Positions 1 to 64,000 of a DNA stretch of 64,000 bases are shown here, piece by piece; position 1 is the stretch's first letter, and each line of letters starts with the position of its first letter. Source of the DNA: Bacteroidales bacterium (GTDB lineage: Bacteria; Bacteroidota; Bacteroidia; Bacteroidales; UBA12077); contig JANQHR010000144.1 of NCBI GenBank assembly GCA_028282585.1, forward strand, positions 44,445 through 108,444, read 5' to 3'. The notes beneath the pieces were generated by a model that searched no databases, was not told where the DNA came from, and saw only the letters and a program-made list of their open reading frames with translations. Made by a program: the position numbers and the translations under genes.

Positions 1-1
1 T

Positions 2-919
2 AAAACAATACAGAAGGAGATTACAAAGTATGACTTAAAAAAACTAAAAGATAGAATCAGTAATTTTAAAAATGATTATGAAAAAGAAAATACATCGCAA
101 GTCTATGCTGTAAATTTAAATGAAGGATCTATAGTTTTAGGAAGAATAACATTTTTTAAGCTTCAAGAAATTATACTGAAATCTGAGATTTTTGGAGAAA
201 TAAGTATTGATACAAAAGATATAGTTCAAATAAAAAAAATAGATTCTAAGCATGAAGAAATTTCATTTTTAGGGCAAAATCCACATTATTCAAGATATTT
301 CTACGCTCCATCTGCAATTCCACTAGATAAAGGAGAAGGTTATTTTCAGAATATTTATTTAATATTTTTATCGGGAAATTATGCGGTATCAAACCATTCA
401 ACAATCGGTGCAGGTTTTTCTATTATGCCAGGAGTGGCAATAACAGAACAAATATTTTTTGTAAATGCCAAAGTTGCGTATCCAGTTTCAGACAAATTTT
501 ATTTAGGAGCAGGAGGCTTGTATTTTGGTATGGGAGCTGTTGGTGGTAGTATTGGAATAGCTTATGGGGTAGGAACTTATGGCGGTTATAATCATAATTT
601 AACACTTGGAGTAGGATATGGATACACAGATGATAAATTAATGGAAACACCTGTATTTACTTTATGTGGAATGACTCGTATTTCAAAAAGAATTTCATTG
701 ATGACAGAAAATTGGTTCATTACAGTTTCATACCAAGAAGAAATTCCTCCTAATTACACTGATACGCGGACTGTTCGCAATTTTGAATGTTTAATTTCCT
801 ATGGTTTACGTTTTTTTGGGGATAAATTAAGTGTCGACCTGGCTTTTATGAATGTTCCCACAACTGGTGAGCTTTTCTTTCCGGGAATTCCATATATTGA
901 TTTCGTTGTTCGTTTTTAA
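2..919 (+). CDS. 5'-truncated hypothetical protein, probable outer-membrane beta-barrel
   Basis: The frame of ORF 425..919 stays open back to position 2 (KTIQKEITKY...NPHYSRYFYAPSAIPLDKGEGYFQN...). It has Gly/aromatic beta-strand patterns and a C-terminal Phe. Confidence 0.7.
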   Translation, partial: KTIQKEITKYDLKKLKDRISNFKNDYEKENTSQVYAVNLNEGSIVLGRITFFKLQEIILKSEIFGEISIDTKDIVQIKKIDSKHEEISFLGQNPHYSRYFYAPSAIPLDKGEGYFQNIYLIFLSGNYAVSNHSTIGAGFSIMPGVAITEQIFFVNAKVAYPVSDKFYLGAGGLYFGMGAVGGSIGIAYGVGTYGGYNHNLTLGVGYGYTDDKLMETPVFTLCGMTRISKRISLMTENWFITVSYQEEIPPNYTDTRTVRNFECLISYGLRFFGDKLSVDLAFMNVPTTGELFFPGIPYIDFVVRF

Positions 920-1160
920 ATCAACGAGGCCGAAGTTTCTATAACATAACATTAGGTACAACTAATTCTGAACGCAAAGCGAAGGAGTATCTCGTGGTTG
1001 TATGCAACTATTTTGAGATCGGAAATAAAGATGTTAGTACACAAAATCAATAAAATATTTCAGAGCTTACTTGGAAATTACTCATTTGACAATCCCTTCT
1101 ATATTTAATAACTTTATATATTCCAAAATCATAAGATATAAATTTAAAATAGGAGGTATC

Positions 1161-1376
1161 ATGTCTGACACTGTTTACAAAATTATTGAACTGGTTGGTA
1201 CCAGTACTGAATCTTGGGAAAAAGCTGCTGAAAATGCCGTATTAAAAGCTGCAGAATCTCTTCGTGACCTTCGTATTGCAGAAGTATCCGAATTAGATAT
1301 GCATCTAAAAGATGGTAAAATTGAAGCATATAGGGCAAAGGTAAAAGTCTCGTTTAAATTCGAAGGGAATAAGTAG
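1161..1376 (+). CDS. Dodecin family flavin-binding protein
   Basis: MSDTVYKIIELVGTSTESWEKAAENAV...YRAKVKVSFK is typical of dodecins. ATG 1161 follows AGGAGGT (1151-1157), so the TTG start at 1071 is rejected. Confidence 0.9.
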   Translation: MSDTVYKIIELVGTSTESWEKAAENAVLKAAESLRDLRIAEVSELDMHLKDGKIEAYRAKVKVSFKFEGNK

Positions 1377-1396
1377 TTGATGGATTAAACTTATTT

Positions 1397-1421
1397 AAAT
1401 CAGGCAAAAGCCTGATTTTTT
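1397..1421 (+). terminator. Intrinsic terminator after dodecin
   Basis: AAATCAGGC-AAAA-GCCTGATTT followed by a T tract. Confidence 0.85.
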
Positions 1422-1506
1422 ATTCTTATGGATAACTTTAAAATTATAACATTGAGTTTTGCTATAACTTGGTAAAAGTAACTACTAGAAGTATAAAATG
1501 CAAATA

Positions 1507-1520
1507 ATGACAAATGTCAT
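1507..1520. promoter_or_regulatory. Palindromic candidate operator upstream of the mce-mmd operon
   Basis: ATGACA-AA-TGTCAT, perfect 6-bp inverted repeat. Confidence 0.4.
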
Positions 1521-1693
1521 GAATACTATATTCGAATAAAATTTATTTTTAATAAATTGATTGACAGCAAATTATTTTTTAACTTGCGAGCTCGTTCGAA
1601 AAATATTCAAAAATCTTTTTTTATGTTAAAAAACAATATTTAAAAGCATAAATTTTAGCTTTGAAATAATTAGTCTGTTATGTCGATTATAGA

Positions 1694-1701
1694 TACTTTT
1701 G
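1694..1701 (+). promoter_or_regulatory. Bacteroidota -7 promoter box
   Basis: TACTTTTG matches TAnnTTTG, about 30 nt before the mce start. Confidence 0.55.
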
Positions 1702-1732
1702 CAGAAATCACAACTAAATAAATTTCCATTAT

Positions 1733-2143
1733 ATGAAACCTTCGCATATTGAACATATCGGTATTGCCGTTAAAAATCTTGAAGAATCAATCAAGTATTA
1801 TGAAGAGGTGTTAGGACTAGAGTGCTATAACATCGAAGAAGTTAAAGATCAAAAAGTTAAAACAGCTTTTTTTAAAGTTGGAGAAGTGAAAATTGAATTG
1901 TTGGAATCTACTGACCCCGAAGGGCCAATTGGTAAATATATTGAGAAAAAAGGTGAAGGAATTCATCATATCGCTTTTGCAGTTGAAAATATTGAAGATA
2001 AATTAAAAGATGCAGAAGATAAAGGTGTGAGATTAATTGATGCTTCACCAAGAAAGGGTGCAGAAGGTTTAGATATAGCCTTTTTACATCCAAAGTCAAC
2101 ATTTGGCGTACTTACTGAGCTTTGTGAAGATAAAAATAAATAA
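1733..2143 (+). CDS. mce: Methylmalonyl-CoA epimerase
   Basis: VOC fold motifs [29 protein letters not shown]; first gene of the decarboxylase operon. Confidence 0.95.
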
Positions 2144-2174
2144 AGATTGCAAATAATAATTTCTAATCAACGAA

Positions 2175-3734
2175 ATGAGCAAACAAGATAAAATTAAGCA
2201 ATTAATTGATTTAAGAGCTGAAGCTAAGCTTGGTGGAGGCGAAAAGAAAATCGAATCCCAACATAGAAAGGGTAAAATGACAGCCCGTGAACGCATCGAA
2301 ATCTTACTTGACGAAGGTAGTTTTGAAGAGTTCGATATGTTTGTAACTCACCGTTGTACTAATTTTGGTTTAGACAAGAAAAAGGTTTTAGGTGATGGTG
2401 TTGTTACTGGTGCAGGTACAATAGATGGTAGAGTTGTTTATGTTTACTCGCAGGATTTTACCGTATTTGGAGGGTCACTATCTGAGACTTTTGCAAACAA
2501 GATTTGTAAAGTTATGGATATGGCTATGAAAGTTGGTGCCCCAATTATTGGAATTAATGATAGTGGCGGAGCCCGAATTCAGGAGGGTGTTACAAGTTTA
2601 GCAGGGTACGCTGAAATTTTCCAGCGAAATATTATGGCTTCCGGAGTTATACCTCAAATCTCCGCTATTTTTGGCCCTTGTGCAGGTGGAGCAGTATATT
2701 CTCCTGCATTAACCGATTTTATTATGATGACTGAGAATACTAGTTATATGTTTGTTACAGGACCTAAAGTTGTAAAAACCGTAACTGGAGAAGATATCAC
2801 AACTGAGGATTTAGGAGGAGCAAACATACATGCATCTAAATCTGGTGTTTCTCATTTCTTATTGGAAGACGAAGAAGAAGGTTTACTCTTGATTAGAAAA
2901 TTGGTTAGTTATTTACCTCAAAATAATCTTGAAGAACCTCCTGTAATTGAAAATAACGATCCGATAGACAGATTAGATGATGCATTGAATGAAATAATTC
3001 CTGAAAATCCTAATCAACCATATGATATAAAAGATATTATTTATTCATTAGTAGATAGCAGTGAGTTTCTGGAAATCCATAGGCACTATGCAAAAAATAT
3101 TGTTGTTGGCTTTGCTAAGTTCGACGGAATGTCTGTAGGAATTGTTGCTAATCAGCCAAATTTCCTTGCTGGGGTGTTAGACATTGATGCTTCAAGAAAG
3201 GCGGCGCGTTTTGTTCGTTTCTGTGATGCATTTAATGTGCCAATTCTCACTTTGGTAGATGTTCCGGGGTTCTTACCGGGAAGTAATCAGGAATATGGAG
3301 GAATTATTACGCATGGAGCAAAATTAATGTTTGCGTATGGTGAGGCTACCGTTCCAAAAGTAACTATTACTTTAAGAAAATCGTACGGTGGAGCTCACGA
3401 TGTAATGAGTTCAAAACAATTACGAGGTGATATTAATTATGCCTGGCCATCAGCAGAAATTGCTGTTATGGGAGCTCAGGGAGCAGTTGAAGTATTGTAT
3501 GGGCGTGAATTAAGCGAGATTGAAGATCCAGAAGAAAAAGCTAAATTCATTGCAGAAAAAGAAACGGAATACAAGGAAAAATTTGCAAACCCTTATCAAG
3601 CAGCTAATATGGGATATATTGATGATGTTATCGAACCTCGCAATTCAAGATTCAGAATTATTAGAGCGTTTGAAATGCTTCAAACCAAGAAAGATATTAA
3701 TCCTCCTAAAAAGCATTCAAATATTCCATTATAA
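2175..3734 (+). CDS. mmdA: Acyl-CoA carboxyltransferase (methylmalonyl-CoA decarboxylase alpha subunit)
   Basis: [49 protein letters not shown]. Confidence 0.92.
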
Positions 3735-3745
3735 ATAAAAGTATT

Positions 3746-4120
3746 ATGATATCAATATTAGGCGATATAGGAATAAACTTTTCTGCAGCTGCCGGTTCAG
3801 GTGTTACAGTTGCGATAGTTGGTTGGTTAATTGTTTTTGCTGCTTTAGTTTTATTGGTAATTGTATTTTCTCAAACACCAAAAATAATTTACTATAACAC
3901 AAGAAAGAAACTTAAAGAAAAAACAAAACAAACGGTAGTAACCGACGATGAACTCCATATTGCAGGTGATGTAAGTGCAGCAATTTCTACAGCATTGTAC
4001 TTGTTTTTTGATGAGATACATGATGAAGAAAGTAATATAATAACAATTAAACGTGTGAGAAAAACATATTCTCCATGGAGTTCAAAAATATATGGATTAA
4101 GAGTTTGGCCTAGAAAATAA
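3746..4120 (+). CDS. OadG/MmdD family decarboxylase membrane subunit
   Basis: Single N-terminal TM helix, AAISTAL, HDEES, YSPWSSKIYGLR; operon position. Confidence 0.85.
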   Translation: MISILGDIGINFSAAAGSGVTVAIVGWLIVFAALVLLVIVFSQTPKIIYYNTRKKLKEKTKQTVVTDDELHIAGDVSAAISTALYLFFDEIHDEESNIITIKRVRKTYSPWSSKIYGLRVWPRK

Positions 4121-4130
4121 TTAGCATAAA

Positions 4131-4559
4131 ATGAAAAAATTCAAATTTACAATTCGTGGTAACGAATACGATGTTGAAATAAAAGAGATCGAAAATGATA
4201 TTGCCAGAATAGAAGTTAATGGAACATCATATGATGTTGAAATTCATCGGGAGAAGATTACAACAACTAAAACTCCTACATTGGTTCGACCAAAAGTAGC
4301 AGTAGATCGAAAGGAAAGTAAAATAAAGAAAACTGTAAGCAGCCGTGCTTATACACTAAAGGCTCCATTGCCCGGAAATATATATAAAATTATTAAACAC
4401 GAAGGTGATGAAGTTAAAAAAGGTGACATAATAATGATAATGGACGCAATGAAAATGGAAAACAATATTCAGTCGGAGAAAGAAGGAAAGATTGTTAGCC
4501 TAAAAGTGAAAGAGGGAGATGCAGTGCTTCAAAATGATGTATTAGCTGAAATCGAATAA
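4131..4559 (+). CDS. mmdC: Biotin carboxyl carrier subunit
   Basis: APLPG and AMKMEN biotinylation motif. Confidence 0.9.
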   Translation: MKKFKFTIRGNEYDVEIKEIENDIARIEVNGTSYDVEIHREKITTTKTPTLVRPKVAVDRKESKIKKTVSSRAYTLKAPLPGNIYKIIKHEGDEVKKGDIIMIMDAMKMENNIQSEKEGKIVSLKVKEGDAVLQNDVLAEIE

Positions 4560-4583
4560 TTCTTTATAAAGAAAAATGTGATC

Positions 4584-6083
4584 ATGAAAAAGCTTGGCTT
4601 ATTATTCTCAATTATTATATTTCTAGGAACTTCAGTTAATGCTAACTCTGATGAAATGGCTAATTCACTAACAAAAAGAAAGTGGATTAATAAATCAGAT
4701 GGATACAGGGTAAGCGAAAGGTCTGATAAAACATTAGAAAGATACAAGACAATAACATTTAATCAGGATAGAACTTTCATGTTGGATTCTATTAAAACAA
4801 AGTACACAGGTAATTGGAAAATTATTAGTGGAACTGTTTATATGGAGTTTAATAATCCTGAAATTAAAACTAAAACAGCTACTTTTAAAGATGAAAATCT
4901 TGTAATTGGTAAAGATTCTTTTAAACCGCGTTCAGGCGCGTTTGCCGGCTTAATAAACTTCTTTGAGTTTACAGGAGTACCAAATGCAACATTTGGCCAT
5001 ATTATGATGGTTTTAGTCGGGATCTTTTTTATATTCCTTGCGATACGCTACAATTATGAACCTTTGCTTTTAATACCTATAGGTTTCGGTGTTATCATTG
5101 GTAATATTCCATTTTTTCAAGCAGTTGGATTTGATTTACAACTAGGAATTTATGAGGAAGGTAGTGTTTTAAATTATCTATATTTTGGAGTTCAACGGGG
5201 TATTTATCCTCCGCTTATTTTTCTGGGTATCGGAGCGATGACGGATTTCTCATCATTAATTTCAAACCCCAAGTTGATGATATTAGGAGCTGCTGCCCAG
5301 ATTGGTATATTCTTAACATTTTTAGGTGCATTAGTCTTAGGTTTTACACCCGCAGAAGCTGGAGCGATTGGAATTATTGGCGGTGCTGATGGTCCAACTG
5401 CGATTTTCTTGTCATCGAAATTATCTCCGCATTTAATTGGTCCTATTGCGATTGCAGCCTACTCATATATGGCTCTCGTACCAATTCTTCAACCGCCTTT
5501 TATGAAACTAATTACAACTAAAAAAGAAAGATTAATTCGTATGAAACCACCACGTTCGGTTTCTAAACTCGAAAAGATCATGTTCCCAATAGTTGGTTTA
5601 CTGTTAACAGCATATATATCACCAAGTGCATTACCTCTCTTAGGTATGTTATTCTTTGGTAATTTATTAAAAGAATCTACAGTTACAAAACGATTGGCAG
5701 ATACAGCAAGAACTGCTCTAATTGATATTGTTACCATTTTGTTAGGTATTACAGTTGGAGCATCAACTCAAGCGGATGTATTCTTAACACCACAATCTCT
5801 ATGGATATTTGGATTAGGAGCATTGTCATTTATTATTGCAACCTGCGGAGGATTATTATTTGCCAAATTAATGAATGTTTTCTTAAAAGGTGATAATAAA
5901 ATTAATCCGTTAATTGGAGCTGCTGGTGTATCTGCAGTTCCCGATAGCGCTCGTGTTGTGCAGCATGAAGGATTAAAAGCAGATCCAACGAATCATTTAT
6001 TAATGCATGCAATGGCACCAAACGTTTCCGGTGTAATTGGTTCGGCAGTTGGAGCAGGTATACTATTAAGTTTCCTCATGTAA
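4584..6083 (+). CDS. mmdB: Na+-translocating decarboxylase beta subunit with an N-terminal exported extension
   Basis: EPLLLIPIGFG, GIGAMTDF, IIGGADGPTAIF, AYSYMALVP, GVSAVP, MAPNVSGVIGSA. Start is ATG 4584 or GTG 4578. Confidence 0.92.
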   Translation: MKKLGLLFSIIIFLGTSVNANSDEMANSLTKRKWINKSDGYRVSERSDKTLERYKTITFNQDRTFMLDSIKTKYTGNWKIISGTVYMEFNNPEIKTKTATFKDENLVIGKDSFKPRSGAFAGLINFFEFTGVPNATFGHIMMVLVGIFFIFLAIRYNYEPLLLIPIGFGVIIGNIPFFQAVGFDLQLGIYEEGSVLNYLYFGVQRGIYPPLIFLGIGAMTDFSSLISNPKLMILGAAAQIGIFLTFLGALVLGFTPAEAGAIGIIGGADGPTAIFLSSKLSPHLIGPIAIAAYSYMALVPILQPPFMKLITTKKERLIRMKPPRSVSKLEKIMFPIVGLLLTAYISPSALPLLGMLFFGNLLKESTVTKRLADTARTALIDIVTILLGITVGASTQADVFLTPQSLWIFGLGALSFIIATCGGLLFAKLMNVFLKGDNKINPLIGAAGVSAVPDSARVVQHEGLKADPTNHLLMHAMAPNVSGVIGSAVGAGILLSFLM

Positions 6084-6102
6084 AAACATAAATTTTTATT
6101 TG

Positions 6103-6131
6103 AAAGGTCAGTCTTATACTGGCCTTTTTTT
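6103..6131 (+). terminator. Intrinsic terminator of the mmd operon
   Basis: AAAGGTCAGT-CTTAT-ACTGGCCTTT followed by a T tract. Confidence 0.85.
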
Positions 6132-6183
6132 GTATATCTAAAATTAGTGTTGTGGAAATTATTAACAAACTACTTACGATTAT

Positions 6184-6191
6184 TATATTTG
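6184..6191 (+). promoter_or_regulatory. -7 promoter box for the citrate-lyase-type operon
   Basis: TATATTTG matches TAnnTTTG; flanked by ATTAACAAACT direct repeats at 6161 and 6201. Confidence 0.55.
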
Positions 6192-6229
6192 TATTTTATG
6201 ATTAACAAACTCTAAAAAATTAAACACGA

Positions 6230-7456
6230 ATGAGTAATAAAATTACCACAGCTGGAAATACCGGTAAAAAAGTTCGTTCAGATTGTTTTATCACTTTGGA
6301 ATTAAGAAATTCTGGTGGAATTGAAATAGAACAGAAGAGCAAAGTCCAGGTACTTTATGGAGATTCAAATATCGAACTTTGTAAAAATATCTTAACTTTT
6401 TTTGGAATAGAAAATGCAAAATTAGAATTGGAAGATACCGGAGCATTGCCTTTAGTTATAGCGGCAAGACTGGAAGCCGCAATCAAGGAGTTAATTAACG
6501 CGGATAAAGAATATCTTTTAGATCTAATTGAAGAAAATAATTATAGTTCTGAAAGGGAACAATTCCGTTTTTCAAGATTGTACCTGCCTGGAAATACACC
6601 GAGTATGATGTTAAATGCCGGTATACACGAACCGAATGGAATAATACTGGATTTAGAAGATTCTGTTGCGTTTAACAAAAAGAAAGAAGCTCAATTACTG
6701 GTTCGCAATGCATTGCGTGGGATCAACTTCTATGGTGCTGAACGAATGGTCAGAATCAATCAATTGCCTAAAGGGCTTGAAGACGTAAAATACCTGGTTC
6801 CTCATAATGTACATATGCTTTTGGTTCCTAAATGCGAAGGCGCTGATCAAATCCAGGAGTTAGAACAAAAGATAGAAGAGATTAAAAAAGATCATCAAGT
6901 AACCAACCCGGTTTATTTAATGCCAATTATAGAAAGTGCATTAGGCGTTGAAAGAGCATTTGAAATTGCTTCTGCATCAGAAAATGTTGTTGCATTGGCA
7001 ATTGGTTTGGAAGATTATACTGCAGATCTGGGTGCTAAAAGAACAAATGAAGCTGTTGAGTCATTTTACGCAAGAACTAGAATTGTAAATGCTTGTAAAG
7101 CAGCTAGAGTTCAGGCAATTGATTCGGTTTTTTCTGATGTGGGAGATATGGAAGCATTAAAAGAAAATGTGAAAGTATCGAAAGGATTAGGTTTCGAAGG
7201 TATGGGGTGTATTCACCCTCGCCAAATAAAGGTGATTCATGAAAGTTTTGCGCCGGAGACTGATGAAATTGAAAAAGCAAAAAAAGTCGTAAATGCTTTC
7301 ATTGATGCTACAGAAAGGGGATTAGGTGTGGTTTCGCTTGGAACTAAAATGATTGATCCTCCTGTAGTAAAAAGAGCTGAAAAGACAATTCATTTGGCTT
7401 TAAGTCTTGGTTTAATTCAGGAAAACTGGAGAAACGAATTTTTGAAAGAAGAATAA
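6230..7456 (+). CDS. citE: Fused citrate lyase ACP (CitD-like) and citryl-CoA lyase (CitE-like)
   Basis: The N-terminal ~90 aa are CitD-like (AGN..RSDC, LYG, DTGALPLVIAARLEAA). The C-terminal part is CitE-like (LYLPGN, LDLEDSV, IIES, GLEDYTADLG, IHPRQI, MIDPPV). Confidence 0.88.
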   Translation: MSNKITTAGNTGKKVRSDCFITLELRNSGGIEIEQKSKVQVLYGDSNIELCKNILTFFGIENAKLELEDTGALPLVIAARLEAAIKELINADKEYLLDLIEENNYSSEREQFRFSRLYLPGNTPSMMLNAGIHEPNGIILDLEDSVAFNKKKEAQLLVRNALRGINFYGAERMVRINQLPKGLEDVKYLVPHNVHMLLVPKCEGADQIQELEQKIEEIKKDHQVTNPVYLMPIIESALGVERAFEIASASENVVALAIGLEDYTADLGAKRTNEAVESFYARTRIVNACKAARVQAIDSVFSDVGDMEALKENVKVSKGLGFEGMGCIHPRQIKVIHESFAPETDEIEKAKKVVNAFIDATERGLGVVSLGTKMIDPPVVKRAEKTIHLALSLGLIQENWRNEFLKEE

Positions 7457-7486
7457 TTTAGTAAACAACCCAAATTAAATTTAGTT

Positions 7487-9052
7487 ATGGGACAAAAGTA
7501 TACAAACCTTGTTAAAAATGCTGTTGGACGAATGGTTCCGACGGAAGTAAATGGAGAAAAACAAGTTCCTTTTCAAGGAATAGGTAAATATAAACCCGAA
7601 GGTAGAAAATTCGGGCCAAAAATAGCTTCTTGTGCTGATTACCCTGAAGACGGTAATAAACAAGTTGCCTCTTTAAAAGAAGCATTGGTAAAAGCTGGTT
7701 TAAAAGATGGGATGACCATTTCAACACATCATCATTTTAGAAATGGTGATTTATTAGCTAATCAAATTTTTGATATTGCGAAAGAGTTGGGTGTGAAAAA
7801 TTTACGTTGGGTTCCGTCTGCTTCATTTCCTTGTCATGAACACCTTATTCAATACTTAGAAGATGGTACAATACATCATATTGAAGGAAGTATGAACGGA
7901 CCACTAGGACGTTTTGCTTCTTATGGTAAAATGAAAGGAATGGGAGTACTTCGTTCGCATGGCGGTCGTTACCAGGCAATTCAGGATGGAGAAGTAAAAA
8001 TAGATATAACTGTAATTGGTGCCGCTTGTGCTGACTCATTTGGAAATGCAAACGGATTATATGGGCCATCAGCAAGTGGATTACTAGGATTTGCTTTAGC
8101 TGATTCGCAATATGCCGATAAGGTTATTGTTGTAACCGACAATATGGTTCCTTTCCCTTGTAGTCCTTGGCAAATTCAGGGAAATCATGTTGATTATACA
8201 GTAGAAGTTGATCAGGTAGGTGTTCCTGAGAAGATTGTTTCAGGTACTACACAAATAACAAAGAGCCCTGACCGTTTATTGCTTGCAGAAATGACAGCTC
8301 AGCTTTGTTTAGAGGCTGGAATTATAAAGGATGGATTTTCATTCCAGTCAGGAGCGGGAGGAACATCATTAGCAGTTGGGGATTATTTTGCTAAAATTAT
8401 GCGTAAGAAAAATATTAAAGCTCGTTTTGCGCGCGGAGGTAGTAATAAGTATTTAGTTAGTATGCTTGAAGAAGGACTGGTAGACTATATATTGGATGGA
8501 CAAACTTTTGATTTAAAAGGAGTTCAATCTATGGCTGATAATCCAAATCATGTTTGGACAAGCCCCTTTACGAGTTATAACTACCATGGGAAAGGAAATT
8601 TTGCTGGTTTAGTTGATGTAGTAATTCTTGGAGCAACAGAAGTTGATGTAAATTTCAATGCAAATGTTGTTACACATTCAGATGGCTTAATGTTACATGG
8701 TATAGGAGGATGGCAAAATTGTTTGTTCTCTAAAACTGTAATTCTTCCGATTCCATTATTCAGAGATAGAATTCCTGTTATAATGGATGAAGTTACAACA
8801 ATTTGCGGCCCTGGGGAATTAATAGATGTTATCGTTACAGAGCGTGGTATAGCGATTAATCCAAAACGCAAAGACTTAATTGAAGCTTTAAAGGATTCTG
8901 ATTTACCGATTAAATCAATTCAGGAACTTAAACAGGAAGCGGAAAAGATTTGTGGTAAACCTGCAAAACCGGAGTTTGAAGATGAACTAGTTGCCGTAAT
9001 CAAATGGGTAGACGGAACAATCATTGATGCTGTAAAAAAAGTAAAATTATAA
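7487..9052 (+). CDS. citF: Citrate lyase alpha subunit (citrate:acetyl-ACP transferase)
   Basis: DGMTISTHHHFRNGD, RSHGGR, FQSGAGG, IVTERGIAINP, DGTIIDAV. Confidence 0.92.
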   Translation: MGQKYTNLVKNAVGRMVPTEVNGEKQVPFQGIGKYKPEGRKFGPKIASCADYPEDGNKQVASLKEALVKAGLKDGMTISTHHHFRNGDLLANQIFDIAKELGVKNLRWVPSASFPCHEHLIQYLEDGTIHHIEGSMNGPLGRFASYGKMKGMGVLRSHGGRYQAIQDGEVKIDITVIGAACADSFGNANGLYGPSASGLLGFALADSQYADKVIVVTDNMVPFPCSPWQIQGNHVDYTVEVDQVGVPEKIVSGTTQITKSPDRLLLAEMTAQLCLEAGIIKDGFSFQSGAGGTSLAVGDYFAKIMRKKNIKARFARGGSNKYLVSMLEEGLVDYILDGQTFDLKGVQSMADNPNHVWTSPFTSYNYHGKGNFAGLVDVVILGATEVDVNFNANVVTHSDGLMLHGIGGWQNCLFSKTVILPIPLFRDRIPVIMDEVTTICGPGELIDVIVTERGIAINPKRKDLIEALKDSDLPIKSIQELKQEAEKICGKPAKPEFEDELVAVIKWVDGTIIDAVKKVKL

Positions 9053-9061
9053 TCAGATATT

Positions 9062-9217
9062 ATGAAGTATAAATGTAAAATTTGTGGTCATATTTATGAT
9101 CCTGAAATTGGAGATCCGGATGGAGGCATTGCTCCGGGAACTCCATTCGAAGATATACCAGATGATTGGAAGTGTCCGATTTGCGGTGTAACTAAGAAAG
9201 ATTACGCACCATTATAA
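9062..9217 (+). CDS. Rubredoxin (51 aa, absent from ORF track)
   Basis: Hand translation [51 protein letters not shown], with two CxxCG motifs. Confidence 0.97.
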
Positions 9218-9222
9218 AAATT

Positions 9223-9254
9223 AAGAAGCAATCAAATTGGTTGCTTCTTTTTTT
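9223..9254. terminator. Probably bidirectional terminator between rubredoxin and tetR
   Basis: AAGAAGCAATC-AAATT-GGTTGCTTCTT followed by a T tract, between convergent genes. Confidence 0.8.
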
Positions 9255-9813
9255 AATTGATTTTAATACTATCCCAACTTGCTTGAATAGTTTTTTTAAG
9301 CAGTTGATCTGAGCTATCTAGTTCTTCTAAAAGAACCATTCGAGTAAAAGTAGATATATGCCCCATAACCATATTAATTATAAGGTTTACAGGTAAATCA
9401 CGAAGTACTCCAAATTTAATTCCTGATTCTAAGAAATCAATTGCAGATTGATAATAGGTTCTTGTTATAGCTTTTACTTCGTTTTTTACTAACGGAGAAT
9501 TAGCGTAATCTTCAAGTAAATCAAACTTTTTGGGATTGTTTAAATAAAAGTTGTACAGGTTCTTCCATAATAGGAAAAACCTTTCTTTAAAAGGGATATC
9601 CTGTTCTAAGTTTTCTGTAAAAGCAGTGCCAGATTCTTGTTTAATTTCCAGATATAATGTATTTATTAGATCACTTTTATCATTAAAGTAATAATAAATT
9701 GTACCTGCTGCGACATTTGATCTTTTGATTATTTCAGGTATTGATGTTCCTTGAATTCCTACTTCTGCGATTAAATCTAAGGTGCTTGTTAAAATAATTT
9801 CCCTCTTATTCAT
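9253..9813 (-). CDS. TetR/AcrR family transcriptional regulator
   Basis: N-terminal HTH (IIKRSNVAAGTIYYYFNDKSDL). Confidence 0.93.
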   Translation of the reverse strand: MNKREIILTSTLDLIAEVGIQGTSIPEIIKRSNVAAGTIYYYFNDKSDLINTLYLEIKQESGTAFTENLEQDIPFKERFFLLWKNLYNFYLNNPKKFDLLEDYANSPLVKNEVKAITRTYYQSAIDFLESGIKFGVLRDLPVNLIINMVMGHISTFTRMVLLEELDSSDQLLKKTIQASWDSIKIN

Positions 9814-9830
9814 AATTCAATTAAATATCC

Positions 9831-9864
9831 TGTATACAAATCTATACAATAAGAATGAATTCTT
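9831..9864 (-). promoter_or_regulatory. tetR promoter with two palindromic candidate operators
   Basis: Minus-strand TAGATTTG (9837-9844) lies within TGTATA-N6-TATACA (9831-9848). AAGAAT-GA-ATTCTT is at 9851-9864. Confidence 0.5.
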
Positions 9865-9946
9865 TTAAAATAGTGAGAAAAATGAAGTTTGTAAATCTCA
9901 AAATATCTTATAACTTTAAAACTACATTCATATTAAATAATATAGG

Positions 9947-11905
9947 ATGAATTTAAAACATATTAGCTACTTAATCATTATTTCGCTTTTAATAAGCTCT
10001 TTATCTTTAATAGGACAAAAACTACCTGAAGAAATTAAAAAAGATATTTCTGTTTTAGGTGATGAACAAAAAGTTGAATATTTAAGTAAACAGTGTTGGA
10101 ATAACCGAGAAAAGGATACGGATTCTGCTTTAATCTATGGTAATTATGCAATTAAACTAGCAGATAGCCTTGCATTTTATAACCAATTAGCAAAAGTTAA
10201 TAACTTCGTTGGCGTAATTTATTTACATTATATTCATGATATACATGCTTCAATTTCATATTTTCATAGTGCGTTAGCAACTGCGCTTCAAGTTAGGGAC
10301 ACATTGCAAATTGCTTATTCGTATAATAACCTTGGGGATGCTTTCTATTTAACTGGAAACACACAGTTGGCATTAGAATATGGAGAAAATTCCCTTCATT
10401 ATTTTAGTGAATTAAATAACAAACAAGGTATTGCATATAGTTATATAAATTTAGGATTAGCAAATAGAGCCGATAAAAGCTATGATAAGTCAATAGAGTA
10501 TTTTGATAAAGCTGTTGATTTAAGAAAAACTATGGGAGATAATGTGGGAATTGCTTCGGGAATTTATGAAATTGCCCGAAGTTATTTTGAAAAATCGGAT
10601 TATAAACAGGCAAGGCTTTATTATGATAAATCATTGGATCTACATTTAGAATTGGATAACAAGATGTACATAGCATTGTGTCTTAATGGACTTGGAGATA
10701 TTTGTTTTGTTGAAAGGAACTATAAAAATGCACTTAAAAAGTATAATGAAGCGTTGAAGCATAACAAAGAAGGTAACCGTAAAAGTGGAATGATTCAGAA
10801 TCACTTAGGAAGAGCGCTAGTATTCTCAAAGATAGATAAAAGGAGAAATGGGGAAAAAGCTCTGTTAAAGGCGCTAAAATTAGCTGAGCAATTAGGTTAC
10901 CCATCACTTATATTGGAAGCTTATGAAACACGAGCTGAATTTTACTCTAATGTTGGTGATTATAAATTATCTAATACAAGTTATCGCAGGTACGTAACAA
11001 TTTACGATTCATTATTTACTGTTGAACAGCAGGAAACATTAGCAGAGATGCAACACAATTTTTTTATAACTCAAAACCTTTATAAAGTAAATAATGATTT
11101 AGAGATAAAAAAGAGGGAGGCTTTAGTACTTATTTTTACAATAATCATATTTGTTGTTTTAGGTATAGCTTTTATTTGGAAGTTCATTTCCAATGTGCAG
11201 TTAAACAGAAAGTTAAAGTCCATAAACGATTCGAAGGATAAATTATTTTCAATTGTTTCACATGATTTAAAAAGCCCATTTAATTCTATATTAGGGTTTA
11301 GCGAGTTGATGATGAAGAGCGTTGATGGTAAAAGTATTGGAGATACCAGTAAATATACCAACTATATTAATCAATTGTCAAAACAGTCAGTTGGACTTAT
11401 TAACAACCTTTCAAATTGGTCAATGTCACAACGAGGTATATTGGTGTTAAATGAAGAAAAATTCAACCTACATAATTTAATTAAAGAAATACATGATATT
11501 AATAGTATTTCAGCTCAAAAAAAGGGTATTGAACTTAGTATCAATATTACAGAACCATTGGATGTTTATGCCGATAAAGAAATTCTTCGTACGGTTTTTA
11601 CCAATTTAATGACTAATGCTATAAAGTTTACACCACAGAATGGGAAGATTATTGTATCAGCTCAAATTAAACATAAGTATTTAGAGGTTAAGTTTAAAGA
11701 CTCTGGAGTTGGAATTAAAGAAGATGATATAAGTAAATTATTTGACATTAAAAATAATTATACAACACCAGGTACTAATGATGAGAAGGGAACTGGATTA
11801 GGCTTGATTATATGTAAGGAATTTATTGAATTACATAAAGGAAAAATAGACTTAGAAAGCCAAGTTGGTAAGGGAACTAATTTCACGGTTATTTTGCCTC
11901 AATAG
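9947..11905 (+). CDS. TPR-repeat sensor histidine kinase
   Basis: Signal peptide, TPRs (YSYNNLG, YSYINLG, CLNGLG), TM helix, H-box SHDLKSPF, N-box NAIKFT, DSGVG and GTGLGL. Confidence 0.93.
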   Translation: MNLKHISYLIIISLLISSLSLIGQKLPEEIKKDISVLGDEQKVEYLSKQCWNNREKDTDSALIYGNYAIKLADSLAFYNQLAKVNNFVGVIYLHYIHDIHASISYFHSALATALQVRDTLQIAYSYNNLGDAFYLTGNTQLALEYGENSLHYFSELNNKQGIAYSYINLGLANRADKSYDKSIEYFDKAVDLRKTMGDNVGIASGIYEIARSYFEKSDYKQARLYYDKSLDLHLELDNKMYIALCLNGLGDICFVERNYKNALKKYNEALKHNKEGNRKSGMIQNHLGRALVFSKIDKRRNGEKALLKALKLAEQLGYPSLILEAYETRAEFYSNVGDYKLSNTSYRRYVTIYDSLFTVEQQETLAEMQHNFFITQNLYKVNNDLEIKKREALVLIFTIIIFVVLGIAFIWKFISNVQLNRKLKSINDSKDKLFSIVSHDLKSPFNSILGFSELMMKSVDGKSIGDTSKYTNYINQLSKQSVGLINNLSNWSMSQRGILVLNEEKFNLHNLIKEIHDINSISAQKKGIELSINITEPLDVYADKEILRTVFTNLMTNAIKFTPQNGKIIVSAQIKHKYLEVKFKDSGVGIKEDDISKLFDIKNNYTTPGTNDEKGTGLGLIICKEFIELHKGKIDLESQVGKGTNFTVILPQ

Positions 11906-11928
11906 AAATAAAGAAGGCGGAATTGTAA

Positions 11929-13542
11929 CTATTTATTCAATTTTTCTGCTAGATTTAAAGCTTGGTAAGCACTTACAATACCACCTGTAACGGATAATTC
12001 TCCAAATTCTACCTTCTTCTTTTTAGCTCCAGGTTTATAAACGAGATGATCAGGGTACGTTATTGCAGATTTCAGTAAAATGTCCTTAAGTTCTTTATAG
12101 TTCAAATCGGGATAATATGATAATACAAGAGCTGCTACACCTGATACAATCGGGCTAGAGAAACTGGTACCATCCGCTATATCATAATTACTTTCAGGGG
12201 CTAATGATTTAATTCTTACTCCAGGAGCAAAAATATCAACCATTTCTTTTCCATAATTTGAGAAATTTGCTGCAAATTTTAAATCATGATTCATAGCTGA
12301 TGCTCCAACCGAAATGTAATTGTCGATTTTAAATTCACCATTAATATTAGGTGTAGGAAATTGTTTTACTTTATCAATATTGTTGCCGTCATTTCCCGCT
12401 GCATGTATTATTAATACTCCTTTTTTTTGCGCATAAAGAATAGCCTCATCAACCAAGTATTTATAAGGAGACAATTCTTTTCCAAAGCTCATATTTATTA
12501 TTCTTGCACCATTATCAACAGCATAACGAATAGCTTTTGCAATATCTTTATCTCTTTCATCACCATTAGGAACTGCTTTCAAAGCAATGATTTTTACATT
12601 TTCTACAATACCTTTAATTCCCTTTTCATTGTTTCTATTAGCAGCTATTATACCAGCTACAAAAGTTCCATGATCTGCCTCCGGGCCGTAAACATTATTG
12701 TTTCCATAACTTTCCTCAATGTCAGTTGGGTTATCACCAATGATATCTCGAGGATTAAAATCTATATTTAAATGGTAATTTAGTTCTTCGTTTACATATA
12801 CTTCAAATTCATCAAATATTTCTTCATTAAAACCGTACTTTACAAAGTTGTATTGAAACTTAATATCCTTTTTCAGCTCTTTATTATGTATCTTTAAGCT
12901 ATCGAGGTCACGAAGTGTTATAACTTCTTTTTTAGCTGCTTTAGCAATATTATCATAAGATGAATTGTAGTTCCTTTTAAAATTTTCAAGATATTCTTTG
13001 TTTTTGTTAGCCTCTTTGAGTGCCTTTTCATATCTTTTTTTTGCGTCAAGGTAGAGTTTATAAGTTTCTTTTTCCGAATCGCTTAGTTGATTGCTTTTTA
13101 CATTTTCAAACTTATCTTTATTTTGTTTGTAAATACGTGTAATTTCAAGGTTTTCATAAGAAATATTTTCTCCTTTTGAGTTTCCAATAAAATTCCAACC
13201 GTTAATATCATCAACATATCCGTTATAATCATCGTCAATTCCATTATCAGGAATTTCGTCTTGATTTATCCAGATATTATCCTTTAAATCTTCGTGATTT
13301 ACATCTATTCCTCCATCGATAACAGCCACTATTACCGTAGTTGATTCTTTACTTTGTAAAAGTTGCTCATACGCTTTATTTACCTCTGCTCCATATATAA
13401 AATCATCAATAGGTGATTTATTAAACCAATCAAAATATTTATCTTTTTTTACTTCATTACTAGTAGAGTTATTATTATTTTGTGCAAATAAATAATTAGC
13501 AACAAAGAAATATATGGTTAAAATTACAAGTATCTTTTTCAT
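11929..13542 (-). CDS. Secreted S8 (subtilisin-like) serine peptidase
   Basis: Catalytic triad motifs VAVIDGG, HGTFVAG, GTSFSSP; signal peptide. Confidence 0.93.
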   Translation of the reverse strand: MKKILVILTIYFFVANYLFAQNNNNSTSNEVKKDKYFDWFNKSPIDDFIYGAEVNKAYEQLLQSKESTTVIVAVIDGGIDVNHEDLKDNIWINQDEIPDNGIDDDYNGYVDDINGWNFIGNSKGENISYENLEITRIYKQNKDKFENVKSNQLSDSEKETYKLYLDAKKRYEKALKEANKNKEYLENFKRNYNSSYDNIAKAAKKEVITLRDLDSLKIHNKELKKDIKFQYNFVKYGFNEEIFDEFEVYVNEELNYHLNIDFNPRDIIGDNPTDIEESYGNNNVYGPEADHGTFVAGIIAANRNNEKGIKGIVENVKIIALKAVPNGDERDKDIAKAIRYAVDNGARIINMSFGKELSPYKYLVDEAILYAQKKGVLIIHAAGNDGNNIDKVKQFPTPNINGEFKIDNYISVGASAMNHDLKFAANFSNYGKEMVDIFAPGVRIKSLAPESNYDIADGTSFSSPIVSGVAALVLSYYPDLNYKELKDILLKSAITYPDHLVYKPGAKKKKVEFGELSVTGGIVSAYQALNLAEKLNK

Positions 13543-13572
13543 TTTTTATAAATATATTTCTACTCATACAAC

Positions 13573-13602
13573 AAAAAAAGAGAAAGGTTTACTTTCTCTT
13601 TT
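13573..13602 (-). terminator. Terminator after the isoaspartyl peptidase gene
   Basis: AAAAGAGAAAG-GTTTA-CTTTCTCTTTT with an A run that reads as a U tract on the minus strand. Confidence 0.6.
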
Positions 13603-13624
13603 CTTTAGCGCAAATTTGATAAAT

Positions 13625-14602
13625 TTATTTGAATATTGCAACTTCTTTTTCACCTGTTGATTTTGCATAGGCCCTAAACATCATATTTGTATTAAAAGGC
13701 ATAGCAACATTTCCATCCTTATCTACGGCAATAATTCCACCTAAGCCATCAACTTCTGCAAGTTTTTTATTTATAACTAAATTTGAAGCTTCTTCTAAGC
13801 TCATACCCTTATACTCCATTAAAGCAGAAATGTCATGAGCTACAGCATATCTAATGAAGAATTCACCATGTCCAGTGGCGGAAACCGCACAAGTATTATT
13901 GTTAGCATAATTTCCTGCACCAATAATTGGTGAATCGCCAATTCTACCGTATTTTTTATTGGTTCTACCACCGGTTGATGTTCCGGCTGCCAGATTACCA
14001 TATTTATCAAGAACAACACAACCAACCGTTCCGTGTTTTTCTGATTTCAATACATTTTGTAGGCTTTTCCATCTTTTTTCAGTAAAGAAATAAGAAGAAT
14101 CAACAATTTCTATTCCTTGTTTTTCAGCAAATTGAGAAGCTCCGTTACCCGAAAGTAGAACGTGCTCGGAGTTTAGCATTACTTCAATCGCTAACGAAAT
14201 AGGATTTTTTACATCATCTACTCCTGCAACAGCTCCGGCATTTAGATCCCAACCCTGCATTATTGAAGCATCCAGTTCATTTCTTCCATCATGGGTAAAA
14301 ACGGCACCTTTACCAGCATTAAATAATGGGCAATCTTCTAAAAAAATTATGGTTTTTTCAATAGCCTCAAGGCAAGTTCCTCCGTTTTTAAGTATATTTT
14401 CTCCAATAGTTAACGCTTGGTTTAACTTTTCTTTGTATTCTTTTTGTTGTTCCTCATTTATATCTCTGTTACTTGCATTTCCTGCACCTCCATGTATGAC
14501 AATTACATATTCAGGTTTAGATGAAGGTTCCTCTGTAGAACAGTTTACTGCAAGAACTGATAAGGTTAATAGTAGAATTGTTTGTGTTATTCTTGTTTTC
14601 AT
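13625..14602 (-). CDS. iaaA: Isoaspartyl peptidase / L-asparaginase type 2 (Ntn hydrolase), probable lipoprotein
   Basis: IHGGAG, FNAGKG, HG|TVG autocleavage Thr, TSTGG, GRIGDSP, TGHGE; lipobox-like LAVNC. Confidence 0.92.
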   Translation of the reverse strand: MKTRITQTILLLTLSVLAVNCSTEEPSSKPEYVIVIHGGAGNASNRDINEEQQKEYKEKLNQALTIGENILKNGGTCLEAIEKTIIFLEDCPLFNAGKGAVFTHDGRNELDASIMQGWDLNAGAVAGVDDVKNPISLAIEVMLNSEHVLLSGNGASQFAEKQGIEIVDSSYFFTEKRWKSLQNVLKSEKHGTVGCVVLDKYGNLAAGTSTGGRTNKKYGRIGDSPIIGAGNYANNNTCAVSATGHGEFFIRYAVAHDISALMEYKGMSLEEASNLVINKKLAEVDGLGGIIAVDKDGNVAMPFNTNMMFRAYAKSTGEKEVAIFK

Positions 14603-14748
14603 GTGGTGTATTCTTTAGCAATTACTTAATAGGTTTTTATAATATTCTAATAATTGACTCTAAAGATATAAAATGAAATCTATACTCCAAATTAGTTCAT
14701 TGACTCGAAAAAAATATAGGGTATTTTTACAGACTGTAATGATTGACT

Positions 14749-16392
14749 TTACTTACTGTTAATAAAGAATTTCTCAATCATTTCAAGTAAAGCGTATGAT
14801 TTTATAGGTTTAGGTATGTATTCGTTGCATCCTGCATCAATACAAATATCTCGTTCGTTTTTTAAAATAAATGCAGATTGAGCAATTATTGGTAAATGTG
14901 GTTTAAAAGCTTTTATTTTTTTTGTTGCTTCAATACCATCAAGAACAGGCATTTTAATATCCATTAAGACCAGATCATAATCTATCTTTAAGCACTTTTC
15001 TACTGCATCTTCGCCGTTTCTAACCCAGTCTAAACATACATGCGTTCGAACTAATGATGCTTTAATTACTTCGTAATTGGATACTTCATCTTCTGCAATT
15101 AATACCTTCTTTCCAACCCAATTATAAGTTGTTTTTTGACTGTTTTTATTTCCAATCTCAAGAAATGTTACTTTATTAGGTAAGGAAAAATAGAATATGG
15201 AACCTATTCCTAAGTTTGATTCAACCCAAATATTACCACCTAAAAGGTTTACCAGTCTTTTGGTAATAGTAAGACCAATACCTGTTCCTCTATACAACGT
15301 TGTGCGATCTTCTATTTTAGTAAAATGATTAAATATTGTATCTAACTTTTCTTCAGGTATACCAATTCCAGTATCTCTAACATAAAAAATGGGTTCATCA
15401 TGTTGGTTAATGTCAAAACCAAATTCAATAAATCCTTTGTGAGTATATTTTAATGCATTATTTAATAAATGATTAAAGACCTGATTAAATCTAAATTCGT
15501 CTGTTTCAATATAGGCAATAGAATCGCCAAATGGATTATGAAGAAGTAATTCAACATTTTTTTTATTTCTCGATTGTTCTTTCGCGAATTGTTCGTACAA
15601 CTCATTTAAAATTTTGGAAATATTAAATTTTCTATTGTTTATTTTTAAATTACCACTATCTAGTTGAGCCATATCAATAATATCGTCGATAAGCTTAAGT
15701 AACATATTACTGCTTTCAGATACTTGTTCAGCAAATTCTTTACGTGTTTGTTGATCAGTAGTTGATTCAGCAATTAGTTCAGAAAATCCGATTATAGCAT
15801 TCAATGGAGTACGTATTTCATGTGACATATTTGTAAGAAATGCCGATTTTAATTTGTCTGACTCTTCTGCTTTCAGTTTTGCTACCTCAAGTTTATTTCT
15901 AGATTCGACCCATTCCGTAATATCTTCGCCCATACCTAATATAAAAACCGGATTCCCGTGTTTATCCTTTATTACTGTAGCAACCAGTTTTAACCAAATT
16001 TTGTTTTGATTTTTTGTTAAATAAACTGCTTCGGTTACATGTTTATCTAGTTTAGAATCAAACATATCCTGAATTATCTTTTTAGCATTTTCACCATTGC
16101 TTTCAGGTATTAAATCAAGATAAGTTTTATTACTTAGATCATCCGGATTATATCCAAATAGGTCGTGGAAACTTTTATTGTATTTGCGAATTTTTAAATC
16201 TTTATCAATTATTCCAATTCCAATCCCGGCTTCCTTAAACATTGATTCAAATAACCGTTCTTTTTCGCTAATATTTCCTCGTGATTTTAATTCTTCGCAC
16301 TCTTTCTTCAATTTAAAGATTTCTTGTTTTAAATGAAGAACCTCGTCCTCTAGTTGTTCTTTATATATATTTATATCGGAATAACTCATCAA
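14749..16392 (-). CDS. Cytoplasmic PAS hybrid histidine kinase / response regulator
   Basis: Coiled coil, PAS/PAC, SHEIRTPLN, NALKYT, GTGIGL, receiver domain (AEDE, LMDIKMP, KP). Confidence 0.93.
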   Translation of the reverse strand: MMSYSDINIYKEQLEDEVLHLKQEIFKLKKECEELKSRGNISEKERLFESMFKEAGIGIGIIDKDLKIRKYNKSFHDLFGYNPDDLSNKTYLDLIPESNGENAKKIIQDMFDSKLDKHVTEAVYLTKNQNKIWLKLVATVIKDKHGNPVFILGMGEDITEWVESRNKLEVAKLKAEESDKLKSAFLTNMSHEIRTPLNAIIGFSELIAESTTDQQTRKEFAEQVSESSNMLLKLIDDIIDMAQLDSGNLKINNRKFNISKILNELYEQFAKEQSRNKKNVELLLHNPFGDSIAYIETDEFRFNQVFNHLLNNALKYTHKGFIEFGFDINQHDEPIFYVRDTGIGIPEEKLDTIFNHFTKIEDRTTLYRGTGIGLTITKRLVNLLGGNIWVESNLGIGSIFYFSLPNKVTFLEIGNKNSQKTTYNWVGKKVLIAEDEVSNYEVIKASLVRTHVCLDWVRNGEDAVEKCLKIDYDLVLMDIKMPVLDGIEATKKIKAFKPHLPIIAQSAFILKNERDICIDAGCNEYIPKPIKSYALLEMIEKFFINSK

Positions 16393-16641
16393 AACTTAAA
16401 TAATGTTTGTTGAAATCAAAATTCCTTATAATTTTAAATAAGTACAAATAAATCAGTGTTTAATAGGATAGTATTTTGACTAATGATATGATCTATACTT
16501 TTATTTAAGTATTTATGTTGATGAACAATTTCTGAGACTTAATGTTAATCAATAAACAATAAACAGTTATTAACCAACTAATTTATTGACATTCGATGGA
16601 TTTCATAATAACTTTATAAAACCTAACTAAAACTTAAAATT

Positions 16642-17634
16642 ATGGCAGACTTATCGACTAGCTATTTGGGGCTTAAACTCCGTAATCCAATTATTGCAGC
16701 AAGTTCAGGATTAACAAATTCAGTGGAGGATATAAAAGAGTTTGAACAAAATGGTGCAGGAGCTGTGGTTCTCAAATCTATCTTTGAAGAAGAGATACGA
16801 AGAGAACTCGAAAGAAATCTGGGAGACATGCAAATGGATACATTTTTGTATCCTGAAACAATGGATTATTATGATAATTATGCTGAAGATGATTCACTTA
16901 CAAATTATCTTCGATTAATACGAGAAGCAAAGCAAGCTGTTGATATTCCAATCATTGCAAGTATAAACTGCGTTACTGCAGATAAATGGCCGTATTATGC
17001 CGAAACTTTGCAAGATGCAGGTGCCGATGCATTGGAATTAAACATTTTTGTTATGCCTTCGGATTTTGATAAAACCAAGGATGAAAATGAAAAAGTATAT
17101 TTTGATGTTGTAAAAGAAGTAAAAAAGCTAGTTAAAATTCCGGTATCACTTAAGATAAGCTATTATTCATCTAACCTCGGATCATTTATACAAAAGTTAT
17201 CAAAAACAGAAGTTGATGGTTTAGTATTATTTAACCGTTTTTATAGTCCGGATATAGATATTAATAAATTAGACTTATTGTCAACAAATGTAACAAGTAC
17301 TCCAGTCGAGTTGCCCATATCTCTTCGTTGGATAGGTATTATGCATAACAGAGTTGAGTGCGATTTAGCTGCATCAACTGGGATTCATGATGGAGCAGCA
17401 ATTATTAAACAGATTCTGGCCGGTACAAATGTTGTTCAAATTGCCTCTGCCTTTTATAAGAATGGTAAGGGTATAATAAAAGATATGCTTCATGATGTTA
17501 CTACTTGGATGGATTCTAAGGGATTTAAGTCTCTTGAGGATTTTAGAGGGAAAATGAGTCATGAAAAAGCTAAGAATCCTGCTGCTTACGAAAGGATGCA
17601 GTTTATGAAATACTTTTCGGGCAAAGGGTTGTAA
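16642..17634 (+). CDS. Dihydroorotate dehydrogenase-like flavoprotein
   Basis: LGLKLRNPIIAASS, VLKSIFEE, IASIN, LFNRFY, STGIHD. Lacks the SCPN loop (ELNIFVMP), consistent with the DHOD-like subfamily. Confidence 0.88.
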   Translation: MADLSTSYLGLKLRNPIIAASSGLTNSVEDIKEFEQNGAGAVVLKSIFEEEIRRELERNLGDMQMDTFLYPETMDYYDNYAEDDSLTNYLRLIREAKQAVDIPIIASINCVTADKWPYYAETLQDAGADALELNIFVMPSDFDKTKDENEKVYFDVVKEVKKLVKIPVSLKISYYSSNLGSFIQKLSKTEVDGLVLFNRFYSPDIDINKLDLLSTNVTSTPVELPISLRWIGIMHNRVECDLAASTGIHDGAAIIKQILAGTNVVQIASAFYKNGKGIIKDMLHDVTTWMDSKGFKSLEDFRGKMSHEKAKNPAAYERMQFMKYFSGKGL

Positions 17635-17653
17635 GTGCAACATAATTAGAGTT

Positions 17654-17680
17654 AAAGCCTGCTTTTGCGGGCTTTTTTTT
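17654..17680 (+). terminator. Intrinsic terminator
   Basis: AAAGCCTGC-TTTT-GCGGGCTTT followed by a T tract. Confidence 0.88.
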
Positions 17681-17724
17681 GCCAAATAATAGAAATTTGA
17701 AGCATTATTTGCATTTTTGTAAAT

Positions 17725-19065
17725 ATGTATGCTATTCTTGATATCGAAACTACAGGTTTGAGTCCTTCGAATGAAAAAATTATTGAAATTGCCATTTTTA
17801 TTCATGATGGTAAAGAGATCATTGAAGAATATACTACCCTTATTAATCCCGAACGAAAAGTACCTTACAATATTACTCGTTTAACAGGAATTACAAATGA
17901 AATGGTTGAAGATGCACCAAAATTTTGGGAAATAGCTAAAGATATTGTTTTACTTACCGAAGGAAAATCTATAGTTGCACATAATGCTTCATTTGATTAT
18001 AATTTTATTAGAAATGAATTTAAAAGTTTAGGATATAGTTTCAAAAGAGATAGGCTTTGTACTGTAAAGTTAAGCCGTAAAATAATTCCCACTCATAGTT
18101 CTTATAGTTTAGGTAAACTGTGTCAGGAGTTAGGAATTGAGATTGAAGGAAGACACCGTGCTGCCGGAGATGCATTTGCTACGGTGAAACTATTCGAACA
18201 TTTGTTAAAGATAAACCCAACCTTGGGAAAAATGGATTCAAGTCGGTTTTATAATATCGATGCCGATATAATAAAAAATCTACCGGAAGAAACTGGAGTC
18301 TACTATTTTTATAATAAGGATGGCGATATTATTTATATAGGTAAAAGTAAAGATATTAAAACCAGGGTTTTTTCTCATTTTAGTAATGAAAATTCTGAAC
18401 GAGCGTTAAAAATGGTTGATGAAATATATGATATTTCATATGAACTAACAGGAAGTGAGTTAATTGCTCTTTTGCTGGAGTCGAATGAAATAAAAGTTCA
18501 GAAACCTAAATATAATCGAAGGCAAAGAAGGGTTACGAGTCACTACGGAATATACCAGTATACCGATGAAAACGGTTATTTTTGCTTTAAGGCGGAAGGA
18601 GTTAAAGGTGAAATGCCAATAGTTTGTTTTAACTCTGCAAAAGAAACCCGTGAGAGATTATACCAATTATCGGAAAAGTATGGTTTGTGCCAAAAATTAT
18701 GTGGATTATATGAAGCTTCCGGAGCATGTTTTTATTATCAAATAAAACAATGTAATGGTGCTTGTGTTGGAGAGGAGCCTGTTGTCGATTACAATAAAAA
18801 AGTACAGAAAATGCTGGATGATTTATCTTATAGTTGGCAGAGCTTTTATATTATCGATAAAGGTAGAAATAATGATGAAAAAGGAGTTATAAAAGTCGAA
18901 AACGGTAAGTATATTGGTTTTGGCTATATAAATTCAGAGTATTTTGAAAACAGTCTTGATAATCTCTCAGATATTATAAAACCCTACCCTGATAATAAAG
19001 ATGTTCAACAAATAATTCGTACTTATCTTCGTCAACATTCTATTGAAACTATCATAAAATTCTGA
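17725..19065 (+). CDS. DEDDh exonuclease (DnaQ-like) fused to a GIY-YIG UvrC/Cho-like nuclease domain
   Basis: DIETTG, AHNASFD, HRAAGDA; then GVYYF..IYIGKS, LLESNEIK..PKYN and a Cys cluster. Confidence 0.9.
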   Translation: MYAILDIETTGLSPSNEKIIEIAIFIHDGKEIIEEYTTLINPERKVPYNITRLTGITNEMVEDAPKFWEIAKDIVLLTEGKSIVAHNASFDYNFIRNEFKSLGYSFKRDRLCTVKLSRKIIPTHSSYSLGKLCQELGIEIEGRHRAAGDAFATVKLFEHLLKINPTLGKMDSSRFYNIDADIIKNLPEETGVYYFYNKDGDIIYIGKSKDIKTRVFSHFSNENSERALKMVDEIYDISYELTGSELIALLLESNEIKVQKPKYNRRQRRVTSHYGIYQYTDENGYFCFKAEGVKGEMPIVCFNSAKETRERLYQLSEKYGLCQKLCGLYEASGACFYYQIKQCNGACVGEEPVVDYNKKVQKMLDDLSYSWQSFYIIDKGRNNDEKGVIKVENGKYIGFGYINSEYFENSLDNLSDIIKPYPDNKDVQQIIRTYLRQHSIETIIKF

Positions 19066-19131
19066 AGTTGTTTTCCTAAATTCTAAACAATATTTAGTAT
19101 CTCTTGTTGAAGTGATACTAAACTATTTGAT

Positions 19132-21147
19132 ATGAAACCAAAATATACCAATAAACTGGTTAATGAAACCAGTCCTTATTTATTGCAGCATGCACATAAT
19201 CCTGTAAACTGGTATCCATGGAATGACGAAGCCTTAAATAAAGCTAAAAAGGAAAATAAGCTTTTGTTAATTAGCATTGGTTATTCAGCATGCCACTGGT
19301 GTCATGTAATGGAAAGAGAATCTTTCCATGATGAATCAATTGCTCAGATTATGAATGAAAATTTTATGTGCATTAAAGTAGATCGTGAAGAAAGACCAGA
19401 TATTGATCAAATTTATATGTATGCAGTTCAATTAATAACAGGAAATGGAGGGTGGCCTTTGAATTGTTTTGCACTACCTGACGGGAGACCCGTTTATGGA
19501 GGAACTTACTTTAAACCTGAACAGTGGGAACATATTCTGGAAAGTTTATCAACAACGTATAAAAAAGAACCCGAAAGGTTTGAAAAAGCAGCGAAAGAAA
19601 TAACAAACGGAATTAATGTTTTTGATGATGTAATTAAGATTAAAGAAGACTTAAGTTTTAATTATGAAGATTTATTGGAAATTATGTCAAAACTTCGTAA
19701 AAGCTTTGATCATAAAAATGGAGGGAGTTGGGGCAGTCCAAAGTTTCCAATGCCGGTTAATTATTTCCCGTTAATGCGTTATTATTATCATTCTAAAGAT
19801 CATGATGTACTTAAACATATTAATCTTACATTAAATAAGCTGGCTACAGGTGGAATTTATGATCAGCTAGGGGGTGGTTTTGCACGTTATTCGGTTGATA
19901 AAGAATGGCTAGTTCCTCATTTCGAAAAAATGCTTTACGATAATGCACAATTAGTTAGTTTATATTCTGAAGCCTATAAATTAAATCCGGATATAATTTA
20001 TAAAAGAGTAGTAACTGAAACATTGGAGTTTGTCGAACGAGAATTATTATCTCCTGAAGGAGGGTTTTATTCAGCTTATGATGCAGATAGTGAAGGTGAG
20101 GAGGGTAAGTTTTACATTTGGGATAGATACGAAGTTGATATTTTACTTGGTGAACAATCAAAAGTATTTTGCGATTATTACGATATTTCATTGGCTGGTA
20201 ATTGGGAAGGTCGAAATATCCTTAATATAAAACATACAAAGGAAGAGATTGCAAACAGATATGATATTTCAATTAAAAAGCTGGATGATATTTTAAATAA
20301 GTCAAAACAAGTTCTTTTTGAACAACGTGAAAAAAGAACAAAACCCGGCTTAGATGATAAAACCTTAACATCATGGAATGCTTTAATGGCAAAGGCATTT
20401 ATTAATGCTTATGATACTTTCAATGAAGAGAAATATCTTATTATCGCACAAAAAAATATTGATTTTCTTGAAAAAAATGTTTTAGATTCAAAACTTCAGC
20501 TAAAACGTAACTACAAAAATGGAAAAGCTACTATCAGTGCCTTTTTAGATGATTATGCATTGCTGATCGATGTTTTAATAGAATTATACCAAAATACTTT
20601 TAATGAAGATCGCATTAATCTAGCTATAAGTTTAATGGAATTTACGCTTGAACATTTCTTTGATGCTAGCTCCGGAATGTTTTTTTACACATCAAAAAAA
20701 GCATCCAAATTAATTAAACGCAGTAAAGAGTTAAATGATAATGTAATACCAGCGTCAAATTCGATTATGGCTTCTAATCTGTTTAAGCTAGGTCATTTAT
20801 TTTTAAAGCAAGAATATATAGATATTTCAGAGCAAATGCTTATTAATATGAAAGATAAAGTTATGAGAAACCCATCATATTATGGCAATTGGTTTAATTT
20901 AATAATTCAACATGTTCATAAGCCTCATGAGATTTGTATAGTTGGTGATAATGCTGTTGAGAATAAAAAGGAGTTTAATAAATTCTATCTTCCAAATACA
21001 ATTTTTGCAGGAGGAACGTTAGGGAATATTCCTCTGTTAGAAAATAGATATTCCGAAGGAAAAATGAGCATTTATGTTTGTAAAAACAATGTTTGTAATA
21101 AACCTGTAAAATCTGTTAAGGAAGCTTTAGAGCTGATTTCAAGTTAA
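19132..21147 (+). CDS. YyaL/SSP411-type thioredoxin-domain protein
   Basis: [46 protein letters not shown]. Confidence 0.93.
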
Positions 21148-21243
21148 CACACATATTCGGCTGTAGTTTGAAATTAATCCAATAATTAGTATATTTAAGG
21201 TTCATTGTTTGCAAGATTTGAACCCTAAATTACTTAAATAAAG

Positions 21244-22398
21244 ATGAATAAGAAGATTCTTATCCCAATCATTCTGTTTGGATTAGTATTGCTTACATTG
21301 TTAGGAAGCTGGCTTTTATGGTCTTTAAAAGATAAAAAGCCTCTAAATGTATATATACTTGATAAAACTGTTCCTACTTTCGAAAGGACTGAACATAAAT
21401 CTTTTAATTGGATATTAAATCATAATCGTTATACAAAAGCAAATGGGGATTTATATGATATAAATACCGATTATTATGGATTTTTCCCATTAAATAGTAA
21501 AACACAAGAATTCGATTTTAAAAGTATTCGAATACATGAAATTGAAGACATTGCTAACAATATGGATATGTTATATTATACCGATACATACGGAGTATAT
21601 TATAATGAATGGTATAAGAAAGGAACTAAAGATGTAAAACATACTCAAAAGGTTTATGGAGGATTAAATCAGAATGATTATTTGTTACTTAGGGAAATGA
21701 AGGAGCAAAATAAGCTTATAATAACTGAATTTAATTTATATAATGCTCCGACAAATGGATTAATTCGAGAAAAAGTTGAAAACTTATTTGGTTTGAAATG
21801 GAGTGGCTGGACTGGTAAGTATTATAATAGCTTGGATACCGTAAATGGGAAATTTCCCCAATGGATTGTAAACTTATATATGGAACAAAACAATAACCAA
21901 TGGCCCTTTAAAAATGCTGGTATCGTTTTAGTTCATAAATTCGGAACTATTGCTGTGCTTGAACAGGAAACACACCTTACGCAAGAAGTTCCGTATATTC
22001 TTACAAAACAAGAAACTCGGGAAAGGTTTGGTCTGCCTGAAAAGGTGCATTATCCTCAATGGTTCGATATAACTTTTTCGGAAGAACAAAATAATGTATT
22101 AGCCGACTTTAAAATACATGTAAACTCAAGAGGTGATTCTATTTTAAGGCACTACAACTTGAAACCTGTATTTCCTGCAGTGATTGAAAGTAAAACAGAT
22201 CGCCTTTTTTATTACTTTGGAGGTGATTTTGCTGAAAATAACGTAAATAGTAAAACTGCATTTTTTGAAGGATATCATAGCCTTGTGTCTGTTCTAAAAA
22301 GCGACAATTATAAACATACAGATAAATTTTACTGGCAGTTTTATGTTCCCATGATGACACAAATTTTAGAGGATTATTATAATAGTCTGGAAAAATAA
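21244..22398 (+). CDS. Hypothetical membrane-anchored extracytoplasmic protein
   Basis: 384-aa ORF with an N-terminal TM anchor; no function recognised. Confidence 0.75.
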   Translation: MNKKILIPIILFGLVLLTLLGSWLLWSLKDKKPLNVYILDKTVPTFERTEHKSFNWILNHNRYTKANGDLYDINTDYYGFFPLNSKTQEFDFKSIRIHEIEDIANNMDMLYYTDTYGVYYNEWYKKGTKDVKHTQKVYGGLNQNDYLLLREMKEQNKLIITEFNLYNAPTNGLIREKVENLFGLKWSGWTGKYYNSLDTVNGKFPQWIVNLYMEQNNNQWPFKNAGIVLVHKFGTIAVLEQETHLTQEVPYILTKQETRERFGLPEKVHYPQWFDITFSEEQNNVLADFKIHVNSRGDSILRHYNLKPVFPAVIESKTDRLFYYFGGDFAENNVNSKTAFFEGYHSLVSVLKSDNYKHTDKFYWQFYVPMMTQILEDYYNSLEK

Positions 22399-22417
22399 TA
22401 TTATAAACAGTTTTGAG

Positions 22418-22447
22418 ATGTCATACTTGCAAGTATGACATTTTTTA
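22418..22447 (+). terminator. Intrinsic terminator
   Basis: 24-bp perfect palindrome ATGTCATACTTGCAAGTATGACAT followed by a T tract. Confidence 0.85.
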
Positions 22448-22534
22448 TAATAAAAATTATTTCCCTGAATATTCAAATTTGATTAGTTTGGGCTTGATTT
22501 TTGCTTCAAAACTTACTTAACTTAAAACGAAAAT

Positions 22535-22846
22535 ATGAAAAAGATTTTGATTTATTTAGCCTTGTTTATCTTAATTACATTTGCCTCATGTGCAAATAAA
22601 GAATCAGTTGAAGCATGCCTTGATGGATATACCTATCGTTTTTGGGGAGGATTATGGCATGGAATTATTGCCCCAATTGATTTAGTAATTTCTTTGTTTA
22701 GGGATGATGTAACTGTTTATGCCCAAAATAATAATGGAGCCTGGTATGCATTCGGGTTTATCCTTGGAAGCGGCGGCTGGGGAATACTAGGTAGTAAAGG
22801 TGCGTGCAAAGGTAGAAAAATTAGAAATAAAGAATTTGAAGAATAA
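22535..22846 (+). CDS. Small hypothetical membrane lipoprotein
   Basis: Lipobox FASC; hydrophobic FWGGLWHGIIAP and WYAFGFILG segments. Confidence 0.75.
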   Translation: MKKILIYLALFILITFASCANKESVEACLDGYTYRFWGGLWHGIIAPIDLVISLFRDDVTVYAQNNNGAWYAFGFILGSGGWGILGSKGACKGRKIRNKEFEE

Positions 22847-22879
22847 TTAAAACTATTAACATTTAAAAACAAAAATTCG

Positions 22880-23932
22880 ATGAGAAAGCTTAATTTATTA
22901 ACATTAACCTTATTGCTGTTAATTACCACACCTTCCATAGCACAGACATATATTATTCAAGCAAAGCCATGGGATTCAAAGGAATGGGGCTATATTAATT
23001 TAGATGGAGAATATTTAATTCATCCACAATTTAGGAAGTGTTATGAATTTTCGGAAAGTGGTTATGCTCCGATTTATGAAAAAAAGAAAGGATACTATTT
23101 TATAAATATTAAAGGAGAGAAATTACCTACTGAAATAACAAACTTTAAGTTAAAACAAATGTTTGGTTTTGGTACTCAAGGATTCAAAGAAGGAATGGTT
23201 CCGGTTCTTGTAAAAGAAAAATGGGGATTTTTAAATAAAACAGGAAAACTTGTAATTCAACCAAAATATGATAAAGTTTCAAGATTTGAAGAGGGATACT
23301 CTATTGCTAAAACAGGAGAGCAATTTTTTATTTTAGACAAAATTGGAAATGAAACTTTAGTTCAGGTTCCCAATATTGTAGATATTAGAGTTTTTTCCGA
23401 AGGTATGGCGCCTTTTAAAACTAAAGATGGATATTACGGATTTATCGGAACCGATGGCACGGTAAAAATAGAAGCCCAATTTTTAAGTGTTGGTTATTTT
23501 AATATAGGAGTAGCCTGGGCTAAAACAAAATATGAAACTATTGGATATTTGGATATTTCTGGCGAATGGATCATGCAACCACAGTTTTTCACTGTAAATG
23601 ATTTTGATCCTGAAACGAAGTTAGCTAAGATTAAACAAGGAGATAAATGGGTGTATCTTACGCTTAATGGAGATATTATAGAATTTAAGGAATCAGATGT
23701 TATTTCAGAATTTTACCAAGGTTTAGCAAAAGGAAAGAAATTTAATAAATTCGGATTTTATAATTCAAATATGGAATGGGTAATTGAGCCAAGATTTGAT
23801 AGCGTTAGAAACTTTAAAAATGGTTATGCTGCTGTTAAGCAAGGAGATAAATGGGGTATTATTGATAAAAAAGGTAATTGGATTATAGAACCGACGTATG
23901 CAGCTTTAAAAGATGTGGAAAAAATAATTTAA
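22880..23932 (+). CDS. Secreted WG-repeat protein
   Basis: Repeated (K)WG(F/Y)I..G..I.P.F...F.EG.A units; signal peptide. Confidence 0.9.
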   Translation: MRKLNLLTLTLLLLITTPSIAQTYIIQAKPWDSKEWGYINLDGEYLIHPQFRKCYEFSESGYAPIYEKKKGYYFINIKGEKLPTEITNFKLKQMFGFGTQGFKEGMVPVLVKEKWGFLNKTGKLVIQPKYDKVSRFEEGYSIAKTGEQFFILDKIGNETLVQVPNIVDIRVFSEGMAPFKTKDGYYGFIGTDGTVKIEAQFLSVGYFNIGVAWAKTKYETIGYLDISGEWIMQPQFFTVNDFDPETKLAKIKQGDKWVYLTLNGDIIEFKESDVISEFYQGLAKGKKFNKFGFYNSNMEWVIEPRFDSVRNFKNGYAAVKQGDKWGIIDKKGNWIIEPTYAALKDVEKII

Positions 23933-23948
23933 TCTAAAGCAAGATATT

Positions 23949-23977
23949 AAACGCGGATACTTTTTCCGCGTTTTTTT
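23949..23977 (+). terminator. Intrinsic terminator
   Basis: AAACGCGGA-N7-TCCGCGTTT followed by a T tract. Confidence 0.85.
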
Positions 23978-24027
23978 GTTTATTATTGAAGATGATAAAA
24001 GTGCAAACTAATAAAATATATTAAAAC

Positions 24028-24747
24028 GTGAAGGGAATATTAATTTTATTGGTAAGTGTGTTAATTTCAACAAGCTTAAGTGCTCAAATCTGGAAAGAAT
24101 TAAAAGAAGCAGCGGAAGAGGTAATTGAGGAAACTAACACATCTGAGCTTACTGAAGAAGAAGTAGGAAAAGCTTTAAAAGAAGCATTGACTATTGGAAT
24201 TGAAAAAGGAGTGGATCGGGTATCAAAAGTAGACGGTTATTTTAAAGATCCTGAGATTAAAATTATAATGCCTGAAGAAGCAAAAGTTGTTGAAGAAAAG
24301 CTTCGAATGTTGGGGCAGGATAAATTAGTGGATGATGCTATTGAGTCAATGAATAGAGCTGCTGAAGATGCTGCTACCGCAGCGAAAGATATTTTTATTA
24401 CTGCGATAAAAAATCTAACCTTGAAGGACGTAATGAATATTTTAAACGGCGAAGATAATGCTGCTACGTTATATCTGGAAAATAATACTCGCAATAAGTT
24501 AGTTGATAAATTCAAACCAATAATAAAGGTTTCACTTGAAAAAGTAGGAGCAACAAAGTATTGGAATTCTGTTTTTACTTACTACAATAAACTTCCATTT
24601 GTAAAAAAGGTTAATCCAGACCTTGATGATTATGTTACTGATAGGGCAATTGATGGATTATTTGTGCAAATTGCAAAAGAAGAGAAGGAAATCAGAAAGA
24701 ATCCTGCGGCTAGAGTAACAGATCTGCTAAAAAAAGTATTTGGGTAA
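24028..24747 (+). CDS. DUF4197 family exported protein
   Basis: LKEAL..G, SMNRAAE.A, AIDGLF..IAKEE..IR.NP.AR..LLKKVF. Confidence 0.88.
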   Translation: MKGILILLVSVLISTSLSAQIWKELKEAAEEVIEETNTSELTEEEVGKALKEALTIGIEKGVDRVSKVDGYFKDPEIKIIMPEEAKVVEEKLRMLGQDKLVDDAIESMNRAAEDAATAAKDIFITAIKNLTLKDVMNILNGEDNAATLYLENNTRNKLVDKFKPIIKVSLEKVGATKYWNSVFTYYNKLPFVKKVNPDLDDYVTDRAIDGLFVQIAKEEKEIRKNPAARVTDLLKKVFG

Positions 24748-24938
24748 TCGATTTAATTCCTAATACTTAAAATTAATTAAAACTTAATATTTGGAAAACG
24801 CTTATTATTAAGGTTCTACAATGCTATTTTATCCTAAATGGCTACAGACTAGCCCTGTGGATGGATAAAGGTTTTGTAATTCACTTATAAATCATTAGTT
24901 TAGAATGATATTATGAATTTTAAATCTTCACATATATA

Positions 24939-25847
24939 ATGGATACAATTACCTCGTTAGACCAAATGGTTGAGCATATATGCGAATTAAAGATTAATAG
25001 AAAAATCGCGGTTACGGTCGCTGAAGACGAAAACACGATCGGAGCTTTAATTGAAGCACAGGAAAGAGGATTTGCTACACCAATACTTATTGGCAATAAA
25101 AATAAAATTAAGGATGTATTATTTGAAGAAAATGCTAAACCTAAAGATTTTCAAATTATCGATGTTCAGGATCACTCAGCAGCAGCAAAGTTAGCAGTAA
25201 AGATGGTTCATGATGGCAAAGCAGATGTATTAATGAAAGGTTTAATTAGTACAGACAAATTTCTGCGAGCCGTTTTAGATAAAGATAAAGGGTTACTGCC
25301 AAAAAAAGGAATAATGAGCTACGTGTGTGCGTTAGATCTTCCTCAATATGATAAGCTTTTATTTGTATCGGATACTGCTGTTTTACCTTACCCAAATTTA
25401 TCAGAAAAAATTGCGATGGTAAAATATACTATTCAGATGACAAAAAAGTTTGGAATTGAAAATCCTAAAATTGCTTTAATTGGAGCATCAGAAAAAGTAA
25501 ATGATAAATTTCATTATAGCACAGATTATACGCAAATTTGCAAAATGGTGGATCGTGGGCAAATTCCAAAATGTACCATTGATGGGCCTTTAGATATATT
25601 TCTGGCTTGTGATATTGAAAGCGTGCGAATCAAAGGTGTTCCAACACCAATAAACGGAGAGGCAGATGCTTTGATATTTCCTTCACTCGAATCAGCAAAT
25701 AGCTTTTATAAGGGTTTAATGTTATTTGGAGGAGGCGAACTGGCAGGTCTTATTCAGGGTACTATTAAACCGGTAATTGTAATGTCTCGAAGTGAAAGCC
25801 AAACGTCTAAATTTTATTGCATTGCATTGTCTTGTTTAATGGCCTAG
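24939..25847 (+). CDS. Phosphate acyl/butyryltransferase
   Basis: ADVLMKGLIST, VSDTAV, IDGPLD, ADALIFP, PVIVMSRS. Confidence 0.88.
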   Translation: MDTITSLDQMVEHICELKINRKIAVTVAEDENTIGALIEAQERGFATPILIGNKNKIKDVLFEENAKPKDFQIIDVQDHSAAAKLAVKMVHDGKADVLMKGLISTDKFLRAVLDKDKGLLPKKGIMSYVCALDLPQYDKLLFVSDTAVLPYPNLSEKIAMVKYTIQMTKKFGIENPKIALIGASEKVNDKFHYSTDYTQICKMVDRGQIPKCTIDGPLDIFLACDIESVRIKGVPTPINGEADALIFPSLESANSFYKGLMLFGGGELAGLIQGTIKPVIVMSRSESQTSKFYCIALSCLMA

Positions 25848-25871
25848 AAGTTTCAATAATTAACAAAATTT

Positions 25872-25906
25872 AAGAAAGAGCTTCAACAACAATTGAAGCT
25901 TTTCTT
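25872..25906 (+). terminator. Intrinsic terminator overlapping the next promoter region
   Basis: AGCTTCAA-CAACAA-TTGAAGCT followed by a T-rich tail; TATCTTTG -7 box at 25908-25915. Confidence 0.7.
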
Positions 25907-25932
25907 TTATCTTTGAAAATAAAAATAAATAT

Positions 25933-26712
25933 ATGTCACATAAACTTAATATATCATGTATACAGGCTGATTTGGCCTGGGAAAATGTAGATCAGAATTT
26001 AAAACATTTTGAAAAAAAGTTTGAAAGATTACCTGCAGAATCAGAAATTGTTATTTTACCGGAAATGTTTACAACAGGTTTCTCAATGAATTCAACCAGT
26101 TTAGCTGAACCAATGGATGGAAAAACATTTCAATGGATGAAAGATCAGGCAAATCGGATTGATAAAATAATTCTAGGAAGTGCAATAATAAAGGAAAATG
26201 ATAATTTTTACAACAGGTGTATAACCATGTTCCCAAATGGAGAGTATTATTCTTATGATAAGGGACATCTGTTTCGTATGGAAAAAGAAGATCAGGGATA
26301 TACTAAAGGTACGAGTAAAACCATTTTTAAACATAACGGATGGAGAATTTCTACTCTAATATGTTATGATTTGCGTTTTCCTGTATGGAGCAGAAACCGG
26401 AATGATTACGACATGTTGATTTACATTGCTAGTTGGCCGGAGAGCAGAAGAGAAGTCTGGAATACTTTATTGAAAGCCAGAGCAATAGAAAATCAGGCTT
26501 ACGTAGTTGGAGTAAACAGAATAGGAAAAGATGGTGAGGGAATAAGTTATTCGGGAGATACGGTTATAATTAATGCAAAGGGCCAGATAATAAAAAAAGC
26601 AACTGATTATAAAGAGGAAATAATAAGTGCTGAATTATCATTAGAAGAGTTGGAATTATTTAGAGAAAAGTTTCCGGTTTTTCTTGATGCAGACGATTTT
26701 AAATTATTGTAG
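25933..26712 (+). CDS. Carbon-nitrogen hydrolase (YafV / omega-amidase-like)
   Basis: LPEMFTTGF, YDKGHLF, ICYDLRFPVWSR (Glu-Lys-Cys triad). Confidence 0.92.
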   Translation: MSHKLNISCIQADLAWENVDQNLKHFEKKFERLPAESEIVILPEMFTTGFSMNSTSLAEPMDGKTFQWMKDQANRIDKIILGSAIIKENDNFYNRCITMFPNGEYYSYDKGHLFRMEKEDQGYTKGTSKTIFKHNGWRISTLICYDLRFPVWSRNRNDYDMLIYIASWPESRREVWNTLLKARAIENQAYVVGVNRIGKDGEGISYSGDTVIINAKGQIIKKATDYKEEIISAELSLEELELFREKFPVFLDADDFKLL

Positions 26713-26714
26713 TA

Positions 26715-28952
26715 ATGTTACCTAAAATAAATTTTGATAAAAAAACCGAAGGAAAAATTACTGATAGAGAGCGAAAGAAAATTATAAATAAATATCGGGA
26801 ATTACTTCACTTATCGGAAGACTTTACCAAAAAAAAGGAAGTTGAGCTTATACGTAAAGCTTTTGATTTGGCACTAGATGCATCCGAAGAAAAACGTTTG
26901 CCATCTGGAGATCCTGAAATTATTGATACCCTGGAAGTTGCAATTGTTATTGTTAGTGAAATTGGTTTAGGAACCAGATCTGTTGTTTCTTCACTGCTTT
27001 ATCATTCGGTTTTAGACGGTAAAATTACTTTAGATGAGGTAGAGAAGGAATTTGACAAAACCATTCGAATAATTGTCGATGGTTTGGTTAAGATATCAGA
27101 TATCAATACAAAAACATCTGCAAATCAGGTTGAAAACTTTAGACAGTTATTATTAACACTTGCTGAAGATGTAAGAGTAATCTTAATTAAACTAGCCATA
27201 TTATTAAACCATATGAGAAGTTTAAATAATATGCCTGAGGATTACCAGATTAAAACATCTTTGGAAACTTTTTCACTTTATGCTCCATTGGCTCATCGAT
27301 TAGGATTATATAATATAAAATCCGAATTGGAAAACTTATCGATGAAATATACTGAAAAAGAGAAGTATAAGGAAATCATAAAAAAGTTAAAGAATACAAC
27401 AGCAAAACGAGAGCGATTTATAAAGAAATTTGTTTCGCCAATAGAAAAGGTTTTAAAAGACGAGGGATATGATTATGAAATAAAAGGACGTCCAAAGTCG
27501 GTATATTCGATTTGGCAAAAAATGAAAAAGCAAAATGTTGAATTTGAAGAAGTTTACGATATATTTGCAATTCGCATTATCTTGAATTCAAAGCCATCCA
27601 AAGAAAAAGCCCATTGTTGGAGAGTTTATTCGGTTGTTACCGATTTTTATCAACCAAACCCTAAGCGATTAAGGGATTGGATCTCTATACCGAAATCCAA
27701 TGGTTATGAGTCATTACATACTACCGTGGTGGGTCCGGAAAGTAAGTGGGTAGAGGTTCAAATAAGAACCAAACGCATGGATGAAATTGCAGAAAAGGGA
27801 TATGCAGCACATTGGCGATATAAAGGTGTAAAAGCTGAAAAAGGCATTGACCAATGGATGCAAAAGGTAAGAGATGTAATTGAAGCCAATGGTGCTGAAA
27901 ATGGTGAAACAATTGATGACCTTAAGCTAAATCTTTATAATAAGGAAGTCTTTGTTTTTACACCAAATGGCGACTTAAAAAAACTTCCGGCAGGAGCAAC
28001 GGTTTTGGATTTTGCTTATGACATCCACTCTGATGTTGGTAATCAATGTGTTGGCGCCATGATTAACCATAAAAATGTTACTATTAAACAACAATTACAA
28101 AATGGTGATCAGATTAGTATTGTAACATCAAAAACACAGAAACCGAAATCGGATTGGTTAAATTTTGTTGTTACTTCAAAGGCTAAAACTAAAATAAAAT
28201 CAACTTTACGTGAGGAGAGATTTAAAGAAGCTGAATCTGGAAAGGAATTATTAAAAAGAAGGCTTAAAAATTGGAAAATTAAATTTGAAGATGCTCTAAT
28301 AGATAAATTAGTTAAATATTATAAGCTAAAAGCTCCTGTTGACTTGTACTATGCAATCGCAACACAGAAAGTTGATATTTCTGGGATAAAGGATTATTTA
28401 ACTGAATCAAAAGAAGAAGAACTTCCAGTTAACGAGATTGAAGAAAAAATAGAGACGCAAGAGGTTGATAAGAAATCATCATACCAGAGTGATTTTCTGA
28501 TTATTGACAATAAGATTGAAAATGTTGATTATAAATTGGCAAAATGTTGTAATCCAATTTTTGGAGACTCTATTTTTGGCTTTGTTACTGTAAGTGAGGG
28601 AATAAAAATACATAGAACAAGTTGTCCGAATGCACGGCAAATGATTGAGAGGTATAATTATAGAATAATTAAAGCACAGTGGACAAAATCGGCTGCAAAA
28701 CAATCATTTCAGGCAACTATTAAAGTTTCAGGGGTTGATGAAATTGGAATGTTGAATAAGATCACAGATATAATCTCAAAAGATCTAAGAGTTAGGATGA
28801 GATCTATTTCCATGGATTCAAACGAAGGAATGTTTGATGGTAAACTAAAACTATTTGTGGATAGTACAAAGCATCTTGATATGCTAATGTCCAAGCTAAA
28901 ACGAGAAAAAGGAATTTTAAAAGTTACGCGCGTTGATTCGGAAGAGAATTAA
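26715..28952 (+). CDS. Long RelA/SpoT homolog, (p)ppGpp synthetase with degenerate HD domain
   Basis: APLAHRLG, GRPKSVYSI, KSNGYESLHT, EVQIRT, AAHWRYK, TGS, CC and ACT domains. Confidence 0.95.
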   Translation: MLPKINFDKKTEGKITDRERKKIINKYRELLHLSEDFTKKKEVELIRKAFDLALDASEEKRLPSGDPEIIDTLEVAIVIVSEIGLGTRSVVSSLLYHSVLDGKITLDEVEKEFDKTIRIIVDGLVKISDINTKTSANQVENFRQLLLTLAEDVRVILIKLAILLNHMRSLNNMPEDYQIKTSLETFSLYAPLAHRLGLYNIKSELENLSMKYTEKEKYKEIIKKLKNTTAKRERFIKKFVSPIEKVLKDEGYDYEIKGRPKSVYSIWQKMKKQNVEFEEVYDIFAIRIILNSKPSKEKAHCWRVYSVVTDFYQPNPKRLRDWISIPKSNGYESLHTTVVGPESKWVEVQIRTKRMDEIAEKGYAAHWRYKGVKAEKGIDQWMQKVRDVIEANGAENGETIDDLKLNLYNKEVFVFTPNGDLKKLPAGATVLDFAYDIHSDVGNQCVGAMINHKNVTIKQQLQNGDQISIVTSKTQKPKSDWLNFVVTSKAKTKIKSTLREERFKEAESGKELLKRRLKNWKIKFEDALIDKLVKYYKLKAPVDLYYAIATQKVDISGIKDYLTESKEEELPVNEIEEKIETQEVDKKSSYQSDFLIIDNKIENVDYKLAKCCNPIFGDSIFGFVTVSEGIKIHRTSCPNARQMIERYNYRIIKAQWTKSAAKQSFQATIKVSGVDEIGMLNKITDIISKDLRVRMRSISMDSNEGMFDGKLKLFVDSTKHLDMLMSKLKREKGILKVTRVDSEEN

Positions 28953-28957
28953 TAAAA

Positions 28958-29062
28958 GCAAATTAGTAAATGGTAAATAGGTGAATTAGTATAATAAGAT
29001 AAAAGCGAATGTAACAAGTTATAATCTTTCAATATTACCAATTCACTATTTCACAAATTAGC
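28958..29062. repeat. Inverted microrepeat element (~8-nt units), no cargo gene
   Basis: Left arm GCAAATTA GTAAATG GTAAATAG GTGAATTA GTATAATA; right arm TATTACCA ATTCACTA TTTCACA AATTAGC is imperfectly complementary. Confidence 0.6.
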
Positions 29063-29134
29063 AATAATTAATAAATTTGTATTACAATAAACAAAAAGCT
29101 ATTATCGTTGGTTTAATTGTTAAATAAGGGCATT

Positions 29135-29812
29135 ATGAAAGTTATATTAGTGACTATATTATTTTTATTAACAATTGTTTTGTCTGGTTTCTCACAGGTT
29201 TTCCCGTTATTACCGAAATATTACCAACCTTTGGATTCTACAGTTTTAGGTAATAATAATGAGGAAGAACAAGAGAAAAAGGAAACTTTATTGAAACGAC
29301 ATGAAAAGGTTTTGTATTCTGTTGCAATGGGAACGGGATTTTCAAGTTTCGGTAATGATCTTTCAATGATGAATACTTATATTGCACCAACCGTTGATTA
29401 TCAGGTAAATTCCAAACTTAATGTTACTGTAACAGGCATTATAATGCAAAACAACTTTAATGGTTTAGAAGAATTTTATGGTAATGCTCCTGGATATTCA
29501 TACAGTTCAAATACATCAAATTATGGCATTTCAGGTACTGCTTATTATCAGTTAAATGATAAATGGAGTATATGGGGTGATGGGGCTTATCTGGAGAACC
29601 AATCCATATTTAACGATTATCGGGCTGACGCTTATGACAATGATTACAAAACTATTTCTTTGGGGGTGGGATACAAGATAAATGATAAAGTACAATTTCA
29701 TTTTCAATATAGATACTCGAATGGATTAAACCCGGCATATAATTATTCTTCACCTTTTTACAATAGGACATATAACCCTTACAGATCTAATTTCGATATT
29801 TGGGATTATTAA
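29135..29812 (+). CDS. Hypothetical exported protein, possible small outer-membrane beta-barrel
   Basis: Signal peptide from ATG 29135; alternating beta-strand patterns; TAAATTTG -7 box at 29072-29079. Confidence 0.7.
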   Translation: MKVILVTILFLLTIVLSGFSQVFPLLPKYYQPLDSTVLGNNNEEEQEKKETLLKRHEKVLYSVAMGTGFSSFGNDLSMMNTYIAPTVDYQVNSKLNVTVTGIIMQNNFNGLEEFYGNAPGYSYSSNTSNYGISGTAYYQLNDKWSIWGDGAYLENQSIFNDYRADAYDNDYKTISLGVGYKINDKVQFHFQYRYSNGLNPAYNYSSPFYNRTYNPYRSNFDIWDY

Positions 29813-30643
29813 ATGATCTGGTTTAAAGAAAATACTTATTTAATTACAGTAGTTCTTGTAATTATTAGTTTATCTGTAAAATCGCAAACTACAATTTCAC
29901 AATTCCCTGTATTTCAGCCTGACGAACGAATAACCTATTCTGCTGTATATAATTGGGGATTTATTTGGTTAAAAGCAGGAAAGGTTGAATTTAAAGTAAC
30001 GAAAACCAAATATAAGGATAACGAAGCATACCATTTAAATGCTTTTGGAACTAGTCTTCCATCTTATGATTGGTTATTTAAAGTTCGTGATTATTTTCAG
30101 TCATACGTGAGAACTGATAATTTAGCTCCATTATATTTTGATAGAAATACTTATGAAGGTGGATATTATGTCCAAAATCAGTTTATATTTAATTATAAGG
30201 ATAGTCTGATATATACCCAAACGCAAAATTCCAATAAACCATACTCTGAGGATACACTTAAAATGCAAAAGAATATTTACGATGTTATTTCAGGGGTATA
30301 TTATATAAGGAACCTTGATTTTGATAAATACGAAATTAACGATACTATTCCAGTTCGTATGATAATCGATAACGAAATATTTGATTTATATATCAGGTAT
30401 TTAGGGAAAGAAGTATTAAAAACTCATGACAAGCGAAAGTTCAATACCATAAAATTTTCTGCTCTGCTAGTTGAAGGAACCATATTCAAAGGGGGAGAGG
30501 ATTTATATGTTTGGGTAAGTGATGATTTAAATCGAATTCCAATACTTGTTGAGGCTAAAATATTGATCGGCTCTGTAAAAGCTACATTAGTTGGAATAGA
30601 AAATCAGAAGTTTCCGCTTTCTTCAGAAATAGTTCAAGAATAA
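29813..30643 (+). CDS. DUF3108 family exported protein
   Basis: YNWGFIW..AG, FKVRD, WVSDDLNRIP...A.I.IGSVKA.L. Confidence 0.85.
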   Translation: MIWFKENTYLITVVLVIISLSVKSQTTISQFPVFQPDERITYSAVYNWGFIWLKAGKVEFKVTKTKYKDNEAYHLNAFGTSLPSYDWLFKVRDYFQSYVRTDNLAPLYFDRNTYEGGYYVQNQFIFNYKDSLIYTQTQNSNKPYSEDTLKMQKNIYDVISGVYYIRNLDFDKYEINDTIPVRMIIDNEIFDLYIRYLGKEVLKTHDKRKFNTIKFSALLVEGTIFKGGEDLYVWVSDDLNRIPILVEAKILIGSVKATLVGIENQKFPLSSEIVQE

Positions 30644-30658
30644 TATATTAAATAATCG

Positions 30659-30694
30659 AATTGAAATGATAGTAAGGATTGTAATGATTGAAAA
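30659..30694. repeat. Left arm: four 9-nt repeats (GATTGTAAN-like)
   Basis: AATTGAAAT GATAGTAAG GATTGTAAT GATTGAAAA. Confidence 0.65.
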
Positions 30695-30745
30695 TTCTTG
30701 TTAAATTATAAAATGATATCTTTATAGAATACAATAACTTTTAAC

Positions 30746-31120
30746 ATGACAATGGAAGGCGATTGGGTAAAATTTAAAAAAGAACTAAGATAAAGGTTAA
30801 AGAAATTCGCTCTGGGAATTACTAGGTTAGTTCAGAACTTACCAAAAACTTCTGAAGCAAAAACTATAGGTAATCAGTTGTTAAAATCGGGAACTTCGAC
30901 TTATGCAAATTATAGAGCGGCTTTAAGAGGACGTTCAAAAGCAGAATTCTTTAGTAAATTATCTATCTCAGTTGAAGAAGCGGATGAAACTGAAATGTGG
31001 TTGGAAATATTAATAGAGTCAGAAATATCTAATGATCAGGAAACTATAAGACTGCATAAAGAAAGCTTCGAATTATTAAAAATTCTATCTCACCTAAGAA
31101 AAACTGTTGGAAATAAATAA
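30746..31120 (+). pseudogene. Four-helix-bundle protein (TIGR02436 / 23S rRNA IVP / bAvd-like) with an in-frame TAA
   Basis: MTMEGDWVKFKKELR*RLKKFALGITRLVQNLPKTSEAKTIGNQLLKSGTSTYANYRAA.RGRSKAEFFSKLSISVEEADETEMWLE; stop at 30791-30793. Confidence 0.88.
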
Positions 31121-31124
31121 TTAT

Positions 31125-31159
31125 TATTCAAACTCCACAATCCTCTTAATCTTTCAATC
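31125..31159. repeat. Right arm: 8-9-nt repeats complementary to the left arm
   Basis: TATTCAAAC TCCACAATC CTCTTAATC TTTCAATC. Confidence 0.65.
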
Positions 31160-31285
31160 TATCTAAGTTTAAAAAGAAATTAAAAATCAGATGGAAATCC
31201 CATGCTATAATTCCGAAGTTCATAAATTTTATACTAATTTTGCCGGAAATTGAAAAACAGTAATTCATAACTAAAATAGTTAATA

Positions 31286-32479
31286 ATGCATAACACGGTT
31301 AAGGTTACAGATAAAATTTACTGGCTTGGAGCCAATGATAGAAGAACACATTTATTTGAAAATATGTGGCCAATTCCAAATGGTGTTTCATACAACTCAT
31401 ATTTAATTATAGATGAAAAGATTGCTTTGGTCGATACTTTGGAGTTTGGCTCTTCCGATGATTATCTTGAAAAAATAGAAAATCTTATCGATGGAAAACC
31501 AATTGATTACCTAATTATTAATCATATGGAGCCAGATCATTCGGGAGCTGTTAAAACCATTGTTGAAAAATATCCTAATATTAAGTTAGTGGGTAATTTA
31601 AAGACATTCAAAATAGTCGATTCTTACTTTGGATATAAAGAAAAGCAATATCAGGTGGAAGATGGAGATGAGCTTAGCTTAGGACACCATAAATTAAAGT
31701 TTGTAATGACTCCCTGGGTACATTGGCCAGAAACAATGATGACATATGATTTAACAGAGAAAGTTTTATTTTCGGGTGATGCTTTTGGTACATTTGGTTC
31801 TTTAGATGGTGGAATATTCGATGATGAAATTGAGTTTGAAGAATACTATCAGGTTGAAATGCGCAGGTATTTCTCGAATATTGTGGGAAAGTACAGCAAC
31901 ATGGTTCAGAAAGCATTTAAAAAGCTGGAAGGGATTGATGTAAAATATATATGTGCAACTCATGGACCTATATGGAGAACAGATGTAAATAAGGTTTTAT
32001 CACTTTACGATAGATGGAGTAAATTCGAAGCAGAAAATGGTGTTGTTATTATTTATGGTTCAATGTATGGAAATACAGCTAAACTGGCAGATTGCATTGC
32101 TCGTAAGTTGTCTGAAGAAGGCATTAAGAGGATCAGAATTTATGATGCATCAAAAACTCACTTATCGTATTTGATTAATGAGATTTGGCAATATAAAGGT
32201 GTTATTCTAGGTAGTTGCGCATATAATTCTGGAATGTTACCAACAATGGAAAATTTAACAAGAAATCTTGAGCATATCGGTTTAAAGAATCGTTATTTAG
32301 GTGTATTTGGTTCTTATAGCTGGAATGGAGGAGGAGCAAAAGCTTTATTTAAATTTCAGGAAAATATGAATTGGGATTTAGTTGTTGATCCAGTTGATAC
32401 TAGAGGAATCCCGGGAAATGAATCATTTGAAAGATGTGAAACTATAGCGAAAGCAATGGCAGAGAAATTAAAAACATAA
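31286..32479 (+). CDS. fprA: Flavodiiron protein (A-type flavoprotein)
   Basis: HMEPDH, HWPE, GDAFG, THG diiron ligands and flavodoxin SMYGNT; TAATTTTG -7 box at 31235-31242. Confidence 0.95.
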   Translation: MHNTVKVTDKIYWLGANDRRTHLFENMWPIPNGVSYNSYLIIDEKIALVDTLEFGSSDDYLEKIENLIDGKPIDYLIINHMEPDHSGAVKTIVEKYPNIKLVGNLKTFKIVDSYFGYKEKQYQVEDGDELSLGHHKLKFVMTPWVHWPETMMTYDLTEKVLFSGDAFGTFGSLDGGIFDDEIEFEEYYQVEMRRYFSNIVGKYSNMVQKAFKKLEGIDVKYICATHGPIWRTDVNKVLSLYDRWSKFEAENGVVIIYGSMYGNTAKLADCIARKLSEEGIKRIRIYDASKTHLSYLINEIWQYKGVILGSCAYNSGMLPTMENLTRNLEHIGLKNRYLGVFGSYSWNGGGAKALFKFQENMNWDLVVDPVDTRGIPGNESFERCETIAKAMAEKLKT

Positions 32480-32500
32480 AATAAAAATTTATCAATTTAG

Positions 32501-32532
32501 AAAGGGCTTGAAATAATTCAACGCCCTTTTTT
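32501..32532 (+). terminator. Intrinsic terminator after fprA
   Basis: AAAGGGCTTGAA-ATAA-TTCAACGCCCTTT followed by a T tract. Confidence 0.75.
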
Positions 32533-32583
32533 ATTTGTTTCAAGAAGATTCTTTATTTTTATTGGCAGTAAAAAATAAAATAT

Positions 32584-32973
32584 ATGGATATTAATTTAAA
32601 TACAGGAATAACATATACAGCAACGCAAGTTGTTGAGAAAAAAGATACTGCAGCGGAGTATGGATCAGGCTTAGTTGAGGTTTTTGCGACTCCTGCGATG
32701 ATTGCTCTTATGGAAAACGCTGCTTTAAAAACAGTATTACCGTATCTGGGTGATGAATACAATACGGTTGGGTTTGAAGTTAATGTCAGACATTTAAAGC
32801 CAACACCAGTCGGAATGAAGGTTGAATGCACAGCAACTTTGATTGAAGTTGATGGAAAAAAACTGATTTTTTCTGTTACAGCAAATGATGAAGAAGGTAG
32901 GATCGGAGAAGGAACACATATACGTTACGTTATTAACTCAAAGAAATTCATGAATAAATTAAAACAAAAATAA
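32584..32973 (+). CDS. FlK-like hot-dog thioesterase
   Basis: [34 protein letters not shown]. Confidence 0.92.
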
Positions 32974-32979
32974 AATACT

Positions 32980-33612
32980 ATGACACGAAAATTGATCATT
33001 ACCCTATCTATCTTATTTACTGTTAATAATTTAATAGCTCAAGAATTAATAAAGCTTCCCGCTCCTCAAAAAACAGGAGGTATGCCTTTAATGCAAGCTT
33101 TAAATGAAAGAAGCTCAAGCCGGGATTTCATAGATAAAGATTTATCAGAACAACAACTGTCCAATTTATTATGGGCTGCATTTGGTATTAATAGAAAAGA
33201 TATAAAAAAACGAACTGCACCTACTTCTCAAAATAATCAGGATATTGAGATTTATCTAACGACAAAAAAAGGATTATTTCTTTACAAACCTGAAGAGCAT
33301 GCTTTAGAGAAAAAATCAGATAGAGATATTAGAGAAGTAACAGGCGAACAAGATTTTGTGAAAGCAGCTGCTGTAAACCTAGTCTACGTTTCAAATTTTA
33401 GTAAGTTAGGTGATAGTCCAATAGAGGTTAAAAGAATGATAGCTGCGACACACTCTGGATTTATTGGGCAGAACGTATACCTGTATTGTGCATCGGAAGG
33501 GTTAATTTCTGTGTTCAGAGCATGGATTGATAAAGATAAAATTAAAGAAGCGCTAAAATTACCAAAAGGGTTTGAAGTGATCTATAGTCAAACTGTTGGA
33601 TATTCTAAATAG
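32980..33612 (+). CDS. Exported nitroreductase / SagB-like FMN protein
   Basis: GGMPL..AL.ERSS.R, LLWAAFG.N, RTAP, QNVYL. Confidence 0.88.
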   Translation: MTRKLIITLSILFTVNNLIAQELIKLPAPQKTGGMPLMQALNERSSSRDFIDKDLSEQQLSNLLWAAFGINRKDIKKRTAPTSQNNQDIEIYLTTKKGLFLYKPEEHALEKKSDRDIREVTGEQDFVKAAAVNLVYVSNFSKLGDSPIEVKRMIAATHSGFIGQNVYLYCASEGLISVFRAWIDKDKIKEALKLPKGFEVIYSQTVGYSK

Positions 33613-33635
33613 TAATTTAAGGCAGTTAGCCAGTT

Positions 33636-34817
33636 ATGAAATACAATTTTGACAATATCATTAATAGGGAGAACACTGCTTCAGTTAAATATGATTTACG
33701 AAAGGAGATATTCCAGAAAGAAGATGTAATCCCAATGTGGGTTGCCGATATGGATTTTAAAACACCAGATTTTATTATCAAGGCTATAAAAGAAAGGTTA
33801 AATCACGAAGTATTTGGATATAGTATCCGGCCAAGATCATATTTTCAGTCTATTATTGATTGGGTAAAACGCAGGCATAATTGGGAAATTAAAGAAGAAT
33901 GGATATCATTTAGTCCTGGAATAGTACCTGCAATTAATATGGCTGTTCTGGCATATACAAGCCCAGGAGATAAAATTATAATACAACCTCCGGTTTATCA
34001 TCCGTTTTTTTATGCGATTAAAAATAATGATAGAGAATTAGTTGAGAATCCTTTAAATCTTAAAGGCGGAAGATATCATATGAATTTTAAGGATTTAGTT
34101 GATAAACTGAGAGATGCAAAGATGTTAGTTCTTTCTAATCCCCATAATCCGGGAGGTTCAGTTTGGACAAAAGATGAGTTAGAAAAACTGGGAGAGCTAT
34201 GCGTTAAGTACAACGTATTGATAATGTCCGACGAGATTCATGCTGATTTGATTTACAAAAACTACCGTTATACACCATTAGCTTCGATATCAAGTGAGAT
34301 TGCAAATCATACAGTTACATTTATTGCTCCTAGCAAGACTTTTAATATGGCTGCTTTAGCTACCTCCTCTGTTATTTCATCAAACAAAGAATTAAAGGAA
34401 AAGTATGATAAAGTTCTGGATGCCATTCATATTGGAATGGGAAACGTATTTGGAACAGTAGCATCAGAGGCTGCATATACACATGGAGATAAATGGCTCG
34501 ATCAGCTTATGGAGTACTTAGAAACGAATCTGGACCTGGTAGAAGATTATTTAAAAGAAAAAGTACCACAAATAAAAATGATTCGCCCGGAAGGAACTTA
34601 TTTGGTTTGGCTTGATTGTTCCGATTTAAACTTAAAAGGGAAAGATTTAAAAGATTTTATGATTAAAGATGCAGGTTTAGGCTTTAATGATGGAAGGATG
34701 TTTGGTACGGGTGGTGAGGGTTATATGCGAATGAATATCGCTTGTCCCAAACAAATTGTTTTAGATGCTTTAATAAGATTGGAGAAGGCAATTAGTAATC
34801 ATAATTCGAATGTCTGA
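33636..34817 (+). CDS. PatB/MalY family PLP-dependent C-S lyase
   Basis: PMWVADMDF, NPHNPGG, SDEIHAD, APSKTFN. Confidence 0.93.
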   Translation: MKYNFDNIINRENTASVKYDLRKEIFQKEDVIPMWVADMDFKTPDFIIKAIKERLNHEVFGYSIRPRSYFQSIIDWVKRRHNWEIKEEWISFSPGIVPAINMAVLAYTSPGDKIIIQPPVYHPFFYAIKNNDRELVENPLNLKGGRYHMNFKDLVDKLRDAKMLVLSNPHNPGGSVWTKDELEKLGELCVKYNVLIMSDEIHADLIYKNYRYTPLASISSEIANHTVTFIAPSKTFNMAALATSSVISSNKELKEKYDKVLDAIHIGMGNVFGTVASEAAYTHGDKWLDQLMEYLETNLDLVEDYLKEKVPQIKMIRPEGTYLVWLDCSDLNLKGKDLKDFMIKDAGLGFNDGRMFGTGGEGYMRMNIACPKQIVLDALIRLEKAISNHNSNV

Positions 34818-35151
34818 TAAGGGTTTTGAAATTAAAGTTTTAATTCCAACAGAGGATGGAATTACTATTTCTGAGAATAATTTAGATGAAGTTAAATATT
34901 ATTTAATGTATAATATTAGTAACAGAAGTTATCAGTTAGCAGGTAAAACAAAAGTTGCTGCGTTATTAGCCGAAGGAGAATTTGGAGATAATCTGGCTCA
35001 ATGGATTGCAAAAGAAAAATTGGATATAGTCGTTTCTAAATCTGATATAAGTAACATTGGAATAAGGAAAAGAAAACCGATGCACGATGATATAGGGGAT
35101 GAGTTGAATTTGCTAATAGATATGATAGATCAAAAAAAGGAGCTTATTTAG
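34810..35151 (+). CDS. Hypothetical protein, N-terminus weakly NifB/NifX-like
   Basis: Overlaps the patB stop codon; KVLIPTEDGITISE...YYLMYNI. Confidence 0.55.
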   Translation: MSDKGFEIKVLIPTEDGITISENNLDEVKYYLMYNISNRSYQLAGKTKVAALLAEGEFGDNLAQWIAKEKLDIVVSKSDISNIGIRKRKPMHDDIGDELNLLIDMIDQKKELI

Positions 35152-35162
35152 CTCCTTTCTTA
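35134..35162. terminator. Bidirectional terminator between convergent genes
   Basis: AAAGGAGCT-TATTT-AGCTCCTTT. Confidence 0.7.
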
Positions 35163-35197
35163 ATTTAAGGTGTATTTTTATTATACTATATTCTATT

Positions 35198-36946
35198 CTA
35201 TTCTTCTTCTTCACCCACTTCGTTTTCGTCTTCATCATCATCCAGAGCCGAAACCAAACCTCCAGTTAATTTACCATCCATTTTTTTTATGAAGCTTTCC
35301 TGTTGCTTTTTTAAACGTTCATATTCTTCAACTTTTTTCTCAAGTTCGGCTTCACGGCGTGCAGATTCTTCTTGAGTAGCTTGTAATTCTTCCATATTTT
35401 GACGCATTTCCTCTTCTTGGGCACGCATTTCTTCTGCTTGTTGTCTGGTTCTTTCAAGAAGTTCAGATGTTCTAATGTTTACCTTAACCGTAGATAATGT
35501 TGAAGCAATGTTTTCACCAATTTTTTCTACAAATTCAATTTGATATTTTTCAAATTCTCTGAAAGAAGCCATTTCTATAACTCCATATACTTGATCATTT
35601 ACAACCAATGGAACAATTAAAATACTTTTCGGATTGTCATCACCTAAACCCGAAGTAATAGTAATATAATCATTAGGAATATCTGTAATATAAATTGTTT
35701 CTGCTTCTTGTATTGCTCTTCCTACCAAACCAACACCCATTTCTATCTTTTTCTCAAGAAATTTTTTACGATTAAAAGCATAAGCAGAAGCCATTTCAAT
35801 GAACTTATTGTTTTCATCATCATCATTTATAACAAATAAACCTCCTTGATTAGCGTCACAATATTTTACCAGATTACTAATAACATCATAAGAAAGCTTC
35901 TCTATATTATCGTTATTCTGTCTTAAAATGTCACTGAATTTAGCAATACCTTGTGATGCCCAGTTTCTTTGGTCGTCTTCTTTTTTTCTCCTTTTTTCTT
36001 CTTGTGTTGCATGCTTAAGGTTAGTGCGCATTTCCAATAATGCATTTCCCAGATCATCTTGCTCGCTTAATGGCACAAAAGGACTATCAAAATTACTTTT
36101 TCCAATTTCTATTGAGAAATCGGTTGTTTCCTTCAATCCCCTGATTAAAGCATTTAAGGCAGCAGCCATTTCTCCAATTTCATCGTTTCGTTCCTTTATT
36201 TGTTTATTAGGCATTACGCCTTGTCCCATTTGAATTAAGTTGTTCTTTATCTTTATAATTGGTTTTATAATAAGTTGAGCTAATATAAGTGCTATTATAA
36301 CTGAAATTATAACAACCACAACACCAGCCATAAAAATGAAGTCCTCAAGACTTTTAAATGATTCTTCCATTTGGGCACTGGCTTCTTCAATTTTTGTCTC
36401 ATGGATATTAGTTAAGTTAGTAAGATCTTCTATTAATTTATCACTTAATACAATAATATCACCACCTTTTTCAACTTTCGTATATACATCTGTCATTAAT
36501 AAGAAAAAATCATCATAACTTTCCATTGTACTTAGCTTATTCATTATGTCCTGGTGCATCGGAAATAAAGTGTCTGTAATGGAAACATAAATTTTTTCAT
36601 AAGCTTCTATTTCGGTGGGATCCCAATTTATTGATATTTCTAAGATTTTATCGTTTAAGTCAGGGATTTCAGTTTGATGTAAATCAATTAACTTCTTTTT
36701 ATCTGGAGTATCTGGTTGTTTCTCGATGTAAACCCAATTTTTAATTAACATTTTTGATGAAATCATAGCGTTTGATAATTCACGAACCAGGTCGGCAGAA
36801 GGAATATGAACACTAATGATTTCTTCGTTTTTTTCAATGCTTTTAGTTAAAGTATTATTTACAAGATAAATATTTCCGAATATGGCTGCAGTAACAATAC
36901 CAAATCCAAGAACTAGCTTTTTTGCAATGGTAAATTTGAATTTCAT
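35198..36946 (-). CDS. Membrane sensor: periplasmic helical domain, HAMP, GAF and coiled coil, with no output domain
   Basis: Two TM helices, HAMP (RNDEIGEMAAALN), GAF (GLVGRA..E, IVPL...VYGVIEMAS), QAEEMRAQEEEMRQNMEELQATQEE, acidic tail. Confidence 0.88.
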   Translation of the reverse strand: MKFKFTIAKKLVLGFGIVTAAIFGNIYLVNNTLTKSIEKNEEIISVHIPSADLVRELSNAMISSKMLIKNWVYIEKQPDTPDKKKLIDLHQTEIPDLNDKILEISINWDPTEIEAYEKIYVSITDTLFPMHQDIMNKLSTMESYDDFFLLMTDVYTKVEKGGDIIVLSDKLIEDLTNLTNIHETKIEEASAQMEESFKSLEDFIFMAGVVVVIISVIIALILAQLIIKPIIKIKNNLIQMGQGVMPNKQIKERNDEIGEMAAALNALIRGLKETTDFSIEIGKSNFDSPFVPLSEQDDLGNALLEMRTNLKHATQEEKRRKKEDDQRNWASQGIAKFSDILRQNNDNIEKLSYDVISNLVKYCDANQGGLFVINDDDENNKFIEMASAYAFNRKKFLEKKIEMGVGLVGRAIQEAETIYITDIPNDYITITSGLGDDNPKSILIVPLVVNDQVYGVIEMASFREFEKYQIEFVEKIGENIASTLSTVKVNIRTSELLERTRQQAEEMRAQEEEMRQNMEELQATQEESARREAELEKKVEEYERLKKQQESFIKKMDGKLTGGLVSALDDDEDENEVGEEEE

Positions 36947-37054
36947 ATCTTGCTATTTGAATTAGATTTTAAGAGTTTCTAAGATAATAATATAATTTTA
37001 AGTTAGGTTCATTTAAACCATATTTTATCAAATCAGGCTACGAATGTAAATAAT

Positions 37055-37813
37055 CTATTCAATAAATGTATTAAGATCATATGTAATATTTGTTAAAAAT
37101 AATCCATGAGCAGGTGCTGAAGTTCCTGCATCCGATCGATTCCTATTTTCAATTATTTGAATAAAACCTTCTAAGGTAGTTTTGTGTTTTCCAATGTCAA
37201 TTAATGTACCAACAATTGCTCGAACCATATTCCTTAAAAAACGATCCGCTGTTATTGTAAAAGATAACTTATAACTATCCTTTTCCCACAAAGCACTTTC
37301 AATTCTACAATTATTGGTTTTAACATCGGTATGCAATTTACTAAAACTTGTAAAATCCGTGAACTGAAGTAGTAATTCACATGCTTTATTCATTAAATCA
37401 ATATCTAATTTATGAGGTAAATAATACGAAGATTCGGTTAAAAACGGATCTTTTTGTTGATGTATAAAATAGTGGTATGTCCTGCTAGTCGCATCGAAGC
37501 GGGCATGGGCTTCATTATTTACTTTAAGTATCTTATGGATAGCTATATCATGGGGTAAAAGGCTATTGATATTGAACATGAACTTTTTATCCTTATCCAA
37601 ATCATTACATTTCGAATCAAAATGTGCTACAAAGTAGCTTGCATGAACACCAGTGTCTGTTCTTCCGGCACCGGTTATTTCAACTTCCTCCCTTAAAATA
37701 GTTGAAAGAGTTTTTGTTAAAACTTCTTGGATGGTAATTGCGTTAGGCTGGATTTGCCAACCATGATAATTTGTTCCTTTATAACTTAATTGAATAAAAT
37801 ACCTGTTTTTCAT
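37055..37813 (-). CDS. truA: tRNA pseudouridine(38-40) synthase
   Basis: YHGWQIQ, GAGRTDTGVHA, FLRNMVR, APAHGL; minus-strand TAACTTTG -7 box at 37833-37840. Confidence 0.97.
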   Translation of the reverse strand: MKNRYFIQLSYKGTNYHGWQIQPNAITIQEVLTKTLSTILREEVEITGAGRTDTGVHASYFVAHFDSKCNDLDKDKKFMFNINSLLPHDIAIHKILKVNNEAHARFDATSRTYHYFIHQQKDPFLTESSYYLPHKLDIDLMNKACELLLQFTDFTSFSKLHTDVKTNNCRIESALWEKDSYKLSFTITADRFLRNMVRAIVGTLIDIGKHKTTLEGFIQIIENRNRSDAGTSAPAHGLFLTNITYDLNTFIE

Positions 37814-38033
37814 GTTGCAATTTTAGTGCTTACAAAGTTAAGATTTAAACTTGAAAATACTATATAATCTATGTTTCTTGATATTTGATTCTTATAATTT
37901 CTTAAAAAGATTTAACAGTTTTTAACATTTAAATAGACTATTATTGTGCTGATTTTATAAGAACAGAAGTAGAATTATTACAATTATTTTTTAACCTAAA
38001 ATTTTTATGTATCTTTTCAAAAATTATTAGACT

Positions 38034-39029
38034 ATGAACGAAACAGTTGATGTTAAAGAGCTGAACGAGCGAATAGAGAAGGAAAGTTCATTTGTTGATA
38101 TGATTAAAATGGAAATGGGCAAGGTAATAGTTGGGCAAAAACACCTTGTTGATTCTCTTTTAATTGGTTTTCTTTCCGATGGACATATTTTATTAGAAGG
38201 TGTTCCTGGATTGGCAAAAACATTGGCAATTAATACTTTAGCAAGTGTTGTAGATGCTGATTTTAGTCGTATTCAATTTACACCGGATTTGTTACCAGCA
38301 GATTTAATTGGTACAATGATTTATAGCCAAAAGAAAGAAGAATTCCAGGTTAAAAGAGGTCCCATTTTTACTAATTTTGTTTTGGCCGATGAGATTAACC
38401 GTTCTCCTGCAAAAGTACAAAGTGCTTTATTAGAGGCAATGCAGGAACGCCAGGTTACAATTGGTGAAGAAACATATCAACTTCCACAACCGTTTTTAGT
38501 AATGGCAACGCAAAATCCAATCGAGCAAGAAGGAACTTATCCTCTTCCGGAAGCACAAGTTGACCGTTTTATGTTAAAAGTTGTAGTTGACTATCCTAAA
38601 TTAGAGGAAGAGAAGTTAATTGTTCGAGAAAATATTGCCAAAGAATTTCCAAAGGCTAATACTATTCTTAAACCTGAAGACATTGTTAATGCAAGAAATG
38701 TTGTTAAGGATGTTTATATTGACGAAAAAATTGAGCGATATATATTAGATATAGTATTTGCTACCAGATTTCCTGAAAAATACAATCTGGAGAAATTTTC
38801 TGCAATGATTAATTACGGCGGATCTCCTCGTGCAAGTATTAATTTGGCAATGGCTTCGAAAGCTTACGCATTTATTAAGCGAAGAGGTTATGTTATTCCT
38901 GAAGATGTGCGCGCTGTTTGTCATGATGTATTACGTCATAGGATAGGATTAACATATGAGGCCGAGGCAGAAAATGTAACTACAGAGGATATTATTACGG
39001 AAATTCTTAATACTATAGAAGTTCCATAA
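38034..39029 (+). CDS. moxR: MoxR AAA+ ATPase
   Basis: GVPGLAKT, RIQFTPDLLPAD, DEINR, ATQNPIEQEGTYPLPEAQ.DRF. Confidence 0.96.
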   Translation: MNETVDVKELNERIEKESSFVDMIKMEMGKVIVGQKHLVDSLLIGFLSDGHILLEGVPGLAKTLAINTLASVVDADFSRIQFTPDLLPADLIGTMIYSQKKEEFQVKRGPIFTNFVLADEINRSPAKVQSALLEAMQERQVTIGEETYQLPQPFLVMATQNPIEQEGTYPLPEAQVDRFMLKVVVDYPKLEEEKLIVRENIAKEFPKANTILKPEDIVNARNVVKDVYIDEKIERYILDIVFATRFPEKYNLEKFSAMINYGGSPRASINLAMASKAYAFIKRRGYVIPEDVRAVCHDVLRHRIGLTYEAEAENVTTEDIITEILNTIEVP

Positions 39030-39047
39030 AAGTTACATATCTCAAAA

Positions 39048-39464
39048 ATGAAAAAAATAATTGTACTTCTGTTAATTGTAATTTCGAGCTTAAACGTTCT
39101 TGGACAAAGTTTTGTAGGTAAACATAAGCTGGAGATCAAAAAAGAGATGAAAGAAAATCATAGAGATTTTTACTTTTCTAAAGAAGTAATGGGAAAAAGC
39201 AATTTCATCAAATTTGAAGATACCGATGGATACCGAACATACTTATTTGTTTTGGATGAGGATGGATATTGTAAATATCACATGTTAATGTGCGATTATA
39301 GTTTGCTAAAACATACGATCGATTCATTAAACCAAAACTATGAGTATAAAGAAAATTTAACATGGTACGATTATGTGTCAGGGAAAGAAAATTTTGTTAT
39401 AAGAATAAAAAAAGAAGAATGGTATTTTTCTGTAATTACTAAGAAGCTCGAAGAGAAAGATTGA
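39048..39464 (+). CDS. Hypothetical exported protein within the bat operon
   Basis: 138-aa ORF with signal peptide, tightly spaced between moxR and DUF58. Confidence 0.7.
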   Translation: MKKIIVLLLIVISSLNVLGQSFVGKHKLEIKKEMKENHRDFYFSKEVMGKSNFIKFEDTDGYRTYLFVLDEDGYCKYHMLMCDYSLLKHTIDSLNQNYEYKENLTWYDYVSGKENFVIRIKKEEWYFSVITKKLEEKD

Positions 39465-39485
39465 TGTATAACCAATAAAATAGAA

Positions 39486-40370
39486 TTGGGCGTGGAAGCT
39501 TCAGAACTGCTTAAGAAAGTACGAAAAATTGAGATTAAAACACGGGGCTTATCAAAAAACATATTTGCAGGTGAATACCATAGTGCATTTAAGGGTCGGG
39601 GTATGGCCTTTAGTGAGGTTAGAGAATATCAATACGGAGATGATATTCGAAATATTGACTGGAACGTAACTGCCCGATTTAATCATCCATATATTAAAAT
39701 ATATGAAGAGGAGCGTGAACTTACAGTTATGTTGCTTGTCGATGTAAGCAATTCGCGCGTGTTTGGTTCACAAACTCAATTAAAGAAAAACCTTATTACT
39801 GAAATCTCAGCTGTTTTATCTTTTTCAGCAATCCAGAATAATGATAAGATTGGAGTAATCTTATTTAGTGATAAAGTTGAAAAATTTATTCCTCCCAAAA
39901 AAGGAAGGACTCATATTTTGAGAATTATAAGAGAATTAATCGAATTTACTCCGGAAAATAAAGAAACAGACATTTCAGAAGCACTTAGGTATTTGACCAA
40001 TGCCATTAAAAAAAGAAGTACTGCATTTTTAATTTCTGATTTCATTGATGATGAGGAAGGAACTCCTCGATTTGATGAAGCTATTCGAATTGCAAACAGA
40101 AAACATGATATTATTGGTTTAAAGATATTTGATGAAAGGGAACGAGAAATTCCGCCAGTTGGTATAGTTAGAATGAAAGATGCCGAAACCGGTGAATATG
40201 CATGGGTTGATACTACGAGTATTACTTTACGAAGAAATTATGCTAGTTGGTATAAAACTATGGAAGAATCTGTAAATGATACTTTGGTTAGAGCAGGAGT
40301 TGATTTCGTATCTATAGCAACAAATGAAGATTATGTTAAACCATTAATTAACCTTTTTAAAAAGCGATAA
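39486..40370 (+). CDS. DUF58 (VWA-like) protein
   Basis: GEYHSAFKGRGMAFSEVREY..GDD.R.IDWNVTAR, DVSNS; start is TTG 39486 or GTG 39492. Confidence 0.93.
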   Translation: MGVEASELLKKVRKIEIKTRGLSKNIFAGEYHSAFKGRGMAFSEVREYQYGDDIRNIDWNVTARFNHPYIKIYEEERELTVMLLVDVSNSRVFGSQTQLKKNLITEISAVLSFSAIQNNDKIGVILFSDKVEKFIPPKKGRTHILRIIRELIEFTPENKETDISEALRYLTNAIKKRSTAFLISDFIDDEEGTPRFDEAIRIANRKHDIIGLKIFDEREREIPPVGIVRMKDAETGEYAWVDTTSITLRRNYASWYKTMEESVNDTLVRAGVDFVSIATNEDYVKPLINLFKKR

Positions 40371-40375
40371 AAAAT

Positions 40376-41401
40376 ATGTTGCGGAAAGCGAAATTTTATA
40401 TTGTATATTTATTAGTTTTTGGTTTAATGCATTTTACATTTAAATCAAATGCTCAGCATATAACAGTTAAGGCAAAATTAGATACAACGGAGTTTCTTAT
40501 TGGAGACCAGATTGGATTGGAGCTTGAGGTTAGGCAACCAATTAAGGAGTTTGTTGGAATTCCAATTTTTGAGCAAAATGTTAATCAGGAACTAGAAGTA
40601 TTAGAGCAATCGGAGAATGATACAACCTTGCTAGAAACAGGACACTTTATTATCAGGAAACGACTGTTGGTTACAGCTTTTGATTCGGGTTACTACGCTT
40701 TACCACCAATACCGTTTTTATATTATAGTGATACTTTAAGAACTGACCCAATTTTATTTCATGTAAAAACTATTCCTGTAGATACATCACAGGCAATTAA
40801 GGATATTAAAAGACCATACGGAGCACCTTTGAGTTTTGCTGAAGTATTTCCCTGGGCAGGAGGAAGTCTTATTCTAGCTCTAGTGATTTTTATTCTTATT
40901 TATGTTATAAAAAAATTAAGGCGAAAAGAACCGATTATCCGTAGGATAAAACCAAGAGAACCTGCTCATATTATTGCGTTTAGAGGTTTAGAGAAACTAA
41001 AGAAAGATAAGCTTTGGCAACAAGAAAAGATTAAAGAATATTATACCGACCTTACCGATATTCTTCGATTATATCTTTGGAATCGTTATTCAATAAGAAC
41101 ATTAGAAAGAACTAGTGAGGAAATTTTAGAATCTCTAGAGATTTCCGATTTTAATGATGAAGAAGCATATGATATTTTAAAAGATGTTTTCCAGGTATCG
41201 GATTTGGTAAAGTTCGCTAAATTTAAACCAATTGCAGATGAACATGAAAAATGTTTATCTGGGGCATACAATTTTGTGGATAGAACCAAATTAATCATTG
41301 AAGAAAAGAAAGATGCTGAAGAAGATAAAAAGGATAATAATAGCTCTTTAAATTCTGAAAATGAAGAAGTAAAAATGCTGGAAGAACAAAGTAATCCGTA
41401 A
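40376..41401 (+). CDS. Bat-operon membrane protein (BatD-like N-terminus)
   Basis: IGDQ, AFDSG, TM helix, YY..LTDILR.Y, DLVKFAK; conserved position before batA. Confidence 0.82.
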   Translation: MLRKAKFYIVYLLVFGLMHFTFKSNAQHITVKAKLDTTEFLIGDQIGLELEVRQPIKEFVGIPIFEQNVNQELEVLEQSENDTTLLETGHFIIRKRLLVTAFDSGYYALPPIPFLYYSDTLRTDPILFHVKTIPVDTSQAIKDIKRPYGAPLSFAEVFPWAGGSLILALVIFILIYVIKKLRRKEPIIRRIKPREPAHIIAFRGLEKLKKDKLWQQEKIKEYYTDLTDILRLYLWNRYSIRTLERTSEEILESLEISDFNDEEAYDILKDVFQVSDLVKFAKFKPIADEHEKCLSGAYNFVDRTKLIIEEKKDAEEDKKDNNSSLNSENEEVKMLEEQSNP

Positions 41402-41422
41402 ATGATTATTTGAAATTTTATT

Positions 41423-42415
41423 ATGAACAATATAACATTTGCAAATCCGAATTTATTATACTTGCTATTAATTATTATGCCGGTTATAGCCTGGTACGTG
41501 TTAAATCATAAAAAAACACATGCAAGTATACAGGTATCAACAATAAAGGGGATTGGGAAAAACCACATAACATACAAACACATTTTAAGACATGTTGTAT
41601 TTGCTTTAAGAGTAATGACAATATCATTAATTATAATTGCTATTGCTCGTCCGCAGTCAACGTTAAGTTGGAAAAATCAAGAATCGGAAGGAATTGACAT
41701 TGTATTAGCTTTGGATATTTCAAGTAGTATGTTAGCCCGAGATTTTGAACCGGATAGATTAGAAGCTGCAAAAGATTTAGCGATACAGTTTATAGCAGGG
41801 CGAAGAAATGATCGTATTGGATTAGTAGTTTTTAGTGGTGAGAGTTTTACACAATGCCCCTTAACAACAGATCATTCGGTTTTAATTAATCTATTTAGAG
41901 ACATTCAAAGTGGTATGATTGAAGACGGTACTGCAATTGGTATGGGTTTGGCAACATCTGTTAGCAGAATAAAAGACAGTGATGCAAAAAGTAAAGTAAT
42001 TATCTTATTAACAGATGGTGTTAATAATCAAGGGGCAATTGCTCCTGCAACTGCTGCCGAACTGGCTCAAACATTTGGAATAAGAGTATATACTATTGGA
42101 GTTGGAACCGAAGGTATGGCACCATATCCAATACAAACTCCATTTGGAACTCAGTTAAGAAATATGCCTGTTGAAATTGATGAAGAAACATTACAAGATA
42201 TTGCTAATAAAACTGGAGGAGAATATTTTAGAGCAACAGATAATGACAAACTAAAACAGATTTATGAACAAATTGATCAATTAGAGAAGACCAAAATCGA
42301 AGTAAAAGAATTTAGTCAAAAGGATGAGGAATTTTTGATTTTTGTTTTAATTGCTGCTCTATTGTTATTATCCGATATAATATTAAGAAATACATTATTA
42401 AGACAAATACCTTAA
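41423..42415 (+). CDS. batA: BatA VWA-domain protein
   Basis: FANP.LL, ARPQ, MIDAS DISSSM, LLTDG. Confidence 0.93.
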   Translation: MNNITFANPNLLYLLLIIMPVIAWYVLNHKKTHASIQVSTIKGIGKNHITYKHILRHVVFALRVMTISLIIIAIARPQSTLSWKNQESEGIDIVLALDISSSMLARDFEPDRLEAAKDLAIQFIAGRRNDRIGLVVFSGESFTQCPLTTDHSVLINLFRDIQSGMIEDGTAIGMGLATSVSRIKDSDAKSKVIILLTDGVNNQGAIAPATAAELAQTFGIRVYTIGVGTEGMAPYPIQTPFGTQLRNMPVEIDEETLQDIANKTGGEYFRATDNDKLKQIYEQIDQLEKTKIEVKEFSQKDEEFLIFVLIAALLLLSDIILRNTLLRQIP

Positions 42416-42418
42416 ATA

Positions 42419-42498
42419 ATTTAAGGTATCAGGTTTCAAATTTTAAATTTACGTTATGTTTGTTGAAATCTGGAATATTAAATTGAAACGAATTGAAT
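42419..42498. repeat. Inverted microrepeat element (7-nt units), no cargo gene
   Basis: ATTTAAG GTATCAG GTTTCAA ATTTTAA on the left; TTGAAAT CTGGAAT ... TTGAAAC on the right. Confidence 0.5.
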
Positions 42499-42499
42499 T

Positions 42500-43537
42500 A
42501 TGTTTAGATTTGGAAATCCGGAATATTTATACTTACTATTAATACTGCCTGTATTAGTATTGTTATTTGTATTAGGGCAGTACTATAAAAAAATGGCACT
42601 TAAAAAGTTTGGTGATATGAGTGTTATAGAACAATTAATGCCATTTGTCTCGAAAACAAAACCTGTTCTTAAATTCATCTTTTTAAGTATTGCAATTATA
42701 TTCATCATATTTGCCTTATCTGACCCTCAGTTTGGTTCAAAGCTGGAGAAAGTAAAGCGAAAAGGTGCAGAAATTATCATTGCACTGGATGTTTCTAATA
42801 GTATGCTAGCTGAAGATATCAAACCAAATAGATTAGAAAGGTCCAAACAAGCTATTTCCAAACTAATTGATAATATGGAAAATGATAGGATAGGTTTGAT
42901 TGTTTTTGCTGGCGACTCATATATTCAGATCCCTGTTACATCAGATTTTTCAGCAGCTAAAATGTTTTTATCATCAATTAATACAAATATTGTTTCAAAA
43001 CAAGGAACAGCAATTGGTTCTGCTATTGATTTAGCTATGAACTCTTTTACTCCTGAAAGTGAAATGGAAAAAGCCTTAATTGTTATTACCGATGGAGAAA
43101 ATCATGAAGATGATGCAATTAAAGCAGCCAAACTTGCTCAGGAAAAGGGAATAACGGTTCATACAATCGGAATGGGGAGCCCTCAAGGTGCTCCAATTCC
43201 GTTACAAAAAGGATTTGGGCAAACCATTTTTCAAAAAGATAAGGATGGCAATACAGTAATAAGTAAGTTGGATCAAAGAAATTTACAGGAAATTGCTACA
43301 AATGGTGGTGGTGTTTTTATAAGGGCAAGTAATTCGCAAACTGGTTTAAATAAATTATTCGAACGCATCAATGAGATGGAAAAAAAGGAGATGGAAGAAA
43401 AAATCTACACAGAATTCGAACATCGTTTCCAGTATTTGTTAGGTATAGCACTTTTATTTATTCTTTTGGATATTTTTGTTTTGGAACGAAAGAATAAGTG
43501 GTCAAAGAATTTTAATGTATTTAAAATTAACGCATAG
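42500..43537 (+). CDS. batB: BatB VWA-domain protein
   Basis: DVSNSM, ITDGENHE; follows batA. Confidence 0.92.
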   Translation: MFRFGNPEYLYLLLILPVLVLLFVLGQYYKKMALKKFGDMSVIEQLMPFVSKTKPVLKFIFLSIAIIFIIFALSDPQFGSKLEKVKRKGAEIIIALDVSNSMLAEDIKPNRLERSKQAISKLIDNMENDRIGLIVFAGDSYIQIPVTSDFSAAKMFLSSINTNIVSKQGTAIGSAIDLAMNSFTPESEMEKALIVITDGENHEDDAIKAAKLAQEKGITVHTIGMGSPQGAPIPLQKGFGQTIFQKDKDGNTVISKLDQRNLQEIATNGGGVFIRASNSQTGLNKLFERINEMEKKEMEEKIYTEFEHRFQYLLGIALLFILLDIFVLERKNKWSKNFNVFKINA

Positions 43538-43539
43538 TT

Positions 43540-44238
43540 ATGAGGTGGCTTAAATTGATTTTTATTATTGGTTTTATTCTTTTTGCATACAATGTATTTG
43601 CTCAGAAAGAACGTAAGTATATTCGTCAGGGAAATAGGGAGTTTGAAAACGAGAGATTTGAACAATCTGAAATTGATTATAGAAAGGCAATTGATTTAGA
43701 TGAGAAGAAATCGCACAAACCATTATTTAATGTTGGAAGTGCTTTATATAAACAAGAAAAATATACGGAAGCAATTGATCAATTTAGTAATTTGACTAAC
43801 TATGAGCTAAATAAGGAAGAAAAAGCTAAAATATATCATAATTTAGGAAATTCTTTATTACAAAGTAATAAATTGCAGGAAAGTATTGAGGCATATAAAA
43901 ATGCCTTAAGAAATAATCCAAAAGATATGGATACTAAATATAATTTGGCTTATGCACAAAAGAAATTAGAAGAACAACAACAAGATCAAAATCAAGATCA
44001 AAATCAAGATCAAAATCAAGATCAGAATCAAGATCAGAATCAACAAGATCAACAAGATCAACAAGATCAACAAGATCAAAATCAAGATCAGCAACAGCAG
44101 CAACAACAACCGGAAATCTCTAAAGAAGATGCAGAGCGAATATTGCAGGCATTAGCAAATGACGAAAAAGAAACACAAAAGAAAGTTAAAGAACAACAAG
44201 CTGCTGCAGCTAAAGTGAAAACGGAGAAAGAATGGTAA
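43540..44238 (+). CDS. batC: BatC TPR protein with Q/D/N-rich linker
   Basis: TPRs (HNLGN, YKNALR.NP, YNLAYA), low-complexity linker, EKEW end. Confidence 0.9.
   Translation: MRWLKLIFIIGFILFAYNVFAQKERKYIRQGNREFENERFEQSEIDYRKAIDLDEKKSHKPLFNVGSALYKQEKYTEAIDQFSNLTNYELNKEEKAKIYHNLGNSLLQSNKLQESIEAYKNALRNNPKDMDTKYNLAYAQKKLEEQQQDQNQDQNQDQNQDQNQDQNQQDQQDQQDQQDQNQDQQQQQQQPEISKEDAERILQALANDEKETQKKVKEQQAAAAKVKTEKEW
43981..44109 (+). repeat. Coding tandem repeats in batC
   Basis: 5x CAAGATCARAAT (43981-44040), 4x CAACAAGAT (44041-44076), then a poly-Gln codon run. Confidence 0.95.
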
Positions 44239-44270
44239 GTTTTAAGCTTTAAATTGAAAAAAGGAACCAG

Positions 44271-46079
44271 ATGAAAAGGTTGTATTTTATTATATTATTA
44301 ATATTTGCAAAATGTACATTCGCACAAGATGTTACATTCATTGCATCAGCACCTGAGGTTGTTGAGCTGGGACAGCAATTCAGGTTAATTTATACAATAA
44401 ATGCTCAGGCCGAGAAGTTTTCCGCTCCTGCAATAAATGAGTTTTCGGTTTTAGCAGGCCCAAGTACTTCTCAGTCCAGTAATGTAAGTATTATTAATGG
44501 AAAAGTAACCCAGAATTTCGAATTAAAATATACTTATGTTGTGCAGGCAAATAAAGAAGGCGAATTTTCTATTCCACCGGCAGAGGTTGTTGTTGATAAT
44601 AAAACATATAAATCAAACCCTGTAACTATTGAAGTTATTAAAGGATCTCCGGGGCAACAAACTGATCCTTCAATAGTTTCAACACGGCCCAATCAATCAA
44701 ATCAAAGCGAAGTATCTAATTCAGATTTATATATAAAGATTTTTGTAACAAAACAAAAAGTGCATCGTGAGGAACATTTAGTTGCAACAATTAAGTTATT
44801 TTCAAAACTTAATATTACCAGATTAGAAAATGCAAAACTTCCTTCACTGCAAGGTTTTATTACCGAAGAGTTGGAGGTTCCTCCTCTTACAAGTTTAAAT
44901 AGGGAAAGAATAAATGATCAGGTTTATTTAACAGGTATTTTAAAGAAGTACGTTTTATTTCCTCAAAAATCAGGAAAAATAGAAATCGAACCATTCGAAT
45001 TAGATGTTTATTACCAAAAACCAGGTAACAGGCGATCGAGAAGTATGTTTGAGGATTTTTTTGGAGCTGTTGATGTGGAGGGAAAGAGAGTAAGAAGTAA
45101 CAAAGTTATAATTGATGTTGAGGAGTTACCTGAAAATAAACCTTTTAATTTCTCGGGAGCAGTTGGAAAATTTAACTTAACAGCATCAGTTGACAATCAA
45201 AATGTTAAAACAAATGATGCGATAAATTTAAAAGTAAAAATATCCGGTAATGGTAATCTTAAATTTATAAACCCATTAAGTATTGATTTTCCTGCGGATT
45301 TTGATATTTATGATCCTAAAGTTAGTGATAATATTAAATATGGAGAGAGTGGTGCAATCGGTAATAAAAGTTTTGAATATTTAATGATTCCTCGCCATGC
45401 TGGTGAATTTACGATACCAGTGTTTAGTTTTACTTATTTTAATACGGAAACTGATCGATATACAACAGAAAAAGCTGGTCCTTTCAGAATTAATGTTGCA
45501 AAATCAGAAGGAGACACAGCAGTAACTGTTTCATCCGCGTTTACCAAAGAAGACCTAAGGTTTTTGGGTCAAGATATTCGATTCATAAAAAATAATGTGA
45601 ATCTAAAAAAAACAGGTCAATTTATATTTGGATCAAATGTATTTTGGTTATCTTATATTATAGGTATTTTATTATTTGTAATAATTTATATTTTCCGTCG
45701 TAAGAAAATGAAGGAGAATGAAAATGTAATGCTTATTAAAAATAAAAAAGCAAATAAGTTTGCTAAGAAGAGACTAAAAACGGCGTCTGGTTTTATAAAA
45801 CAAAATCAACAAGAAGCATTTTATGAGGAATTAGTTAAGGCGCTTTGGGGATATATAAGTGATAAATTGGGAATTCCGGTTGCAAATTTATCTAAAGATA
45901 ATGCAAGAACCGAAATGATTAACAAACAGGTTGAAGAAGAATATATTGATCAGATATTGAATATAATTGATCGTTGTGAATATGCGCGTTATGCACCCGC
46001 TACCGAAGAAACAAAAATGGATACATTGTATAATGATGCAATAAAGGTTATTAGTAAGTTACAGCAAAAACTGAAATAG
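44271..46079 (+). CDS. batD: BatD protein
   Basis: AGPSTSQS, LFPQKSG, AVG.F, G.GN, C-terminal TM and CEYARYAP. Confidence 0.9.
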   Translation: MKRLYFIILLIFAKCTFAQDVTFIASAPEVVELGQQFRLIYTINAQAEKFSAPAINEFSVLAGPSTSQSSNVSIINGKVTQNFELKYTYVVQANKEGEFSIPPAEVVVDNKTYKSNPVTIEVIKGSPGQQTDPSIVSTRPNQSNQSEVSNSDLYIKIFVTKQKVHREEHLVATIKLFSKLNITRLENAKLPSLQGFITEELEVPPLTSLNRERINDQVYLTGILKKYVLFPQKSGKIEIEPFELDVYYQKPGNRRSRSMFEDFFGAVDVEGKRVRSNKVIIDVEELPENKPFNFSGAVGKFNLTASVDNQNVKTNDAINLKVKISGNGNLKFINPLSIDFPADFDIYDPKVSDNIKYGESGAIGNKSFEYLMIPRHAGEFTIPVFSFTYFNTETDRYTTEKAGPFRINVAKSEGDTAVTVSSAFTKEDLRFLGQDIRFIKNNVNLKKTGQFIFGSNVFWLSYIIGILLFVIIYIFRRKKMKENENVMLIKNKKANKFAKKRLKTASGFIKQNQQEAFYEELVKALWGYISDKLGIPVANLSKDNARTEMINKQVEEEYIDQILNIIDRCEYARYAPATEETKMDTLYNDAIKVISKLQQKLK

Positions 46080-46091
46080 AGGAAGTTTATT

Positions 46092-46844
46092 ATGAAAAGA
46101 ACCTTATTTACCATTATTTCGATTTTAGCGGCATTTTATACGAATGCTCAGGAAGCTGACAGTTTGCTTAAAGCAAACGATTTATATGCCAAAGGAAATT
46201 TTCAGGATGCGGCTGTTGTTTATGAAAATATTTTAAATCAAGGATTTGAATCGGCAGAACTTTATTATAATCTGGGAAATGCGTATTATAAACAAAATGT
46301 TGTTGCAAAAGCAATTTTGTATTACGAAAAGGCTCTTCATTTAGCTCCAAACGATGAAGATATTAAATACAACCTTGAACTGGTAAATCGCTTTGTAGTT
46401 GATAAAATTGAAGTATTACCGGTTTTCTTTATTACCGAATGGATCCGAAATATGAGAAATATATTCAAATCGGATATTTGGGCAATAGTTAGTATTGGAA
46501 CATTCATACTTACTTTAATCTTCATTTCTTTATACCTTTACAGTCGTGGTTTAGCATTTAAAAAATTTTCCTTTTGGATAAGCTTAATGTTTATCTTGAT
46601 AACTGTAGTGTCATTTATATTTTCATATCAGCAAAAAAGAAAAATTCTTTCCGGAGGTTCTGCAATTGTTATAAGCCCATCTGTTACAGTTAAAAGTTCA
46701 CCTGATGTTAGTGGAACAGATTTATTTGTTATTCATGAAGGAACCAAAGTTTGGATTGAAGACAAAATTTCTGACTGGAAAGAAATAAAATTAAGCGATG
46801 GAAGTAAAGGATGGCTAAAAGTAGAAGATATAGAGACAATTTAA
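46092..46844 (+). CDS. batE: BatE TPR-TM-SH3 protein
   Basis: YYNLGNAYYK, two TM helices, HEGTKV..W.EI.L.DG.KGW. Confidence 0.92.
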   Translation: MKRTLFTIISILAAFYTNAQEADSLLKANDLYAKGNFQDAAVVYENILNQGFESAELYYNLGNAYYKQNVVAKAILYYEKALHLAPNDEDIKYNLELVNRFVVDKIEVLPVFFITEWIRNMRNIFKSDIWAIVSIGTFILTLIFISLYLYSRGLAFKKFSFWISLMFILITVVSFIFSYQQKRKILSGGSAIVISPSVTVKSSPDVSGTDLFVIHEGTKVWIEDKISDWKEIKLSDGSKGWLKVEDIETI

Positions 46845-46958
46845 CTTTTTGTATCTGCCCATAAGAATTTGTAATGGATAATTACTATTAAGTGTTTTAC
46901 TTTAGGTTATTTTACTCCTGCTTTTATCGGATTTTCTTAAATTAACACACTGATAAAG

Positions 46959-47390
46959 ATGTATATGTGCGTACCAAAAAAGGTGTATTATTTCAATCTT
47001 GATGTTGATGTGCCGGTTAATTGCGCAGTTTCCCCTGAACCTACTTTTGTTAATGCTTATCCTGTAACTCAGCATATGAATACAGGAAGAAAAGCTTTAT
47101 AAAGAGAAACTAACATGACGATAAAAAATGATGCCAAACATTGTATGGGTTGCAAGAGGTGTGCAAAAACATGTATAGGAATGAGGGGCGGAGTGATGCA
47201 CTTAAATTTGGTAACAAGTAAGCTGGAATGTATATGTAATATATGCGACGACAACTCATCTTGTGTTAAAAACTACCCATTCGGAGCTTTGAGCTTTATG
47301 GGAATACCTATTGATAGGCAGTTGGCAGATTTGGCTTCTGCAGGGGCAGCAGAAAGATTAGTTGAACAACTTTATAATTTAAATGTTTAG
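46959..47390 (+). pseudogene. Decayed 4Fe-4S dicluster protein (AOR partner)
   Basis: Same frame as ORF 47115: ...DVDVPVNCAVSPEPTFVNAYP...GRKAL*RETNMTIKNDAKHCMGCKRCAKTC...CNICDDNSSCVKNYPFGAL. TAA at 47100-47102; several expected Cys are S/F/Y. Confidence 0.8.
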
Positions 47391-47399
47391 GAGGAAGAT

Positions 47400-49214
47400 A
47401 TGACTATAAAAGGATATTACGGAAAAATATTAGATATTAATCTTAAAACCGGAGAGATTAAAAATACACTAATACCAGAAGAAGATATTAAAAGATTCAT
47501 AGGAGGGAGAGGGTTGGGAATGAAAATTTTATGGGATAAGCTTCCAAATCCGGGAGTGGATCCACTTTCACCTGAAAATGTTTTATTATTCATGCCTGGG
47601 CCGTTTTCAGGCTTACCGATACCTTCTTCATCAAGAACATGTGTTGTTACTAAATCGCCTCGTACTTCTGCAATTAATCCAACTTATGATCATGGCTCAA
47701 CAGTAAGTTATTCCAATATGGGTGGATTTTTTGGCCCGGAAATAAGATTTGCCGGTTATGATGGAATTTGCGTTACAGGTAAAGCTGAAAAACCAGTGTA
47801 TATTAAAATTGAAGATGATAAGGTAGAAATCAAGGATGCAGTCAAATTTTGGGGAATGGAAACCAATGAATTTGATAATGCATTAATAGAAGAGTTGGGT
47901 GATAGAAAATTTGAATCTTGTTATATTGGATTAGCTGGAGAAAACCTGGTTCCAATGGCATGTATACTAAATACAGCTGCAAGAGCAGCAGGTCGAGGAG
48001 GAACAGGTTGTGTAATGGGATCTAAGAATTTAAAGGCTATCGCTGTTAAAGGAACCAAATCATTAGAAGTAGCAAACCATAAAGATTATCTTAATCTATT
48101 ATCCCAAGTAAGAAAATCCTTTAAGGAAAATAATAAGGAGGGACTTAAGTGGTGGCGTTCCGGCAAAACTGCAAAATTTTCAGCCAGTTCTAGCCGAAAT
48201 GGGACACAAGCTGTAAAAAATTATAGCGAAGGAACATTTGCGCAGATCGAAAAGATAACAACAGAAGGTAAACAAGAAAAAGTCTGGAAACGCGATTTTG
48301 CATGTTTTTCTTGTGCGTTGGCTTGTAAGAAATCTGTTATTACAAAAGATTCTTATGGTGTTATGGTTCAAGATGGTCATGAGCATGAAACAGGTACTAC
48401 ATTAGGTTCAAATCTTTTAATTTCTGATTTAGCGGGATTACAAAAGCTAATTGCCGTTTCAGATGATTATGGTATTGATATTATTTCTGTTGGAAATACT
48501 ATTGGATTCTTAATGGAAGCTTATGAAAAAGGAATTATCGACAAGGCCTATCTAGATGGAATTGATTTAAAATGGGGAAGTGTAGCCGGTTCTCTGGAAA
48601 TGATACATAAAATTTGTAAAAGGGAAGGTATTGGCAATAAAGCATGTAATGGAGTTAAATTTATGGCTAACGAAATTGGGCAGGATTCACATAAATTTGC
48701 TATTCATATAAAAGGTCATGAATTGGCAACCTGGAATGTTCCGGTTAATTCGGGATATTGGAGTATTTGTTATGCTACTAGTAATCGAGGTGCTTGTCAT
48801 ATGAATGGTGGTATACCTCAATATCAAAATGCAGCCGCATTAAGGGATTCATTAGCCGCCTGTAGTTTTGCTAGTAGGTGGTATCGAAATGAAAATAGTT
48901 ATGCAAAATTTTTAACAGCAATTACAGGGGTTGAATGGACAGATGATGAAATAGATAAAGCCGGATCGAGGATTTTTACTCTGGAAAAGATGTTTAATTA
49001 CCGTGAAGGTTTTAGAAAAGAAGATGATACGATTCCTCCTAAATTCTTTGAAAATAAATTTACTGTTGGCGATCATAAAGGAGCCATAGTAGATAAAAAT
49101 ATATTTTCAAAAGATTTAGATAACTTTTATAAAGAAAGAGGTTGGGATTTGAAAACATCACGACCAAAAGATGAAACTTTAAAGAACTTGGATCTGGAAT
49201 TTACAATTAGCTGA
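47400..49214 (+). CDS. aor: Aldehyde:ferredoxin oxidoreductase family (W/Mo-pterin) protein
   Basis: FIGGRGLG, AAGRGG.G.VMGSKNLKAI, CFSCALAC, RGACH, DSLAAC, RGWD; AGGAGG at 47389-47394. Confidence 0.9.
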   Translation: MTIKGYYGKILDINLKTGEIKNTLIPEEDIKRFIGGRGLGMKILWDKLPNPGVDPLSPENVLLFMPGPFSGLPIPSSSRTCVVTKSPRTSAINPTYDHGSTVSYSNMGGFFGPEIRFAGYDGICVTGKAEKPVYIKIEDDKVEIKDAVKFWGMETNEFDNALIEELGDRKFESCYIGLAGENLVPMACILNTAARAAGRGGTGCVMGSKNLKAIAVKGTKSLEVANHKDYLNLLSQVRKSFKENNKEGLKWWRSGKTAKFSASSSRNGTQAVKNYSEGTFAQIEKITTEGKQEKVWKRDFACFSCALACKKSVITKDSYGVMVQDGHEHETGTTLGSNLLISDLAGLQKLIAVSDDYGIDIISVGNTIGFLMEAYEKGIIDKAYLDGIDLKWGSVAGSLEMIHKICKREGIGNKACNGVKFMANEIGQDSHKFAIHIKGHELATWNVPVNSGYWSICYATSNRGACHMNGGIPQYQNAAALRDSLAACSFASRWYRNENSYAKFLTAITGVEWTDDEIDKAGSRIFTLEKMFNYREGFRKEDDTIPPKFFENKFTVGDHKGAIVDKNIFSKDLDNFYKERGWDLKTSRPKDETLKNLDLEFTIS

Positions 49215-49240
49215 AAATTGAACTAAATAAATATTGAAAG

Positions 49241-49274
49241 ATGGTGCAGATTAAAGCTTGCACCATTTCTTTTT
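49241..49274 (+). terminator. Intrinsic terminator after aor
   Basis: ATGGTGCA-N10-TGCACCAT followed by a T-rich tail; TAATTTTG -7 box follows at 49277-49284. Confidence 0.75.
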
Positions 49275-49311
49275 ATTAATTTTGCTTTACTCAAATCTAA
49301 TAATTAAAAAA

Positions 49312-50997
49312 ATGTCAGAAGATAAGCAAATCATTTTTTCGATGTACAAGGTGAGCAAGACTTACCCGCCAAATAAAACTGTAATTAAAGATATAAGCCT
49401 TTCTTTCTTTTTAGGAGCAAAGATTGGTATCATTGGTTTAAATGGTAGCGGAAAATCTACTTTGTTACGAATAATTGCGGGACAAGATAAATCATTTAAT
49501 GGAGAGTTGGTATTTTCGCCTGGATATTCGGTAGGATTACTGGAACAAGAACCTCAGTTAGATGAAAATAAAACAGTCAAAGAGATTGTAATGGAAGGTG
49601 TTAGAGAGGTTGCAGATGTTCTTCAAAAATATGAAGAGGTAAATAAAAAATTTGAATTACCCGAAATATATGAGAATCCGGAAGCAATGGATAAGTTGAT
49701 GGCAGAACAAGCTACATTGCAGGAAAAAATAGATCAGTTAGATGCTTGGAACATTGATACCAAACTGAATAGAGCAATGGATGCTTTACAATGTCCACCG
49801 GATGATCAACCAATTAAGGAACTCTCTGGAGGAGAACGTCGTAGAGTTGCTTTATGTCGCTTACTATTACAAGAACCTGATGTTTTATTATTGGATGAGC
49901 CTACGAACCATTTGGATGCAGAAAGTATGCTTTGGTTAGAACAACATCTTCAACATTATAAAGGAACAGTAATATGCATAACTCACGACCGTTATTTTCT
50001 GGATAATGTTGCCGGTTGGATTTTGGAATTAGATCGAGGTGAAGGTATTCCTTGGAAAGGTAACTATACATCATGGTTGGAGCAGAAGTCCAAACGGCTT
50101 GAAATGGAAGAAAAGGTAGCTTCTAAACGAAGAAAAACTTTAGAGAGAGAGTTAGAATGGGTTAGAATGGCTCCAAAAGCGCGTCATGCCAAATCCAAAG
50201 CACGTTTATCAGCATATGATAAAATGATGAACGAAGATGTAAAACAAAAAGAAGAACGCTTGGAAATTTACATTCCTAATGGACCTCGTTTAGGCGATAA
50301 GGTTATAAGTGTTGAAGGATTAAATAAAGCTTACGGTGATAGAATTTTAATAAACGATTTGAGTTTTACTTTACCTCCCGCAGGGATTGTTGGTATAATT
50401 GGACCCAATGGTGCTGGTAAAACAACTTTGTTTCGTATGATCATGCAACAGGAACAACCTGACAATGGTAGTATGGAAATTGGCGAAACAGTAAAAATTA
50501 GTTATGTGGACCAAACTCATAAAGCTATTGATCCTGAAAAAACGGTATTTGAAGTTATTTCTGATGGATTAGAGAATATACAACTTGGAAATCGAACCAT
50601 GAATGCCCGGGCATATGTTTCGCGGTTTAATTTTAGTGGATCTGATCAGGAAAAGAAGTGTGATGTACTTTCAGGTGGTGAAAGAAACCGATTACATTTA
50701 GCTTTAGCTTTAAAAGCAGAAGGAAATGTATTATTACTTGATGAGCCAACCAATGATATAGATGTGAATACACTACGTGCCTTAGAAGAAGGTTTGGAAA
50801 GTTTTGCAGGTTGTGCAGTTGTTATTAGTCACGACCGTTGGTTCCTGGATCGAATTGCAACGCATATTTTAGCTTACGAAGGTAATGGTTACGTTCATTT
50901 CTTCGAAGGATCATTCTCTGAATATGAAGAAAACCGTAAAAAACGACTTGGAACAGATTCTCCTAAACGATTTAAGTATAAGAAGTTATTAAAGTAA
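49312..50997 (+). CDS. ettA: Energy-dependent translational throttle protein (ABC-F)
   Basis: Two ABC domains (GLNGSGKST, LSGGERRR, GPNGAGKTT, LSGGERNR), ELEWVR; ATG 49312 preferred over TTG 49258. Confidence 0.96.
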   Translation: MSEDKQIIFSMYKVSKTYPPNKTVIKDISLSFFLGAKIGIIGLNGSGKSTLLRIIAGQDKSFNGELVFSPGYSVGLLEQEPQLDENKTVKEIVMEGVREVADVLQKYEEVNKKFELPEIYENPEAMDKLMAEQATLQEKIDQLDAWNIDTKLNRAMDALQCPPDDQPIKELSGGERRRVALCRLLLQEPDVLLLDEPTNHLDAESMLWLEQHLQHYKGTVICITHDRYFLDNVAGWILELDRGEGIPWKGNYTSWLEQKSKRLEMEEKVASKRRKTLERELEWVRMAPKARHAKSKARLSAYDKMMNEDVKQKEERLEIYIPNGPRLGDKVISVEGLNKAYGDRILINDLSFTLPPAGIVGIIGPNGAGKTTLFRMIMQQEQPDNGSMEIGETVKISYVDQTHKAIDPEKTVFEVISDGLENIQLGNRTMNARAYVSRFNFSGSDQEKKCDVLSGGERNRLHLALALKAEGNVLLLDEPTNDIDVNTLRALEEGLESFAGCAVVISHDRWFLDRIATHILAYEGNGYVHFFEGSFSEYEENRKKRLGTDSPKRFKYKKLLK

Positions 50998-51023
50998 CAT
51001 TAATATTCAAAGACTTTTTAGAA

Positions 51024-51110
51024 TGTTGTTCTTTTCTAGCAACCATTTTGGCTGTTGTCGTTTTTAAGCAACCAAACAATTTGTTGTTACATTTTAACAA
51101 CAAATCGATA
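51024..51110. repeat. Three tandem 29-bp palindromic units (candidate operator array)
   Basis: TGTTGT at 51024, 51053 and 51082, each forming GTTG-N11-CAAC. Confidence 0.75.
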
Positions 51111-51128
51111 ATTTATATATGTTGGAGG

Positions 51129-51155
51129 AAGCACAGTCAAAAAACTGTGCTTTTT
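51129..51155 (+). terminator. Intrinsic terminator
   Basis: AAGCACAGT-CAAAAA-ACTGTGCTT followed by TTT. Confidence 0.8.
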
Positions 51156-51235
51156 AATTATATCTTAAAGGTTCCATTGTTATTTTACGTTCCGGTATCT
51201 GTATATTTGCGCCATTTTAAGGTCAGAAATAAAAT

Positions 51236-52327
51236 ATGCTTACTAAAGAAAAGGCTGTAATTCGACTAAGAAAGATCAAAAGTTCTTTGGCCTTTCATTT
51301 CCTGTTTTGGTATTTAAGTTTCCTGTTTTATTTTTTTATGACAGGCGAACAACAAATATTCAAGGCATATTTAAATTTATTACGTGTAGAAAATGTATAT
51401 TATATTATCCTGTTTCTCAGTGCATCTATTTCCATTTTATTTACTTTTTTAGATACCATTTTTACGGATCGCCTTATACGATTCTTTCCAATAAGTTTTA
51501 TCATTTTTATTCGATCAACTTTATATTTTTTATCTGCATTTGCTTTAATTCTTTTAGCGGCTCGGTCACCTCTAACTATATATACCTCGAAAAATTATAC
51601 TGAGATACTTAAGCAACTGCCAGATATGGATATTTACTTTTATCGCTTTTTGAGCCATTTTTACTTATCGTGTATTCTAAATGATTTTGTTAAAGGAATG
51701 CAAAAAAGAATGGGTAAAGGAAATTTTCGTAATTGGTTTTTTGGATTATTGAACAAACCACGCGAAGAAAAACGTATTTTTATGTTTATTGATATGAAGG
51801 CATCTACTGCTATAGCAGAGAAACTTCAACATAAAAAGTTTAGCCATTTGGTACAAGATATATTTAATGATTTAGCCGTAGTTGATAATTATAGTGGAAG
51901 TATATACCAGTATTTAGGTGATGGAGCAATTATTTCATGGAGTCTAAAGCGTGGATTAAACAGAAATAATGCCCTGAATGCTTTTTTTGCATTTTCTCGT
52001 GTAATCAATAAACGAGGAAGATATTATCAACGAAAATACGACCTAATACCCAAGTTTAAAGCAGGTATTCATGTTGGAAAAGTTATGGTACTGCAGGTAG
52101 GTCAAATCAGACGCGATATTTCGTATAACGGAGATACTCTAAATACTGCTGCCAGAATTGAATCAATGTGTAATGAGTACAAACAAAATCTATTAATTTC
52201 AGGCGATTTTTTTAATATGGTAGAAGACCCCAAAGAGTTTTCTTTTAAAAATGTTGGCTATATTAAGTTAAAAGGTAAACGAAAAGCTGTGGAAATTTAT
52301 CAGGTGAAAAAGAAAAATCGCCGATAA
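51236..52327 (+). CDS. Membrane-bound class III adenylate/guanylate cyclase
   Basis: N-terminal TM helices; FIDMKAST, YLGDG, GIHVG, GDTLNTAARIES, LKGK. Confidence 0.9.
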   Translation: MLTKEKAVIRLRKIKSSLAFHFLFWYLSFLFYFFMTGEQQIFKAYLNLLRVENVYYIILFLSASISILFTFLDTIFTDRLIRFFPISFIIFIRSTLYFLSAFALILLAARSPLTIYTSKNYTEILKQLPDMDIYFYRFLSHFYLSCILNDFVKGMQKRMGKGNFRNWFFGLLNKPREEKRIFMFIDMKASTAIAEKLQHKKFSHLVQDIFNDLAVVDNYSGSIYQYLGDGAIISWSLKRGLNRNNALNAFFAFSRVINKRGRYYQRKYDLIPKFKAGIHVGKVMVLQVGQIRRDISYNGDTLNTAARIESMCNEYKQNLLISGDFFNMVEDPKEFSFKNVGYIKLKGKRKAVEIYQVKKKNRR

Positions 52328-52358
52328 TCTTTATATTTATCCGTTAATTAAAATTCAA

Positions 52359-53993
52359 ATGAAGAAAATTATATTAATCACTTTAATTTACTCTTATTTA
52401 GGTAGTTTAAATGCACAGCAAACGGATATTTTATCAATAGCGAATAGTATTGACTACAATTACTTTAATGAAACTCTGGAATTTTTATCAAGTGATGAGT
52501 TAAAAGGTCGCGATACAGGTTCAGAAGGGTATGATAAAGCAGCGAATTATGTAGCAAAGCATTTTAAAAGTAATGGATTAAAACCATTTGGCGATAATAA
52601 TACCTATTTTCAAAATGTGCCTTTTTTAAAACAGTACATTAATTTAAGAACCATAGATTTTTATGTTGAAAATCAAATAGAAAGGGTGGAGGCAAAATAT
52701 GCAGAAAATGTGAGCTTTTTAGTTAATACGGATCTGGAAAGAATTGATGAAAAACAACAACTTGTTTTTGTTGGATACGGACTCATAGATTCCAGTTTAA
52801 ACATCAATGACTACGAGGGTTTAGATGTAAAAGGTAAAACTGTAATTGTAGCATTGGGAGCTCCGAAATCATATAAAGATTATAACTCTTTTGATCCTAT
52901 TATTAAAGTAGAAACAGCTTTGAGTCAAGGAGCAACAGGCCTAATATTGTTTTATCCAAAACGATTGTTTCAAAAGGTAGTTTACAAGCAAATGCATGTT
53001 TTTTTGGAAAAGCCCATGATTACATTAAACGATAATACCTTAAAAGATAACTGGTTTGATTTTGAGTTGAAAATTGCTGCTTTTGCACATAAGAATTTTA
53101 TAAAAGAGGTATTTAAAATAAATAATCTAAATCTGGGTGGTGAGCTAAAAAAAATAGCTAAAGGTAAGAATAGAAGCAAGATTTTGGAAAGCAATGTTGT
53201 GTGCAATTATGAAATTATAACTGACTATATTAATTGCAAAAATGTTGTTGCCGTTTTACCAGGAGAAGATGATCAATTAAAAAGCGAATATGTAATTTTA
53301 GGAGCGCACTTGGATCATGTTGGAATTAGTGAACCTGTAAAAGGAGATTCAATTTGTAATGGAATGTGGGATAATGCTACTGGATCTGGCGCTTTAATAA
53401 GTATTGCAAAAACATATCTGGACGCTTCAATAAAACCAAAAAGATCTCTGGTTTTTGTTTGCTATACTGCCGAAGAAAAGGGATTGCTTGGTTCAAAGTA
53501 TTTTGCCAATAGAAAAGAATTTCCAAATGGAAAAATGGTTGCCAATTTAAATATCGATATGTTGGGTGGTTTGTTTCCAACAAAAGATATCATTCCGATG
53601 GGATATTCTCATTCAAATCTTTCAGAGGCTGTTGATTTTTCTGCTGAAAAACTGAACTATATTATTGATGATAATAAAATAGAAGAAAATACTTACTTAT
53701 TTAGAAGTGATCAGGCTTCATTTCTGAAAGTTGGTGTGCCCGTTTTAAACGTTGCAAACGGTTATACCGCCGTTGATCCAAAAGTTGATGGTGAAAAGGA
53801 GTTTACCAAATGGATGAAAAAATATTATCATACGCCCAAGGACGACTTAGAACAGGATTATTCTAAAGAAGTATTTCATGATGCCATAAAACTTAGTTTC
53901 TTAACAGTGTATTATATCACTAATTTACAGGATGAAATTAAATGGAACGAAAGCAGTTGGATTTATAAGAGATTTGTATTAAACCTGAATTAG
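52359..53993 (+). CDS. M28 family metallopeptidase with PA insert
   Basis: SDELKGRDTG, AHLDH, DNATG, AEEKGLLGS, NIDM, YHTPKD. Confidence 0.92.
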   Translation: MKKIILITLIYSYLGSLNAQQTDILSIANSIDYNYFNETLEFLSSDELKGRDTGSEGYDKAANYVAKHFKSNGLKPFGDNNTYFQNVPFLKQYINLRTIDFYVENQIERVEAKYAENVSFLVNTDLERIDEKQQLVFVGYGLIDSSLNINDYEGLDVKGKTVIVALGAPKSYKDYNSFDPIIKVETALSQGATGLILFYPKRLFQKVVYKQMHVFLEKPMITLNDNTLKDNWFDFELKIAAFAHKNFIKEVFKINNLNLGGELKKIAKGKNRSKILESNVVCNYEIITDYINCKNVVAVLPGEDDQLKSEYVILGAHLDHVGISEPVKGDSICNGMWDNATGSGALISIAKTYLDASIKPKRSLVFVCYTAEEKGLLGSKYFANRKEFPNGKMVANLNIDMLGGLFPTKDIIPMGYSHSNLSEAVDFSAEKLNYIIDDNKIEENTYLFRSDQASFLKVGVPVLNVANGYTAVDPKVDGEKEFTKWMKKYYHTPKDDLEQDYSKEVFHDAIKLSFLTVYYITNLQDEIKWNESSWIYKRFVLNLN

Positions 53994-54007
53994 GATAAAG
54001 GAAGTTT

Positions 54008-54041
54008 AAAAGCCTCGTACTTTCTCGCTACGAGGTTTTTT
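54008..54041 (+). terminator. Intrinsic terminator
   Basis: AAAAGCCTCGTA-N9-TACGAGGTTTTT. Confidence 0.8.
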
Positions 54042-54065
54042 GTTATATTGAAATACCTAATTGCA

Positions 54066-54956
54066 ATGAAAAAAGTTAGTATTATTCTTATACTCATCGT
54101 AATGGTTTCATTTAAGGAAAATCAGCAAAAGGAAAGATTGTTAAAATCAACGTTTGAAAATTCAGAATTTATAGAATCAAAAGATTATCAGGTTTATTTG
54201 CCAATTTCCTATGATAACAAACCAGAAAAATGTTACCCTGTTTTATATCAAATGGATGGTCAGAATCTATTTGTTGATAGCTTGACATACGGTGGGATTT
54301 CGTGGCAATTTAATCGTGTAACGGATAGTTTAACAATGTTAAATCAAATTGAAGAGTTTATTCTTGTAGGTATTAATCATGCAGGTGTCAAAAGGTTCTC
54401 AGAGTATATGCCTCAAAAGGTGGTTGAAGTTATTTCTGAAGAATATAGAGATTCTTTAATTAAGAGAATTGAGTTTTCTGTTTATTCCGATAATTTCTTG
54501 GAGTTTTTGATAAATGAACTAAAAGTAGAAATTGATAACACATACAGAACTCTTGACGATACAGAAAATACTTATATAGGTGGATCAAGTATGGGTGGAT
54601 TAATTTCTATGTATGCATTATGCGAATATCCGGATATTTTTAAAGGTGCAATATGTATGTCAACGCACTGGATTGTTTCTCTGGATAACTCAACTCCGGA
54701 AATTGCAATGGAGATACAAAAGTATTTTGCTAATAACTTACCTGAGAATAAGAAATTCTATTTTGATCATGGAACCGAAGGTTTGGACCAATACTATGAA
54801 CCATATCAAAAAATGGCTGACTCTGTTCTTGTCAAGGCTGGTTACAAAAAAGGAGGTAGTTTCCTAAGCAAAAAATTTGTAGGTCATAATCATAACGAAT
54901 ATTATTGGAATAAAAGATTAGATATTCCGTTAAAATTTATGTTTGGAACAGATTAA
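54066..54956 (+). CDS. Alpha/beta hydrolase (putative esterase)
   Basis: YPVLYQMDGQNLF, GSSMGG, DHGT, HNE..W; ATG 54066 gives a signal peptide. Confidence 0.88.
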   Translation: MKKVSIILILIVMVSFKENQQKERLLKSTFENSEFIESKDYQVYLPISYDNKPEKCYPVLYQMDGQNLFVDSLTYGGISWQFNRVTDSLTMLNQIEEFILVGINHAGVKRFSEYMPQKVVEVISEEYRDSLIKRIEFSVYSDNFLEFLINELKVEIDNTYRTLDDTENTYIGGSSMGGLISMYALCEYPDIFKGAICMSTHWIVSLDNSTPEIAMEIQKYFANNLPENKKFYFDHGTEGLDQYYEPYQKMADSVLVKAGYKKGGSFLSKKFVGHNHNEYYWNKRLDIPLKFMFGTD

Positions 54957-55032
54957 CATTTTATGGAATAAATTGTCGAATTAAACTTAAAGGAGATTTG
55001 TTTATCTAAGTGTAAAATCAAAAACTAAAAGT

Positions 55033-57834
55033 ATGAAGAAATTTGTAATTCTATTTAGCCTTATTTTATTCGTTTTGAGTGTTTTTTCGCAAGATTCAAA
55101 GCGACCATTAACATTTGATGATATCTTAAAATGGAATCGTATAACTGAAAAGAAAATTTCTAATGATGGAAACTTTGTTGTGTACAAATTAGAACCTTGG
55201 AAGGGAGATTCTGAAGTGAAAATAGTAAGTAAATCAGGAAATGAGTTGGCATCAATAAGCTGTGGTAACAAAGCCGAAATTACAAGCGATTCAAAGTTTG
55301 TAATTTTTACGATTAAACCAGAAGAGGAAGAAGTAAAACAATTAAAGCTAAAAAAGACCAAAAAAGAAGATATGCCATTGAATCAGTTGGGTATCTATAA
55401 TTTGGAAACGGAGAATTTAGAAAGTATTGCAAATTTAAAATCTGTTAAAGTTCCCAAAAATTGGGATGGATGGATTGTCTATCAAACAAAATCAATTCAG
55501 TTACCTGATACAAGTAAAACAGAGAATGATGAAAAGGAGAAGATGAAAGAGGAATCAGATGATAACGGATACATGTTAAATATTAAAAATCTAAATGATG
55601 GTACTTTAACACAGTTTCCTTTTGTTACTAGTTATGTTTTAGCAAAGGATTCAAAATCTGTTGCATTTGTTTCAACTGGTGATGATAAAGAATTTAAGGC
55701 TGGAGTTTATGTGATAGGTTTAACTCCAATGAATAAAGTTCAGTTAATAAATAGCAAAGGCGAGTATAAACAATTAGCATTTAATGAAGATGCTTCAAGG
55801 CTTGCATTTTTGGCTGATACAACTGATAACAAGAAAAAAGATTTTGATTTATTCTTGTGGAATAAATCATCAGAAATTAAAGAAATCATTAACAACGAGA
55901 ATGGAAATATTCCAGAAGGTTGGGAAATTTCAATAAATGGAGAAATTAGCTTTGGAGAAAGTACTAACAGGATATTTTTAGGATTAGCACCAATTAAGCC
56001 TGAAAAAGATACAACGGTTTTGGAAGAAGAAATTCCTGTGTTGGATGTATGGCATTGGAACGAACCAATTTTGCACACCCAACAGTTAAATAAAAAATCA
56101 GATAATTTAAAAAAGTCGTATTTATCTGTTTATCATTTAGATGATGGCAAATTGATTCAGTTAGAAAAAGAGAATCTTACAGGAATTAAGCTAATTAATA
56201 AAGGAGATTCTGATAAAGTGCTGGCATGGTCAAATTTACCTTACTCAATACAAACCATGTGGGAAGGTTATCCTTACTATAATGATTTTTATTTGGTCGA
56301 TATCAAAACAGGCGAAGCAAAGATGATTAAGGAAAAGTGTTTAGCTAATCCAAATATTTCTCCTGGAGGAAAGTATGTATATTGGTATAATTTTGCAGAT
56401 ACCAGTTGGTATACCTATCAAATTAAATCAAATATAGAGTATAAAATAACTAACCCTGATATTATACAATGTGCAGATGAGATTAATGATGTTCCTAATT
56501 ACCCGTATGCATATGGAATTGCTGGTTGGTTACAGAATGATGAAGCACTTTTGGTTTATGATCGTTATGATATCTGGAAAGTTGATCCGGAAAATAAAAA
56601 AGAAGAAATTAATATTACTAAAAACGGACGAATTAATAGTACCAAATTTAGATTAGTCGATTTTGAAAATGATTATTTAAGATCAATAGGTGAGGAGAGA
56701 ATTGGAATTGATCCTAAAAAAACGCATTACTTATTGTCGAACAATGAGATAAATAGAAATGATGGAATATATACCGTTTCTTTAACGAAATCAGGAAATC
56801 CAAAACAATTAATATATGGTAGTTTTTATTTAACGAAACCATTTAAAGCTAAAGATTCGGATGTATATGTCTATACTCGTGAGACCTTTCAAGAATTTCC
56901 TGATTTGCTGGTAAGTGAAAATAATTTCAAAAAATCTAAAAAGATAAGTAATGCCAATCCACAACAAAGTGACTTTTTATGGGGAACAAAAGAATTATAT
57001 TCCTGGACCTCTTTAGATGGTCAAAAACTGGAAGGTTTGTTGGTTAAACCCGCTAATTTTGATCCAAACAAAAAATATCCATTGATCGTGAACTTTTATG
57101 AGAAATCTTCTCAAAGATTGTATAATCATCAGATACCTGAAGCACATCGCTCAACAGTAGATTATCATTACTACTCTAGTAATGATTATATTATTTTTAA
57201 TCCTGATGTTTATTATAAAGAAGGTTACCCGGGAGAATCGGCATTTAATTGTGTTATGCCAGGAGTTACCCAATTGATTAATGAAGGTTTTATTGACGAA
57301 AATGCTATAGCAGCCCAAGGCCATAGTTGGGGAGGTTACCAGGTTGCATATTTAGCTACAAGAACAAATTTATTTGCTGCTATTGAATCGGGAGCTCCTG
57401 TTGTTAATATGTTTAGTGCATATGGTGGTATCAGGTTATGGTCGGGTCGTAACCGAGCATTCCAATACGAGCGCACTCAAAGTAGAATTGGAAAGACTAT
57501 ATGGGAGTCACCTTTAAGATATTTAGAAAATTCACCTTTATTTACCGCTGATAAGATTGAAACACCTATGTTAATAATGCATAATGAGGATGATGGTGCA
57601 GTTCCATTTAGTCAGGGTATTGAATTCTTTATTGCACTGAGAAGAATGGGAAAAACAGCATGGTTGCTAAATTACAATGAAGCAGATCACTGGCCCACAA
57701 AGGTTAGAGATAAATATGATTTTCAAATTAGACTTGCACAGTTCTTTGATCATTACCTGAAAGGAAAACCTATGCCATTATGGATGAAAGAAGGTATTCC
57801 AGCTGTTGATAAGGGTTATGAGCTAGGATATTAA
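55033..57834 (+). CDS. S9 prolyl oligopeptidase family serine peptidase
   Basis: GHSWGG, DDGAV, EADH triad; long N-terminal propeller region; signal peptide. Confidence 0.93.
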   Translation: MKKFVILFSLILFVLSVFSQDSKRPLTFDDILKWNRITEKKISNDGNFVVYKLEPWKGDSEVKIVSKSGNELASISCGNKAEITSDSKFVIFTIKPEEEEVKQLKLKKTKKEDMPLNQLGIYNLETENLESIANLKSVKVPKNWDGWIVYQTKSIQLPDTSKTENDEKEKMKEESDDNGYMLNIKNLNDGTLTQFPFVTSYVLAKDSKSVAFVSTGDDKEFKAGVYVIGLTPMNKVQLINSKGEYKQLAFNEDASRLAFLADTTDNKKKDFDLFLWNKSSEIKEIINNENGNIPEGWEISINGEISFGESTNRIFLGLAPIKPEKDTTVLEEEIPVLDVWHWNEPILHTQQLNKKSDNLKKSYLSVYHLDDGKLIQLEKENLTGIKLINKGDSDKVLAWSNLPYSIQTMWEGYPYYNDFYLVDIKTGEAKMIKEKCLANPNISPGGKYVYWYNFADTSWYTYQIKSNIEYKITNPDIIQCADEINDVPNYPYAYGIAGWLQNDEALLVYDRYDIWKVDPENKKEEINITKNGRINSTKFRLVDFENDYLRSIGEERIGIDPKKTHYLLSNNEINRNDGIYTVSLTKSGNPKQLIYGSFYLTKPFKAKDSDVYVYTRETFQEFPDLLVSENNFKKSKKISNANPQQSDFLWGTKELYSWTSLDGQKLEGLLVKPANFDPNKKYPLIVNFYEKSSQRLYNHQIPEAHRSTVDYHYYSSNDYIIFNPDVYYKEGYPGESAFNCVMPGVTQLINEGFIDENAIAAQGHSWGGYQVAYLATRTNLFAAIESGAPVVNMFSAYGGIRLWSGRNRAFQYERTQSRIGKTIWESPLRYLENSPLFTADKIETPMLIMHNEDDGAVPFSQGIEFFIALRRMGKTAWLLNYNEADHWPTKVRDKYDFQIRLAQFFDHYLKGKPMPLWMKEGIPAVDKGYELGY

Positions 57835-57991
57835 AAAGTCATAAGTTAGTTTAATGGATAGTTCGGATTTAAAGATTCGGACTATCTCAATTTTTTTACA
57901 AACAATTTGTAAGAATCAATGTTTTAAATGAAAGGATTGATTTTTATAATTATCTTTTGTATTTTGTAAAACCTTCTTAGATCATAGAATT

Positions 57992-58570
57992 ATGGAATTA
58001 TCAAAAGGAGTCGCTAGCTATAGAGACGAATTGTGGAAAGATCTTATTCTCGAAAAAGTTTCAGAAAAACATAAATACAAAATTTCCAACTACGGTAGGA
58101 TAATTAGCTTTTTCCATTATAAAAAGGGCAGAATGTTAAAATTGGGTACAGTGAAGGGATATAAAACCTTTACAGTTAAAAATAACGAAGGCAAACAGTT
58201 ACATTATTATGTACACAGGCTTGTGGCCGAATATTTTATGGAAAAGCCCGAACCGGAACAGTCAGTTATTATGCATATTGATGATAACAGGCATAATAAT
58301 TATTACAGGAATTTAAAGTGGGCAACTGAAAGCGAGAAATTTCGATATCACATGAAGTATAACCCCAAAGTAAAAAATAGCTTCAAACCAAAAGGTCCTA
58401 GAGCATGGTCTAAATTATCCGAATCGGATGTCAAGATAATTAAACGAAAACTTTTCGATCCCAAAAGAAAAACTAAAATGAAAATACTTGCACGTCAGTT
58501 TGGTGTTTCAGAAATGCAACTTTATAGAATTAAATCGGGAGAAAATTGGAGCAGTGTTACACCTGATTAA
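57992..58570 (+). CDS. NUMOD4-HNH endonuclease-like protein with C-terminal HTH
   Basis: E.WK..YKISNYGR (NUMOD4), VHRLVAEYF..MHIDDNRHNNYYRNLKW (HNH), LARQFGVS...YRIKSGENW (HTH). Confidence 0.85.
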   Translation: MELSKGVASYRDELWKDLILEKVSEKHKYKISNYGRIISFFHYKKGRMLKLGTVKGYKTFTVKNNEGKQLHYYVHRLVAEYFMEKPEPEQSVIMHIDDNRHNNYYRNLKWATESEKFRYHMKYNPKVKNSFKPKGPRAWSKLSESDVKIIKRKLFDPKRKTKMKILARQFGVSEMQLYRIKSGENWSSVTPD

Positions 58571-60015
58571 TTGGACATACCCCAAAATTTATGTAAATCC
58601 AATAAGTAGCTGAGAATCTTTTATCTGAAGATTATCTTTTAATTTTCCCGGATGACGTGAAAAAATATTGCATAAACCATCTCCGAGAGCATAAAACTTA
58701 AAATCAGGGATGCCAAATACTCTTTTGGCACTTTTAAGTATGTACCCAGCCATTATTGTCAACTTTTGTGATTGATCAATAATAACAGCAATAAAATAAA
58801 ATACAGCCAATAGCAAAGCCATCATATTTTGCAGCCTTTTATATTTTAGGAGTCTAATATTCTCTAAATCATAAGTTTGTTTTATAAAACGGATTGTTTC
58901 CTCAATACTCCATCTTTTCATATATGCTTGAATAATAAACCACAAATCTTTTTCCCTGGGCAGGATTGGTAGTGTTGTAAGTAGCATCATAGGTTTAGAA
59001 CCAAAGCCCTTGATTACGACCATGTTTAGTGCTTCATCCCGGTCAGGTAGCTTAATTGGCACATAACCAAATTGCAAATCAAAGGAAATTTCTTTCCCTT
59101 TAATTAATCGTACTATTGTCTTTTTGAAAGGTAACCTACATGCATAGGCTAACCATAAGGATCGAACCTGGGTATTGTTATTAATAACATTACGAGAACC
59201 AACCATTCTAATAATAAAATCTCTATGGTTATCAAGCAGTGTCTCGAATAATGTATACCTATCCCCTCCGCGGTCAATAACCCAAATACCTTTGTTGCCA
59301 ATAGCATTACTAACTTGATTAATGGATTCTTTAATTTCATCATTTTCACTGGTAAAGTCAGGTGAATTTTGTGAATAAAGAGAAAAATGCAATGGAGTAA
59401 TTTCATCACTTTCTACTTCTGCCCCTATTATTTGATTGGTCCAATATCCGTTTACAAGTTCCCCATTCTCACTTCCATCTCTAACAATTGCCATATATTC
59501 CATTTGTTCTGCATACTTTTTCTTTACATCACTTAAATCAAGAATAAGTAAAGTTTTTTCTTTAATCCTGCTTTTAGCCATTGATAGAATATGCTTATGT
59601 ATGCATCCCCATAATTTGGTTTTGGCTAGTTGCCTACTAAAACGTTCTTCTATTTTTTTTAATGAAACGGAACTCTCTAATTTTCTCCCAATTTCTGTCA
59701 ATAATACCGATTCTAACGCAAGAATACCATAAACAGCTTCTTTGATAAAACGACCAGCAGTTTTATCTAATCCTTGGGCAAGTATCCCCGAAAATTTGCT
59801 TAATTTGTGTCTGAGCTTATTTGCTAAATGGCTAAAGTTCATTTTGTATCCTCCTGTGTTTGTGTGTGGAAATACAAAATTAAACAGGAGGATACTTTTA
59901 ATCAATTATTAAAAAAGTATCCCCATTTTCTATAATTATCACATATTAAATGTCAGATAATCAATAAAAATAAGCAATTTGGAACTTGAGTGGAAGTATT
60001 TTGGGGTATGTCCAA
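58571..60015 (-). mobile_element. Complete IS4-like insertion sequence (1445 bp)
   Basis: Perfect 18-bp TIRs TTGGACATACCCCAAAAT (58571-58588; reverse complement 59998-60015); 8-bp TSD CTGATTAA (58563-58570 and 60016-60023). Confidence 0.95.
58589..59842 (-). CDS. DDE transposase (IS4-like)
   Basis: ILDLSD, VIDRGGD, Y(2)R(3)E(6)K signature YMKRWSIEETIRFIK; ATG 59842 preceded by AGGAGG. Confidence 0.92.
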   Translation of the reverse strand: MNFSHLANKLRHKLSKFSGILAQGLDKTAGRFIKEAVYGILALESVLLTEIGRKLESSVSLKKIEERFSRQLAKTKLWGCIHKHILSMAKSRIKEKTLLILDLSDVKKKYAEQMEYMAIVRDGSENGELVNGYWTNQIIGAEVESDEITPLHFSLYSQNSPDFTSENDEIKESINQVSNAIGNKGIWVIDRGGDRYTLFETLLDNHRDFIIRMVGSRNVINNNTQVRSLWLAYACRLPFKKTIVRLIKGKEISFDLQFGYVPIKLPDRDEALNMVVIKGFGSKPMMLLTTLPILPREKDLWFIIQAYMKRWSIEETIRFIKQTYDLENIRLLKYKRLQNMMALLLAVFYFIAVIIDQSQKLTIMAGYILKSAKRVFGIPDFKFYALGDGLCNIFSRHPGKLKDNLQIKDSQLLIGFT

Positions 60016-60103
60016 CTGATTAATAGTTGATTAATAGGCTAATTTTTTATAACTTGTTTCTTTATTGTAGTTAAAATAGAAAATTAACTGGTAAGGAGGC
60101 TTT

Positions 60104-60598
60104 ATGAATAATAAACACTTAGCTTCTTCTAACGTAACTTTTGACTTTCTTCAGGGATCAAAGGATTTTCTAAATATAATTCTCAATAAGGTATCATGCG
60201 CTATTTTATTACTAAATCAAGATATGGAACTTCATGCTTTTAATGATCCATTAAAAACTATGTTTATTAATAAGCCTAATGAAGACTTACTATATGTAAA
60301 ATGTGGTGAGGCTATAGGGTGCGCATTTACAGTGGAGGAAATGAAAGAGTGCAGTACAACAAGTAAATGTAAAGAATGTGATCTAAGAGTTAGTACTCTG
60401 GAATCCTATGTTTCAAAGGAACCTATTTATAGAAAAAAAATGTCACGAGATTTTTATAAAACAGATGGTTCAAAAGAACTAAAACATTTGCAATTTTCGG
60501 TGTTGCCTTTTTATTTCGAGAAGAATTATTATATTATTTTAATTGTTGAAGATATTACAAGATTAGTAAACCTGGAGAAGATTTTTGATCAAAACTAA
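60104..60598 (+). CDS. Stand-alone PAS-like protein with a Cys cluster
   Basis: CAILLLNQD..AFN, CGEAIGC-x8-C-x5-C-xx-C, LIVEDIT end; AAGGAGG at 60093-60099. Confidence 0.7.
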   Translation: MNNKHLASSNVTFDFLQGSKDFLNIILNKVSCAILLLNQDMELHAFNDPLKTMFINKPNEDLLYVKCGEAIGCAFTVEEMKECSTTSKCKECDLRVSTLESYVSKEPIYRKKMSRDFYKTDGSKELKHLQFSVLPFYFEKNYYIILIVEDITRLVNLEKIFDQN

Positions 60599-60637
60599 AA
60601 AAGGCTCAAATTATAAATTTTTATAAATGAGCCTTTT
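60599..60637. terminator. Bidirectional terminator
   Basis: AAAAGGCTCA...TGAGCCTTTT between convergent genes. Confidence 0.7.
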
Positions 60638-60653
60638 ACTATTTTAGTTTAAG

Positions 60654-62492
60654 TTAAAATCTATCGTTTATCTCTTTAATGCATCTTACATAATAGAAAT
60701 CTTTCTTTTTAGCTTTTTCACTTAACTCTACATTCCCCTTTGAATCAATCTTATAATAACCAGATTTTTCTCCATTTGTAAACAAATATTTTGCTGTATA
60801 AACATCTCTTTCGCTCTCTTCATCAAAGATCATTTCTCCACCAAGCAACAAATCAAAACCTGTACCTCCAAACGGATATAGAATTTTTAAATTGTTTGCA
60901 GCTTTATTGATTAAAAGATATTTCCATTCCTCAAATGTTGGAACACGCCATCCATAAGGACATCCGGAGTTTATAACCTCTAAGTTGTACATATGGCCAA
61001 ATAACTTACAATCGGTTTTAATATTGTTTCTACACATACTATTATCACCCATATCAAAGCTTAGATTATTTGTCATCCAAATTTTACTATCTATCTCAAC
61101 GAATCCATATTCTTTATTATCCCTTTTGTCAACAAAGGTTCCCGATTTAATATCATCTTTCTTTTTGATAAAATCTTTATTATCTAATACACAACGAACC
61201 TTAGCTTTTTCATTGGTTTGTTTTTTTACCCATCCGGCCTCACCTTTATCATTTGTTGGAAAATCCATCGTTTTTTTACTATCCTCTTTATCTTTTTCAT
61301 TTATCCAATAGGTATTATATGTATAATGATGTGTATTTAACCAGTAATCACTGCTATTAAGGTTAAAGCTCCAAATTCCTGAGCCACTTAATCTTTCACT
61401 TAAAACAGCTTTATGATTTTCAAGTTTTACAGATGGTTTGAACTCATCAAATAATTTTTCCCATTCTTCTTTTTCAGGAATTCTCCATCCGGCAGGACAA
61501 CGATCTTCAAGTTCTTTATACATATAACTTCCTTTTAAATCTTTTCTTAACCAAATTGCTTCGCCAATGTATTGCCAATCCATTACTTCTCCCGTAAAAG
61601 GATGATTTGTAACGCCTCCAACAGGCTTTAAATTGATCGTAGCTTCAACACTTGCTTCTATTTTGGCTAAATAAATAGAACTTTGTACACAACGAACGTT
61701 AAGTTCCTCCTTTTTATCCCTTAATTCTTTACTTATTTTGTTTTCGCCTAATCGTATTATTCTTGCAAAATACTTTTGAGAATACCCGGTATACAGCATT
61801 TTATTTTCTGTACTTGTCCAAAAAGCTAAAGCCTTTTGATTTGGATAAAGCGAAACATTATAATTACACTCCGTAATATCAAATCCGGAACTACTTAACC
61901 GATTTAAATCAATTTCCCGTAACCCATGCTCTATAACTTTATCTGGATTAACTCCGAAATTGACTTCTAACTCCATCCATTCATCATCGGTTGGTAAGTG
62001 CCATCCATCAGGACAAGCATTTTTGGCGTTTGAATTACTATAGTATTCTCCGCAATTATCATCCTCTTTATTGGCTTTAAGGTTAGTTGTCATCCATTTT
62101 GTTTTACCAACCCTTAACCAATCATACCTGTTATCATTATTATCTTTTAGGTTACCACTTTCTTTTTGATCTATAGTATAATATTCAGCTTGAACTTTAA
62201 ACTGCATTTTTTCTTGTAATCCATCAAGGTGATCAACCCATAATACAAGTTTCTTTGCTTTTCCAGCTATAATGCTATCACCAACATCTCCATACACTTT
62301 ATCAAGCTTTTTCCAATCGCTATTATTGTTTGAGTAAAAAACACTTACAGTAAAGATGTCCTTCGTTGATCCGTTTAAATCGTACTGAATTGATAATTCA
62401 CCGGCTTTTTGTTCTGTTTTTAAGTTTTGTATTTTTTGAGCATTTACATAAAGCATCGAAATACAAAGTAATAATGTGATTAACAGTTTCAT
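60654..62492 (-). CDS. Secreted protein with three FISUMP (Fib_succ_major)-like domains
   Basis: Three CP.GW(H/R).P..EW ... VRC units, WM..NL motifs, signal peptide and an N-terminal beta-rich domain. Confidence 0.85.
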   Translation of the reverse strand: MKLLITLLLCISMLYVNAQKIQNLKTEQKAGELSIQYDLNGSTKDIFTVSVFYSNNNSDWKKLDKVYGDVGDSIIAGKAKKLVLWVDHLDGLQEKMQFKVQAEYYTIDQKESGNLKDNNDNRYDWLRVGKTKWMTTNLKANKEDDNCGEYYSNSNAKNACPDGWHLPTDDEWMELEVNFGVNPDKVIEHGLREIDLNRLSSSGFDITECNYNVSLYPNQKALAFWTSTENKMLYTGYSQKYFARIIRLGENKISKELRDKKEELNVRCVQSSIYLAKIEASVEATINLKPVGGVTNHPFTGEVMDWQYIGEAIWLRKDLKGSYMYKELEDRCPAGWRIPEKEEWEKLFDEFKPSVKLENHKAVLSERLSGSGIWSFNLNSSDYWLNTHHYTYNTYWINEKDKEDSKKTMDFPTNDKGEAGWVKKQTNEKAKVRCVLDNKDFIKKKDDIKSGTFVDKRDNKEYGFVEIDSKIWMTNNLSFDMGDNSMCRNNIKTDCKLFGHMYNLEVINSGCPYGWRVPTFEEWKYLLINKAANNLKILYPFGGTGFDLLLGGEMIFDEESERDVYTAKYLFTNGEKSGYYKIDSKGNVELSEKAKKKDFYYVRCIKEINDRF

Positions 62493-62598
62493 ATTATATC
62501 TTTTTAATTTATTAAAATAGGAGTATAAAGATATTATTTCAGCGTAAAAGATGCAATTAGGAAGGTTATTAATACTTTAAATTGTAAATCAAATATAG

Positions 62599-62606
62599 TA
62601 CCTTTG
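62599..62606 (+). promoter_or_regulatory. -7 promoter box
   Basis: TACCTTTG matches TAnnTTTG, about 135 nt before the saccharopine dehydrogenase start. Confidence 0.5.
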
Positions 62607-62742
62607 ATACTTATGACAATGCAAAGAGAGTATATCATTAAATTCCTGAATAGATTTAACGGATTGTAATAAATAACTATTTATCAGAAATCTACACAAC
62701 CTTAAATTAAATCAATTATAATTTTCCAAATTAATTAAAAAA

Positions 62743-63876
62743 ATGAAAAAAATAATCATACTAGGTGCTGGCATGGTTGGTAAAGCTATGGCCATTGACT
62801 TATCTAAAGAGTATAAAGTAAAATCGGTTGATATTGATCAGGAATCATTAAGTTATCTTTCAAATAACTATGGTATTGAAACAGAAGCTTTGGATGTAAC
62901 TAATGAGGAGCTATTGTTTGAAGCAATTAACGATTTTGATCTGGTTATTTCCGCAGTTCCTGGATTTCTGGGGTTACAAACAATTAAAAATGTAATTAGG
63001 AATAAAAAAGATTTGGTTGATATTTCTTTCCTACCGGAAGGTGTTTTACATCTGGATGATATGGCAAAAGAATATGGAGTAACAGTTATTATGGATTGTG
63101 GTGTTGCTCCGGGAATGCCAAATATTGTGGCCGGATATCATAATGAAATTATGAAAATCGAAAATTTCGAATATATGGTGGGTGGATTACCAAAGATTAG
63201 AAGTTTTCCATTTGAGTATAAGGCACCGTTTTCACCATGTGACGTAATTGAAGAATATACGCGCCCTGCACGTTACGTGGAAAATGGTAAAGAAATTGTA
63301 AAACCAGCAATGAGCGATACAGAATTAATAGAATTTAAGGAAGTAGGGACGCTTGAGGCATTCAATTCCGATGGTTTAAGATCATTGATATATACCTTAA
63401 ATGATATACCTAATATGAAAGAGAAAACTTTGCGCTATCCAGGACATATAAAAATGATCCAGGCATTAAAAGCTGCAGGCTTTCTTGATTATGAACCGAT
63501 GAAATTAAAAGGACAGGAGTTTATTCCTTTTGAAATCACTTCGGAGATTTTATTTAAAGCATGGAAATTAAATCCTGAGGATCATGAATTTACAATCATG
63601 CGTATTGTTCTAATAGGAGAAGAGAATGGAACTAAAAAAGAGATTATTTATGATCTTTATGATAAATATGATCCAATCGAAAAGATTTCTTCAATGGCTA
63701 GAACTACAGGCTTTACAGCAACTGCAGCGGCTGATATGATTTTAAATAATGTATTTAATGAAAAGGGTATGTTTCCTCCAGAACTTGTGGGAAAAAACCC
63801 AGAGTGTTATAAATATATTTTAAAGTATTTAAAGGAACGAAATATAAACTATATTAGAACCGATAAGAATTTATAG
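62743..63876 (+). CDS. Saccharopine dehydrogenase / lysine 6-dehydrogenase family protein
   Basis: LGAGMVG, CGVAPG, VGGLP, EEYTRP, EKTLRYPGH, SMARTTG. Confidence 0.92.
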   Translation: MKKIIILGAGMVGKAMAIDLSKEYKVKSVDIDQESLSYLSNNYGIETEALDVTNEELLFEAINDFDLVISAVPGFLGLQTIKNVIRNKKDLVDISFLPEGVLHLDDMAKEYGVTVIMDCGVAPGMPNIVAGYHNEIMKIENFEYMVGGLPKIRSFPFEYKAPFSPCDVIEEYTRPARYVENGKEIVKPAMSDTELIEFKEVGTLEAFNSDGLRSLIYTLNDIPNMKEKTLRYPGHIKMIQALKAAGFLDYEPMKLKGQEFIPFEITSEILFKAWKLNPEDHEFTIMRIVLIGEENGTKKEIIYDLYDKYDPIEKISSMARTTGFTATAAADMILNNVFNEKGMFPPELVGKNPECYKYILKYLKERNINYIRTDKNL

Positions 63877-63897
63877 AAATGGGGGTGTCCAAAAAGT

Positions 63898-63994
63898 CTT
63901 GGTGTTCTTTGTGCCTGCTTTGTGAAACTTTGTGGTATAATTATAAAAGGCTGTTAAACAGAGAACCACAAAGAAAACATAAAGTTACTCAAAG
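63898..63994. repeat. Inverted microrepeat element (CTTTGTG / CACAAAG units), at window edge
   Basis: CTTGGTG, CTTTGTG x3 on the left; CAGAG, CACAAAG, CATAAAG, CTCAAAG on the right. CTTTGTGGT (63928-63936) and ACCACAAAG (63965-63973) pair perfectly. Confidence 0.75.
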
Positions 63995-64000
63995 TAAAAA

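Follow-up and report, generated by a model that had tools for sequence, protein, structure and literature searches.

Inverted arrays of short degenerate words in intergenic spacers of a Bacteroidales genome, with and without a four-helix-bundle gene

Four intergenic sites in the window

The window, a stretch of 64,000 nucleotides from contig JANQHR010000144.1 of a Bacteroidales bacterium (assembly GCA_028282585.1), holds four intergenic sites at which an array of short degenerate units is paired with an array of complementary units (Table 1). Inverted complementarity had been predicted at four places from the letters alone, and it is present at all four, each opening 4–22 nt past the stop of a + strand ORF (ends at 28952, 30643, 42415 and 63876 for sites 1, 2, 3 and 4), as was also claimed. 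The unit lengths were borne out as well: units recur every 8 nt at site 1 and every 11–12 nt at site 4, and in the left arms of sites 2 and 3 every 9 and 7 nt, respectively. The four sites are real in architecture, yet unequal in kind.

Table 1. Positions of the arms, genes and repeats at the four sites, in window coordinates
Feature	Position	Strand	Remarks
Site 1 left arm	28958..28991	+	degenerate ~8-nt units, period 8, match fraction 0.58
Site 1 right arm	29031..29065	+	complementary units
8-nt direct repeat, left copy	30649..30656	+	border of a 465-nt stretch absent from one metagenome contig
Site 2 left arm	30659..30697	+	about four 9-nt units, period 9, match fraction 0.74
TIGR02436/PF05635 four-helix-bundle gene, probable pseudogene	30746..31120	+	HMM match, in-frame TAA 30791-30793
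8-nt direct repeat, right copy	31114-31121	+	start of site 2 right arm
Site 2 right arm	31121..31160	+	complementary units; kept in deletion variant
Site 3 left arm	42417..42439	+	7-nt units, period 7
Site 3 right arm	42463..42485	+	complementary; next gene from 42500
Site 4, repeat copy ended by contig end	63881..64000	+	~163-nt dispersed MITE-like repeat
Site 4 left terminal inverted repeat	63881-63897	+	from alignment of 13 copies
Site 4 left array	63898-63937	+	followed by loop
Site 4 right array	63962-63996	+	past loop

Site 2 is an old, decaying TIGR02436 cassette with degenerate arms and a protein ORF on either side (29813-30643 and 31286-32479). The four-helix-bundle (FHB) gene that the original prediction placed inside it matches both families (30794-31120; TIGR02436 81.2 bits, cut-off 24; PF05635 55.8 bits, cut-off 33.8), but a TAA at codon 16 had been overlooked and the reading frame is not intact. 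The orthologue in one relative (G023) has a sense codon at this position and reads through, and its left arm is longer and more regular. The arms in the window form a stem that is 78% complementary (30675-30692 / 31127-31144). No rRNA match was found in the window, and site 2 is not inside a 23S rRNA helix. One metagenome contig, ~95% identical, skips 30649-31113 and joins 30648 to 31114, with 8 letters that fit both sides (run X5); this variant is without the left arm and the gene, and a solo right arm remains. Deletion between short direct repeats can strip a cassette of its gene and one arm. Among 20 loci of the same spacer in the genus, the cassette is present in 3 (with the gene inverted in one; an antisense cassette occurs in one relative, G018), 10 are 79–116 nt long without arrays, 3 carry gene-less array hairpins, 1 carries a MITE-like insert, and 3 were not assigned a state.

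Site 3 is a gene-less hairpin, whose left arm begins 2 nt past the stop at 42415 within a co-directional gene pair. Its stem (42418-42439 / 42463-42484) is 77% complementary, and its fold reaches -14.3 kcal/mol on the + strand versus -6.1 on the - strand. We fetched 24 loci of this spacer from the genus, of which 21 included both flanking genes, and found spacers of 2 to 171 nt (2 nt in one relative). Heptamer-array hairpins with differing words occur in most of these spacers (by eye, about 12 of the 21 loci have two-armed arrays and about 4 have solo ones), and some of the arrays are closely like the right arm of an FHB cassette, C116:69505. A gene was found within none of the 21 spacers, so gene-less hairpins need not be emptied cassettes. 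Covariation between the orthologues was modest (p = 0.004), in genomes that are kin and therefore not independent.

Site 1 is a weak gene-less hairpin, common only to close relatives. The left arm begins 6 nt past the stop of a 745-aa ORF, the arms are 70% complementary over 28962-28991 / 29036-29065, and the best stem (28958-28987 / 29031-29062) has a score of 28. Contigs that are ~90% identical carry one extra 8-nt unit in the right arm, after 29044 (runs X2 and X4), and the left arm is 13 letters shorter in run X9. Its words are similar to those in GTGANNN-type arms, which border an FHB cassette as well as gene-less hairpins in three relatives (G020, G003 and G001).

Site 4 differs in kind, being a high-copy repeat with a single consensus, bounded by terminal inverted repeats (TIRs), around a GxxExxY-type array-hairpin core. 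Both the window and the contig end inside it, at base 64000. The claim that the sites are not single-consensus repeats fails here, as site 4 matches, at 90–100% identity, a dispersed repeat found at 35 loci, 16 of them at least 140 nt long; sites 1–3 have no further copy elsewhere in the genome. Median identity among the 16 full copies is 94.5% (range 76–100%), the aligned copies share 17-nt inverted ends, and no target-site duplication is evident in their aligned flanks. Site 4 end pairs that lie 0.4–3 kb apart, as in a parent insertion sequence, hold ordinary genes and no transposase. The arms of site 4 are 70% complementary (63907-63933 / 63958-63984) and include a perfect 9-mer (63928-63936 / 63965-63973), and its inner array can be aligned to one that precedes a GxxExxY gene, with identity at 36 of 47 positions and a score that none of 300 shuffles attains. 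Such high-copy relatives of the modules break assemblies, with 20 of the 35 loci of this family at contig ends.

Taken one by one, the arms in the window are near chance level, and the evidence for them is comparative. The AT-rich background had been named as a source of chance matches, and the per-site shuffle controls are weak: the observed best-stem score was reached by 36, 24, 3 and 9 of 300 dinucleotide shuffles at sites 1 to 4, respectively, and RNA fold z-scores were -2.38, -1.66 and -1.28 at sites 1, 3 and 4. Periodicity stands out in two of the eight arms, the left arms of sites 2 and 3 (reached by 0.007 and 0.002 of intergenic windows), and in the remaining six it is reached by 0.065–0.67 of such windows. 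Sites 1, 3 and 4 are all below the threshold of a genome-wide hairpin scan, and no Rfam family matched in the window. The sites had been described as unlike ordinary terminators, which agrees with a search of 28000-44000 that found nine intrinsic terminators (GC-rich stem and T run), none of them at sites 1–3 (28953-29075, 30644-30745, 31121-31200 and 42416-42499).

Cassettes and gene-less hairpins across the genome

A profile search of the genome gave 20 HMM matches, corresponding to 18 TIGR02436 loci, and 5 matches corresponding to 4 GxxExxY loci. The original prediction had called for a test of enrichment around both gene families, and by inspection complementary arrays flank all 18 TIGR02436 and all 4 GxxExxY loci. 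Flanks of the same cassette pair better than swapped flanks (Mann-Whitney, Watson-Crick pairs only, p = 1.1e-7 and 2e-6), with only 5 of 22 cassettes above the 95th percentile of cross pairs, and 10 of 44 arms exceed the 95th percentile of intergenic windows in periodicity (p = 3e-9), with periods of 7–8 dominant. Duplex energy discriminated poorly between cassettes and the flanks of random ORFs. The arms are far more regular in relatives (23 loci from 27 matches in G001, G003 and G020). Of nine cassettes folded as RNA, eight exceeded their flank-shuffled versions in stability by 2.3–6.7 sd, the exception being the copy in the window (-83.2 vs -81.7 +/- 3.7).

The 22 cassettes sit between ORFs, mostly with gaps of 40–150 nt, and are co-oriented with the upstream ORF in 21 of 22 cases and with the downstream ORF in 21 of 21. 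The same four pairs of cassettes, at different loci, rank highest in both protein identity (62–82%) and arm similarity; gene and arms have been copied together to new sites. The arms of C116:70485 recur in three ~100-nt gene-less elements (on C131, C120 and C45), so that this arm type has three gene-bearing and three gene-less copies in the genome, with homology that stops sharply at the outer arm edges. Arms gain and lose whole units. Judging from sequence divergence, the protein of at least one cassette is under purifying selection, with a median dN/dS of 0.13 across 96 pairs of one orthologous cassette.

When orthologous loci were aligned, as the original prediction proposed, the same spacers turned out to differ in state (filled, inverted, absent, gene-less and partly deleted), and presence at a given spacer varies between species. 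Its notion of full and emptied copies holds in that filled and gene-less copies coexist, but the one loss event observed leaves a solo right arm rather than two empty arms. The proposed scan for chains of short words, at a loose threshold, yielded no enrichment, with 117 reverse-complement loci compared with 132 that were reverse-only, 98 that were complement-only and 125 that were direct; it recovered only 3 of the 22 known cassettes. Gene-less hairpins with periodic arms are enriched genome-wide, with 21 vs 2–5 in six shuffles, as are hairpins of all kinds (140 vs 39–56). Overall, the observation behind the prediction is confirmed in part, and its interpretation is likewise supported in part.

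One could argue that site 2 alone belongs to the cassette family and that the four sites were grouped by eye, with sites 1 and 3 as ordinary AT-rich hairpins (due to chance, or mRNA stem-loops grown locally by slippage) and site 4 as an unrelated MITE. We hold this to be unlikely, in spite of the weak per-site shuffle and fold scores, the six arms no more periodic than intergenic background, the failure of sites 1, 3 and 4 in the hairpin scan, the single-copy status of sites 1–3, the spacer of site 3 being gene-free at all 21 loci, and the single consensus of site 4. The spacers of site 3 in relatives hold heptamer arrays, some of them like the right arm of C116:69505, periodic-arm gene-less hairpins exceed their shuffled controls, the inner array of site 4 aligns with a GxxExxY upstream array, and site 1 shows both a unit-sized indel in relatives and GTGANNN-type words like those of FHB cassette arms.

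A proposed family of palindromic modules

We consider it rather likely that these sites represent a family of transposase-free palindromic modules, kin to the intervening sequences (IVS) of 23S rRNA that bear an ORF. Each module would consist of two inverted arrays of degenerate 7–11-nt words, with words that differ between module lineages, and would occupy the short spacer of a co-directional gene pair in one of two forms, either a gene-less hairpin of ~60–110 nt or a cassette of ~0.5 kb whose loop carries one TIGR02436 or GxxExxY gene. The module would be transcribed with its host operon, the two arms would then form a long, imperfect stem in the RNA, with the cargo looped out, and RNase III, for which the genome has a gene, may cut the stem as it does in ORF-bearing 23S rRNA IVS. 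Such cutting would render an insertion into an operon tolerable. No RNA run was found to contain the stretch. Pairing in RNA or ssDNA was part of the original prediction, and the tests for G:U asymmetry were null: G:U-tolerant scores were equal for sense and antisense (Wilcoxon p = 0.91), and duplex energies favored the sense strand in 23 and the antisense in 21 of 44 cassettes. Covariation between orthologues of the C79-type cassette was absent (p = 0.27), and the antisense cassette of G018 also counts against this reading. We infer that the arms probably pair in the transcript.

If the arms act instead at the DNA level, as ssDNA or cruciform hairpins for a trans-acting recombinase (of the Y1/HUH, IS200/IS605 or RAYT kind, or other), then RNA pairing would be a by-product. 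This would agree with G:U pairing without strand asymmetry, with the sharp ends of the multi-copy gene-less elements, with the one inverted cassette in a relative, and with 5' arms that are richer in G than in C in 39 of 42 informative cassettes, a property that reads the same on both DNA strands. The genome also has four matches to Y1_Tnp, and on C116 one lies 1.3 kb away from an FHB cassette, but these genes are flanked by short GC-rich REP-like hairpins rather than AT-rich word arrays. A purely DNA-level element has no need to sit in sense orientation within operons, as 21 of 22 cassettes do, and 23S IVS are processed as RNA according to PMC4990558. We consider the DNA-level explanation quite improbable.

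Another explanation, in our view a doubtful one, is that the arrays are putative binding sites in RNA or DNA for the encoded protein, with a word specific to each lineage and gene-less hairpins as further targets, serving autoregulation or spread; words that differ between cassettes yet follow the protein lineage (in the top four pairs), mildly basic proteins (pI 8–9.5 in 11 of 12), purifying selection on the protein, and words shared by gene-less and gene-bearing copies in the same genome are in line with it, but common descent alone accounts for protein and arms going together, the overall correlation is weak by Mantel test (observed value reached in 90 of 2000 permutations), and many arms in the genome are too degenerate for repeated sites.

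Beyond the module family itself, a bolder extension, which strikes us as a long shot, is that the FHB and GxxExxY proteins are one half of a two-part system and the word-array hairpins the other, in which each protein lineage would recognize its own 7–11-nt word on folded RNA or ssDNA and spread would be transposase-free, via host enzymes such as RNase III, replication slippage and template switching. Gene-less hairpins in operon spacers would then be distributed targets of the protein, 23S rRNA IVS would be only one niche, and the 5'-G-rich / 3'-C-rich handedness of the arms may stem from the way the element is read or copied.

Both TIGR02436 and GxxExxY are families of small proteins, very common, of unknown function and with numerous paralogues in each genome. 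Should they prove to be cargo of a transposase-free palindromic insert that colonizes operon spacers, then three long-standing puzzles would be united, namely gene-bearing rRNA IVS, the unexplained intergenic hairpins of short tandem repeats, and both protein families, and hairpins within transcripts may affect mRNA processing and operon polarity. In this genus, filled, inverted, deleted, gene-less and absent states of the same spacers occur naturally, which makes the question experimentally approachable.

Comparison with known systems

In the literature we found no paper on this class of repeat-armed modules, and in the genome they are not linked to any transposase or reverse transcriptase. 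The short tandemly repeated repetitive (STRR) heptamers of heterocystous cyanobacteria are, like the arrays here, tandem heptanucleotide units in intergenic DNA, but they are described as direct arrays, not paired inverted ones around a gene. The accessory protein Avd (bAvd) of diversity-generating retroelements (DGRs) belongs to a four-helix-bundle fold family related to PF05635, but the reverse transcriptase profile PF00078 has no match in this 98%-complete genome, and the cassettes lie outside any DGR context. REP/BIME elements with their RAYTs are, like the modules, small intergenic palindromes inside operons, and Y1_Tnp genes are present in the genome, but the arrays are unlike the hairpins that flank these genes and are without a single consensus.

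Correia elements are co-transcribed and processed by RNase III. MITE-like palindromes of this sort resemble the site 4 family in its TIRs, its length of ~163 nt and its 35 loci, and the gene-less hairpins in being ~100 nt long, multi-copy and intergenic; Correia/NEMIS, ERIC and RUP are so listed, as bacterial MITE-like intergenic palindromes, in PMC3184786. The modules differ from them in that a search of this genome for a cognate transposase sharing their ends found none, their arms consist of words in tandem instead of a single unique inverted repeat, and some copies carry a non-transposase gene.

The 23S rRNA IVS of Coxiella burnetii, Leptospira and others share with the cassettes a PF05635/TIGR02436 protein in the loop, an ORF bordered by stem-forming terminal inverted repeats, a size of about 0.45–0.5 kb, and an ORF that may decay while the element stays. 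In Coxiella, as described in PMC4990558, the S23p ORF lies between terminal inverted repeats that form a 28-bp stem, within which RNase III cuts, and tandem heptamers in strain-variable number precede the ORF, comparable to the word arrays of the cassettes. RNase III cutting of the modules would be analogous. The modules occur between protein genes of operons, not in a 23S helix, their arms are whole arrays on both sides with words that differ from copy to copy, and there are 18 copies in this genome, along with gene-less forms and a second cargo family, GxxExxY. Finally, PMC4990558 reports the Coxiella ORF as probably not expressed, whereas at least one cassette protein here is under purifying selection.

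Four array hairpins in the window

The original prediction held that four intergenic sites in the window may be filled and emptied copies of a transposase-free cassette system; the observation is partly confirmed and the interpretation partly supported, with its strength residing in the comparative data and not in the four sites themselves. Each site lies in a short spacer downstream of a + strand gene, begins 4–22 nt past the stop codon, as claimed, and displays the inverted complementarity described for it, with the proposed unit periods borne out (8, 9, 7 and 11–12 for sites 1, 2, 3 and 4, respectively). The four-helix-bundle (FHB) gene said to be enclosed at site 2 is recognizable as a TIGR02436/PF05635 match, but is interrupted by an in-frame TAA at codon 16. 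When judged singly, the sites are weak: the best-stem score was equalled by 36, 24, 3 and 9 of 300 dinucleotide shuffles (sites 1 to 4), RNA fold z-scores of single sites ranged from -1.3 to -2.4, and periodicity rose above intergenic background in just 2 of the 8 arms. No terminator-like sites were found at sites 1–3, Rfam returned no matches at the gathering threshold across the whole window, and a look-up of RNA runs containing the stretch listed none.

Site 4 has the proposed architecture, but it is a single-consensus, high-copy element bounded by 17-nt terminal inverted repeats (TIRs). It belongs to a repeat of ~163 nt that has 35 loci, with a median identity of 94.5% over the 16 loci of at least 140 nt, and 20 of the 35 touch a contig end in this 4.89-Mb assembly (173 contigs, 31.9% G+C). 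Both ends of contig C49, whose final 64 kb make up the window and which stops at window base 64000, carry this dispersed repeat, and it breaks the assembly there. Other elements share its ends and have different hairpin cores, and the 13-nt end motif was counted 121 times on one strand orientation and 100 times on the opposite one (at most 2 mismatches); shared ends with varied cores suggest that small elements with such TIRs form a superfamily. A parent insertion sequence was searched for and not found. Aligned with the array that precedes a GxxExxY gene, the inner array of the repeat is identical at 36 of 47 positions, a score that none of 300 shuffles reached.

Coordinates of array hairpins and associated features (contigs belong to the host genome, GCA_028282585.1, unless a relative is named)
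Feature	Coordinates	Description
Site 1	window 28958-29065	array hairpin
Motif beside site 1	window 29070-29100	conserved in orthologous spacers
Site 2	window 30659-31160	cassette
FHB gene of site 2	window 30746-31120	TIGR02436/PF05635 match
Site 3	window 42417-42485	array hairpin
Site 4	window 63881-64000	dispersed repeat at contig end
Left TIR of site 4 repeat	window 63881-63897	17 nt, with the 13-nt end motif
Site 4 repeat, other contig end	C49:1-34	dispersed repeat
Same-end elements, different cores (117-160 nt)	C49:17243-17360, C5:3533-3651, C105:15501-15624, C35:21404-21535	13-nt end motif
Cassette cluster	C116:65187-79904	four FHB cassettes
Y1_Tnp gene in cluster	C116:72112-72450	
Common 50-nt stretch	C4:45973-46094, C108:1-120	beside GxxExxY gene
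GC-rich hairpin within arrays	C4:12506-12560	
L069, repeated array	relative G003, C7:41390-41710	array - ORF - same array - inverted array
L039, opposite-strand cassette gene	relative G018	flanked by orthologues of the window's genes at 29813-30643 and 31286-32479

A family of cassettes in the host genome

The host genome carries 18 TIGR02436 loci (from 20 HMM matches) and 4 GxxExxY loci, and inspection of the flanks by eye revealed, at all of them, a series of short words upstream and the complementary series downstream, with words that vary between loci. Seven of the 18 TIGR02436 loci, the window copy included, look disrupted, either by stops or by being split over two frames. The flanks of a given cassette, i.e. 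one of these genes between two inverted arrays (arms), are more complementary to each other than flanks swapped among cassettes (p = 1e-7 and 2e-6), with only 5 of the 22 cassettes above the 95th percentile of swapped-flank pairs, and 10 of 44 arms exceed the 95th percentile of intergenic-window periodicity (p = 3e-9), periods of 7–8 being the commonest. In three genus relatives, the arms are far more regular (23 loci viewed, of 27 matches). Cassettes share the strand of the upstream ORF in 21 of 22 cases and that of the downstream ORF in 21 of 21, and the gaps to these ORFs, mostly 40–150 nt, are largely taken up by the arms; cassettes are therefore wedged sense-wise into operons. The arms also have a handedness. 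Among 44 cassettes (host contigs and loci L056-L082 of relatives), the 5' arm contained more G than C in 39 of 42 informative cases, and the 3' arm more C than G in 31 and the reverse in 7. As a property of inverted repeats, the handedness is identical on both DNA strands; it might arise because Rho would be drawn to a C-rich arm transcribed ahead of its partner and left unpaired.

Several layouts stood out individually. A 15-kb portion of contig C116 contains four FHB cassettes and a Y1_Tnp gene. The end of C4 and the start of C108 have a 50-nt stretch in common (98% identical) beside a GxxExxY gene, which represents either two cassette copies or an assembly overlap. At L069, the upstream array is repeated in direct orientation after the gene, ahead of the complementary arm.

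Evidence for copying comes from comparing proteins and arms. Median protein identity among 15 full-length FHB paralogues is 24%, and the 4 closest pairs (62–82%), which occupy different loci, are also the top 4 by arm similarity. One trio (C116:70485, C91:68061 and C4:12186) shares an arm type that recurs in 3 gene-less elements of ~100 nt on C131, C120 and C45, and homology between gene-bearing and gene-less copies begins and ends abruptly where the arms do on their outer sides; similarity of the short loops of these 3 elements to the cassette gene was not evident in alignment. By sequence comparison, the unit is copied both with and without its gene. A genome-wide scan found 140 hairpins, versus 39–56 in six shuffles, including 21 short-loop hairpins with periodic arms, versus 2–5. 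The word-chain scan suggested with the original prediction was run at a looser setting, on three 6-mers allowing 1 mismatch at most and then three reverse complements inside 700 nt. It gave no excess over reverse-only, complement-only and direct controls, and missed 19 of the 22 cassettes, recovering 3; a stricter version (core GC at least 2, at least 7 copies) returned 20 candidate loci versus 5 and 1.

Two candidate movers were considered and rejected. Y1 (RAYT) transposase genes are present, but the hairpins flanking them are GC-rich, unlike the arrays, and for a reverse transcriptase the genome holds no PF00078 match.

Orthologous spacers in relatives

Genus-wide conserved gene order surrounds sites 1 and 2, and the site 2 spacer was compared at 20 genus loci, 17 of which were assigned a state. 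The cassette is present at 3 of the 20, in the host, in G023 (81% protein identity; long, regular arms of 9-nt units) and in G018. A further 3 loci (G001, G020 and G003) carry a gene-less hairpin with GTGANNN-type heptamer arms, a word type also seen at an FHB cassette elsewhere in G020; the spacer is array-free, at 79–116 nt, at 10 loci, and has a MITE-like insert at 1. In the G018 copy (L039), the gene is on the strand opposite its neighbours and arm polarity is unchanged; either the whole palindromic unit was inverted or the insertion was a separate one. In public metagenome contigs, the site 2 cassette is kept in three relatives at ~90% identity, and a 541-nt contig of ~95% identity (depth 3.9, from one run only) joins 30648 to 31114, thereby losing the left arm and the gene and retaining the right arm; the lost stretch runs from one copy of an 8-nt direct repeat to the other.

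For site 3, 24 genus loci were fetched, and both flanking genes were found at 21. The spacer measures 2 nt in one of these and 28–171 nt in the others, and in most is made up of a pair of complementary heptamer arrays or of one array alone, with species-dependent words; a gene within the spacer was found at none of the 21. Pairing was better between left and right halves taken from one genome than in chimeras (p = 0.004, on related genomes that are not independent). Given the arrays in relatives' spacers and the better same-genome pairing, site 3 is a real gene-less member, which need not ever have carried a gene. Short GC-rich hairpins occur inside the array hairpins in the site 3 spacers of four relatives' loci (L114, L119, L121 and L131) and on host contig C4; they resemble those beside Y1 transposase genes, and look like nested REP-like elements.

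Site 1 spacers of relatives were judged by eye from printed spacer ends. On this reading, a comparable hairpin exists only in the host and its closest relative, G004; the spacer is minimal in most genomes and holds different inserts in others. In ~90% identical contigs, the right arm carries an extra 8-nt unit or the left arm lacks 13 nt. Downstream of the hairpin and closely upstream of a 231-aa gene lies a short motif, conserved in the orthologous spacers L027-L045, that resembles the Bacteroidota -7 promoter element, TAnnTTTG.

Proposed RNA pairing and place among known systems

A proposed model in which the arms pair in RNA rests on the operon-sense bias, the extra fold stability, the presence of RNase III, which the host genome encodes, and the Coxiella intervening sequence. 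When whole-cassette RNA was folded for 9 cassettes, 8 were 2.3–6.7 sd more stable than their counterparts with shuffled flanks; site 2 of the window was the exception. The Coxiella element, as described in PMC4990558, encodes a protein of the same family, has a 28-bp terminal stem in which RNase III cuts, and bears variable tandem heptamers upstream of the ORF. Covariation between orthologues, which is absent or modest, counts against the RNA model: pairing of own versus cross arms in 16 orthologues of the C79 cassette was not significant (p = 0.27), and the signal at site 3 is the modest one. Also against the model, G:U asymmetry, used as a test of RNA pairing, was null both by alignment scoring (Wilcoxon p = 0.91) and by duplex energy (23 vs 21, of 44). 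Two other measures were set aside. Duplex energy separated cassette flanks poorly from those of 1500 random ORFs, since energies are low in AT-rich arms, and the long-range pair count in the MFE fold did not discriminate, although fold energies did. At the protein level, one widely shared cassette has a median dN/dS of 0.13 over 96 pairs, and its product is under purifying selection; cassette proteins are mildly basic in 11 of 12 copies.

In literature outside subscription journals, cassettes beyond rRNA were not found described as a class. Among known systems, the nearest counterparts are ORF-bearing intervening sequences of 23S rRNA and intergenic palindromes of the MITE-like kind; the cassette family departs from the former by failing their defining location, and from the latter by being without a transposase link.
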